Origin: Paracoccaceae bacterium | Lineage (GTDB): Bacteria; Pseudomonadota; Alphaproteobacteria; Rhodobacterales; Rhodobacteraceae | DNA length: 39,573 nucleotides | Assembly (NCBI GenBank): GCA_002712045.1 | Contig: PARX01000056.1 | Span: 1 to 39,573 of the forward strand | Direction of reading: 5' to 3' | Shown here: piece by piece, positions 1 through 39,573 of the stretch | Position numbering within the stretch: position 1 is the first letter of the stretch | Layout of the letters: each line of letters starts with the position of its first letter | Program-made: the position numbers and the translations under genes | Notes under the pieces: generated by a model | The model's database searches: none | What the model was told of the DNA's origin: nothing | Seen by the model: only the letters and a program-made list of their open reading frames with translations

Positions 1-1
1 A

Positions 2-1015
2 ACATTAAAAACAAAAATTGAATCCGTGCTCTCTTCAGGGTTTTTAGATTCACCGCTATTAAAAAATAATATCAAAGTATCTAGTGGAAATTTTATAACT
101 GCTCGACCTATAGGGGTTATTGATGGCACTGATATGGAGTTTACTGGCCAAATCAGAAAAATTGATTCTGAAGCAATATTTAACAAATTAACTAATAAAG
201 AAATTGTTGTTATTTCGCCGCTTGGATATTCACCAATTGGAGATGTATTTAATTTATCTTACGAACAAACGGCAGCTCATATTGCTCAATCAGTTAAAGC
301 TGAAAAATTAATTTATTATGTAAATTCAAGTGGTATCTTAAATATACATGGAGAATTAATTCCAGAATTAACATTTAACAAAGCTAAGCGATTAATTGAA
401 CATATTGAGAATCCCAAAAATGCCCCCTTTATTTCCTATAATGATTTTAATATCCTCAAAAGTAGCTTGTATGCAATTAATAATAAAATTGAGAAAGTAC
501 ACTTAATAAATAGAAATATCGATGGATCCATAATTGAGGAAATTTTTACAGACAAAGGTTCAGGAACAATTCTTACGGAATATTCTCTCGAGAATATAAG
601 AAGTGCCAGAGAAGTAGATATAAATCAAATTAGAAATATTATTAGTCCATTAGAAAAAAAAGGGATACTTGCTGATAGAGTGCACAAGGATATAAGTTCA
701 TTTTATGTCATTGAGCACGACCATAATATAATTGGAACTGTTGCGCTATACCAATATTCTAATTTACTTGAAGTGGCATGCTTTGCAATTCATGATAAAT
801 ATCAAAATCTTGGTTACGGAAAAAAGTTACTGAAATTTTGTGAGAAAAAAGCTTTAGAATTAAATATAAAAGAATTATTTATTCTAACTACGCAATCTGA
901 ACATTGGTTTATTGAAAATAATTTTAAGTTAACAGATAAAAAATTTATGCCTAATGCAAGAAAAAAAATCTATGCCGCTGAACGAAACTCAAAATACTTT
1001 ACCAAAGGGCTATAA
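2..1015 (+). CDS. argA: N-acetylglutamate synthase ArgA, C-terminal ~338 codons (5' end is outside the window)
   Basis: The frame is open from nt 2 to the window edge. It aligns along its length with E. coli ArgA (VSSGNFITARPIGVIDG... kinase-like domain, then a GNAT domain with the QNLGYGKKLL acetyl-CoA motif). TAA stop at 1013-1015. Confidence 0.9.
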   Translation, partial: TLKTKIESVLSSGFLDSPLLKNNIKVSSGNFITARPIGVIDGTDMEFTGQIRKIDSEAIFNKLTNKEIVVISPLGYSPIGDVFNLSYEQTAAHIAQSVKAEKLIYYVNSSGILNIHGELIPELTFNKAKRLIEHIENPKNAPFISYNDFNILKSSLYAINNKIEKVHLINRNIDGSIIEEIFTDKGSGTILTEYSLENIRSAREVDINQIRNIISPLEKKGILADRVHKDISSFYVIEHDHNIIGTVALYQYSNLLEVACFAIHDKYQNLGYGKKLLKFCEKKALELNIKELFILTTQSEHWFIENNFKLTDKKFMPNARKKIYAAERNSKYFTKGL

Positions 1016-1018
1016 AAA

Positions 1019-1876
1019 ATGACTCCAAATGAAAAATCAAAAGTACTAAGTGAAGCATTACCATACATAAAAGAATTTTTTGGGAAAACAATAATTATTA
1101 AATTTGGAGGTAATGCAATGATTGATAAGCGTTTAAAACAATCATTTGCTAAAGATCTAGTGTTGTTAAAATTAGTTGGAATGAATCCAGTTGTCATTCA
1201 TGGTGGTGGACCCCAAATTAACGAATCATTAGCCAAATCAGGTGAAAAACCTATTTTTCAAGAAGGTATTAGAGTTACAAATAAAAAAACATTAGAAATA
1301 GTTATTAATGTCTTAAATGAAGTCAATCAACAAATTATAGATCTTGTAAGAGACAATGGAGGAGATGCTAAAAGCTATAGAAATGAGAAAACTTTAAGCA
1401 TTATTCAAGCTAAAAAATTAGAAGCTAAAGAAAAATCTAACGATCTTGGTTATGTTGGAGAAATAATAGGTATTGATTCATCATTTATGAAACATCTAAA
1501 AGAAGATGGAATAATACCAATTATTGCACCGATAGGAATAGATGGTAATAACAAAACTTACAATATCAACGCTGATGTTGTAGCTTCAAAATTTGCAGAA
1601 ATTTTAACTGCTGAAAAATTAGTACTGATGACAAATACAACAGGTGTTTTAGATAAAAATAAAAAACTAATAACGGGATTAGTTCCAAATGAAATTGAAA
1701 AGCTTATAAGTGATGGGACTATCTCAGATGGTATGCTCCCTAAAATTAATTCTGCTGTTCATGCTGCTAAACATAAAGTAAACTCTGTTCATATTATCGA
1801 TGGGAGAGTTGAACATGCATTATTGCTAGAAATCTTAACTGATCAAGGTGTTGGAACACTTATTAAGGACGAGTAA
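1019..1876 (+). CDS. argB: acetylglutamate kinase
   Basis: 285 aa. N-terminal KFGGNAM amino-acid-kinase motif, with HGGGPQI and NINAD motifs. Starts 3 nt after the argA stop. Confidence 0.93.
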   Translation: MTPNEKSKVLSEALPYIKEFFGKTIIIKFGGNAMIDKRLKQSFAKDLVLLKLVGMNPVVIHGGGPQINESLAKSGEKPIFQEGIRVTNKKTLEIVINVLNEVNQQIIDLVRDNGGDAKSYRNEKTLSIIQAKKLEAKEKSNDLGYVGEIIGIDSSFMKHLKEDGIIPIIAPIGIDGNNKTYNINADVVASKFAEILTAEKLVLMTNTTGVLDKNKKLITGLVPNEIEKLISDGTISDGMLPKINSAVHAAKHKVNSVHIIDGRVEHALLLEILTDQGVGTLIKDE

Positions 1877-1877
1877 T

Positions 1878-2495
1878 TTGGAACATACATGGATATTTGA
1901 TCTTGATAATACATTACATAATGCAGAACAAAAAATATTTCCCGTAATTAATCAAAAAATCAATCATTATATTAGTAAGGAATTAAAAATTAATCTTGAT
2001 GATGCTGATCAATTAAGACAAAAATATTGGGATCAATATGGAGCTACTTTAGAGGGCCTAATTAAATATCACAAAATAAATCCAAATAAATTTTTAGAAG
2101 AAACGCATAAAGTTGATAATCTTGAGGAACTAGTTGTACCTATGCCAAACTTAAAAAATACATTAGATTCAATAAAAGCTCCAAAAATTCTTTATACAAA
2201 TGCCCCTAATAATTATACTAAAACGATACTTAAAAAATGTGATATTGAAGATTACTTTGATAGTATCTTTAGTATAGAAGATGCAAATTTTAAACCAAAG
2301 CCAAGCAAAATTTCAATGGAGCTTTTTCTCAATAAATATAAAATTAAAAAAGCTTATTTTGTTGATGATATAAAAGAAAATCTTGAAACAGCTCATAAAT
2401 TTGGATTATTTACAATATGGCTTTCTAATCATAAAGAAGATCCAAAATTTATTGATAAAAAAATTTCTCAATTAAGTGATTTAATTACTGACTAA
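1878..2495 (+). CDS. HAD-superfamily pyrimidine 5'-nucleotidase-like hydrolase
   Basis: WIFDLDNTLH DxDxT motif at the N-terminus, followed by QYGATLEGL, which is typical of the pyrimidine 5'-nucleotidase subfamily. The likely start is TTG at 1878, just after the argB stop; the ORF-track start at 1848 overlaps argB. Confidence 0.8.
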   Translation: MEHTWIFDLDNTLHNAEQKIFPVINQKINHYISKELKINLDDADQLRQKYWDQYGATLEGLIKYHKINPNKFLEETHKVDNLEELVVPMPNLKNTLDSIKAPKILYTNAPNNYTKTILKKCDIEDYFDSIFSIEDANFKPKPSKISMELFLNKYKIKKAYFVDDIKENLETAHKFGLFTIWLSNHKEDPKFIDKKISQLSDLITD

Positions 2496-3668
2496 TTTTT
2501 TAAGAATAGCGAGTCTTTCTTGGTAAATTAACTCTTTAATTTTTTCCACAGATTTTAATGGGTCTGTTGTACTTCTTATTAGGCTTAATTCTTTCTTGAA
2601 CGATAAAATTAAATTCTTCACTAATTCAATCTTTTTAATTACATTCTTCTTATATGCTAAATTTTCTTCACGCTCTATTGAATGGCTTGATGGGATTGGT
2701 TTGGAGCGTGCTAATATCAAGAAGATGAGCATATCTAAAATTTCCATAGTAATATCAGGACGTCTAAAAAAATCTAATCGATATAAGCAATCTAATTTAT
2801 TTTCTAAAGAAAGAGATAAAAAATTTTCAAGATTTATAGCTTCAGACTTAATACTTTTAAAAAGATTTTTGGCATTTCTTGATAATCTAAAAAAATCTAA
2901 ATAATATTCGTTGTTACTTTCTATTTCTATATCTAAAAGTGAAGGAAGAACCAAAATCATTAAAAATTTAGATTCAGCCTTAATGGAATTAGAGGTATTT
3001 CTAAGGGCTTTTAACAAAGCATGAAAAGGAATACTTGAATAATTAAATTCTGGAAAAATTTCTTTTAAAACACCGCTGGTTTCAAAAGATAAAAACATTT
3101 TATCGGAATGTTTTTCTTCTAAGCCTTTTAATATCTCAGAATAGATTCTTTCAACTGATAAGGACTTAATTTCACCACTGGATACTATTTTTTTTATTAA
3201 CTTTTCAGTGTCTTGGTGAATTTCAAAATCTTTAAATCTTGCATAAAATCTCGCTACTCGAAAAACCCTTAATGGATCTTCACAAAAAGCGTTACTTACG
3301 TGTTTAATTATTTTATTTTTAATGTCATTTACGCCATTAAAAGGATCATAAATTTTTCCATCTTCATCCTCAGCTATTGCATTTATGGTGATATCCCTTC
3401 TTTTTAAGTCTTCTTCCAGGGTAACGGCGGGAGAAGTGAAAAATTTAAAACCGTGGTAACCTTTACCTACTTTTTTTTCTGTTCTTGCAAGAGCATATTC
3501 TTCATTAGTTTTAGGATGTAAGAAAACTGGAAAGTCTTTTCCAATTGGCTTGAAACCTAACTTAATCATTTCTTCAGGGGTACTTCCAACGACAACATAA
3601 TCTCTATCTTTGCTAGAGATACCCATAAGTTTGTCGCGCACTGCCCCTCCTACAAGATAAATATTCAT
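2481..3668 (-). CDS. cca: tRNA nucleotidyltransferase (CCA-adding enzyme), class II
   Basis: The N-terminal half (MNIYLVGGAVRDKLMG...DRDYVVVG...DFPVFLHP...EYALARTE...DLKRRDITINA...EDPLRVFRVARF) is colinear with E. coli Cca. The C-terminal half is divergent. The 3' end overlaps the convergent HAD gene by 15 nt. Confidence 0.9.
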   Translation of the reverse strand: MNIYLVGGAVRDKLMGISSKDRDYVVVGSTPEEMIKLGFKPIGKDFPVFLHPKTNEEYALARTEKKVGKGYHGFKFFTSPAVTLEEDLKRRDITINAIAEDEDGKIYDPFNGVNDIKNKIIKHVSNAFCEDPLRVFRVARFYARFKDFEIHQDTEKLIKKIVSSGEIKSLSVERIYSEILKGLEEKHSDKMFLSFETSGVLKEIFPEFNYSSIPFHALLKALRNTSNSIKAESKFLMILVLPSLLDIEIESNNEYYLDFFRLSRNAKNLFKSIKSEAINLENFLSLSLENKLDCLYRLDFFRRPDITMEILDMLIFLILARSKPIPSSHSIEREENLAYKKNVIKKIELVKNLILSFKKELSLIRSTTDPLKSVEKIKELIYQERLAILKKLVSN

Positions 3669-4558
3669 AGTTTTTTATAGTTATTTAAATATGTAGTCAA
3701 TTCTTTAAGAGAAGATTTAAAATGGTATGAATGGTTTACTTTAACAGTATTGCTAATTTCCATAGATTTCAAATTATCTGTAGTTATTAGTTTAACTGGT
3801 GATAATTGTAGTAAGCTAACAAATAAATAAGACATAGTTTTATTTAGTCCAATAACAATATTTTTCTTTTTATCACAAATAGATATTAGTTTAATAATTT
3901 CTAAAAATGTTAATTTTTTTGGACCTCCAAGATTAAACACTTTTTTATATGTTTTATTATTTTCAATACTCTTAGTAATTATATCCACTAAATCTTCAAC
4001 ATAGATTGGTTGAAACTCAGCTTTAGGAGAAACTAAAAATATTATTGGTAAAAATTTAATCATTTTTTTAAATAAATTTATAAATTTATCTTGCGGTCCA
4101 AATACAATAGATGGTCTAAATATGGTCCAATTAAAGCTCTTAAAATCTTTTTTTATTAAAATCTCTGTTTTGTATTTAGAATTTAAATATTTACTTTCAG
4201 ATGTTTTATTTGCACCTATTGCACTTAAATGAATTAATCTTTTTATATTTTTTTTTAAAGCATACTTTATTAAACTTGATACAAAATTTTCATGTGCCAT
4301 TGAAAATTTTAAATTTCTACTCTCATGGAGAATACCAACTAAGTTAATTATTATATTTGATCCCTCAAGATCATCTGAAAAATCTTTTTTTGGCGAGTAT
4401 TCAATTACTTTAACCCTTGGATAAAACTTCGAGTAATTTATTTTATTTTTTTTTCTTGTAAAAATTCTAATTTCAAAAGGTTTTTTTACTAATTCTTTAA
4501 CTAATTCGGTTCCAATAAATCCAGCACCGCCAAATATTGAAATAACCTTCGTTACCAT
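3665..4558 (-). CDS. NAD(P)-binding atypical SDR, complex I NDUFA9-like / epimerase family protein
   Basis: N-terminal Rossmann motif FGGAGFIGTELV and an S-x-Y-xxx-K-like SKYLNSKYKTE motif. 297 aa. Its TGA stop overlaps the cca ATG (ATGA). Confidence 0.7.
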   Translation of the reverse strand: MVTKVISIFGGAGFIGTELVKELVKKPFEIRIFTRKKNKINYSKFYPRVKVIEYSPKKDFSDDLEGSNIIINLVGILHESRNLKFSMAHENFVSSLIKYALKKNIKRLIHLSAIGANKTSESKYLNSKYKTEILIKKDFKSFNWTIFRPSIVFGPQDKFINLFKKMIKFLPIIFLVSPKAEFQPIYVEDLVDIITKSIENNKTYKKVFNLGGPKKLTFLEIIKLISICDKKKNIVIGLNKTMSYLFVSLLQLSPVKLITTDNLKSMEISNTVKVNHSYHFKSSLKELTTYLNNYKKL

Positions 4559-4737
4559 ATATGTAAATAGCGTAAAGTAAAATAGACTATTGCAATTAAT
4601 AAAATGATTGAAATTAAATAATTAATTGCTGTTTTTGCTAAATATAAATATTTTTTATTTTTGGTGAAAAAATAACAAGCTGTCACAACAGAAAAAAATA
4701 TAACCAGCAAGAAAATACTTAATTTAATAAATATCAT
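4552..4737 (-). CDS. small (61 aa) predicted two-helix membrane protein, function unknown
   Basis: Two hydrophobic stretches (IFIKLSIFLLVIFFSVVTACYFF and INYLISIILLIAIVYFTL) separated by a basic loop. It has an ATGA overlap with the lpxC stop and a 7-nt overlap with the downstream SDR start. I recognised no homology. Confidence 0.5.
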   Translation of the reverse strand: MIFIKLSIFLLVIFFSVVTACYFFTKNKKYLYLAKTAINYLISIILLIAIVYFTLRYLHIW

Positions 4738-5684
4738 TGTATTTTTTCTAAATAATTCTTCCTAAAATTATTTTTTTCTTTTATATAATTAGTTGCTAAA
4801 GAAGCTTTTTCTTTATCCTCAAGATCTAATAACTCTATTGCCCATTTTGTCTTATTTTCAAGCATTAATCTAAGCAATTTATTATTAAGCTCATGGCCTG
4901 ATTTATATGCTGTAAATTTTCCAATAATTGGCATTCCAATCATATATAAATCTCCAATTGCATCTAGAATTTTATGGCGAACAAATTCATCTGAATACCT
5001 TAAACCTTCTTCATTTAAGATTTTATATTCATCCAAAACAATAGCATCATCTAAAGAACCTCCTCTAGCTAATCCATTAGCTCGAAGATATTCAACTTCT
5101 TGCATAAATCCAAATGTTCTTGCCCTACTAATAAAATTAACATAAGAATCTTTAAAAAAATCTATTTCAACTCTATTATTTTCTTCTTTAAAAGCTGGAT
5201 GCGGAAAATCAATTGTAAAATCGACTAAAAATCCATTATAAGGTTCGAATTTAGCATATTTATCTTCTTCTTGAACTTTTATTTCTTCTTTAATAACAGC
5301 AAATCTTTTTGGTTTTAATTGCTCATAAATTACTGCAGAATTTATTAAATAAACAAATGGGATAGAGCTTCCATCCATAATAGGTATTTCAGAACCGTCA
5401 ACTTCAATTAATATATTATCAATGCCAGAAGCAGAAAGGGCTGACATTAGATGTTCAATAGTTGAAATTTTTGTTTTTCCCTTACCAATTGTAGATGATA
5501 ATCGAGTTTCTTTTATGGCTTTTGGTTCTACCTGAATCTCTATTGGTAAATCAAGATCAGTTCTTTTAAATATTATCCCACTATCTTCTTTAGCGGGCTT
5601 TAATGTTATTCGAGTCTTTTTCCCTGAATGAAGGCCTACCCCTACTGCACTGACTTCGTTTTTAATTGATCTTTGAAAAATCAT
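4734..5684 (-). CDS. lpxC: UDP-3-O-acyl-N-acetylglucosamine deacetylase
   Basis: 316 aa. The opening MIFQRSIKNEVSAVGVGLHSGKK, plus TIEHLMSAL and HKILDAIGDL motifs, are typical of LpxC. The ATG directly abuts the ftsZ TAG stop (TAGATG). Confidence 0.95.
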   Translation of the reverse strand: MIFQRSIKNEVSAVGVGLHSGKKTRITLKPAKEDSGIIFKRTDLDLPIEIQVEPKAIKETRLSSTIGKGKTKISTIEHLMSALSASGIDNILIEVDGSEIPIMDGSSIPFVYLINSAVIYEQLKPKRFAVIKEEIKVQEEDKYAKFEPYNGFLVDFTIDFPHPAFKEENNRVEIDFFKDSYVNFISRARTFGFMQEVEYLRANGLARGGSLDDAIVLDEYKILNEEGLRYSDEFVRHKILDAIGDLYMIGMPIIGKFTAYKSGHELNNKLLRLMLENKTKWAIELLDLEDKEKASLATNYIKEKNNFRKNYLEKIQ

Positions 5685-6908
5685 CTAATTTTTTCTTCTC
5701 ATAAATGAAGGAATATCATACTCTTCCTCAGTTGACATTCTCAGTTTATCAAGATCATCACCTTCAGGTGAATTATTTCCAAACACATTAGGGCTTTCTT
5801 TCTTATTTTCTTCAATATTTTCATGATCCTCTAAGTTTATTTTTTCATTTTCATTTTCATTTTCATTTTCATCAGCGTCATAAACAAATTCTCTCATAAC
5901 ATCATTATTATTTTGACTTGAATCTTTAGCTAAATTTAATTTTTCTTCTTCTTTTAAGTAGGACAAACCTGTAGCAACCATAGTAACTCTTATATCGTTA
6001 CCCATTGAATCATCTATTACATTTCCAACAATTACATGAGCATTCTCTGCAGCATATTGTTTAATTGTATTCATAACTTCAAAATATTCCTTCATTTTAA
6101 AATCACTACTTGCAGAAATATTTACTAACATTCATTTCGCATTATTGAGATTAACATCTTCTAATAATGGACATGCAACTACTTGTTTTGTAGCATTTGA
6201 TGCCCTGTCTGAACCTTCTGCTGTTCCTGAGCCAATCATTGCCATACCCATTTCACTCATAACAGTTTTAACATCAGCAAAATCTACATTAATCAATCCT
6301 GGATTATTGATAATTTCAACAATACCTGAAACTGCACTGTACAAAACATCATTTGCAGCTCCGAATGCATCTACAAAAGTTACATCAGGGCCAAGGACGC
6401 CCATTAATTTTTCATTTGGTATAGTAATAAGTGAGTCAACATGATTTACAAGTTCATCAATTCCATCATTTGCAATTTGAACCCTTCTTCCTTCAAAATT
6501 AAATGGTTTTGTAACAACAGCTACAGTTAAAATACCTAACTCTTTAGCAATTTGTGCTATTACAGGAGTAGCTCCAGTACCTGTACCACCTCCCATTCCA
6601 GCAGCAAGAAAAAGCATATCAGCCCCTTCAAGAGATTCAATTATCTTATCTTTATCGTCTAATGCAGCTTGTTTACCTTTATCTGGTCTTGCTCCAGCAC
6701 CAAGTCCTTGAGTTAAAATTTCTCCGATTTGTACAATTGTGCTTGCTTGACTTTTTTTTAATGATTGTAAATCAGTATTTGCGCATATAAATTCAACTCC
6801 CATTACATTCTTTTTAATCATGTAATCAACAGCATTGCCTCCGCAACCACCAACACCCATAACTTTAATAATGGCTTTTTGCTTTTTACCTTCTATGACT
6901 TCAAACAT
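5685..6908 (-). pseudogene. ftsZ: cell division GTPase FtsZ, interrupted as sequenced by one in-frame TGA (6132-6134); could also be an error or a recoding/reinitiation site
   Basis: ORFs 6132..6920 and 5685..6131 are contiguous and in the same frame. Joined, they give a 407-residue reading frame (counting from MFEV, TGA codon excluded). It has [29 protein letters not shown], a variable linker and the C-terminal DIPSFMRRK peptide. The likely start is the ATG at 6906-6908 (MFEV..., as in E. coli MFEP...). Confidence 0.85.
5842..5871 (-). repeat. hexanucleotide tandem repeat (TTTTCA on +, TGAAAA on -) x5, encoding (Glu-Asn)n in the FtsZ linker
   Basis: Five perfect consecutive 6-nt units were read directly. 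They translate to DENENENENEK in the disordered linker of FtsZ. Confidence 0.9.
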
Positions 6909-6926
6909 AATCAATCTCACATCGCA

Positions 6927-8189
6927 TTAAAAGTTTCCTTTGAACCAATTTTTTGCTCTTTTTAAAATTTCACTCACTGAATTTCCAGTACCTGATTTGT
7001 ATTCACTCTTTTCTACATCACTTTTACCCATAATTAATAAACCTACTCCAGTTGCATATCTTGGGTTCTCTACAACCTGTAAAAGTCCATCAATATTTCT
7101 TGGTATACCAATTCTAACAGGCATATTAAATATTTTCTCCCCTAACTCAACCATACCTTTTAACATAGAAGATCCCCCAGTAATTACAATCCCTGAAGCA
7201 ATTGTACTTCCCATTCGACTTCTATTAATTTCATTTTGTACTTTTTCAAAAAGCTCCTCTATTCTTGGCTCTATAACTTGAGCCAAAGCCTGAGTTGTTA
7301 TTCTTTTAGGTGCTTGACCATGAACAAGAGGTATCTCAATAATTTCATTAGTAGATGACAAACTTGGCATAGCAGACTCATATGTTTCTTTAATATCTGA
7401 TGCAGATTGGGTTGGAGTTTGAAAGGCAATTGCAATATCATTGGTTATTTGATCACCAGCAACAGGAATTACAGAAGTATGTTGAAATGCTCCATTTTTA
7501 ATTACAGCAATATCAGTGGTTCCTCCTCCAATATCAATTAGACACACACCTAATTCTTTTTCATCTTGAGTTAAAACAGCTTCACTTGAAGCTAAAGGCT
7601 GAAAAACCAAATCAATAACCTCCAAGCCACATCTTCTTATACATTTAATAATATTCTGACGTGCAGCAATTGAACCAGAGATCATATGAACTTTAACATT
7701 AAGTTTCATTCCGCTCATCTCTAATGGCTCTTTAATATCTTGTTGATCATCAATGATATATTCTTGAGGTAGTGTATGTAGAACTTCTTGATCAGTTGGT
7801 AGATTAATTGCTTCAGCTGTTTCTCTAACTCGATCGATATCCATTTGCGTTACTTCTTCATCTTTAATTTTTACCATACCATGAGAATTCAAACTTTTAA
7901 TATGACTTCCTGCAATTCCAGTATATACCTCGGTTATTTTACAATCTGCCATTAATTCTGCTTCTTCAACAGCTCTCTGTATTGCCTGCATTGTGTTATC
8001 AATATTAACAACAACACCTTTTTTTAGGCCTTTTGATACATGTTGGCCCTTACCAATAATTTTTAAAACACCATCAGATTGTAACTCAGCAACAATTACA
8101 ACTACCTTTGATGTTCCTATATCAAGAGCAGAAATTCTTGTATTTTGGTCTTTTTTACTTTTCATTATTGGTGGAATAACGTTATTCAT
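6927..8189 (-). CDS. ftsA: cell division protein FtsA
   Basis: 420 aa actin-like ATPase with ALDIGTSKVVVIV, DIGGGTTDIAV and VITGGSS motifs. Confidence 0.95.
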   Translation of the reverse strand: MNNVIPPIMKSKKDQNTRISALDIGTSKVVVIVAELQSDGVLKIIGKGQHVSKGLKKGVVVNIDNTMQAIQRAVEEAELMADCKITEVYTGIAGSHIKSLNSHGMVKIKDEEVTQMDIDRVRETAEAINLPTDQEVLHTLPQEYIIDDQQDIKEPLEMSGMKLNVKVHMISGSIAARQNIIKCIRRCGLEVIDLVFQPLASSEAVLTQDEKELGVCLIDIGGGTTDIAVIKNGAFQHTSVIPVAGDQITNDIAIAFQTPTQSASDIKETYESAMPSLSSTNEIIEIPLVHGQAPKRITTQALAQVIEPRIEELFEKVQNEINRSRMGSTIASGIVITGGSSMLKGMVELGEKIFNMPVRIGIPRNIDGLLQVVENPRYATGVGLLIMGKSDVEKSEYKSGTGNSVSEILKRAKNWFKGNF

Positions 8190-8932
8190 AATGCAGTCTT
8201 TTTTTGTTTATTTATCTTATTTAATTTTTCATTAAGTTTTTTTACTGCAAATCCATCCTTATATCTAAGATCTATATACTCGATTTGACTTTTCAATTCT
8301 GATAAAACATGATGATAATTTTCCATTAAGATATTTAATTTATTAACAATAATATTATTTTTTTCCTTGCCTAAAAAAATTCTCATATAATTGTTTGTAT
8401 AAATTTCCCATGATAATCTTTTCGATAATGAGATTGTACCAATTTGCATCGACTCTTTCTCAAGAATTTTATTTATTTGATTATATTTTACTGTCATTTC
8501 TTCAACAAACTCCTCTGGGCCAACAAATAATGGTAAATCATCTTCATATGCAGCATGAAATATTTCTCCAAAATTGTTAACAAGCCCACGATTTTTCCAT
8601 CTTGCAATTGGTTTATGTGATTCAATTTCTACCAATAAGCCAAAATTATTCCAATCTCTTCGAATACTTACGTCCCTTATCCAAGGTAATTTTTTAAAAG
8701 CTTGTCTTGTAGATTCAAGATTGATTCCAAAAAAATTCTCATTTATAAACTTGTTTTTAATCAAGTTAATTTGTCTTTTATTTATATTTTCATATTCCCC
8801 CTTTATACCTATTTGAGTTATTGGAAAATTAGAACTTGTCATTAATTGATAACTTAAAAATATTAAAGTTAAAAAAATGAATATATAAACAGTAGTTGTA
8901 ACTTTTCTTATTGTGCTTTCCTTTTTAAGCAT
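8186..8932 (-). CDS. ftsQ: cell division protein FtsQ
   Basis: 248 aa with an N-terminal TM helix followed by POTRA-like IKGEYENINKRQI...LPWIRDVSIRRDWN. Sits between ddl and ftsA, and its stop makes an ATGA overlap with ftsA. Confidence 0.88.
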   Translation of the reverse strand: MLKKESTIRKVTTTVYIFIFLTLIFLSYQLMTSSNFPITQIGIKGEYENINKRQINLIKNKFINENFFGINLESTRQAFKKLPWIRDVSIRRDWNNFGLLVEIESHKPIARWKNRGLVNNFGEIFHAAYEDDLPLFVGPEEFVEEMTVKYNQINKILEKESMQIGTISLSKRLSWEIYTNNYMRIFLGKEKNNIIVNKLNILMENYHHVLSELKSQIEYIDLRYKDGFAVKKLNEKLNKINKQKKTAL

Positions 8933-9845
8933 TTGATGTCTCTAAAATCATAATTACTAAATCATCAAAACTAATTCCAGAATATTTTGCAGACATTGGC
9001 ACAAGGCTATGATTTGTCATTCCAGGGACTGTATTGACTTCAATAATAAATATTTTTTCATTTTCATCAATTATAAAATCTACTCTACCACATCCTTCAC
9101 ATCCAATAGAATCAAAAGCTTTTTTACATTCTTGATTAATATTTTTAACTAATTTTTCACTAAGTTTAGCGGGGCAAATAAATTCAGTGTCATCTCTTAA
9201 ATATTTAGCCTCATAGTCATAAAAATCAGTTTTAGATCTAATCTCTATAATAGGGTATGTTTTGTTATGAATAATAGGTAAGGTGTACTCCTTTCCCTCA
9301 ATTAAAGATTCAACAATAACGATTTTATCAATTTTGGATGCTTCATTGAATGCATTTGCAAACTCTTGGTGATTATTGACTTTTGCAATACCAATACTTG
9401 AGCCTGAATTTGCTGGTTTAATAAAAAAAGGTAATTTACATATTTTTGAAGCTATTTTAAAATCTGATATATTTTTGACCTGCAAAAAATCAGGTGTGAT
9501 GATATTTTTCTTTTTCCAGACTGTTTTACATCTAAATTTGTCCATACCTACAGACGAGGAATCAATTCCACTTCCAGTATAAGGAATATTTATTTTTTCT
9601 AAAAAATTTTGTATTTTTCCATCTTCACCATCTTTTCCATGAAGACAAATAAAAGCTCTATCAAATTTTTTTAACTGTTCTAAATCATCAATTTTTGGAT
9701 CGAATCTTTCTGCAACTATTTTTTTTCTACGAAGTGCATCTAAAACTGCAATTCCACTTTCTAATGAAATATCTCTTTCATTAGAAATTCCACCCATTAA
9801 TACAGCTACTTTGCCGTATTGACTAGCTTCCAAATTTTTCTCCAA
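8925..9845 (-). CDS. ddl: D-alanine--D-alanine ligase
   Basis: 306 aa. Motifs VAVLMGGISNERDISL, HGKDGEDGKIQ and ATP-grasp EVNTVPGMT. Confidence 0.95.
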   Translation of the reverse strand: MEKNLEASQYGKVAVLMGGISNERDISLESGIAVLDALRRKKIVAERFDPKIDDLEQLKKFDRAFICLHGKDGEDGKIQNFLEKINIPYTGSGIDSSSVGMDKFRCKTVWKKKNIITPDFLQVKNISDFKIASKICKLPFFIKPANSGSSIGIAKVNNHQEFANAFNEASKIDKIVIVESLIEGKEYTLPIIHNKTYPIIEIRSKTDFYDYEAKYLRDDTEFICPAKLSEKLVKNINQECKKAFDSIGCEGCGRVDFIIDENEKIFIIEVNTVPGMTNHSLVPMSAKYSGISFDDLVIMILETSNA

Positions 9846-10698
9846 TTATTTTTATTTCTGTTTGAAGTGTTATATTTTTCTTCTTTAAAACTACTTGTTG
9901 TATGTGATCAATCACTTTTTCAATATCTAATGCACTAGCATTCCCTAAATTAACGATAAAATTTGCGTGTTTTTTTGAAACTTGAGCCCCTCCAATTTGA
10001 AAGCCTTTTAATCCACAATCCTCAATTATCTTTGCAGCAAAATTATCTTTTGGGTTTCGAAAAGTTGAGCCTGCCGTTGGCCAATTTAATGGTTGTGTTT
10101 TTTTTCTATGTGACAATAATTCTTTTATCTTATTTTTTGCATCTTCTTTATTTCCATTTGGAAACTGAAACCATGCTCCAAGAAAACTTTCATCTTTATT
10201 ATTAACCTCTCTATAATCAATTTTAAAATTTGATTTATTTCTAATAATTTGGTCACCATTTAAATCAATCATTAATACTTTTTTTACATATTCCCATGTT
10301 TCTGAACCATAGCAACCTGCATTCATTGCTAGAGCCCCACCTATGGTTCCTGGAATTCCGGCAAAAAAAGCTGATTCATCAAACCCTTCTTTAGCTGCAA
10401 ATCTTGATAACTTTGAACAACTTACTCCAGCTTCAGCATAAAGTAATTTACCATCTCTATTTATTTTATTTAAACCACCATGCATCACTATTATTGTTCC
10501 TTTAACTCCCCCATCTCTAATTAATAAATTAGAGCCTAGTCCAATATAAGTAATAGGCGGCTTTATTTTTTTTGATTTAATATGTAAAGCAAGTTTTGCT
10601 ATGTTGTCACAAATTAAAAATTGTTCGGCTTTTCCTCCAACCCGCCAACTATTGAAGCTCTTTAATTCTACATTTTGATGAACAATATTTTTTTCCAT
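9823..10698 (-). CDS. murB: UDP-N-acetylenolpyruvoylglucosamine reductase
   Basis: 291 aa with FAD-binding motifs WRVGGKAE and IGLGSNLLIRD, then AGSTFRNP. Overlaps the ddl start by 23 nt. Confidence 0.93.
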   Translation of the reverse strand: MEKNIVHQNVELKSFNSWRVGGKAEQFLICDNIAKLALHIKSKKIKPPITYIGLGSNLLIRDGGVKGTIIVMHGGLNKINRDGKLLYAEAGVSCSKLSRFAAKEGFDESAFFAGIPGTIGGALAMNAGCYGSETWEYVKKVLMIDLNGDQIIRNKSNFKIDYREVNNKDESFLGAWFQFPNGNKEDAKNKIKELLSHRKKTQPLNWPTAGSTFRNPKDNFAAKIIEDCGLKGFQIGGAQVSKKHANFIVNLGNASALDIEKVIDHIQQVVLKKKNITLQTEIKIIGEKFGS

Positions 10699-10701
10699 AT
10701 T

Positions 10702-12081
10702 TTATTTTTTTATAATTTGCTTAATAAAATTTCCAACTGAACCAGCTCCCATTACAATAAGAATTGAATTATCTTCAATTAAATCAAATATAGTATTTTT
10801 TGCTGTCTTAAAATTAGGTAGATAATGAACATCTTGTTTCTTAATAGACTTAATTAAATTTCTTGTTGTAATATTTTTTATAGTTTTTTCACCAGCCGAG
10901 TAAATATCAAAAAGAAAAACCTTATCTGGAATTTTTAAAACTCTTATAAATTCTTTATAACAATCTCTTGTTCTTGAATACCTATGTGGCTGAAAAACTA
11001 AATAAATTCTTTTTTTACTAAATCCCTTTTTTGTTGCTTTAATTACCGCTTCAATTTCAGTTGGATGGTGCCCATAATCATCAATAACTTTTAATCTTTT
11101 ATCTTTGATTAAAATATCATCGTATATCTCGTATCTCCTAGCCACTCCTTTAAAGTTACTTATTGATCTTTTAATATTACTTATAGATACACCATATTCA
11201 AGACCAATTGAAATTGCTACAAGAGTATTTCTTACAAAATGTTCGCCAGGAAAATTAATTCCAATTTCAAATTCATCTTTTTTATATTTTTTATCTCGAA
11301 CTTTAAAATACATCTTACTGCCATCATATCTTACATTTAGTCCTTGAATATCTGCTTTACTTGAAAAACCATATGTAGTTATTGGTCTTGATATTAAAGG
11401 TATGATACTTTTTACATGTTCATCATCTAAGCATAAGAAGACAGATCCATAAAATGGTACCTGATGAATAAAATCAATATAAGTTTGTTTCAAATTTTCG
11501 AATTTATTCTGATAGGCCTCTAAATGATCTTTGTCGATATTAGTAATAACTGCATTTACAGGATTTAAATGAAGAAATGATGCATCTGATTCATCAGCCT
11601 CTACAATCATTAAATCACTCCCTCCAAGTTTTGCATTTGCATTCATTGAGTTAAGTCTGCCACCAATGACGTAAGTTGGGTCTAGTTTTCCTTCAGAGAG
11701 TATTGAAGCAATTAAACTAGTTGTCGTTGTTTTTCCATGTGTTCCTGCAACTGCAATACCTTTTTTAAATCGCATTAATTCAGATAACATTTCTGCTCTG
11801 GGAATAATCGGTATTTTATATTTAATTGCAGCTTTAATTTCTGGATTGCGTTTAGAGATGGCTGCTGAAATAACAACAACATCTGAATGTATAACATTTT
11901 TTTCTAAATGCTTATTAAATACTTTTATTCCTAATTTCTTTAAACGTTGGATCGCTTCAGATTTTCCAAGATCTGAACCCTGTACTTTAAATCTTAAATT
12001 GTGCATGACCTCAGCGATTCCGCTCATACCAGAACCACCAATTCCAACAAAATGTATATTTTTAATTTTATTTTCCATCAA
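10702..12081 (-). CDS. murC: UDP-N-acetylmuramate--L-alanine ligase
   Basis: 459 aa. Motifs IHFVGIGGSGMSGIA, AVAGTHGKTTTTS and DDYGHHPTEI. Confidence 0.95.
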   Translation of the reverse strand: MMENKIKNIHFVGIGGSGMSGIAEVMHNLRFKVQGSDLGKSEAIQRLKKLGIKVFNKHLEKNVIHSDVVVISAAISKRNPEIKAAIKYKIPIIPRAEMLSELMRFKKGIAVAGTHGKTTTTSLIASILSEGKLDPTYVIGGRLNSMNANAKLGGSDLMIVEADESDASFLHLNPVNAVITNIDKDHLEAYQNKFENLKQTYIDFIHQVPFYGSVFLCLDDEHVKSIIPLISRPITTYGFSSKADIQGLNVRYDGSKMYFKVRDKKYKKDEFEIGINFPGEHFVRNTLVAISIGLEYGVSISNIKRSISNFKGVARRYEIYDDILIKDKRLKVIDDYGHHPTEIEAVIKATKKGFSKKRIYLVFQPHRYSRTRDCYKEFIRVLKIPDKVFLFDIYSAGEKTIKNITTRNLIKSIKKQDVHYLPNFKTAKNTIFDLIEDNSILIVMGAGSVGNFIKQIIKK

Positions 12082-13144
12082 ACCTTTCTTTACAGTAAGA
12101 ATATATTTTTTGGGCTACATTTGAACTTGATTTATTTTTTTGAGCATTTAAAGCCATTTGATAGCATTTTTTTCTATCTATTTTTAAAAGAGTTCCTAAG
12201 AGTTTATTTTTTACCTCATTCTCCTCAATTATGAAAGCTGCTTTTTTATCTTCTAATATTTTGCCATTATGATACTGATGATTATCAACAGCATATGGAA
12301 ATGGTATCAATATTGAAGCAATACCTGCTTCCATAAATTCTGATATAGTAAGTGCTCCGAATCTAGCAATAACGATATCAGCCCATTCATATTTTTCCTC
12401 AATATCGTATATAAATTTTTCTTTACCCAATAACCAAATAGGATCTCTTGATTCGTTGGTATCTAAATTCATATATGTTCTTTCTAATTCCTCATAATGC
12501 TTTTCACCAGATTGATGAATAACTGAAATTTGCTCACTTAAATTAAATTTATCTAAAATTCTTGGTAATAATCTATTAAAAGTACTTGCTCCTAAACTTC
12601 CTCCTAAAATAAGAATTTTAAGGGGTCCTGTTTTATTTTTAAATCTTTGTTGAGGATTTCTAATCTTAGAAATTTTTTTTCTTATTGGATTTCCTATCAC
12701 TTTCGCCTTTTTTAAACTATTTCTAAATCCACAAAATATCTGACTAGCAAAGTTTGAAATAACTTTATTTGCTAATCCAGGTATCGCATTTTGCTCATGA
12801 ATAATTAATTCTATTCCAAGAATTTTAGAAGCAATTGCCATAGGTATACCAACATAACCTCCCATCAATATCAAAAAATTTGGTTTTTCAGTTCGTAAAA
12901 TTTTAATAGACTGAACTGTTGATAATAAAAGAACGAATGGTAGGTTAAACCAAGGCAAAATACCTTTACCCCTAACACCAGATATACTAATTTGAGAAAA
13001 AAGAATTTTTTGTTTATCTACTAAACTATTTTCCATGCCTTTAGGTGTTCCAACCCATGAAACAGAATGAGATTGCTCCAAAAAATACTCAGCAATTGCA
13101 AGCCCAGGGTATATATGCCCCCCTGTGCCAGCAGCAGCAATCAT
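12068..13144 (-). CDS. murG: undecaprenyldiphospho-muramoylpentapeptide beta-N-acetylglucosaminyltransferase
   Basis: 358 aa. Motifs AAAGTGGHIYPGLAIAE and EQNAIPGLANK, plus a C-terminal GALTISE motif. Confidence 0.95.
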   Translation of the reverse strand: MIAAAGTGGHIYPGLAIAEYFLEQSHSVSWVGTPKGMENSLVDKQKILFSQISISGVRGKGILPWFNLPFVLLLSTVQSIKILRTEKPNFLILMGGYVGIPMAIASKILGIELIIHEQNAIPGLANKVISNFASQIFCGFRNSLKKAKVIGNPIRKKISKIRNPQQRFKNKTGPLKILILGGSLGASTFNRLLPRILDKFNLSEQISVIHQSGEKHYEELERTYMNLDTNESRDPIWLLGKEKFIYDIEEKYEWADIVIARFGALTISEFMEAGIASILIPFPYAVDNHQYHNGKILEDKKAAFIIEENEVKNKLLGTLLKIDRKKCYQMALNAQKNKSSSNVAQKIYSYCKERFDGK

Positions 13145-13154
13145 AATTTTAAAT

Positions 13155-14324
13155 TTATTTGTTATAGTGTTGTCCTCTCAAATTTCTTCTATTCTCATGA
13201 TCAATTCTAAGTACTATTGCTATAGCAATTACACTCACTAAAATACTACTACCTCCAAAAGATAATAATGGGAGTGTTAAGCCTTTGGTAGGAAATAATC
13301 CTAAATTTACAGCCATATTAATTATGCATTGAATGGAAAACCATATAGCTACCCCTTGTGCCATTAAAGCACCAAAATGTTTATTATTTTGTATAGACTC
13401 TTTTGCAATACCAAACATCCTTAGCACCAAAAATGCAAATATACCTAAAACAATACTTACACCCAATAAACCAAATTCTTCGCCAATAATTGCCATAATA
13501 AAATCTGTATGCGCTTCGGGTAAAAAAGAAAGTTTTGCGAAACTATTTCCTACGCCGATGCCAAAAAACTCCCCTTTTCCAAAAGCCATTTGTGCTTGAG
13601 TTATTTGATAACCACCATCTAGTATGTGCTCTGGAGACCAAGGATCTCTGAATGCCTCAATTCTTGCTAATCTGTATGGTGATGACTTTATTGCTAACAA
13701 GACTCCAATTGGAGCCAATATAGCTAAACTTACAATAACTTTTAAGGTCAATCCACCCAAAAATAGAATACCCATTGCAATCGAAGAAATTACAATTAAA
13801 GCACCAAGATCTGGTTCTAAGATTACTAATGAACCGGTTAAAATCATAATCCCCAAAATAGGTAAAAAACCTTTAACAATAGTTCTCATTTGCTTTGATT
13901 TTCTTAAAACATAATCTGATGCATACATTATTGTAAAAAGCTTAACTATCTCTGTAGGTTGAAAGTTTGCAATTCCTAATGGAATCCATCTTCTACCACC
14001 TTTACTTTCTATACCAATAGGCGTTAAAACTAAGACTAAAAGAATTACCCCTATTAAAAACAAATAAGGGGCCCACCTTTGCCAGAAATAAACTTGTATT
14101 AGGAAAGAAATGTAGCCACATATAAAAGCAATTAACAAATAAGCTGATTGCCTGAGTAAAAAATAATAATGTTGGTATTGGAATTCCTGTTTACCAGCAG
14201 CAAGATCAATCGATGCAGAATAGACCATAACTAAACCAATACCTATAAGCAAAAGTGCTGCCCAGATTAAGCTGTAATCATAAATTGGTAAATTATAATT
14301 TTTTTGGGAAGAAAAAAGTTTCAT
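13155..14324 (-). CDS. ftsW: SEDS-family peptidoglycan glycosyltransferase FtsW
   Basis: 389 aa polytopic membrane protein with FQPTEIVKL and LPEAHTDFIMAIIGEEFG motifs, at the canonical dcw position. Confidence 0.93.
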   Translation of the reverse strand: MKLFSSQKNYNLPIYDYSLIWAALLLIGIGLVMVYSASIDLAAGKQEFQYQHYYFLLRQSAYLLIAFICGYISFLIQVYFWQRWAPYLFLIGVILLVLVLTPIGIESKGGRRWIPLGIANFQPTEIVKLFTIMYASDYVLRKSKQMRTIVKGFLPILGIMILTGSLVILEPDLGALIVISSIAMGILFLGGLTLKVIVSLAILAPIGVLLAIKSSPYRLARIEAFRDPWSPEHILDGGYQITQAQMAFGKGEFFGIGVGNSFAKLSFLPEAHTDFIMAIIGEEFGLLGVSIVLGIFAFLVLRMFGIAKESIQNNKHFGALMAQGVAIWFSIQCIINMAVNLGLFPTKGLTLPLLSFGGSSILVSVIAIAIVLRIDHENRRNLRGQHYNK

Positions 14325-14327
14325 ACT

Positions 14328-15658
14328 TTATAAATTCTCCACAATAGACTTAAATTCATTACCACGTTCTTCATAATTTTTATACATATCATAACTAGCA
14401 CATGCAGGCGATAATAGAATGATATCTCCATTTCCTGCATCCTTATATGCTGATAAAACTGCATCTAGCATTAACTTATATTTTTTTATCTTAAGTGAAT
14501 CTATAAATCTGAAATTTTCTTCAAAAATATGTGCATCTTGACCAATTAAATAAAGAGCTAATACCTTTTTTTTTATAAATTTCTCCAAAGGCATTAAAAA
14601 TTGACCTTTACTATCACCACCAGCAATTAAAAAAATATTTTTTTGTTAAAACTTTTTAAAGCTGTAATTGTTGCATCTAAATTAGTCGCTTTTGAGTCGT
14701 TGTAAAAATCTACACCGTTTATACTTTTAACCCACTCTAATCGATGACTAATACCTTTTAAATTATTAATTCTTAAATTACTTAATTCTGGAAAAACCGA
14801 TTTTAAGCATGCAATTGCAGACATAATATTTAATTTATTATGTTCGCCTATGAGTTTAAAATTATTTAATTCAATAGATAATCCATCACCTCTTTTTATA
14901 TAAGAACCAGAATCATTATTTATTATTACGTAGTCTTCTTTTTTTAAGGGTTCTGAAATACCAAAAGAGAAATTCACTTTATTATTAAAAGAACTTAATT
15001 TTTCATCGTCCCTATTAATAATTTTAGTTCTTGATAAATCAAGTAATTTTGATTTAGCCTTAAGATATTTACTGAAAGAATTATATCTATCCATATGGTC
15101 TTCTGAAATATTTAGAATAATTCCAACATCAATTTTAGCTTTATTTAATATTTCGAGTTGAAAACTTGATAGTTCAATAATCAAAACATCTAAAGTATCT
15201 ACATTTTTGAAATCTAAAATTGGCAAGCCTATGTTTCCTACTGCCTTTGCTTTTAATCCAGATTCTTGTGACAATTGTTCAATCATTTTACAAACTGTAG
15301 TTTTACCATTTGTCCCAGTTACAGCAATAACTTTTGTTTCTAATAATTCATTTTCATCAAAAAATAACGAGATATCATTATGGAACTTAATTTTTTTTCT
15401 TATTTTATTTAATACGGGATGGCTAGGATCTATTCCAGGACTAATTGCAACATAATCAACACCTTCAAAAGATAATTCTTCTAAATTACCTGAAAAGAAT
15501 AAATTTTTTTCATTATCAAACAACTTTTTTGCATTATCCAAAGCATTTTTATTTTCATCATAAAAAGATATTTTAATATTGTTTTTTAAATATCTTCCAA
15601 TAGATATGCCTGTTTGGCCGCAACCTAAAATTAATACATGATTGATATTTCCATTCAT
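14328..15658 (-). pseudogene. murD: UDP-N-acetylmuramoylalanine--D-glutamate ligase MurD, frameshifted as sequenced (1 nt apparently missing in the A7-TAT-T7 tract around 14629-14645)
   Basis: The N-terminal ORF (14627..15661: ILGCGQTG, VTGTNGKTTV, NDSKATN) ends ...NKKIFF-TAA. The other frame continues from 14645 as (Q K N I F) LIAGGDSKGQ...[22 protein letters not shown]. This is colinear with E. coli MurD (...LLLGGDGKSAD...[22 protein letters not shown]). Confidence 0.85.
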
Positions 15659-16761
15659 CAACGAATCTTCAAACTAGCCAATCCAATTAGGACAAGCATC
15701 ATGGTTATGATCCAGAACCTAACTACGACTTGTGTTTCTTTCCATCCTTTTTTTTCATAGTGATGATGAAGCGGAGCCATTAAAAAAATACGTTTACCTT
15801 TTCCAAATTTCTTCTTTGTATATCTAAAGTAAGCTACTTGTATTGCTACTGAGAATGTCTCAATCACAAATATTCCAGCCATAATCATTAAAACAATCTC
15901 TTGCCTTACAATTACTGCTAGAGTTCCCATTGCAGCTCCTATTGATAGTGAGCCTAAATCACCCATAAATACTTCAGCAGGATATGCATTAAACCAAAGA
16001 AAACCTAAGCCTGCTCCTGCTAATGCTGCGCAAAATACAGTTAACTCACCTGCACCTTGTATATATGGAATACTGAGATAGTTTGCAAAAATTACATTGC
16101 CTTCAACATAAGCAAAAACTCCCAATGCACTTATCACCATAACAGCTGGCATAATAGCCAGCCCATCAAGACCATCGGTTAAATTGACGGCATTACTGCT
16201 TCCTACTACAACCAAATAACTTAAAATAATAAATACCAATGCACTCATTGATAAACTTAAATCCTTAAAAAATGGGATCAATAATTGAGTTTCTTGAGGA
16301 GTTGAAGCTGAATAAAATAAGTAGGTTGCTACACCCAACCCAATAATTGATTGAAGTATAAATTTTTTAAAAGCTGAGAGTCCATCTGCCTCTTTTTTTT
16401 GAATTTTACTAATGTCATCGATTAAGCCAATTAACCCAAAAGAAGTGGTCACAATAAGTAAGAGCCATACATATGAATTACTTAAATCTGCCAATAATAA
16501 TGTAGAAATAATAATTGAAATTAATATTAAACCCCCTCCCATTGTTGGGGTTCCAGATTTTACAAGATGTCCCTCTGGACCATCATTTCTAATATATTGA
16601 CCAAGGCTGTATTCTCCTAATTTTTTTATAAACCAACCACCAAAACAAAATGAAATTAATAAAGAAGTTATAACTGCTAAAACTGCCCTTAAAGAAATAT
16701 AATTAAATACATTAAAACCTGGAATGTCTGTTGAAAACCATCTAAATAATTCTAATAACAT
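15658..16761 (-). CDS. mraY: phospho-N-acetylmuramoyl-pentapeptide transferase
   Basis: 367 aa. Motifs [19 protein letters not shown] and [12 protein letters not shown]. Confidence 0.96.
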
Positions 16762-16774
16762 CTTTTATATCCTA

Positions 16775-18118
16775 TTAAATTATTTTACTTACAATTTCTT
16801 CCATTTCCATATGGCGAGAGCCTTTAACTAATATAATTGATTTTGTATCAATTATCTCTGATAATTTTTTTAAAAGTTTATCTTTTGTATCAAACCAAAA
16901 TGCATTTTTATCTAATTGTTGCATAGTTATTTTTATATGTCTTCCAACAGCTAAAGTAAAATCAACTGAAGATTTTTTAATATAATCTCCTAATTCTTGA
17001 TGGTATTTGTTTGAATCATTTCCAAGCTCAGCCATATCTCCAATTATTAAAATTTTCTTACCCTTTATTGAACTTAATACATCAATAGCCTCTTTCATTG
17101 AAGATGGATTTGCATTATAAGTGTCGTTAATAATAGTTGAGCCACCTTTACTATTTATAATTTCAAGCCTTCCAGGGTATGGTTTGATTGCCTCTATACC
17201 TTTTTTTATTATTTTTGTAGGTATATCCAAAGCATAGCTACAAGCACATGCAGCAAGAATATTTTTAATATTATGTTTTCCTAGTAAATTTATTTTTACT
17301 TCAAAACTTTCTTCTGGAGTGAAAATTAATATTCTACTGTTATCTAGTATTTTACAATTAATAGTTGCCTCTTTTGAAAACCCAAATGTTATTTGTTTTG
17401 AGTTTTTGTTGTCTTTAGCTAAAAATTTATAATAATAATCATCTTTAGGTAATATCGAAATTTCCAAGTGATCTGAATAATTTATAAGTTCTTTTTTTGC
17501 TTCAGCAATATGATCTTTAGATTTAAAATTTTGAATATGAGCTTCGCCAATATTTGTAATTAAAGCGATATGGGGTTTTGCTATTTTTGTAAGTTCAGCA
17601 ATTTCTCCAGAATGATTCATCCCTAACTCTAAAACAGCATGACTATGTTTATTTTCAAGCTTGATTAGTGTAAGAGGAAGTCCAATATTATTATTAAAAT
17701 TCCCCTCAGTGAACAATAATTGATTTTGAGAAAGATAATTATTCATAATTGAAACGAGTACTTCTTTTGTTGATGTTTTTCCATTACTTCCTGTAATTGC
17801 AATTACTTTCGGATTGATAAGATTTCTTAGGTATGAGGCGATATTTGATAATGCTTTTTTACCACTTTCTACTAATATAGTTTTATCAAAATGAAATTCA
17901 GGATCAGAAACAATCGCAAATTTAATACCATTATTTAAAGCTTCTTTTGAAAATTTATTGCCATCTAAATTTTTTCCTACTATCGAAATATATAAATCTG
18001 ATTTTTTCTGTGACCTTGAATCAATTGTGATAGAAGAAATTATATTTTCTAAATATTTTGTTGATCCTAAAAAAGAACCATTTGTAATTTCTATAATTTT
18101 TTTTAAGGTAATATTAAT
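16775..18118 (-). CDS. murF: UDP-N-acetylmuramoyl-tripeptide--D-alanyl-D-alanine ligase MurF, probable non-canonical ATT start
   Basis: The ORF track starts at internal Met 17746. The same frame stays open upstream to a TAA at 18122-18124. That upstream part encodes the expected N-terminal domain: (I)NITLKKIIEITNG...ITIDSRS...VIAITGSNGKTSTKE. There is no ATG/GTG/TTG/CTG in those ~121 codons. An ATT at 18116-18118 lies 6 nt after a GGAG. Confidence 0.85.
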   Translation of the reverse strand: MNITLKKIIEITNGSFLGSTKYLENIISSITIDSRSQKKSDLYISIVGKNLDGNKFSKEALNNGIKFAIVSDPEFHFDKTILVESGKKALSNIASYLRNLINPKVIAITGSNGKTSTKEVLVSIMNNYLSQNQLLFTEGNFNNNIGLPLTLIKLENKHSHAVLELGMNHSGEIAELTKIAKPHIALITNIGEAHIQNFKSKDHIAEAKKELINYSDHLEISILPKDDYYYKFLAKDNKNSKQITFGFSKEATINCKILDNSRILIFTPEESFEVKINLLGKHNIKNILAACACSYALDIPTKIIKKGIEAIKPYPGRLEIINSKGGSTIINDTYNANPSSMKEAIDVLSSIKGKKILIIGDMAELGNDSNKYHQELGDYIKKSSVDFTLAVGRHIKITMQQLDKNAFWFDTKDKLLKKLSEIIDTKSIILVKGSRHMEMEEIVSKII

Positions 18119-19562
18119 TTTTTACTCCAAAATATTTATTTAGGTATTTTTTTGCTATTAACTTATCTGAAAAATCTTTTTTAACTCCATTTATTTCTTG
18201 ATACGTTTCATGACCCTTTCCAGCAATAAGAATTAAGTCATTTACATTAGCTTTTTTTAAAACTTCTTTAATTGCAATTTCTCTGTTTTCAATGGCTAAA
18301 TAAGGTACTTCTAAATTCAGACAAATATCATCAATTATCTGCATAGGCTCTTCATTTCTTGGATTGTCTGAAGTGACAATTACATAATCTGCAAACTGAT
18401 TAGCGATTAGAGCCATTTCTTTTCTTTTTCCTCTATCTCTGTTACCCCCGCAACCAAAAACAATATTTAAATTTTTATAAGGTAATTTCTCTAATGAATT
18501 TAAAATATTTTTTAATGCATCTGGAGTGTGAGCATAGTCTATAATAACTTTTGGGCATTTATCTATTTCAGTCTTTACTTCTTCAGATCTTCCCGGTACT
18601 GAATCTAAAATTTTTAATATAGGCCTGATATTCTCTATTTGATATCCTAAAGAGACTAAAGAACCAATTACAGCAAGTATATTATAAATGTTATAAACTC
18701 CTTGAACTGCAACTTCAAGTTTATAAATCTTTCTTCTATAAATTAAATCAAATTTAGTTTTATATTTTTCTAAGGTTAAATTTTTTGCTTGAAGTGTAGC
18801 TAAATTTTCAATTCCGAAGGATATTTTTTTAGATTTATTTAATTTTGATTCTTGAAATATTTTTTTACCTAAAGGATCGTCTATATTTATAACCAAATTA
18901 CCTTTTTTAGCATCTAATAAAAAATTTTTCTTTATTTCTGCATAACTTTCAATGGAATCATGATAATCAAGATGATCTCTAGAAAGATTTGTAAACAATC
19001 GTACATTAAAATCAAGGCCAGTTACCCTACCCTGATCAATTCCATGAGATGATACTTCAAGACATACATCTTGAACATCTTCAAGAAGAAAATAATTTAT
19101 GATACTTTGAATTTTAACTCCATCAGGAGTTGTATTTATACTTGGTTTCAACTGATTAATCGAACCATAACCAATTGTACTAATTATATTAGCTTTTCTT
19201 TCAAGATTTTCTAGACATTGAGTTAGCCAAAAAGCAGTAGAAGTTTTACCGTTAGTTCCCGTTATACCTATTAAGTTTATTTTTTTAGATGGATTATTAT
19301 AAAATTCACTTGCAATACTTGAAATATTTTCTTTCAAGTTTTTAATTGGCATGTTAGGTAACTTCCATTTCTTATCCCATTCAAATCCTAAAGGGTCATA
19401 TATAATTGCCCCAGCTCCATTATTTATGGCTTCTGGTATATAATTTCTTCCATCATTACTTTCTCCTGGATATGCCAAAAAAATCGAGTCATTTTTTATA
19501 TTCGCACTATTTTGCTCCAAATATTTAAATTCAGTTAATAGTTTTTTTAATGAATCGCTCAT
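18114..19562 (-). CDS. murE: UDP-N-acetylmuramoyl-L-alanyl-D-glutamate--2,6-diaminopimelate ligase
   Basis: 482 aa. Motifs GITGTNGKTSTA, HTPDAL and the DNPRNE motif. Confidence 0.95.
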   Translation of the reverse strand: MSDSLKKLLTEFKYLEQNSANIKNDSIFLAYPGESNDGRNYIPEAINNGAGAIIYDPLGFEWDKKWKLPNMPIKNLKENISSIASEFYNNPSKKINLIGITGTNGKTSTAFWLTQCLENLERKANIISTIGYGSINQLKPSINTTPDGVKIQSIINYFLLEDVQDVCLEVSSHGIDQGRVTGLDFNVRLFTNLSRDHLDYHDSIESYAEIKKNFLLDAKKGNLVINIDDPLGKKIFQESKLNKSKKISFGIENLATLQAKNLTLEKYKTKFDLIYRRKIYKLEVAVQGVYNIYNILAVIGSLVSLGYQIENIRPILKILDSVPGRSEEVKTEIDKCPKVIIDYAHTPDALKNILNSLEKLPYKNLNIVFGCGGNRDRGKRKEMALIANQFADYVIVTSDNPRNEEPMQIIDDICLNLEVPYLAIENREIAIKEVLKKANVNDLILIAGKGHETYQEINGVKKDFSDKLIAKKYLNKYFGVKN

Positions 19563-21334
19563 AATTTTCTCTTATCAGCATAGACCTCTTTTTTATTTTG
19601 CATCTCTTCAAGTTCTAGACCATCAGCATCGAGACTATACCATTCAAATGCTTTTGCCATAACCCTACTAAAAACTGGTCCAGCTAATGTACCTCCAGAA
19701 TACCCTCTTTTTTTAAGAGGTTCATCAATGACTACTGCCATTACAAATCTTGGATTTGTTACTGGGCCTAAACCAACAAAAGAGCTCATATACTTATCTC
19801 TCAAATAACCTCCATTTACTGGATCTGTTTTCCATGTTGTACCTGTCTTTCCAGCTACACGATAACCATATACTTTTGCTTTTGGTGCTGTTCCATCATG
19901 ATCTGTTACGGATTCAAGCATTGTTAACATAGCTTTTGAAGTCTCAGGTGATAAAACCCTTTTACTTATCTTTAAATCATTACTTTTAATTAGAGATATA
20001 GGCACAAGTTTTCCTTGATTAGCAAAAACTGTATAAGCTTGCGCTGTTTGAATAAGTGTAGAACTTATACCATACCCATAACTTGCCCTAGAATGGTCTA
20101 TTTTTTTCCATTTTGTATGATTTCTTATGGTGCCTCTCACCTCACCAGGGAAATTAATGCCCGTTTTAACTCCATAACCAAATTTTTTCAACATTGTGGC
20201 TAAATTAATTTAGCTAATTTTTTGACTGATCTTTGCCGAACCTATATTCGAAGATACTTTAATTACATCTTTTACAGTTATTTCGCCATAAGCTTTATGA
20301 TCTTCAATCCATTTTCCTTCATATTTATACTTACCATTACCTGTATCTATTAAACTATCCTTTGTAATAATATTTTTTTCTAATGCAACTGCTAAACTTA
20401 TTGGTTTGATGGTAGAACCTGGTTCAAATACGTCAGTTACTGCTCGATTTTTGATAAATTTACCAACTTTATTATAGCCATTGGGGTTAAATGAGGGGTA
20501 ATTTGTCATTGCAAGAATCTCACCAGTTTTTGCATCCAACAAAACAGCTGAGCCTGATAGTGCTTCATGTTTTTCTATAGCTTTTCTAAGAGCATTATAA
20601 GCTTCATTTTGTAATCTCAAATCAATTGTTAGTCGTATATCCTCACCATCTTTTGGTAACTTTATAGCCTGAAATTCTCCTATAACTCTGGGAGTTCTTT
20701 TTCCATCTATAAGATTAATTTTTTTACCTTTTTCACCAGCAAGAGATTTATTCATTATCATTTCTATACCCTCTTGCCCATTTCCATCACTTCCAGTGAA
20801 TCCAACAACATGTGCAACAGGTCCGTTCTCAGGATAAAATCTTTTATATATTTTATTTGTACTAATACCTTTTATTCCAAGTTTCATAATTTTATTTTTG
20901 GTATCAGGAGAAATATTTTTTTTAAGTCGAACCGCTCTTCTCTTTTTATTTTTAAGTTTTTTATCTAAGTCTATTTCTCTCAACTTTAACAAACTAGCTA
21001 ATTTTTTCTTTTGCTTATTAAGAGTAGCTTGGGTATTTGAATCTTTATTTTTAAAATTAATTTTTGCTGCATCGCCTATTATTGAATAGACAGGAGTACT
21101 TTCAGCTAAAAGCGAACCATTTCGATCTAAAATCTTACCCCTATAAGGATATAAATCTAGTTCTCTATGTTGCCTTTGCCTAGATTCTTTTTGAAGTTTA
21201 TTTTTTTCAAATGCTGCAAGTTTAATTGCTTGTGCAAATAAAACTAAAAACATTCCAAGTATTAATATTAAAACTATGCGTCTCCTAGCTTTTGATAACT
21301 CAAAATATTCTTTTCTTGATCTAATTTTATTCAT
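19559..21334 (-). pseudogene. ftsI: peptidoglycan D,D-transpeptidase FtsI (PBP3), interrupted as sequenced by one in-frame TAA (20210-20212)
   Basis: ORFs 20210..21334 and 19559..20194 share a frame. The junction reads ...SSNIGSAKISQKIS-TAA-INLAT-MLKKFGYG..., the same length as E. coli ...SSNVGVSKLALAMPSSALVDTYSRFGLG.... The STIK and SSN motifs lie upstream of the stop and KTGT lies downstream. Confidence 0.85.
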
Positions 21335-21588
21335 TTAATAATCACTTTTTTTTCTTCCTTACTAGGAACACGCATATTCAATTTATGTTTGGCAGATTTT
21401 TCAATTATTTCAATTCTTGATTCAGACGATTCCTCAATTCTTAGCATCGTTTGCTGGTCTTTTAAATCTAAAGTTTTCTTATTTTCTTCATCTAATTCAG
21501 CATAATTATTTCTCGTTTGATGCTTAAAATTAACTGTAGTTAATGCAAAAATAATCAAGACAACAAATAAAATTAAATTTAATTTCAT
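21331..21588 (-). CDS. ftsL: cell division protein FtsL
   Basis: 85 aa with an N-terminal TM helix and a coiled-coil-like region. Sits between rsmH and ftsI, with an ATGA overlap with ftsI. Confidence 0.85.
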   Translation of the reverse strand: MKLNLILFVVLIIFALTTVNFKHQTRNNYAELDEENKKTLDLKDQQTMLRIEESSESRIEIIEKSAKHKLNMRVPSKEEKKVIIK

Positions 21589-21589
21589 T

Positions 21590-22528
21590 TCATTTTGCCT
21601 CCATTACTTTTTCTATTACTCTCAATTTTTCACTTCTAGATCTTGGATTTTGTTTGATTTCTTCTAAATTAGGAATAATCATTTTTTGTACAATCTTAAA
21701 AGGTGCTAATTTTATTTCCGATAACTTGATTGGAATTTTTTTTGAAATAAAATCTGTTTTCATTTGAAGTTTTGTATAATTTTTTACAATTCGATCTTCT
21801 AATGAATGAAAACTTATCACTACTAATCGACCCTTCGGTTTCAAGGATTTAAAAGCTATTGGTAGAGCATTCTCTAACTCTTCAATCTCTTTGTTAACGT
21901 AAATTCTTAAAGCCTGAAATGTTTTTGTTGAAGGATCTTTTTTTGAATTTTTTATTGGGACCGTATTTTTGATTAATTCAGCTAATTCCAATGTCTTTTT
22001 TATTGGGCCCTCATTTTCTCTATACTTAATGATTGCTTTGACAATTTTTTTTGCAAACTTCTCTTCTCCGAAGTTTCTGAGTATATCTACCAAGTCTTTC
22101 TCTTTATATGTATTTAAAACTTCTGCAGCAGTTATTCCTTTACTTTGATCCATTCTCATATCTAAAAATGCATTAGACTTAAAACTAAATCCCCTTTTAG
22201 CTTCGTCGACTTGTGGTGATGAAATTCCTAAGTCCATTAAAATACCATCCAGTTTTTTAATATTTTTTTTTTTTAATATTTTGTCCATTTCTGAAAAAGC
22301 ACAGTGATGAATTTCAAATCTTTTATCTTTTATCTTCTTTCCTTCATTTATTGCATCTAAATCTTTATCTAAAGCTATTAAGCGGCCTTCACTGTCAAGT
22401 AATTTTAATATTTCCTTTGAATGTCCTCCTCTACCAAAAGTGCAGTCAAGATATATTCCATTTGATAAAATAGACAAAGCATCGATCGTCTCTACTAACA
22501 TAACGGGAATATGAGAATTTACTTTCAC
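21590..22528 (-). CDS. rsmH: 16S rRNA (cytosine1402-N4)-methyltransferase
   Basis: 312 aa. HIPVMLVE, DCTFGRGGHS and DLGISSPQ motifs. GTG start overlaps the mraZ TGA (GTGA). Confidence 0.95.
   Translation of the reverse strand: MKVNSHIPVMLVETIDALSILSNGIYLDCTFGRGGHSKEILKLLDSEGRLIALDKDLDAINEGKKIKDKRFEIHHCAFSEMDKILKKKNIKKLDGILMDLGISSPQVDEAKRGFSFKSNAFLDMRMDQSKGITAAEVLNTYKEKDLVDILRNFGEEKFAKKIVKAIIKYRENEGPIKKTLELAELIKNTVPIKNSKKDPSTKTFQALRIYVNKEIEELENALPIAFKSLKPKGRLVVISFHSLEDRIVKNYTKLQMKTDFISKKIPIKLSEIKLAPFKIVQKMIIPNLEEIKQNPRSRSEKLRVIEKVMEAK
22263..22274 (-). repeat. 12-nt homopolymer (T12 on +, A12 in the rsmH mRNA), in frame (..L KKK N..)
   Basis: Read directly from the sequence. It lies inside the intact rsmH ORF. 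Confidence 0.95.
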
Positions 22529-22962
22529 AAAGAAAATCCTCCTAATTCATCAGGCAGCTCTTCTTTATCATTAATTTTAATTTGTTTGATTTGTTTGCTC
22601 CATGCTTCTTTACTCCAAAGCTCAAAATGACTTCCTTGGCCAACAAACATTAAAGTTCTATTAATAGATGCATAGTCTCTTAAAGCAGCAGAAATTAATA
22701 ATCTGCCAGCATTATCAGAAGACACATCTTCTGCATAACCGACTAATAATCTTTGTAATCCACTTGATTTTCTATCAAAACTAGATAATTGCATTACTTT
22801 TTGCTTAATAGGATTCCAAGCGGCGACAGGATATAAAAGAAGACACCCATGAGGGTGTGCAGTCAATACTAGTGGTCCAGTTAATAATTCCTCTCGATAT
22901 TTAGTTGGAATTGCTAACCTATTTTTTCCATCAATATTTAGAAGTGTTGCGCCTTTAAACAT
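22525..22962 (-). CDS. mraZ: transcriptional regulator MraZ
   Basis: 145 aa. Opens MFKGATLLNIDGKNRLAIPTKYR and has a second SpoVT/AbrB-like repeat. First gene of the dcw cluster. Confidence 0.95.
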   Translation of the reverse strand: MFKGATLLNIDGKNRLAIPTKYREELLTGPLVLTAHPHGCLLLYPVAAWNPIKQKVMQLSSFDRKSSGLQRLLVGYAEDVSSDNAGRLLISAALRDYASINRTLMFVGQGSHFELWSKEAWSKQIKQIKINDKEELPDELGGFSL

Positions 22963-22980
22963 ATGTGTACCTAAAAAGAT

Positions 22981-23022
22981 GGGAAATTACTGAACGCCCT
23001 TAGTCTCGTTTAATAATTTCCC
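22981..23022 (-). promoter_or_regulatory. 9-bp inverted repeat GGGAAATTA / TAATTTCCC (24-nt spacer) in the mraZ leader; either a leader hairpin or an inverted extra MraZ-type box
   Basis: + strand 22981-22989 (gggaaatta) is the exact reverse complement of 23014-23022 (taatttccc). The distal arm overlaps the GTGGGAAATT box. The proximal arm ends 18 nt upstream of the mraZ ATG. Confidence 0.4.
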
Positions 23023-23054
23023 ACAAATAACCACTTTTTCCCCTACAATTCCAC
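23020..23054 (-). promoter_or_regulatory. putative MraZ operator: four G-rich boxes phased about 10 bp apart
   Basis: The minus-sense reads taGTGGaattgtaGGGGaaaaaGTGGttatttGTGGGaaatt, with boxes at + 23051-54, 23040-43, 23031-34 and 23020-24. It resembles the phased TGGGN direct repeats bound by E. coli MraZ upstream of mraZ, in an otherwise AT-rich leader. Confidence 0.55.
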
Positions 23055-23081
23055 TATAGGCAAAAAAAAGATCTTTTGCAA
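23053..23081 (-). promoter_or_regulatory. candidate sigma70 promoter of the dcw cluster: TTGCAA - 17 bp - TATAGT
   Basis: The minus-sense reads gtgTTGCAAaagatcttttttttgccTATAGTgg. The -10 overlaps the first G-rich box, about 90 nt upstream of the mraZ ATG. Confidence 0.5.
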
Positions 23082-23282
23082 CACTTTTTATAAAAAATTA
23101 TTATTCTTCAATTAGTTAAAGCATTTTAAATGCCAAAATTAAATATCGTATTTGACTAAATTTCATCTTTTGCCAGATAAAATAATAGTAGAATTAATGT
23201 TTTTTTTAATTAGAAGCTGGAAAAAAATATAGAGATAAATTAGCTTTTATCGAAAAAATATATGGTAAACAATATAATTTTT

Positions 23283-23570
23283 AAGTTGACCGATAAGCCG
23301 GGTTCTGTCTGGGACAGTCATTCATCTAGGCATACAATTACTTATATGCTCAAGCAGCCTACCCGGTAGCAACACGAGCAATGTTAATGCTACCCTATTT
23401 GGCCTTGCTCCGAGTGGAGGTTACCGCGTTTCACCGTAACTTAATACGCTCGTCTCTGTGGCCCTGTTCCTCACCTTACGGCGTATGGCTGTTAGCCATC
23501 ACTCTGCTCTTTGGAGCCCGGACTTTCCTCTACATAGAAAACTATATAGCGACTGTCTGGTCAACTTAAG
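23283..23570 (-). ncRNA. rnpB: RNase P RNA, bacterial type A, compact (about 287 nt)
   Basis: The reverse complement reads aagttgaccagacagtcgc...GAGGAAAGTCCGGGCTCC...CCACTCGGAGCAAGGCCAAATAGGG...CCGGGTAGGCTGCTTGAGC...CCTAGATGAATGACTGTCCCAGACAGAACCCGGCTTATCGGTCAACTT. These match the universally conserved P4/CR-I, CR-IV and CR-V blocks and the P1 pairing of E. coli M1 RNA. It is a GC-rich island in AT-rich DNA. Confidence 0.93.
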
Positions 23571-23590
23571 TATTTATTTTACACTCTTAA

Positions 23591-24625
23591 CTAAATTTCT
23601 GATAATTGCCAGGATAAAGTTTCGTCTGCAAACAGAGGGATTATTTCTTCGTTTCCTACTTGAATTCTAGCTGGTATTCTAAAATCTTTTTTTGTTAGTT
23701 TGATCTTTAAATTATTAGGAGGTAGTTCATAAAAATCAGCTCCATATTTACTGCTAAAATTTTCCAATTTATCTAATGCATTTTCTGTTTCAAAAATTGA
23801 AGCATATAATTCCATTGCGGACAAGGCTGAATAAATACCTGCACATCCACAACTACTTTCTTTTTCATGTCTAAAGTGAGGTGCGCTATCAGTTCCAAGA
23901 AAGAATTTAGGAGATCCCGAAGTAGCCGCTTTTACTATTGCTACTCGATCTTCAGATCTTTTGAGAATTGGTAAACAATAATGATGTGGTTTAATTCCAT
24001 GAGATAGTAAGTCATTTCTATCAAACAGTAGGTGTTGAGGGGTAATAGTTGCAAATACTTTGTCTCCAGAATCAATAACGAATTCTGCTGCTTCTTTCGA
24101 AGAAATATGTTCAACAACAATCCTTAAATTTGGAAATTCTTGATGTATTTGACTTAAATTTCTATCAATAAAAACTTTCTCTCTATCAAAAATATCTACA
24201 TTTTTATCATTAGATTCAGCATGAACTAGCAAAGGTACATCGTATTTTTGCATTAGCTCAAAAATCTTGAAACAATTTTCTATCACATCGACCCCATCTT
24301 TTGAGTTTGTGGTTACACCTGACGGATATAATTTAATACCATGAACTATATTGGAATCACTTACTTTCTTTATTTCATCACTATTTAATTCGTCATTAAA
24401 AAAAAGAGTCATCAATGGTTCAAAATTTAAATCTTCAATATTCTTTTTAATCTCTTGATAATAAATTTCGGCTAGATGAACAGTTTTAATAGGATTTTTT
24501 AAATTTGGCATCACAATTGCTCTAGCAAATTGTTTCTGTGTGTCTTTCACAACATGTTTTAGAACATCTCCTTCACGAAGATGAAGATGCATATCGTCAG
24601 GCTTTATAATAATTAATTCTGTCAT
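23591..24625 (-). CDS. pyrC: dihydroorotase (homodimeric PyrC type)
   Basis: 344 aa. PDDMHLHLREGD opening motif, then IVMPNL, and a C-terminal GTDSAPH motif. Confidence 0.93.
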   Translation of the reverse strand: MTELIIIKPDDMHLHLREGDVLKHVVKDTQKQFARAIVMPNLKNPIKTVHLAEIYYQEIKKNIEDLNFEPLMTLFFNDELNSDEIKKVSDSNIVHGIKLYPSGVTTNSKDGVDVIENCFKIFELMQKYDVPLLVHAESNDKNVDIFDREKVFIDRNLSQIHQEFPNLRIVVEHISSKEAAEFVIDSGDKVFATITPQHLLFDRNDLLSHGIKPHHYCLPILKRSEDRVAIVKAATSGSPKFFLGTDSAPHFRHEKESSCGCAGIYSALSAMELYASIFETENALDKLENFSSKYGADFYELPPNNLKIKLTKKDFRIPARIQVGNEEIIPLFADETLSWQLSEI

Positions 24626-25458
24626 TTTTTTAATTCCAATGCTTGATTATAAACTTCCTTTTTATTTTTTTTAAAAATTTTAGAAATAAGTTTTACTGAT
24701 TGATTTAAAGGTAATTCCTTTATCATAACCTCTAAAGCTTTATCTAAAGATAATGTTTTAAAATTTTCAATCTCTCTTATTTTTCCATCAAAGATGATAA
24801 CAAATTCTCCTTGTTGCTCTTCAGGATGACTTTCCAGTTTCTTTATTATAGATTCAATATTATCTTTATAAATTGTTTCATATATCTTGCTTAACTCTCT
24901 CGCAATAAATAACTTATAAGAAGAACCGAAAATATTTTTTATTAAAGAAAGAGTTTTCATAATTCTATGTGGTGATTCAAAAATAATTGTTGGTAAATCT
25001 TGATTATATATTTCCTCTAAGACTTTCTTACATTTTCCCGATGTATTTGGAAGAAAGCCAAAAAATTTAAATTGAGTTGTCTGGACTCCTGATACAGAAA
25101 AAGCTGAAGTAATTGAAGATGGTCCAGGAATTGGGGAAACTTTGATATCTTTTTCTAAGGCTTGATTTACCAAAAAAGCACCTGGATCACTTACAGCAGG
25201 TGTTCCTGCATCTGATACAAATGCAACTGAATTACCATTTAATAATAAATTAATTAAAAAATCAGTTTTATTTTTTTCATTGTGTTGATGGAGGGATATC
25301 AATTTTTTATTAATTTTGAAATGACTTAACAACCTACTAGTTTTTCTAGTGTCTTCACAAGCAACAATATCAACTTTTTTTAAAACTTCTATAGCTCTAA
25401 AAGTAATATCGTCGAGATTACCAATAGGTGTTGCAACAAGGTATAAGTATGTTTCCAT
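24622..25458 (-). CDS. rsmI: 16S rRNA (cytidine1402-2'-O)-methyltransferase
   Basis: 278 aa. LYLVATPIGNLDDITFRAIEVLKKVDIVACEDTR is the typical RsmI N-terminus. ATGA overlap with pyrC. Confidence 0.93.
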   Translation of the reverse strand: METYLYLVATPIGNLDDITFRAIEVLKKVDIVACEDTRKTSRLLSHFKINKKLISLHQHNEKNKTDFLINLLLNGNSVAFVSDAGTPAVSDPGAFLVNQALEKDIKVSPIPGPSSITSAFSVSGVQTTQFKFFGFLPNTSGKCKKVLEEIYNQDLPTIIFESPHRIMKTLSLIKNIFGSSYKLFIARELSKIYETIYKDNIESIIKKLESHPEEQQGEFVIIFDGKIREIENFKTLSLDKALEVMIKELPLNQSVKLISKIFKKNKKEVYNQALELKK

Positions 25459-25523
25459 AAAAAAATTTAAGATTTAATTAATTTAGTTTCTAAAAAAATT
25501 ATTTAGTTATATAATTATTATTA

Positions 25524-26117
25524 ATGAAATCATACAAGCTTTTCATACTTTTTATTTTATTTATCACTCACTTGATTGGTTGTGCTCCATCAACAATTAC
25601 TGCAATACCACTATCAATTGCAGATAGAAGGTCAACTGAAGCGCAGGTTATTGATAACAAAATATTTTTAGCTGCATGGAACCCAATTCAAGAAATTGCT
25701 GATAATGCTAATCAAAAAATTCATTTTAATTTATTATCATATAATCAGACTATTCTTATTGTGGGACAATCTCCGAGTGAAGATATCAAAAATCAAGTAA
25801 CGGATGTTGTTCAAAAAATTAAAGATGTGAAAGCAGTTCACAATAAAATGACCGTCGGTAAAATTAATACCATAAAACAACGTGCAAAAGATACAGTAAC
25901 AACTACTAATCTTAAAACAAGATTATTTTTAAAAATTAAAAACGAAGTACATCCATTTCATGTCAAAATTGTAACTGAAAATGATATTGTATACTTGCTC
26001 GGGATAGTTAACGACAAAGAGGCTGATGAAGCAATAAGTGTTGCTAAGTCATCAAAAGGTGTTAAATTAGTGGTGCCTTTGTTTGAATTAGATGAAAGTG
26101 TTAAAAATAAATATTGA
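25524..26117 (+). CDS. dolP: dual-BON-domain outer-membrane lipoprotein (DolP/YraP-like)
   Basis: Signal peptide ending in the lipobox LIGC, followed by two BON-like repeats (...ILIVGQSPSEDIKNQV... and ...VYLLGIVNDKEADEAISVAKS...). The divergent position next to rsmI recalls the rsmI-lpoA-yraN-diaA-dolP neighbourhood of gammaproteobacteria. Confidence 0.7.
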   Translation: MKSYKLFILFILFITHLIGCAPSTITAIPLSIADRRSTEAQVIDNKIFLAAWNPIQEIADNANQKIHFNLLSYNQTILIVGQSPSEDIKNQVTDVVQKIKDVKAVHNKMTVGKINTIKQRAKDTVTTTNLKTRLFLKIKNEVHPFHVKIVTENDIVYLLGIVNDKEADEAISVAKSSKGVKLVVPLFELDESVKNKY

Positions 26118-26220
26118 TTATAATTTTTTTATGCTTTATCATTTAATTTCAAGTAATACATCATTAAACCAAACACCATAATTTCATATTAAATAATTGT
26201 AAAACTAAATCAAAATAATT

Positions 26221-26547
26221 ATGAGTAACAATATATCTCATCTAACCGATGAAACATTTGAAGAAGAAGTGCTTCAATCAAACATACCAGTATTAGTAGA
26301 TTATTGGGCAGAGTGGTGTGGGCCTTGTAAAATGATTGCACCTATTCTAGATTCATTAACGGATGAATATGAGGGAAAATTGAAAATATCTAAACTAAAC
26401 ATAGATGATAATCAAAAAACTCCTCAAAAATATGGTGTTCGAGGAATACCAACTCTAATGATTTTTAAAAATGGAAATGTTGAAGCTACAAAAGTTGGTG
26501 CTTTATCAAAATCTCAATTAACAGCTTTTATTGACAGTAATTTATAA
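26221..26547 (+). CDS. trxA: thioredoxin
   Basis: 108 aa with the active site WAEWCGPCK and a [11 protein letters not shown] motif. Confidence 0.97.
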
Positions 26548-26551
26548 AAAT

Positions 26552-27808
26552 ATGCATTTATCAGACTTAAAACACTTACCCGTTGCCGAAATTGTAGATT
26601 TAGCAATAGCAGATAAAATAGAAAATACAGGAAGAATGCGCAAACAAGATCTTATTTTTGCCATTCTAAAAAATAAAGCTAAAAATGGTGAAACTCTAGC
26701 TGGTGACGGAACATTAGAAGTTCTTCAAGATGGATTTGGCTTTTTAAGATCTCCTGAAGCATCGTATTTAGCTGGCCCAGATGATATCTATGTATCACCT
26801 TCACAAATTAGACGTTTTAATCTTCATACTGGAGACACTATTGAAGGTGAGATTAGGACTCCAAAAGATAGTGAACGTTACTTTGCTTTAGTTAAAGTCG
26901 ATAAAGTTAATAACGATGCCCCAGAAAATACAAAAAATAAAATTTTATTTGAAAATCTAACGCCTTTATTCCCAACTGAGCCACTTACTCTTGAGAGAGA
27001 GACAGGAGGAGAAGAAAATAATACTAGCCGTGTCATTGATATGATAGCTCCTATTGGTAAAGGTCAACGTGGTCTTATTGTTGCTAGTCCCAAAAGTGGT
27101 AAAACTGTGATGTTACAAAATATCGCCCACGCAATAACTTCTAATCACCCAGATGTTTCGTTAATAGTTTTATTAATTGATGAAAGACCTGAAGAAGTTA
27201 CTGAAATGACGCGTTCTGTTAAAGGTGAAGTTGTGGCATCAACTTTTGATGAACCTGCAACAAGACATGTTCAGGTTGCTGATATGGTTCTTGAAAAAGC
27301 AAAAAGATTAATTGAACATAAGAAGGACGTAGTCATTCTTCTCGATTCTATAACAAGATTAGCACGAGCTTATAATACTGTAATACCGTCATCTGGAAAA
27401 GTTCTTACTGGTGGAGTTGATGCTAATGCTCTTCAAAAACCTAAACGTTTTTTTGGAGCAGCAAGGAATATAGAAGAAGGTGGTTCTTTAACAATATTAG
27501 CAACAGCTTTAGTCGAAACTGGATCAAGAATGGATGACGTAATTTATGAAGAATTTAAAGGCACTGGTAATATGGAAATACATCTAGATCGTAAAATGGC
27601 TGAAAAAAGAACATATCCAGCTATTAATATTAACAAGTCAGGTACTCGACGTGAAGAATTATTAATACCACAAGATATTCTTCAAAAAATTTGGGTCTTA
27701 CGAAAATTACTCTATCCAATGGAGGATTTAGAAGCAATGGAGTTTTTATTAGATAAAGTAAAATCAACAAAAAATAATGATGACTTCTTTAATAGTATGA
27801 GAAAGTAA
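26552..27808 (+). CDS. rho: transcription termination factor Rho
   Basis: [15 protein letters not shown]... is colinear with E. coli Rho throughout ([45 protein letters not shown]). The start is taken as the ATG at 26552, 4 nt after the trxA stop; the ORF-track TTG at 26531 overlaps trxA. Confidence 0.96.
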
Positions 27809-27822
27809 AATAAAATAAATAA

Positions 27823-27844
27823 TTGATTTTTTTATAAAAATCAA
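27823..27844 (+). terminator. AT-rich hairpin after rho (TTGATTTTT-ttat-AAAAATCAA); weak terminator candidate
   Basis: A 9-bp perfect stem with a 4-nt loop, 15 nt after the rho stop. It has no downstream T-run and the stem is all A/T except one G:C pair. Confidence 0.3.
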
Positions 27845-27882
27845 TGATAATTCAATACTTCAAATTTATAACAGCATAAAAA

Positions 27883-28083
27883 ATGAAAAAAGATATACAT
27901 CCTGATTATCCAGAAGTTAATGTAGTCTGTAGTTGTGGAAATAAATTCACAACACGATCAACTATTGGTAAAGATATGACAATCGAAGTTTGTTCTAAAT
28001 GTCATCCTTTTTATACTGGAAAACAAAAAATTCTTGATACAGCTGGTAGAGTAGAAAAATTCAAACAAAAATATGGGATGTAA
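27883..28083 (+). CDS. rpmE: 50S ribosomal protein L31 (Zn-binding type)
   Basis: 66 aa. [17 protein letters not shown]...[12 protein letters not shown], with all four Cys present. Confidence 0.96.
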
Positions 28084-28103
28084 CATTACCAACATTAATT
28101 TCT

Positions 28104-28131
28104 AAAAAAAGCAGCCTAGCTGCTTTTTTTT
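28104..28131 (+). terminator. Rho-independent terminator (potentially bidirectional): A7-GCAGC-cta-GCTGC-T8
   Basis: aaaaaaaGCAGCctaGCTGCtttttttt lies 21 nt after the rpmE stop. The GC stem is flanked by complementary A and T runs. Confidence 0.75.
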
Positions 28132-28148
28132 GTTTATGATGTCTTAAT

Positions 28149-29690
28149 ATGAAATTTGATCTTGAACATGACTGGCAAGGTAATATGTCAACACCCAGAA
28201 AAAATCTAGGTGAAAAAACTAAATTACATTTATTTTTTGTACTATCATTAATTTTTCTCTTGACGGGATTAATTGGCCATGAACCTTGGCGACCTCTTGA
28301 ATCAACTTCAATTAGCATTATTCTTGATATTGTACAAAATAATCACATAATTCTTCCAATGGCAGCAAGTGAAGATTTCATTACAAATCCACCTTTATAT
28401 GCCTATGTTGGAGCAGCATTTGGAAAACTTTTTTCACCAATACTTGACTTACATGATGCAGCTAGACTTTCTAATATTTTCTGGCTATCACTTACTTTAA
28501 TAAGTCTTGGCTTAATGACAAGAGAGTTATGGGGACAAGGTTTTGGGCGTCAGGCTGGTTTAATTTTCATAGGATCAGTTGGTTTAATATTAAATATTCA
28601 TAGCTTGATACCAGAAATAGCTACACTTTTAGGTTATACGATGAGTCTTTATGCTTTTTCGTTATATTTTAGAAGGCCTTTTAGGGCAAGTATGGTTCTT
28701 GGTTTTGGATCAAGTATAGCTTTTCTATCAGGAGGTATTGTTCCCTTATTAATTATCTTTTTAACGTCTTTATGTTTGCTAATTTTCAAGAATTGGAGAA
28801 ATAAAAGATATTTTATCTTTATTGCAATTTCATTTGTTATTAACCTCTTGATTATAACTCCATGGTTATTTTCTTTTAATTATTTACAACCTGATCTGTT
28901 TAATTCTTGGTTAACATCTCTAAGATTCTCATCAAAGTTATTATTCAATTATCACCTTCAAGGGATTTTATGGTTTACCTGGCCGGCCCTTCCATTATCA
29001 ATCTGGTTAATTATTAAAGACCACAAAGAAATCTTTAATAAGAAAAAACTACAAATTCCAATTATTTTCTTGCTAGTTTTACTAATTATATTATCAATAA
29101 CAAGCAAACCTAATCAAACAAACCTTATTCCTTTTACTATTCCTTTATCAATCATTGCAGTTGGCGCAATAGATAGATTAAATAGAAGTGCGGCAAGCGC
29201 CTTAAATTGGTTCGGTATCTTAATTTTTGGTTTTATTGGTTTTTTAATTTGGTTGGGTTGGTTTGCAATGATGACTGAGATACCTGAAAAAATTTATGAA
29301 CGTATGTTTTTTCAATCTGCAAATTATATTGCTGAATTCGAATTATTTAGTTTTATTTTTGCTGCAGTTATAACAGCATTATGGTTAGCTTCAATCATTA
29401 AATTTAAAATTACTAATCGATCAGTAATATCCAATTGGGCAATTTGGATTACAATGGTTTGGGTTACATTAATTATGCTTTGGACTCCATTCATTGATAA
29501 TCGTAAAGACTACAAATTAATTTTTACTGATGTAAAACAGCAACTTATAAAAAGTTCGACTTGTGTTTATGTCCATAATCTTTCAGATAGCCAAATAAAC
29601 TTATTACATTACTATACTGGGATTAAAGGTACTGATTCAAATTTAGAAAATAAAGCTTGTAGATTAGCCTTGATCTCATTAAAAAAATAA
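28149..29690 (+). CDS. polytopic membrane glycosyltransferase, ArnT/PMT (GT-C, family 39-like); the ORF may really continue to 29783
   Basis: 513 aa with at least 10 hydrophobic segments. The N-terminal region (LTGLIGHEPWRPLE...NPPLYAY) resembles the first periplasmic loop of ArnT-like enzymes. The assignment is by architecture and motif memory only. An alternative start is Met at 28185. The TAA at 29688 is followed in frame by 30 stop-free codons. Confidence 0.6.
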   Translation: MKFDLEHDWQGNMSTPRKNLGEKTKLHLFFVLSLIFLLTGLIGHEPWRPLESTSISIILDIVQNNHIILPMAASEDFITNPPLYAYVGAAFGKLFSPILDLHDAARLSNIFWLSLTLISLGLMTRELWGQGFGRQAGLIFIGSVGLILNIHSLIPEIATLLGYTMSLYAFSLYFRRPFRASMVLGFGSSIAFLSGGIVPLLIIFLTSLCLLIFKNWRNKRYFIFIAISFVINLLIITPWLFSFNYLQPDLFNSWLTSLRFSSKLLFNYHLQGILWFTWPALPLSIWLIIKDHKEIFNKKKLQIPIIFLLVLLIILSITSKPNQTNLIPFTIPLSIIAVGAIDRLNRSAASALNWFGILIFGFIGFLIWLGWFAMMTEIPEKIYERMFFQSANYIAEFELFSFIFAAVITALWLASIIKFKITNRSVISNWAIWITMVWVTLIMLWTPFIDNRKDYKLIFTDVKQQLIKSSTCVYVHNLSDSQINLLHYYTGIKGTDSNLENKACRLALISLKK

Positions 29691-29784
29691 AAAGAAATAC
29701 CAGCAGAATATAAATTGTGGGGGGAGATTTGGACTGGAAAACGCTTAATTGATAAAAATTATTTTGTTTTATTAAATAAATAAG

Positions 29785-30009
29785 TTATTCTTGCAAATAT
29801 TTTTTTACCGCATCATTAACCATATCATCTAAATTATTATCTTCTGGGTTTGATGAATTGACGTATTTAACAATTTCTTTTCTCATTACAGGAGGCCAGA
29901 ATTTTTTTAAATGTGTTGCAATATCTTTTGTTGCTTGTTCTTTATCAGGATAGCTTTTAAAAAAACCTCCTATTTGATTTGCCATAGTAATTAAATGATT
30001 TTTTTCCAT
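29785..30009 (-). CDS. fdsD: formate dehydrogenase delta subunit (FdsD)
   Basis: 74 aa. MANQIGGFFKSYPD...HLKKFWPPVMRKEI matches the FdsD family signature. It is the last gene of the fds operon. Confidence 0.85.
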   Translation of the reverse strand: MEKNHLITMANQIGGFFKSYPDKEQATKDIATHLKKFWPPVMRKEIVKYVNSSNPEDNNLDDMVNDAVKKYLQE

Positions 30010-30018
30010 TGCAGAATT

Positions 30019-30834
30019 TTACTCTATTATTCTTTCATTGTGACTATAAATTGTATATCTTGACTCTCTAGCAAAACCAATTAGAGTTATTCCTAAATTT
30101 TCAGCTAATCTTATAGCTAAACCAGTTGGAGCAGATATTGCGACCAAAAGCTTTAAGTTTAAATAAGCAATTTTTTGAATCATTTCATAACTTGCTCTAC
30201 TTGATGTAATAATAAAAGAATCTTCGGTGACTTCATGTTTTATACTGGCTCCGATCAATTTATCTAGAGCTATATGTCTACCTACGTCCTCTCGAGTAAT
30301 TTTTATTATTCCATTATTTTGACATAAAGCCGAAGCATGAGTTGCCCCAGTTTTTTTTTGTAATATTTGGTTTTTAGAAAAAATTTCTAATGCTTTTAAA
30401 ATATTTTTAGAATCAAACTGGTGATTTGAGTTTTTTATTTTTGGTATTCTCATTGCTTGAGATAAACTTTCAGCGCCACAAAGTCCACATCCAGTTCTTC
30501 CAGTTAAATTTCTTCTTATTTCTTTTAGATTTGCAAAATTCTCTGATGCTATTTCTATATTCAATTCAATACCATTGTCTTTGTTTTCTATTTCGATAGA
30601 ATATATATCAGATATTTTATTTACAATTCCTTCAGTAATAGAAAAACCTAATGCAAAATCTTCTAAGTTAGAAGGTGTCCCCATCATTACAACATGCGAT
30701 ATACCATTATAAATTAAAGCAATAGGTGTTTCTTCGGCAACACTTTCAACAATTTCTTTTTTTAAAGATGTACTTTTATATGCCTTAGAATTTGTTACTG
30801 ATTCTTTTGTTTGGATAAATTTAGAATTGCTCAC
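30019..30834 (-). CDS. fdhD: formate dehydrogenase accessory sulfurtransferase FdhD (FdsC)
   Basis: 271 aa with the conserved GRTGCGLCG loop and a C-terminal SAPTGLAI motif. Confidence 0.92.
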   Translation of the reverse strand: MSNSKFIQTKESVTNSKAYKSTSLKKEIVESVAEETPIALIYNGISHVVMMGTPSNLEDFALGFSITEGIVNKISDIYSIEIENKDNGIELNIEIASENFANLKEIRRNLTGRTGCGLCGAESLSQAMRIPKIKNSNHQFDSKNILKALEIFSKNQILQKKTGATHASALCQNNGIIKITREDVGRHIALDKLIGASIKHEVTEDSFIITSSRASYEMIQKIAYLNLKLLVAISAPTGLAIRLAENLGITLIGFARESRYTIYSHNERIIE

Positions 30835-30841
30835 TTAAAAT

Positions 30842-33685
30842 TTAATCTACCTGCGCCTCATTCTTTTTTGCAAACTTAATTTGTTTTTCACTAAATTCTT
30901 GATATTTTTCTTGCCATTCTGATGGTTGAGTAACTTTAGTGACTTGAACTGCCGTTACTTTAAATTCTGGGCAATTTGTGGCCCAATCTGAATTGTCTGT
31001 AGTGATAACATTAGCACCAGATACGGGATGATGGAAAGTTGTATAAACAACTCCTGGTTGCACACGATCGGTTATTTTTGCTCTTAAAACAGTATCTCCT
31101 GCTCTACTATTAATACCAACCCAATCTTGCTCATTTATACCTCTATCTTCAGCATCATGCGGATGAATCTCAATTAAATCTTCATCATGCCACTCAACAT
31201 TATTTGTCCTTCTTGTTTGGGCCCCAACATTGTAGTGAGCTAAAATACGACCAGTAGTTAGAATAAGTGGGAATTTATTATTAACGCGCTCTGAAGTCGG
31301 AATATATTCAGTAATAAAAAATTTACCTTTTCCTCTAACAAATTCATCAACATGCATAGTAGGTGTTCCCTCTTTATGATCTTCATTACATGGCCATTGA
31401 ATACTTCCTAATTTATCTATTTTATCAAAACTAACACCTTTAAATTGTGGGGTTAATTGTGCAATCTCATCCATAATTTCACTAGCATGCTTGTAATTCA
31501 TTGGGTACCCTAAAGCATTTGAAAGCATTTGTGTAATTTCCCAATCTTCATAACCATTTTTTGGGGCCATAACCTTTCTTACACGAGAAATTCTTCTTTC
31601 TGCATTAGTGAAAGTACCATTTTTTTCCAAAAATGATGATCCAGGTAAAAATACATGAGCATACATTGCAGTTTCATTCAAAAATAGATCTTGAACAATT
31701 ACACATTCCATTGATTCAAGAGCGTGTGTTACATGTTGAGTATCTGGATCTGATTGAGCAATATCTTCTCCTTCACAATATACAGATTTGAATTTACCAG
31801 AAATTGCCCCATCAAGCATATTTGGTATTCTTAATCCTGGCTCTTCGTAAAGTTTCGTATCCCATGCGCTTTCAAATAAAGAACGGGTTGCTAAATCTGA
31901 TACATGCCTATACCCAGGAAACTCATGTGGGAAAGATCCCATATCACAAGCACCTTGAACATTATTTTGCCCCCTCAATGGATTAATACCAACACCTTCT
32001 CTACCTATATTTCCTGTTGCCATGGCCAGATTGGCTATTCCCATAACCATTGTTGAGCCTTGACTATGTTCGGTTACTCCTAATCCATAATAAATAGCGC
32101 CATTGTCACCTTGCGCAAATAATCTTGCAGCCTTTCTAACTAATTCAGCAGGGATACCTGTGTCATCTTCTAATGTTTCTGGAGAATTCCTTTTTTCTGA
32201 AATAAAATCTTTCCAGTAAGTAAATGCTTCAGATTCACATCTTTTTTTAATAAAATCTTCATCCATTAATTTTTCAGTAACTACAACATGGGCTATTGAA
32301 TTTATAGTTGCAACATTTGTACCTGGTTTAAGTTTTAAATGAAAATCTGCCTTAACATGTGGAGTATTCTTGACTAAATCTATTTCTCTAGGGTCAACTA
32401 TAATTAATTTGGCTCCCTCTCTTAATCTTCTTTTCATTTGAGAGGCAAAAACAGGATGGCCATCTGTTGGATTTGCTCCAATGACCATAATGACGTCCGA
32501 CTTCATGATTGAGTCAAAATTTTGTGTTCCTGAAGACTCGCCTAATGTTTGTTTTAATCCATAGCCTGTTGGAGAGTGACAAACTCTAGCACAAGTATCT
32601 ATATTATTATTTCCATATCCTGCCCTTACAATTTTTTGCATTAAATAAGTTTCTTCATTAGTACATCTTGACGATGAAATTGCACCGACTGAATCAAATC
32701 CATATTTTTTTTGTATTCTTTTAATTTCAGAAGCTGCATAATTGATTGCTTCTTCCCAAGATACTTTTTTCCATGGATCTTTGATACTTTTTCTTATCAT
32801 AGGTGAAGTTATTCTATCTTTATGGGTTGTATAACCCCAAGCAAACCGACCTTTTACACATGAATGCCCATGATTTGCACCACCATCTTTATTTGGTGAC
32901 ATTCTAACAACTTCTTCTCCTTGCATTTCAGCATTAAAAGAACAACCAACTCCACAATAAGCACAGGTAGTAGTAACTGATCTTTCAGGTTGTCCATGAT
33001 CAATAATACTTTTCTCAACAAGCGTTGCTGTTGGACAAGCCTGAACACATGCCCCACAAGATACACATTCTGAGTCCATAAAATCTTTATTTCCTGCAGA
33101 AACTTTCGACTCAAAGCCTCTTGCGTCAATAGTTAAAGCATATGTTCCCTGAGTTTCTTCACATGCTCTAACACATCTTGAACATACAATACATTTAGAG
33201 GGATCGAACGTAAAATACGGATTAGATTCATCCTTTTCTGAATTTAAATGATTTTCACCTTCATAACCATACCGAACATCTCTAAGTCCCACAGCTCCAG
33301 CCATATCTTGAAGTTCACAATCCCCATTCGTTGCACAAGTTAAACAATCTAAAGGGTGATCAGATATGTACAGCTCCATAACCCCTTTTCTGATATCAGC
33401 TAATTTTGGTGTTTGAGTATGGATTTTCAAGTCTTGCTCTACTGGCGTTGTGCAAGATGCTGGATAGCCTCGCTTACCCTCTATCTCTACAAGGCATAAT
33501 CGACATGAACCAAACGGATCTAAACTATCAGTTGCACATAATTTTGGGACAGATACGCCAGCTTCCGAAGCTGCACGCATAATTGAAGTCCCTTCAGGGA
33601 CAGATATATCAATGCCGTCAATATTTAAATCGACTAACTTTTCTGCAGTTTTTTTTGGCGTACCAAAATCTTTTGTATCATCCAT
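30842..33685 (-). CDS. fdsA: NAD-dependent formate dehydrogenase alpha subunit (molybdopterin and Fe-S)
   Basis: 947 aa. It has an N-terminal NuoG-like 2Fe-2S/4Fe-4S region (CRLCLVEIEG, CxxCxxC clusters), then a bis-MGD domain with the active-site ARVCHSPT (Cys, with no in-frame TGA). Confidence 0.95.
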   Translation of the reverse strand: MDDTKDFGTPKKTAEKLVDLNIDGIDISVPEGTSIMRAASEAGVSVPKLCATDSLDPFGSCRLCLVEIEGKRGYPASCTTPVEQDLKIHTQTPKLADIRKGVMELYISDHPLDCLTCATNGDCELQDMAGAVGLRDVRYGYEGENHLNSEKDESNPYFTFDPSKCIVCSRCVRACEETQGTYALTIDARGFESKVSAGNKDFMDSECVSCGACVQACPTATLVEKSIIDHGQPERSVTTTCAYCGVGCSFNAEMQGEEVVRMSPNKDGGANHGHSCVKGRFAWGYTTHKDRITSPMIRKSIKDPWKKVSWEEAINYAASEIKRIQKKYGFDSVGAISSSRCTNEETYLMQKIVRAGYGNNNIDTCARVCHSPTGYGLKQTLGESSGTQNFDSIMKSDVIMVIGANPTDGHPVFASQMKRRLREGAKLIIVDPREIDLVKNTPHVKADFHLKLKPGTNVATINSIAHVVVTEKLMDEDFIKKRCESEAFTYWKDFISEKRNSPETLEDDTGIPAELVRKAARLFAQGDNGAIYYGLGVTEHSQGSTMVMGIANLAMATGNIGREGVGINPLRGQNNVQGACDMGSFPHEFPGYRHVSDLATRSLFESAWDTKLYEEPGLRIPNMLDGAISGKFKSVYCEGEDIAQSDPDTQHVTHALESMECVIVQDLFLNETAMYAHVFLPGSSFLEKNGTFTNAERRISRVRKVMAPKNGYEDWEITQMLSNALGYPMNYKHASEIMDEIAQLTPQFKGVSFDKIDKLGSIQWPCNEDHKEGTPTMHVDEFVRGKGKFFITEYIPTSERVNNKFPLILTTGRILAHYNVGAQTRRTNNVEWHDEDLIEIHPHDAEDRGINEQDWVGINSRAGDTVLRAKITDRVQPGVVYTTFHHPVSGANVITTDNSDWATNCPEFKVTAVQVTKVTQPSEWQEKYQEFSEKQIKFAKKNEAQVD

Positions 33686-33786
33686 ATTTTTTTGCTTTTG
33701 GCATAATTTCTAATGGGATTTTGTCCCAATCATATATAATTTTTATTAAGTTATTAATTTAATTAACTTAAGTTGTAAGTTTATGC

Positions 33787-35334
33787 TTAAGTTTCTGTTT
33801 TTTCAAGTCCGAAATCTCCAGGAAAGTAATTAAGTGCGCTTATAACTGGAAAAGGTGTCATACCGCCCATGGCACATAATGATCCGTTTACCATGGTATC
33901 TCCTAAATCTCTTAATAATGAGACGTTTTTTTCTTGATCTACGCCTTCTTTAATTTTGTCAATAACTTCCATACCTCGAGTCGATCCAATCCTACATGGT
34001 GTACATTTTCCACATGACTCAATCGCACAAAATTCAAAAGAATACCTTGCCAATTTTGACATATCTACTGTGTCATCAAATGCAACAATTCCACCGTGAC
34101 CAACAACAGCTTTAATTTCACTGAATTTTTCATAATCAAGAGGAGTATCAAATTGTTCTTCTGGTAAAAATGCACCTAAAGGTCCACCAACTTGAACTGC
34201 TTTAATAGGTTTTCCCGTTGCAGATCCTCCTCCAAAATCGTATAAAAGCTCTCTTAATGAAATTCCAAATGCCTTCTCAATTAAACCAGTCTGTTTTAAA
34301 TTACCAGCTAATTGAATAGGAAGTGTACCTTTTGAACGTCCCATTCCATAATTAGCGTAAAAAGAAGCTCCTTTGTCCATAATAATTGGAACTGTGGCAA
34401 GTGATATTACATTATTAACCACAGTTGGCTTTCCATATAAACCCTCAATAGCTGGTAATGGTGGTTTATATCTCACCATTCCTCTTTTTCCTTCTAAGCT
34501 TTCAAGTAAAGAGGTTTCTTCGCCACAAATATAAGCTCCAGCAGCACGAGTAACTTCTAATTTAAAAGAAAAATCTGATCCAAGAATATTACTACCAAGG
34601 TAATTTTTACTTAAAGCAATCTTTATAGCTTCATTTAAAACTTCTAAAGCGTTAGGATATTCAGAACGTAAATATATATATCCATGATCTGCTCCAACAG
34701 CAAGTCCAGCAATAATAATTCCTTCAATTAAAACAAAAGGATCATTTTCCATAATCATTCTGTCAGAAAAAGTTCCAGAATCTCCTTCATCTGCATTACA
34801 AACAATATATTTTTTATCTGAAGGAGCATCTAAAACTGTTTTCCATTTTATACCTGTAGGAAATGCTGCGCCCCCTCTTCCTCTTAAACCAGAATCTGAG
34901 ATTTCTTTAACAATATTTTCTGGGGTTAGCTTAATGGAATTTTTAAGCCCATTAAAACCATTTAATTTTTCATATTCATCTATATCTAAAGGGTCTATAA
35001 TTCCAACTCTCGCATAAGTTAATCTTTCTTGATTTTTTAACCACTTTATTTCTTCTGTGATTCCCAAACATAATGGGTGTTTACTTCCTAAGTAAAATTT
35101 ACTATCAAATAAAGAAGGAACATCAGAGACATTTACTGGGCCATAAGCTACTCTTCCATTTTTAGTATCAACTTCAATTAGTGGCTCAAGCCAAAATAAA
35201 CCACGCGAACCATTTCGAACTATTTCTATATCAATATTTTTTTTCTTAGCTTCATTCAAAACTGCTTGATAAACATCATTAGCGCCTAATGATATTGAAC
35301 TTGAATCTCTAGGTATGTAGATTTTGTATGTCAT
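33787..35334 (-). CDS. fdsB: formate dehydrogenase beta subunit (NuoF-like, NAD/FMN/4Fe-4S)
   Basis: 515 aa. Motifs GLRGRGGAAFPTG, ADEGDSGTF and ESCGKCTPCR. Confidence 0.95.
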   Translation of the reverse strand: MTYKIYIPRDSSSISLGANDVYQAVLNEAKKKNIDIEIVRNGSRGLFWLEPLIEVDTKNGRVAYGPVNVSDVPSLFDSKFYLGSKHPLCLGITEEIKWLKNQERLTYARVGIIDPLDIDEYEKLNGFNGLKNSIKLTPENIVKEISDSGLRGRGGAAFPTGIKWKTVLDAPSDKKYIVCNADEGDSGTFSDRMIMENDPFVLIEGIIIAGLAVGADHGYIYLRSEYPNALEVLNEAIKIALSKNYLGSNILGSDFSFKLEVTRAAGAYICGEETSLLESLEGKRGMVRYKPPLPAIEGLYGKPTVVNNVISLATVPIIMDKGASFYANYGMGRSKGTLPIQLAGNLKQTGLIEKAFGISLRELLYDFGGGSATGKPIKAVQVGGPLGAFLPEEQFDTPLDYEKFSEIKAVVGHGGIVAFDDTVDMSKLARYSFEFCAIESCGKCTPCRIGSTRGMEVIDKIKEGVDQEKNVSLLRDLGDTMVNGSLCAMGGMTPFPVISALNYFPGDFGLEKTET

Positions 35335-35807
35335 TAACTGTCTACAGCATCTTCAATAATTTGATCTATTTTTTCTGGTGTAACTCTTCCTATAACTTCC
35401 TCATTTATCATAACTGCCGGTGAACAAGCACAATTTCCTAAACAATAAACAGGTTCTAGTGTAATTAAATTGTCTTCGGTGGTTTCGTGGTAATTGATCC
35501 CTAACTTTTTTTGACAATAATTTTCTAACTCTTCTGATCCCATCGATTGGCAAGACTCAGCACGACAAATTTGAAGGATATTTTTACCTGGTAAATGCGT
35601 TCTAAAATGATGATAAAAAGTTACAAAGCCATGAATTTCTGCAACAGATAAATTATAGGCCTTAGAAATTGGCTGATATGATTCTTCTGGAACAAATCCA
35701 AGATCATCCTGAATAGCATGCATTAAGGGTAATAATGCACCAGGAACATTTTGATACTTTTGTACATGTTTATTTATTTTTTCTATTTGTTTACTTGATA
35801 ATGTCAT
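35334..35807 (-). CDS. fdsG: formate dehydrogenase gamma subunit (NuoE-like 2Fe-2S)
   Basis: 157 aa with the Cys pattern CRAESC...CLGNCACSP. The stop overlaps the fdsB ATG (TAATG). Confidence 0.9.
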
Positions 35808-35957
35808 TTTTATATTTTTTCACTTTTTACCTATATTCAACATACAGCTATTATACTTTAAGTTTAAGAAGTCATCTCTATGAGATTTTTATTACTTAAT
35901 TAAGTTAAAATAGTAAAAACACATGAAAGACTATACTCGAACTATTATAGGACCGTT

Positions 35958-36941
35958 ATGCTTACTGATCAGTTCAATAGAAAAATAAATTATATTAGGG
36001 TTTCAGTAACTTATAGATGCGACTTCAGATGTGTCTATTGTATGTCTGAAAAAATGAAATTTATTCCTAAAGATGATTTATTATCATTAGAAGAAATTGC
36101 AAGAATCATAAGAATTTTTAATGAGTTAGGTATTGAAAAAGTCAGAATCACTGGTGGCGAGCCGTTAGTAAGAAAAAATATAGACTGGTTATTTAAAACT
36201 ATACATAAAGAAAATAATTTTAAAGAAATCACATTAACTACTAATGGTAGTCAATTAAAGCAAAAAGCCTTAATGCTTAAAGATTCTGGAGTTGAAAGAA
36301 TTAATATTAGTCTTGATAGTTTAGACCCAAAAATTTTTAATCTTATGACAAGAGTTGGAAAATTAAATGACGTTCTAGAAGGTATTGAGCATGCAAAAAA
36401 AATAGGTTTTAAAAAAATAAAATTAAATGTTGTCCTCATGAAAAACCTAAATGGTCATGAGATTTTTAATCTAGTTGATTTCGCAATTGCTTCAGACTTT
36501 GACATCGCCTTTATAGAAGAAATGCCACTTGGTAATACAAAATTTGATAGAAGTCAGACCTCAATAAGTAATGACAATATTTTAAATTCTTTGCAAACTA
36601 AATACTCCCTTTTAAAATCAGATTTAAATACTGGTGGCCCATCAAAATACTGGAAAATAACTAATTCAAATACAAAAATTGGATTAATATCTCCTCATTC
36701 TCATAATTTTTGTGAAGACTGTAATCGAGTCAGAATAAGCTGTAAAGGCGAGTTATTTTTATGTCTTGGACATGAAGACAAAGTAGAGCTACTCCCATTA
36801 ATTAAGTCTCATCCTTTTGATGATGGTCCTATAATAGAAGCAATAATTAATAGTATGAAATTTAAACCAGAGTCCCATACTTTTAACCTTTTGGATAAAC
36901 AACCTTCTGTTATTAGATTTATGTCGCACACAGGGGGTTAA
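35958..36941 (+). CDS. moaA: GTP 3',8-cyclase (radical SAM, Moco biosynthesis step 1)
   Basis: 327 aa. CDFRCVYC radical-SAM motif, a C-terminal CEDCNRVRISCKG cluster, and a terminal GG. Confidence 0.95.
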   Translation: MLTDQFNRKINYIRVSVTYRCDFRCVYCMSEKMKFIPKDDLLSLEEIARIIRIFNELGIEKVRITGGEPLVRKNIDWLFKTIHKENNFKEITLTTNGSQLKQKALMLKDSGVERINISLDSLDPKIFNLMTRVGKLNDVLEGIEHAKKIGFKKIKLNVVLMKNLNGHEIFNLVDFAIASDFDIAFIEEMPLGNTKFDRSQTSISNDNILNSLQTKYSLLKSDLNTGGPSKYWKITNSNTKIGLISPHSHNFCEDCNRVRISCKGELFLCLGHEDKVELLPLIKSHPFDDGPIIEAIINSMKFKPESHTFNLLDKQPSVIRFMSHTGG

Positions 36942-37520
36942 TTGAAAACTGAAATAGAAGGTGTAATCCTTGCAGGAGGAAAATCAAAAAGAATGGGCTC
37001 AAATAAATCTCTTATTAAGTTAAATAATAAATACCTAATCGAACATGTATACAATAGATTAAATAAACAAGTTTCTCATATATCGATTAATACAAACACA
37101 ATTATTAAGATTTTTCCAAAAAATATTCAGTTCCAGGATCTTATTTCAAATAATACTGGGCCACTTGCTGGGATTCAAGCAGGTTTATTTAACGCAAAAA
37201 ACAACTGGGTACAATTTTGCCCTAATGATAGTCCATTTTTACCCTATAACTTGGTAAATAAATTAAGCAGTTATATTAAAAATAATGGGCCTACTATTAT
37301 AGTACCTTTGCTTTTTGGCCGTATAGAACCTGTATTCATGTTATGTCATCGCTCATTAATCAAAAATCTTGAGGAATTTATTGATACAGGTGGAAGAAAA
37401 ATAGAATCTTGGATAAAAAAAAATAATTACAAAACAGTTCCATTTTCTAACAAAAAAGCATTCACAAATATTAACAATCTTAACGAATTAGAAGAAATTG
37501 AAAAAACAACAAGTAAATAA
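36942..37520 (+). CDS. mobA: molybdenum cofactor guanylyltransferase
   Basis: 192 aa. GVILAGGKSKRMG N-terminal motif and GPLAGI. TTG start immediately after the moaA TAA. Confidence 0.9.
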   Translation: MKTEIEGVILAGGKSKRMGSNKSLIKLNNKYLIEHVYNRLNKQVSHISINTNTIIKIFPKNIQFQDLISNNTGPLAGIQAGLFNAKNNWVQFCPNDSPFLPYNLVNKLSSYIKNNGPTIIVPLLFGRIEPVFMLCHRSLIKNLEEFIDTGGRKIESWIKKNNYKTVPFSNKKAFTNINNLNELEEIEKTTSK

Positions 37521-37530
37521 AAATTCATGT

Positions 37531-38043
37531 GTGATAGGTATTTGTGCATCTAACAGTGGGTGTGGAAAAACAACGTTAATTGAAAAATTAGTTCCAAAAT
37601 TGATACAAAAGGGATTTATTGTTTCAGTAATTAAACATGCCCATCATAAATTTGATATAGATATTCCAGGAAAAGATAGTTTTCGTCTAAGAAAAGCGGG
37701 TGCATATCAAACTTTAGTTTTTAATGATGTTCGATCAGCTGTAATTACTGAAAATATAAATAATGAAGTCAGTTTAGAAAAAGAAATAAAAAAAATTAAT
37801 TTAAATGCAGATATTATTTTGATCGAAGGATTAAAAAATATGGCTTACCCGAAAATTGAAATTTATAGAAATAATATTTCAGATGAAAAATTATATGAAA
37901 ATGATTCCAATATTATCGCAATTGCATCTGACATTATTCTAGATAAAAAAATACCATGTTTTAATTTAAATGATATAAATGGAATAGTAGATTTTATAAT
38001 TGAAAATAAACATAAGTATGAATTTAAATACGATAATGACTAA
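37531..38043 (+). CDS. mobB: molybdopterin-guanine dinucleotide biosynthesis adapter protein MobB
   Basis: P-loop SGCGKTTLIEKL, IKHAHHKFDIDIPGKDS and ILIEGLK. The GTG at 37531 gives an N-terminus the same length as E. coli MobB; the ORF-track TTG at 37498 overlaps mobA. Confidence 0.88.
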   Translation: MIGICASNSGCGKTTLIEKLVPKLIQKGFIVSVIKHAHHKFDIDIPGKDSFRLRKAGAYQTLVFNDVRSAVITENINNEVSLEKEIKKINLNADIILIEGLKNMAYPKIEIYRNNISDEKLYENDSNIIAIASDIILDKKIPCFNLNDINGIVDFIIENKHKYEFKYDND

Positions 38044-39310
38044 AAAAATTACATTAAGAAATTTATCTAAAGAACCTGGATGCCTAGCAGAATATGATCC
38101 TAATTCGATGAGTATTGACTCAGCAAAAAAAATGATAGACTCATTTATAGAGCCAATTAAAAAAACTGAATCTGTAAAGCTCATAAATTCAATTAACCGA
38201 ATTCTAGCGGTTGATTTAATATCTCCAATTAATGTTCCAAATTATGATAATTCAGCAATGGATGGCTTTGGATTTAAATTCTCTTCATTAAAAAATACAA
38301 AAACCTTAAATGTAAAAAATAAAGTTTTAGCTGGAAATCTAAAAATTAATCATATAAAAGATGATGAAGCTATTAAGATAATGACTGGAGGAAAAATTCC
38401 AAATGGTGTCGATACTGTTATACCAATTGAATTAGTTAACTATAAGAATAATCAAATAACATTTACTGAAGCCCCAAAAGTTGGCTCAAATATAAGAAAA
38501 GCTGGAGAAGATATAAGAAAAAAAGATATTGTTCTTAAAAAAGGGACTTTAATTTATCCTTCACAATTAGGATTGATTGCTTCTTTAGGTTTTTCGAAGA
38601 TAAAAGTTTTTAAAAAACTAAAAGTAGGATTTTTTTCAACTGGAGATGAAATTGTTCAAGTAGGTAAAAAAATAAAATCAGGACAAGTTTATGATAGTAA
38701 TCATTTTACAATTCACTCTATGCTATCTAGATTAAATGTTGAATGTCTAGATTTAGAAGTTATTCCTGACAATAAAAAAATTATCAAAAATACCCTAAAA
38801 AAATTATCAAACCAAGCTGACGTAATCATTACAAGTGGCGGAGTATCTGTAGGTGAGGCGGACTATATGAAAGAAGTTTTAAAAGAAATTGGTGAAGTTT
38901 TATTTTGGAAATTAGCAATTAAACCAGGAAGACCTATGGCTTTCGGAAAAATAAAAAATACTGACTTTTTTGGCCTTCCAGGAAATCCTGTATCAGCTAT
39001 GGTTACTTTCTACCAAATTGTTCAAAGTGCTCTTAAAATAAAAATGGGCTCAAATCTCAAACAAAAAATACCAACGTTAAAAGTTGAGTGTAGTGAATCC
39101 ATCTTTAAAAAACCAGGTAGAACAGAATTTGTAAGAGGTATATTATATGAGTCTGATGGGGTATGGAAAGTCAAAACTACTGGAAAACAAGGATCCGGTA
39201 TCTTAAGCTCTATGAGTAAAGCAAATTGCTTTATAGTCCTTACTTCAAACAAAAGAAATGTAAAATCAGGTGAAATTGTTGATGTTCAATTAATGGAAAG
39301 CTTCGTATAG
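38036..39310 (+). CDS. moeA: molybdopterin molybdotransferase
   Basis: Motifs NSAMDGFGF, MTGGKIP, FSTGDE, GGVSVGEADY and PGNPVSAM. The start is uncertain: ATG 38036 makes an 8-nt overlap with mobB, and ATG 38018 or TTG 38000 are also possible. Confidence 0.92.
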   Translation: MTKKITLRNLSKEPGCLAEYDPNSMSIDSAKKMIDSFIEPIKKTESVKLINSINRILAVDLISPINVPNYDNSAMDGFGFKFSSLKNTKTLNVKNKVLAGNLKINHIKDDEAIKIMTGGKIPNGVDTVIPIELVNYKNNQITFTEAPKVGSNIRKAGEDIRKKDIVLKKGTLIYPSQLGLIASLGFSKIKVFKKLKVGFFSTGDEIVQVGKKIKSGQVYDSNHFTIHSMLSRLNVECLDLEVIPDNKKIIKNTLKKLSNQADVIITSGGVSVGEADYMKEVLKEIGEVLFWKLAIKPGRPMAFGKIKNTDFFGLPGNPVSAMVTFYQIVQSALKIKMGSNLKQKIPTLKVECSESIFKKPGRTEFVRGILYESDGVWKVKTTGKQGSGILSSMSKANCFIVLTSNKRNVKSGEIVDVQLMESFV

Positions 39311-39383
39311 ACTTGATTTCATTCATTACTTTTACTAAATAAGCTATAATTACTATCCTTTTTACTTAAACTTTCAAAAAAAT

Positions 39384-39573
39384 TTGTTTACTTTACCTTA
39401 TAAAAATAAACGAAATCTATCTTTAACTGAAACAATTTTATTGTCTATTTTATTTCATGCAGCATTCTTGGCATATCTACCATCACAAAAACTAAATGAT
39501 CCATTTAAATCAATTGAATTAGATATAGATATTTTAATAAATGAACCTGAACCAATAAAAGAAATTATTCCTG
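39384..39573 (+). CDS. 5' end of a TonB/TolA-like membrane-anchored protein (partial; runs off the window)
   Basis: The frame is open from 39339 to the window end. A TTG at 39384 gives LFTLPYKNKRNLSLTETILLSILFHAAFLAYL (an SxxxH-type anchor helix), followed by an acidic/Pro-containing EPEPIKEIIP stretch. The assignment is tentative. Confidence 0.35.
   Translation, partial: MFTLPYKNKRNLSLTETILLSILFHAAFLAYLPSQKLNDPFKSIELDIDILINEPEPIKEIIP

What the first reader, a model, noticed from the sequence alone, without database searches (positions are those of the whole stretch)
6129..6137. In-frame TGA in ftsZ at the position of a near-invariant glycine, immediately followed by ATG
The two FtsZ ORFs are contiguous and in the same frame. 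The junction reads ...[25 protein letters not shown].... It aligns residue for residue with E. coli ...SPLLEDIDLSGAR-G-V-LVNITAG.... The TGA therefore replaces the conserved Gly before strand S8 (GGA to TGA is one substitution).

Everything downstream is intact, including the core strands (VIVGNVID, IRVTMVATG) and the C-terminal FtsA-binding peptide DIPSFMRRK. If this is an inactivation, it is very recent.

Possible explanations:
1. A base-call, consensus or minority-allele artefact.
2. A genuine nonsense codon tolerated through low-level readthrough.
3. A two-piece FtsZ made by termination-reinitiation at UGA-AUG. The break falls in the loop before S8, where fragment complementation is conceivable.
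4. Incipient loss of ftsZ in a host-dependent lineage.

Neither the UGA-A context nor the downstream sequence shows an obvious SECIS-like hairpin.
Basis: partly seen in the sequence, partly recalled or inferred. Interest (0 to 1): 0.7.

Follow-up and report, generated by a model that had tools for sequence, protein, structure and literature searches.

The report
Assembly error stop codon in ftsZ
The stop codon inside the cell-division gene ftsZ is real in this sequence record, but it is one of many random-looking single-base errors peculiar to this one metagenome-assembled contig; every other assembly of the same marine bacterium has the normal glycine codon, so nothing biological needs explaining.

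Summary
ftsZ (5685..6908, minus strand) has an in-frame TGA at 6132-6134 (codon 259), followed by ATG, at a glycine that 79 of 80 relatives keep.

It is not a biological feature.
- The window is a whole 39,573-nt contig of a public MAG. The MAG is labelled Rhodobacteraceae, but the content is OM43-type Methylophilaceae.
- Ten independent contigs of the same population are 99.2-99.9% identical to it.
- In the five contigs that cover ftsZ, the gene matches at 1223 of 1224 nt. The only difference is GGA instead of TGA.
- A census of 34 more metagenome contigs of the clade gives 31 GGA, 3 GGG and 0 TGA.
- Beyond position 1000 the window carries 37 private substitutions, about 1 per kb. Seventeen are G:C>T:A, and the 16 coding ones are 13 missense, 3 nonsense and 0 synonymous. 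That is what unselected random hits predict.
- The other two nonsense changes truncate ftsI and an ArnT-like glycosyltransferase. A 1-nt homopolymer deletion frameshifts murD.
- Natural variation in the same region is 82% synonymous.
- TGA is an ordinary stop for nine other genes, and there is no SECIS-like structure.

Verdict: sequencing, assembly or DNA-damage artefact. Low interest.

The parts
5685..6908 (-). ftsZ: 407 codons plus the stop codon (TAG). Identical at 1223 of 1224 nt to the gene on five independent Tara Oceans contigs.
6132..6134 (-). In-frame TGA at codon 259. The population has GGA (Gly). The difference is a single G>T on the coding strand (plus strand 6134: A here, C elsewhere).
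6129..6131 (-). ATG = Met260. This is the ancestral codon, found as GGA-ATG or GGG-ATG in all 41 relatives matched by the codon-census pattern (which itself requires ATG at that codon), and as Met in the close relatives L001/L002. It is not a dedicated restart codon.
20210..20212 (-). Second private nonsense change: ftsI (PBP3) codon 375, TCA>TAA. It splits a 591-aa protein into 374 + 211 aa.
29688..29690 (+). Third private nonsense change: ArnT-like glycosyltransferase codon 514, GAA>TAA. It removes the last 31 of 544 residues.
14638..14644 (-). T7 run where the population has T8. This 1-nt deletion frameshifts murD (443 aa elsewhere; a 344-aa ORF here).
1001..39573 (.). Span holding the 37 substitutions private to this contig, of which 17 are G:C>T:A. 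The ftsZ TGA is one of them.

Best explanation
The TGA is an error, or a non-heritable DNA lesion, fixed in this one contig. It is not a feature of the organism. The true codon is GGA (Gly259), and FtsZ is made as one ordinary 407-residue protein.

Shown:
- The allele is private to this contig.
- It belongs to a set of about 17 G:C>T:A changes, scattered evenly over the contig, that show no trace of purifying selection and that also truncate ftsI and an ArnT-like gene.
- murD is additionally broken by a homopolymer indel.

Inferred:
- The changes arose during sequencing or assembly. A plausible route is a low-coverage primary contig that fixed Illumina G>T miscalls or 8-oxoguanine-type oxidation artefacts and was carried into a MAG by a pipeline that pools per-sample assemblies.
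- Alternatively they came from damaged template DNA.
For: 1. Identity of the contig. The window's proteins are NCBI MBC67256-MBC67286, 'MAG... Rhodobacteraceae bacterium', on a contig of 39,573 nt.

2. The intact protein is common. P0001 equals the window's FtsZ with Gly at the stop, 100% over 407 aa, and is carried by 23 contigs read (listed in 28 blocks of the collection). Variants P0002, P0003 and P0004 also have Gly.

3. Nucleotide comparison. Five contigs from different Tara samples match ftsZ at 1223 of 1224 nt, and the only difference is GGA against TGA.

4. Codon census. Of 34 further metagenome contigs of the clade, 31 have GGA, 3 have GGG and none has TGA, while the flanking synonymous sites vary. 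Among 80 GTDB species, 79 have Gly and 1 has Ala.

5. Private changes. Against 10 independent contigs covering 38.3 kb, the window has 37 private substitutions beyond position 1000. Seventeen are G:C>T:A. The 16 coding ones are 13 missense (including W>L twice, W>C, C>F, G>V, G>W), 3 nonsense and 0 synonymous. Random unselected G:C>T:A hits on these genes predict 12.7, 2.3 and 1.1.

6. Contrast with natural variation. Natural variation in the same alignments is 55 synonymous to 12 nonsynonymous. Fisher's test against the G:C>T:A class gives p = 6e-10.

7. Other broken genes on the same contig: ftsI, murD and the ArnT-like gene.

8. A clean duplicate. The same MAG holds a second copy of part of the region with the population alleles (MBC67211, 67215, 67217 against the window's MBC67280, 67284, 67286).

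9. Known cause of this spectrum. G>T/C>A changes are the recognised read-out of 8-oxoguanine when damaged template is copied (PMC11060043).

10. A pipeline that could produce this. The Tully 2018 ocean-MAG pipeline pools per-sample Megahit contigs, collapses them only at 99% identity and merges them with Minimus2 at MINID=95 (PMC5769542). Such a pipeline can retain near-duplicate, low-quality contigs. That this MAG comes from that study is my inference from the accession style.
Against: No reads were available, so read support for the T allele was not measured. The precise source of the errors is inferred, not shown.

The G>T changes show no distinctive sequence context.

Of the 20 private changes outside the G:C>T:A class, 19 are coding. 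Ten of these are synonymous, so part of the private variation is probably genuine strain difference. The contig is not simply noise.

At the rsmH poly(A) tract it is the window that has the intact reading frame, while most other assemblies are frameshifted.
Confidence: 0.93

Rival explanations
1. A genuine but private nonsense mutation, present in a rare, doomed or heavily damaged cell lineage, or in extracellular or dead-cell DNA, that the assembler happened to follow. The ftsZ of that DNA molecule really was broken.
For: The contig shows some genuine strain-level variation: 10 synonymous private changes and a divergent left end with 46 synonymous against 9 nonsynonymous differences. The G:C>T:A excess fits in-vivo oxidative damage as well as in-vitro damage.
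Against: About 1 unselected change per kb, with three nonsense codons and one frameshift, three of these four in genes normally essential for division and wall synthesis (ftsZ, ftsI, murD), within 38 kb. That load is incompatible with a propagating lineage. No other contig shares any of these alleles.
Confidence: 0.04
2. UGA is decoded, either by low-level readthrough, by selenocysteine, or by a UGA=Gly or UGA=Trp genetic code, so that full-length FtsZ is still made.
For: The TGA lies exactly on a Gly codon, as it would under translation table 25.
Against: TGA terminates nine other genes in the window, several in ATGA overlaps. No other gene among roughly 12,000 codons has an internal TGA.

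The relatives have GGA or GGG, not TGA.

There is no significant downstream hairpin and no RNA element other than RNase P RNA.

The window's formate dehydrogenase alpha subunit, the usual place for selenocysteine, has no in-frame TGA.

The other two private nonsense codons are TAA.
Confidence: 0.01
3. A two-piece FtsZ made by termination-reinitiation at UGA-AUG, with the fragments complementing each other.
For: The stop and the ATG are adjacent, and the downstream part is intact.
Against: The ATG is the ancestral Met260 codon found in all relatives next to GGA. The split occurs in no other contig. The gene shows no other change that would suggest adaptation to a split. The break falls inside the C-terminal subdomain of the globular core.
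Confidence: 0.01
4. Incipient loss of ftsZ in a host-dependent, genome-reducing lineage.
For: Low G+C (30%) and compact gene arrangement.
Against: The contig belongs to an abundant planktonic Methylophilaceae population recovered from many ocean metagenomes. It has a complete dcw cluster, and ftsZ is invariant at the nucleotide level apart from this one base.
Confidence: 0.01

Closest known systems
Consensus errors in metagenome-assembled contigs, with G>T/C>A changes typical of oxidised guanine or Illumina miscalls
   Same: The changes are private to one assembly. They show a GC>AT-biased spectrum dominated by G:C>T:A and a neutral ratio of missense, nonsense and synonymous changes. There are additional homopolymer-length differences, and a cleaner duplicate contig sits in the same bin.
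   Different: Read-level evidence (coverage, strand or read-orientation bias) could not be examined. No CCG-type or other context preference was seen.
Translation table 25 (UGA = Gly) of Gracilibacteria and Absconditabacteria
   Same: A UGA sits at the position of a conserved glycine.
   Different: This is a single occurrence. UGA is used as a stop by nine other genes in the window. The organism is a betaproteobacterial methylotroph whose close relatives use GGA here.
Selenocysteine recoding of UGA (bacterial SECIS directly downstream)
   Same: An in-frame UGA in an otherwise intact gene.
   Different: There is no SECIS-like hairpin. The replaced residue is Gly, not Cys. The relatives carry neither Cys nor TGA at this position.
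Recent nonsense pseudogenes in genome-reducing bacteria
   Same: One premature stop in an otherwise undegraded gene.
   Different: The allele is not shared by any other member of the population. It is accompanied by other unselected hits in genes normally essential for division and wall synthesis on the same contig.

Membership tests
Sequencing/assembly artefact | The allele is absent from independent assemblies of the same population. | tested here: met
   GGA in five contigs that are otherwise identical across ftsZ. Zero TGA among 34 further clade contigs. The intact protein is on 23 contigs read.
Sequencing/assembly artefact | The allele is accompanied by other private changes that show no purifying selection. 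| tested here: met
   The 16 coding G:C>T:A changes are 13 missense, 3 nonsense and 0 synonymous, against a random expectation of 12.7, 2.3 and 1.1. Natural variation is 82% synonymous; p = 6e-10. murD is also frameshifted.
Sequencing/assembly artefact | Weak or biased read support for the variant base. | not testable with these tools
   No reads or coverage data are available.
Alternative genetic code with UGA as sense (tables 4 and 25) | In-frame UGA recurs in many genes at conserved Trp or Gly positions. | tested here: not met
   ftsZ has the only internal TGA among about 40 genes.
Alternative genetic code with UGA as sense (tables 4 and 25) | UGA is not used as a terminator. | tested here: not met
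   Nine genes end in TGA at the position where the orthologues in other contigs end.
Alternative genetic code with UGA as sense (tables 4 and 25) | A tRNA with anticodon UCA is present and release factor 2 is lost. | not testable with these tools
   The window holds no tRNA genes, and the rest of the genome is not available.
Selenoprotein gene | A SECIS stem-loop lies immediately 3' of the UGA. | tested here: not met
   The MFE of the 86 nt from the UGA is -12 kcal/mol, z = -1.16 against shuffles. The Rfam scan found only RNase P RNA.
Selenoprotein gene | Homologues carry Cys or Sec at the aligned position. | tested here: not met
   Gly in 79 of 80 relatives and Ala in 1.
Naturally split gene / termination-reinitiation | The split is conserved in related genomes. 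| tested here: not met
   All relatives encode one uninterrupted FtsZ.
Naturally split gene / termination-reinitiation | The restart codon or ribosome-binding site is acquired specifically with the split. | tested here: not met
   The ATG is the ancestral Met260 codon. The upstream sequence is unchanged from the intact genes.

The most novel reading that the evidence does not exclude
The T allele and its companion G>T changes are real in the sampled DNA. They would record heavily oxidised genomes of dead or dying OM43-type cells, or their free DNA, abundant enough in one ocean sample to be assembled. The contig would then be a snapshot of in-situ oxidative DNA damage rather than a laboratory artefact. 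A still less likely version is that a living subpopulation tolerates the ftsZ UGA through readthrough.
Probability: 0.03. Interest if true: 0.45.

Novelty: not a real feature. Interest (0 to 1): 0.04.

Why it matters
It matters mainly as quality control. A public MAG contig carries about one erroneous base per kb, enough to create false pseudogenes in ftsZ, ftsI, murD and a glycosyltransferase. It is also filed under the wrong family.

Scans for recoding, split genes or gene loss will keep flagging such contigs. A quick comparison with sibling assemblies, plus a test of the synonymous-to-nonsynonymous ratio of private differences, separates them from real biology.

Had the stop been real, a split or recoded FtsZ in a free-living bacterium would have been remarkable. 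The evidence says it is not real.

Tried and rejected
- Exact-sequence look-ups of the two FtsZ fragments (three start choices) and of two small window proteins found nothing. This was later explained: ftsZ has no protein record in the deposited annotation, and many window proteins carry private substitutions.
- A strict 35-nt DNA pattern across the junction found no metagenome contig. A codon-degenerate pattern was needed.
- I first suspected a single-cell amplified genome as the source of the G>T load, because the closest GTDB genomes are SAGs. I dropped this when the contig proved to belong to a MAG.
- A search for a sequence context or clustering of the G>T changes found none. They are spread evenly.
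- A genetic-code change was rejected on stop-codon usage.
- SECIS was rejected on folding.
- No tRNA genes and no relevant Rfam hit were found.
- I first misread the ArnT-like gene's shortening as an N-terminal TGA. The alignment shows it is a C-terminal GAA>TAA change.

Full report
**1. The observation**

The window is AT-rich (30% G+C). On its minus strand it carries a complete division and cell-wall (dcw) cluster: mraZ-rsmH-ftsL-ftsI-murE-murF-mraY-murD-ftsW-murG-murC-murB-ddl-ftsQ-ftsA-ftsZ-lpxC.

ftsZ occupies 5685..6908. Codon 259 is TGA (6132-6134), followed directly by ATG (6129-6131). The two ORFs are in the same frame.

The position is Gly in 79 of 80 species-level relatives. It aligns with the Gly of NLQGARGILVNITA in P. 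aeruginosa FtsZ.

**2. Is UGA special in this genome?**

No.
- When TGA is treated as sense, ftsZ is the only gene of about 40 with an internal TGA.
- Nine genes (the epimerase gene, lpxC, ftsQ, mraY, ftsI, rsmH, mraZ, rsmI and the BON-domain gene) terminate at TGA, several in ATGA overlaps.
- The window has no tRNA gene and no structured RNA other than RNase P RNA.
- The 86 nt from the UGA fold no better than shuffles, z = -1.16.

**3. What relatives carry**

A scan of one genome per GTDB species placed the locus in marine Methylophilaceae. The closest genomes have FtsZ at 82-84% identity and read ...NNAKGMLVNISASS....

A protein search then found P0001: 407 aa, 100% identical to the window's two ORFs joined with Gly. 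It comes from NCBI, JGI, ENA and Tara sources. Length variants in the ENEN repeat also have Gly.

P0001 is encoded on at least 23 contigs. Five representative loci from different samples are 99.2-99.9% identical to window 6..16907. Across the 1224 nt of ftsZ they differ from the window at exactly one base, GGA against TGA.

A codon-degenerate pattern spanning the junction recovered 34 further metagenome contigs of the clade. Of these, 31 have GGA, 3 have GGG and none has TGA, while neighbouring synonymous sites vary freely. In every one the following codon is ATG, so the ATG is the ancestral Met260 and not a restart signal.

**4. The rest of the contig**

I aligned ten independent contigs (L081-L090) over 38.3 kb of the window.

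*Natural variation.* Differences among those contigs, and the divergent left end of the window (23-977), look like natural variation: 55 synonymous against 12 nonsynonymous.

*Private changes.* Beyond position 1000 the window has 37 substitutions that none of the others share, about 1 per kb. Twenty-nine of them start from G or C in a 30% G+C sequence, and 17 are G:C>T:A.

*The G:C>T:A class.* All 16 coding changes alter the protein:
- 13 are missense, including W>L twice, W>C, C>F, G>V, G>W, P>Q and D>Y twice.
- 3 are nonsense: ftsZ G259* (TGA), ftsI S375* (TCA>TAA at 20210-20212) and the ArnT-like glycosyltransferase E514* (GAA>TAA at 29688-29690).

*Comparison with a random model.* Enumerating every possible G:C>T:A change in these genes predicts 79% missense, 14% nonsense and 7% synonymous. 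For 16 hits that is 12.7, 2.3 and 1.1. The observed 13, 3 and 0 match this. The contrast with natural variation gives p = 6e-10.

*A frameshift as well.* A T8>T7 homopolymer deletion (14638-14644) frameshifts murD.

One contig therefore carries lesions in ftsZ, ftsI and murD, genes normally essential for division and wall synthesis, and truncates a fourth gene. It does so at the frequency expected if no selection had ever acted on these changes. The ftsZ TGA is simply one of the 2-3 nonsense codons that such a load predicts.

**5. Provenance**

Exact-sequence look-ups identify the window as a complete 39,573-nt contig of an NCBI MAG called 'Rhodobacteraceae (Paracoccaceae) bacterium', with proteins MBC67256-MBC67286 and locus tag CML63_11340.

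The accession numbering leaves no protein record between lpxC (MBC67256) and the number I assign to ftsA (MBC67257). ftsZ was therefore evidently not given a protein by the annotators. This is an inference.

The same MAG also contains a second copy of part of the region, with protein numbers offset by exactly 69. That copy carries the population alleles: the intact 544-aa glycosyltransferase MBC67211, FdsB MBC67215 and MoaA MBC67217. The window carries the private alleles (MBC67280, MBC67284, MBC67286).

The accession style suggests the Tully et al. 2018 ocean MAG set; this is my inference. That pipeline assembles each sample with Megahit, collapses contigs only at 99% identity or more, and merges them with Minimus2 at MINID=95 (PMC5769542). 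Such a procedure can keep a low-quality near-duplicate beside a clean contig and can create mosaic ends.

**6. Mechanism of the error (inferred)**

G>T/C>A is the known read-out of 8-oxoguanine when damaged DNA is copied (PMC11060043). From general knowledge, it is also a frequent Illumina substitution type.

A rate near 1e-3 per base is of the order of raw read error. This suggests that parts of the contig rest on very low coverage.

The G>T sites have no special context and are evenly spaced. Without reads I cannot separate library damage, base-calling error and real damage in the sampled DNA.

**7. Rivals**

- *A genuine private mutation in a rare or damaged lineage.* This cannot be formally excluded, but it would require a cell line carrying about 1 unselected change per kb, including hits in three division and wall-synthesis genes.
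- *Readthrough, selenocysteine or code change.* These fail on stop usage, lack of SECIS, the Gly identity in relatives, and the fact that the companion nonsense codons are TAA.
- *Termination-reinitiation.* This fails because neither the split nor any adaptation to it exists outside this contig.
- *Gene loss in a host-dependent lineage.* This fails because the population is planktonic and widespread, and its ftsZ is invariant.

**8. Verdict**

The sequence feature is there, but it is an artefact of this record. Novelty: not a real feature. Interest: very low, apart from its value as a warning about this MAG contig.

Noticed in passing
window 22263-22274 (rsmH, 21590..22528, minus strand): Poly(A) tract inside rsmH. 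The window has A12 and an intact 312-aa ORF. Three independent contigs of the same population have A11 and a frameshift (96 + 215 aa). In the large protein collection the split products occur on 59 and 48 contigs, and the intact form on only 4. This is either real tract-length variation, possibly rescued by slippage, or systematic homopolymer under-calling.
   Followed up: partly
window 16775-18121 (murF, minus strand); candidate start at 18116-18118: The MurF reading frame is open for 448 codons and encodes a recognisable MurF N-terminal domain, but it has no ATG, GTG or TTG in its first 125 codons. A GGAG followed by ATT overlaps the murE stop (ATTAA), which suggests an ATT start codon. Gene callers truncate the protein to 323 aa in this contig and in the Tara contigs.
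   Followed up: partly
window 20210-20212, 29688-29690, 14638-14644: Three more genes are broken only in this contig: ftsI (TCA>TAA), an ArnT-like glycosyltransferase (GAA>TAA, loses 31 residues) and murD (T8>T7 frameshift). They have the same origin as the ftsZ stop.
   Followed up: yes
whole window: The contig is deposited in a MAG named Rhodobacteraceae/Paracoccaceae bacterium. Its genes are Methylophilaceae (OM43-like; FtsZ 82-84% identical to Methylophilaceae SAGs; 30% G+C), so it is misbinned. The same MAG also holds a second, cleaner copy of part of this region (MBC67208-67217 against MBC67277-67286), so it is redundant.
   Followed up: partly
window 23-977: There are 57 differences from the Tara contigs within 1 kb: 46 synonymous, 9 nonsynonymous and 2 intergenic. 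The next 38 kb differ at about 0.1%. Another assembly breaks at window position 1021. This looks like a strain-variable segment or a mosaic join made during contig merging.
   Followed up: partly
window 5820-5870 (ftsZ linker, minus strand): The GAA-AAT (Glu-Asn) repeat in the FtsZ C-terminal linker varies in copy number between otherwise identical proteins of the population (405, 407 and 409 aa forms).
   Followed up: no

What the first reader, a model, noticed from the sequence alone, without database searches (positions are those of the whole stretch)
5685..29783. Pattern: several lesions in otherwise intact cell-envelope genes, while TGA and TAA behave as ordinary stops everywhere else
Four ORFs are affected: ftsZ (TGA), ftsI (TAA), murD (1-nt frameshift) and the GT-C glycosyltransferase (TAA). 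All retain full colinearity and conserved motifs on both sides of the lesion.

All four act on division or the envelope. Such genes make up about half the window, so this clustering is not statistically compelling.

A genome-wide code change is excluded. TGA terminates at least 10 genes here: the SDR, lpxC, ftsQ, mraY, ftsI, ftsL, rsmH, mraZ, rsmI and dolP. Most of these are classic ATGA/GTGA stop-start overlaps. TAA terminates most of the others.

Three scenarios remain:
- low-quality consensus, for example a single-cell or metagenome assembly
- very recent relaxation of selection on septation and peptidoglycan in a host-associated or otherwise unusual lineage
- gene-specific recoding or reinitiation
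Basis: inference. Interest (0 to 1): 0.65.

Follow-up and report, generated by a model that had tools for sequence, protein, structure and literature searches.

The report
Scattered consensus errors, not envelope decay
The four broken cell-wall and division genes are really in this deposited contig, but they belong to about forty unselected, damage-like base changes spread evenly over the contig and absent from dozens of near-identical ocean contigs, which points to a faulty consensus and not to biology.

Summary
All four lesions exist as described: ftsZ TGA (6132-6134), ftsI TAA (20210-20212), a murD 1-nt deletion (A7 run, 14638-14644) and GT-C TAA (29688-29690). TGA ends 10 other genes.

The window is one whole deposited contig of a marine OM43-type Methylophilaceae. 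It is 99.9% identical to metagenome contigs from independent samples. Those contigs carry GGA, TCA, A8 and GAA at the four sites. The intact proteins occur on 20-41 contigs each, the broken ones only on this contig.

The contig has 39 private substitutions and 2 homopolymer indels (about 1 per kb), evenly spaced. Seventeen substitutions are G:C>T:A. None of these is synonymous and three are the nonsense codons. Random G:C>T:A changes here would give 13.7% nonsense, so 2.3 are expected.

Private missense changes hit invariant residues (MraY W90L, Ddl W248C, FtsA G271E, LpxC N213D), and they hit non-envelope genes as well. Non-synonymous changes split 15 envelope to 12 other. Natural polymorphisms among the population contigs are 9/10 synonymous.

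Verdict: an unselected, oxidative-damage or error-like scatter, meaning a poor consensus. It is not envelope-specific decay or recoding.

Separately, rsmH carries a poly-A tract that is out of frame in most relatives.

The parts
5685..6908 (-). ftsZ, 407 codons, interrupted by one in-frame stop
   Evidence: It is colinear with intact FtsZ of sister loci over its full length. The same-population protein P0121 (407 aa) is identical except at codon 259.
6132..6134 (-). TGA in place of GGA (Gly259) in ftsZ. The change is C>A at 6134 on the + strand, G>T on the coding strand.
   Evidence: This Gly is invariant in 69/69 loci. Population contigs L086-L090 all have GGA.
14328..15658 (-). murD, read in two frames (343-codon N part and 88-codon C part)
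   Evidence: MurD is one 443-aa protein in the same population (P0264 on 36 contigs).
14638..14644 (-). A7 run where the population and the sister species have A8. This 1-nt deletion causes the murD frameshift.
19559..21334 (-). ftsI, 591 codons, interrupted by one in-frame stop
   Evidence: FtsI is intact at 591 aa in L081/L082/L085. P0243 occurs on 32 contigs.
20210..20212 (-). TAA in place of TCA (Ser375) in ftsI. The change is G>T at 20211 on the + strand.
28149..29783 (+). ArnT-like (GT-C) membrane glycosyltransferase, 544 codons, interrupted by one in-frame stop 31 codons before its real end
   Evidence: Homologue P0001 (544 aa, on 41 contigs) covers the tail. There is no Pfam or NCBIfam hit; the name comes from source annotations only.
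29688..29690 (+). TAA in place of GAA (Glu514) in the glycosyltransferase. The change is G>T at 29688.
29445..29445 (+). Second private G>T in the same gene: GGG>TGG, Gly433Trp
   Evidence: All homologues fetched have Gly here.
16493..16493 (-). Private G:C>T:A change: MraY Trp90Leu
   Evidence: Trp is invariant in 73/73 loci.
9090..9090 (-). Private G:C>T:A change: Ddl Trp248Cys
   Evidence: Trp occurs in 73/74 loci.
14095..14095 (-). Private G:C>T:A change: FtsW Pro77Gln
   Evidence: Pro occurs in 72/80 loci.
7378..7378 (-). Private G:C>A:T change: FtsA Gly271Glu
   Evidence: Gly occurs in 70/72 loci.
5048..5048 (-). Private A:T>G:C change: LpxC Asn213Asp
   Evidence: Asn is invariant in 61/61 loci.
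34717..36012 (.). Private G:C>T:A missense changes in non-envelope genes: FdsB Met206Ile (34717), FdsG Gly155Val (35344) and MoaA Asp19Tyr (36012). Three more lie elsewhere: 4605 (orf61 L45I), 21630 (RsmH A300E) and 22806 (MraZ Q53K).
   Evidence: These show that the scatter is not confined to envelope genes.
22263..22274 (-). Poly-A tract in rsmH. It is A12 here (in frame) and A11 (out of frame) in the same population. This is the second private homopolymer indel.

Best explanation
The four lesions are not a property of the organism. The window is one complete deposited contig (39,573 nt) of a free-living marine OM43-type Methylophilaceae. Its consensus carries about 40 changes that no other sample of the same population shows.

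The dominant class is G:C>T:A transversion. This is the change produced when 8-oxo-guanine in damaged template, or a G/T miscall at low coverage, is copied into the consensus. G:C>A:T changes and two homopolymer-length slips come with it.

G and C in this 30%-GC genome sit mostly at first and second codon positions, in codons such as GGA, GAA and TCA. About one random G:C>T:A change in seven therefore makes a stop codon. Seventeen such changes give two or three nonsense codons by chance. Half of the coding sequence is envelope or division genes, so it is unremarkable that the visible breaks landed there.

Shown:
- the changes are private to this contig;
- their spectrum;
- the lack of any selective filtering;
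- their uniform placement;
- the intact state in the population and in sister species.

Inferred: the physical cause. Candidates are damaged template in whole-genome amplification of a single cell, or low-coverage or low-quality reads. The reads are not available to me.
For: 1. The lesions are in the public record and only there. The broken products (FtsI 374+211 aa, MurD 343+88 aa, GT-C 513 aa) are on record from one contig of 39,573 nt. The intact forms sit on 32, 36 and 41 contigs, and intact FtsZ on 20.

2. Same-population contigs from independent samples (Tara, JGI, ENA) are 99.87-99.9% identical to the window and agree with each other against it. They cover window 6-16907 and 18148-39573.

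3. Outside a divergent end tract there are 39 private substitutions and 2 indels:
- G:C>T:A 17
- G:C>A:T 13
- A:T>G:C 6
- A:T>T:A 2
- A:T>C:G 1
Thirty of the 39 fall at G:C sites in 30% GC sequence (p = 2e-9).

4. All 17 G:C>T:A changes are missense (14) or nonsense (3), none synonymous. Exhaustive enumeration of random G:C>T:A changes gives 13.7% nonsense, 76% missense and 6.6% synonymous. That predicts 2.3 nonsense against 3 seen, with P(>=3) = 0.42.

5. Placement is uniform (KS p = 0.88 and 0.91). Non-synonymous changes split 15 envelope to 12 other (p = 0.70). G:C>T:A changes split 11 to 6 (p = 0.33).

6. Missense changes hit residues invariant across about 70 betaproteobacterial loci: MraY W90, Ddl W248, FtsA G271, LpxC N213 and RsmH A300.

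7. Internal controls show what real divergence looks like here. Polymorphisms among the population contigs are 9/10 synonymous. The divergent tract 26-460 has 53 nt differences but only 7 aa differences. Fisher tests against the private set give p = 7e-4 and 5e-8.

8. Sister loci L001, L002 and L006 (about 60 kb of dcw cluster) have no broken gene apart from the rsmH tract.

9. G>T from oxidised guanine is a documented preparation artefact (PMC3616734). Amplifiable lesions become fixed errors when few template molecules are amplified (PMC5144678).
Against: - No reads, coverage or allele fractions could be examined, so 'error' is inferred from pattern only.
- About 1 error per kb is far worse than a normal Illumina consensus. 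It requires an unusual cause: very low coverage, or a single damaged template.
- The sister single-cell assemblies do not show such a scatter in this region.
- All four frame-breaking lesions lie in envelope or division genes (one-sided p = 0.06).
- Some private changes are probably genuine strain differences. These include 11 synonymous changes, four of them clustered in pyrC, so the error count is an estimate.
- One of the two homopolymer changes restores the rsmH frame. In-frame A12 alleles do occur naturally in relatives, so that change may be real.
Confidence: 0.8

Rival explanations
1. The changes are real mutations, or unrepaired lesions, in one cell. The contig would faithfully record a single cell that had suffered a burst of oxidative (GO-type) mutagenesis, such as a mutY/mutM-deficient hypermutator or a cell dying under oxidative stress. 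It would have been captured before selection could act.
For: - The spectrum (G:C>T:A plus G:C>A:T, AT-biased) is also the spectrum of raw mutation in bacteria and of GO-repair defects.
- The changes are unfiltered by selection, as new mutations would be.
- The nearest genomes in the collection are single-cell assemblies.
Against: - The rate is 1.5e-3 G:C>T:A per G:C site. Scaled to a genome of roughly 1.3 Mb (my own estimate for OM43-type genomes, not measured here), that implies hundreds of such changes and dozens of nonsense codons.
- Breaks in ftsZ, ftsI and murD, plus substitutions at invariant residues of MraY, Ddl, FtsA and LpxC, occur within 39 kb. No dividing lineage could carry this load.
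- At most this would be damage in a dead or dying cell. In practice that cannot be told apart from template damage.
Confidence: 0.1
2. Very recent relaxation of selection on septation and peptidoglycan synthesis in a host-associated or otherwise unusual lineage, so that the envelope genes are turning into pseudogenes.
For: - All four frame-breaking lesions lie in envelope or division genes.
- GC content is low at about 29%, which at first glance recalls symbionts.
Against: - The organism belongs to a free-living marine plankton population found in many Tara, JGI and ENA samples, with intact genes at 99.9% nucleotide identity.
- Damaging changes are as frequent in formate dehydrogenase, molybdenum-cofactor, tRNA and rRNA genes as in envelope genes: 15 to 12, p = 0.70.
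- Each broken gene has exactly one single-nucleotide lesion and no deletions.
- Sister species are intact.
- The clustering itself has p = 0.06.
Confidence: 0.03
3. Gene-specific recoding. TGA in ftsZ and TAA in ftsI and GT-C would be read through, or translation would restart at the ATG after the ftsZ TGA. The murD frameshift would be bypassed by slippage on the A run.
For: - The ftsZ TGA is followed immediately by ATG.
- The murD shift lies in an A7 run next to a T7 run.
- A conserved slippage-type tract does exist nearby in rsmH. Poly-A slippage rescue is known from AT-rich endosymbionts (PMC5009743, PMC3017870).
Against: - None of the four sites is conserved. The same population and three sister species have GGA, TCA, GAA and A8.
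- The ATG after the TGA is the ancestral Met260 codon, not a new start.
- The split would cut FtsZ inside its C-terminal domain at an invariant Gly.
- TGA and TAA act as ordinary terminators in all other genes.
- The window holds no tRNA gene and no RNA element other than RNase P RNA.
- A7 is short for efficient slippage (my own knowledge).
Confidence: 0.02

Closest known systems
Oxidative-damage (8-oxoG) G>T / C>A artefacts of library preparation, and lesion-derived errors fixed when few template molecules are amplified (PMC3616734; PMC5144678)
   Same: - G:C>T:A is the dominant private class (17 of 39).
- The two strands are hit about equally (9 C>A and 8 G>T on the + strand).
- The changes are absent from independent samples of the same population.
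- They show no sign of selective filtering.
   Different: - In deep sequencing these artefacts are low-frequency. Here they are in the consensus, which needs very low coverage or a single damaged template.
- The CCG>CAG context reported for shearing damage is not seen. Contexts here are mostly TCA and CCA, close to background.
- The cause could not be checked without reads.
Pseudogene formation under relaxed selection in host-restricted bacteria with reduced genomes (my own knowledge)
   Same: Low GC content, single-nucleotide nonsense and homopolymer frameshift lesions, and AT-biased changes.
   Different: - The lesions are not shared with any relative, even at 99.9% identity.
- They are not enriched in one functional class.
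- They come with radical substitutions at invariant residues of many essential genes at once.
- The organism is an abundant free-living marine plankter.
Frameshifts in poly(A) tracts rescued by transcriptional slippage in Buchnera and Blochmannia (cited in PMC5009743; Blochmannia vafer, PMC3017870)
   Same: The murD lesion is a 1-nt loss in an A run of an AT-rich genome. The neighbouring rsmH tract (A10-A12) behaves like the conserved endosymbiont cases.
   Different: The murD A7 state is private to this contig and the run is short. Only rsmH shows conservation of an out-of-frame state across lineages.
Stop-codon reassignment: TGA=Trp in table 4, TGA=Gly in table 25 (my own knowledge)
   Same: The ftsZ TGA sits exactly at an invariant Gly.
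   Different: - There is one such TGA only.
- Ten genes end in TGA, mostly in ATGA/GTGA overlaps.
- The population has GGA at the site.
- The deposited annotation itself treats TGA as a stop: the 211-aa FtsI fragment ends at TGA.

Membership tests
Sequencing / template-damage artefact in a consensus | Variants are private to one assembly and absent from independent samples of the same population | tested here: met
   All 41 changes are absent from 3-5 near-identical contigs per site. Broken proteins occur on 1 contig, intact ones on 20-41.
Sequencing / template-damage artefact in a consensus | Spectrum dominated by a damage-type class (G:C>T:A, G:C>A:T) | tested here: met
   17 G:C>T:A and 13 G:C>A:T out of 39. 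Thirty of 39 fall at G:C sites in 30% GC sequence, p = 2e-9.
Sequencing / template-damage artefact in a consensus | No selective filtering: proportions of synonymous, missense and nonsense changes match random placement | tested here: met
   G:C>T:A changes are 0 synonymous, 14 missense and 3 nonsense. The random expectation is 6.6%, 76% and 13.7%. Natural polymorphisms are 9/10 synonymous.
Sequencing / template-damage artefact in a consensus | Uniform placement across the contig and across functional classes | tested here: met
   KS p = 0.88 and 0.91. Non-synonymous changes split 15 envelope to 12 other.
Sequencing / template-damage artefact in a consensus | Weak, low-depth or orientation-biased read support at the variant sites | not testable with these tools
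   No reads or coverage for the source assembly are available.
Pseudogenes from relaxed selection on the envelope | Lesions are shared by, or fixed in, related genomes of the lineage | tested here: not met
   Same-population contigs and sister species L001, L002 and L006 have intact ftsZ, ftsI and murD. GT-C is intact in the same-population contigs and in relatives' proteins, including that of the L002 contig.
Pseudogenes from relaxed selection on the envelope | Damaging changes are enriched in the functional class under relaxed selection | tested here: not met
   Non-synonymous private changes split 15 to 12 over equal amounts of coding sequence.
Programmed recoding (readthrough, reinitiation, frameshift) | The recoding site is conserved in orthologues | tested here: not met
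   Sense codons and an in-frame A8 run are found at all four sites in every relative examined.
Programmed recoding (readthrough, reinitiation, frameshift) | Full-length product made from the interrupted gene | not testable with these tools
   Needs proteomics or reporter assays.
Genome-wide stop-codon reassignment | The reassigned codon recurs in frame at conserved positions and is not used as a terminator | tested here: not met
   There is one in-frame TGA and two in-frame TAA. TGA ends 10 genes and TAA ends most of the others.

The most novel reading that the evidence does not exclude
The contig is an accurate read-out of one planktonic cell caught just after a burst of 8-oxo-guanine mutagenesis, from a GO-repair-deficient mutator or a cell hit by oxidative stress in sunlit surface water. 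The 39 private changes would then be a direct, selection-free sample of the mutational pressure that drives these streamlined genomes to 30% GC.
Probability: 0.07. Interest if true: 0.45.

Novelty: not a real feature. Interest (0 to 1): 0.12.

Why it matters
Taken at face value, broken ftsZ, ftsI and murD would suggest a wall-less or host-dependent lifestyle in an abundant ocean methylotroph. That conclusion would be wrong.

The case also shows three practical points:
- Truncated products from such a contig have already entered the public protein databases.
- In a 30%-GC genome, a modest number of G>T errors yields stop codons at a rate of about one in seven.
- Consensus quality can be judged without reads. 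The method is to compare a contig with near-identical metagenome contigs and to ask whether its private changes look filtered by selection.

The one feature in the interval that may be real biology is the rsmH poly-A tract, listed under things noticed in passing.

Tried and rejected
- murF as a fifth lesion. It has no ATG/GTG/TTG for about 120 codons, but sister species share the same ATT-AAT-ATT start region behind a GGAG, so this was rejected.
- Annotation under table 25 (TGA=Gly) as the reason an intact 407-aa FtsZ (P0121) was listed with the marking used for window-encoded proteins. Rejected, because the deposited 211-aa FtsI fragment ends at TGA. The marking is probably a near-identity rule. 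This remains unresolved and does not affect the conclusion.
- Exact look-ups of the window's MraY and FtsA found nothing. Both carry private substitutions, which explains it. I reached population contigs through P0001 and P0121 instead.
- A second, decaying copy of the dcw cluster. Rejected: the window is syntenic and 99.9% identical to the population's contigs over all of the 97% that they cover, and non-envelope genes are hit too.
- Sequence context of the C>A changes shows no CCG enrichment. Contexts are close to background.
- Strand bias: 9 C>A and 8 G>T on the + strand. On the coding strand the split is 12 to 5, in line with its G excess. Neither is informative.
- The first metagenome pattern for the rsmH tract found nothing. 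A looser pattern gave 24 contigs.
- Pfam and NCBIfam give no hit for the GT-C protein, so its family name rests on source annotations only.
- Window 16908-18147 is not covered by any same-population contig I fetched and was not compared.

Full report
**What the window is.** The window is a dcw (division and cell wall) cluster on the minus strand, with flanking genes, at about 29% GC. The nearest genomes in the species-representative collection are marine Methylophilaceae single-cell and metagenome assemblies. FtsW is 81-84% identical to L001, L002 and L006, and these loci are colinear with the window at 78% nucleotide identity. An exact-sequence look-up shows that the broken products of the window are in NCBI nr from a single contig of 39,573 nt. 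These products are FtsI at 374 and 211 aa, MurD at 343 and 88 aa, and GT-C at 513 aa. The window is therefore one whole deposited contig, and the lesions are part of the public record.

ftsZ has an in-frame TGA at 6132-6134, followed by ATG. ftsI has an in-frame TAA at 20210-20212. murD changes frame in an A7 run at 14638-14644. The ArnT-like glycosyltransferase has a TAA at 29688-29690 followed by 31 open codons that homologues of 544-548 aa cover. TGA ends ten other genes and TAA most of the rest. Envelope and division genes are 50.0% of coding bases.

**Comparison with sister species.** L001, L002 and L006 have GGA where ftsZ has TGA, TCA where ftsI has TAA, and A8 where murD has A7. The ftsZ codon is a Gly that is invariant in 69 of 69 betaproteobacterial loci. 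Over about 60 kb, these three loci have no broken gene other than rsmH. murF lacks a canonical start in the window and in the sisters alike, so it is not a lesion.

**Comparison with the same population.** The read-through glycosyltransferase and FtsZ have essentially identical full-length homologues: P0001 (544 aa, 41 contigs) and P0121 (407 aa, 20 contigs). Contigs carrying them come from independent Tara, JGI and ENA samples and are 99.87-99.9% identical to the window. They cover window 6-16907 and 18148-39573. All have intact ftsZ (GGA), murD (A8, 443 aa), ftsI (TCA, 591 aa) and the glycosyltransferase (GAA).

**The lesions are part of a larger private set.** The first 460 nt form a divergent tract. 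Outside it, the window differs from all population contigs at 39 substitutions and 2 homopolymer indels, while those contigs agree with each other. Polarised from population to window, the substitutions are:

| Class | Count |
|---|---|
| G:C>T:A | 17 |
| G:C>A:T | 13 |
| A:T>G:C | 6 |
| A:T>T:A | 2 |
| A:T>C:G | 1 |

Thirty of the 39 fall at G:C sites in 30% GC sequence (p = 2e-9). All three nonsense codons are G:C>T:A changes. So is a Gly433Trp change in the same glycosyltransferase.

**Coding effects look unselected.** Of the 39 substitutions, 11 are synonymous, 24 missense, 3 nonsense and 1 intergenic. None of the 17 G:C>T:A changes is synonymous. Enumerating every possible G:C>T:A change in the window gives 13.7% nonsense, 76% missense and 6.6% synonymous. 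Seventeen such changes therefore predict 2.3 nonsense codons, against 3 observed, with P(>=3) = 0.42. The high nonsense yield follows from the AT-rich codon usage, with GGA, GAA, TCA and TGG frequent.

Positions are uniform along the contig (KS p = 0.88 for the transversions and 0.91 for all). Non-synonymous changes split 15 in envelope genes to 12 in others (p = 0.70). G:C>T:A changes split 11 to 6 (p = 0.33).

The missense changes include substitutions at residues that are invariant or nearly so across about 70 loci:

| Protein | Change | Residue conservation |
|---|---|---|
| MraY | W90L | 73/73 |
| Ddl | W248C | 73/74 |
| FtsA | G271E | 70/72 |
| LpxC | N213D | 61/61 |
| RsmH | A300E | 68/68 |
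| FtsW | P77Q | 72/80 |

Formate dehydrogenase and molybdenum-cofactor genes are hit too: FdsB M206I, FdsG G155V and MoaA D19Y.

**Internal controls.** Sites that vary among the population contigs are 9/10 synonymous. The divergent tract 26-460 has 53 nucleotide differences but only 7 amino-acid differences. Both differ sharply from the private set (Fisher p = 7e-4 and 5e-8). Real divergence in this very contig is thus strongly filtered by selection, and the private set is not.

**Interpretation.** A lineage cannot carry nonsense or frameshift lesions in ftsZ, ftsI and murD together with radical changes at invariant residues of MraY, Ddl, FtsA and LpxC within 39 kb. At 1.5e-3 G:C>T:A per G:C site, a genome of roughly 1.3 Mb (my own estimate for OM43-type genomes) would hold dozens of nonsense codons.

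The pattern is that of changes never exposed to selection. G>T from oxidised guanine is a documented preparation artefact (PMC3616734). Lesions in the template become fixed errors when few molecules are amplified (PMC5144678). G/T miscalls at very low coverage would look the same (my own knowledge).

The alternative is that the changes are real but only in one damaged or mutator cell. The sequence alone cannot exclude this. It leads to the same practical conclusion: this is not the genotype of a living lineage.

Relaxed selection on the envelope is contradicted by the even split between functional classes and by the intact population. Recoding is contradicted by the lack of conservation at all four sites. 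The ATG after the ftsZ TGA is the ancestral Met260 codon. No tRNA, and no RNA element other than RNase P RNA, lies in the window.

**Side finding: rsmH.** The second private indel lengthens a poly-A tract in rsmH from A11 to A12 (22263-22274) and puts the gene in frame.

- In the same-population contigs and in L001, L002, L003, L004 and L007, the gene is split at this tract. The downstream part is always in the -1 frame. RsmH identity falls to 57% across these lineages. By contrast, 62 other betaproteobacterial loci give one full-length match.
- In the protein database, most close relatives (72-100% identity) are 215-aa C-terminal fragments.
- Among 24 further metagenome contigs of the clade, 19 have A11 (out of frame), 3 have A12 and 2 have A10+GA (both in frame). 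A11 and A12 occur with identical flanking sequence.
- In-frame states are also seen in L091-L096.

Both halves stay open and conserved in the out-of-frame lineages. Expression by transcriptional slippage or a -1 ribosomal shift on the A run is therefore plausible, and so is phase variation. I found no report of this. RsmH methylates 16S C1402, and its loss alters frameshifting and UGA readthrough (PMC13245932, citing Kimura and Suzuki 2010). A feedback loop is therefore conceivable, but that is speculation. A technical undercount of long A runs cannot be fully excluded without reads.

**Verdict.** The pattern is ordinary.

Noticed in passing
window 22263-22274 (- strand, rsmH 21590-22528); also L001 about 2060-2075, L002, L003, L004, L007, L081 about 4116-4126, L091-L120: rsmH carries a poly-A tract (A10-A12, '..ILKKK|NIKKLDG..') that is out of frame by one missing A in most marine OM43-type relatives. 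This holds for the same population (A11), for 5 sister lineages down to 57% RsmH identity, and for 19 of 24 further metagenome contigs. Both halves stay open and conserved. In-frame A12 or A10+GA variants coexist with it, and the window is A12. 62 other betaproteobacteria give one full-length match with no such frame split. Candidate explanations are conserved transcriptional-slippage or -1 frameshift expression, or a phase-variable switch, in a 16S C1402 methyltransferase that itself affects frame maintenance. No report was found.
   Followed up: yes
window 18110-18128 (- strand), start of murF (16775-18118): murF has no ATG/GTG/TTG for its first 120 or so conserved codons. The open frame begins right after the murE stop, with GGAG, then 6 nt, then ATT AAT ATT. 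This arrangement is conserved in L001, L002 and L006. It is probably an ATT start codon. Public gene calls truncate the protein to 323 aa.
   Followed up: partly
window 1-460 (argA, + strand): The left end of the contig is about 12% divergent from the population contigs: 53 differences in 435 nt, mostly third-codon positions, only 7 amino-acid changes. It then switches abruptly to 99.9% identity. This is either a recombination tract or a strain-chimeric contig end.
   Followed up: partly
window 23903-24256 (pyrC, - strand): Four private synonymous changes lie within 354 nt of pyrC, unlike the rest of the private set. They probably mark a small genuine recombination or strain-variant patch.
   Followed up: no
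window 23278-23568 (- strand): RNase P RNA (class A, 254 bits) lies in the gap between mraZ and pyrC. It is the only Rfam match, and the window has no tRNA genes.
   Followed up: yes
window about 5800-5850 (- strand, ftsZ linker): The FtsZ C-terminal linker has an Asn-Glu (NE) dipeptide repeat. In near-identical population proteins the linker differs only by insertion or deletion of two residues within this repeat (P0122 409 aa, P0124 405 aa, against 407 aa). This is natural repeat-length polymorphism.
   Followed up: no
window 39384-39573 (+ strand): The right end of the contig stops inside a tandemly repeated part of a TonB-like gene. Population contigs differ in repeat copy number here, which probably caused the assembly break.
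   Followed up: no
window 28149-29783 (+ strand): The 'GT-C/ArnT-like' glycosyltransferase has no Pfam or NCBIfam match at all, although hundreds of homologues exist in marine Methylophilaceae. Its family assignment rests on source annotations only.
   Followed up: partly
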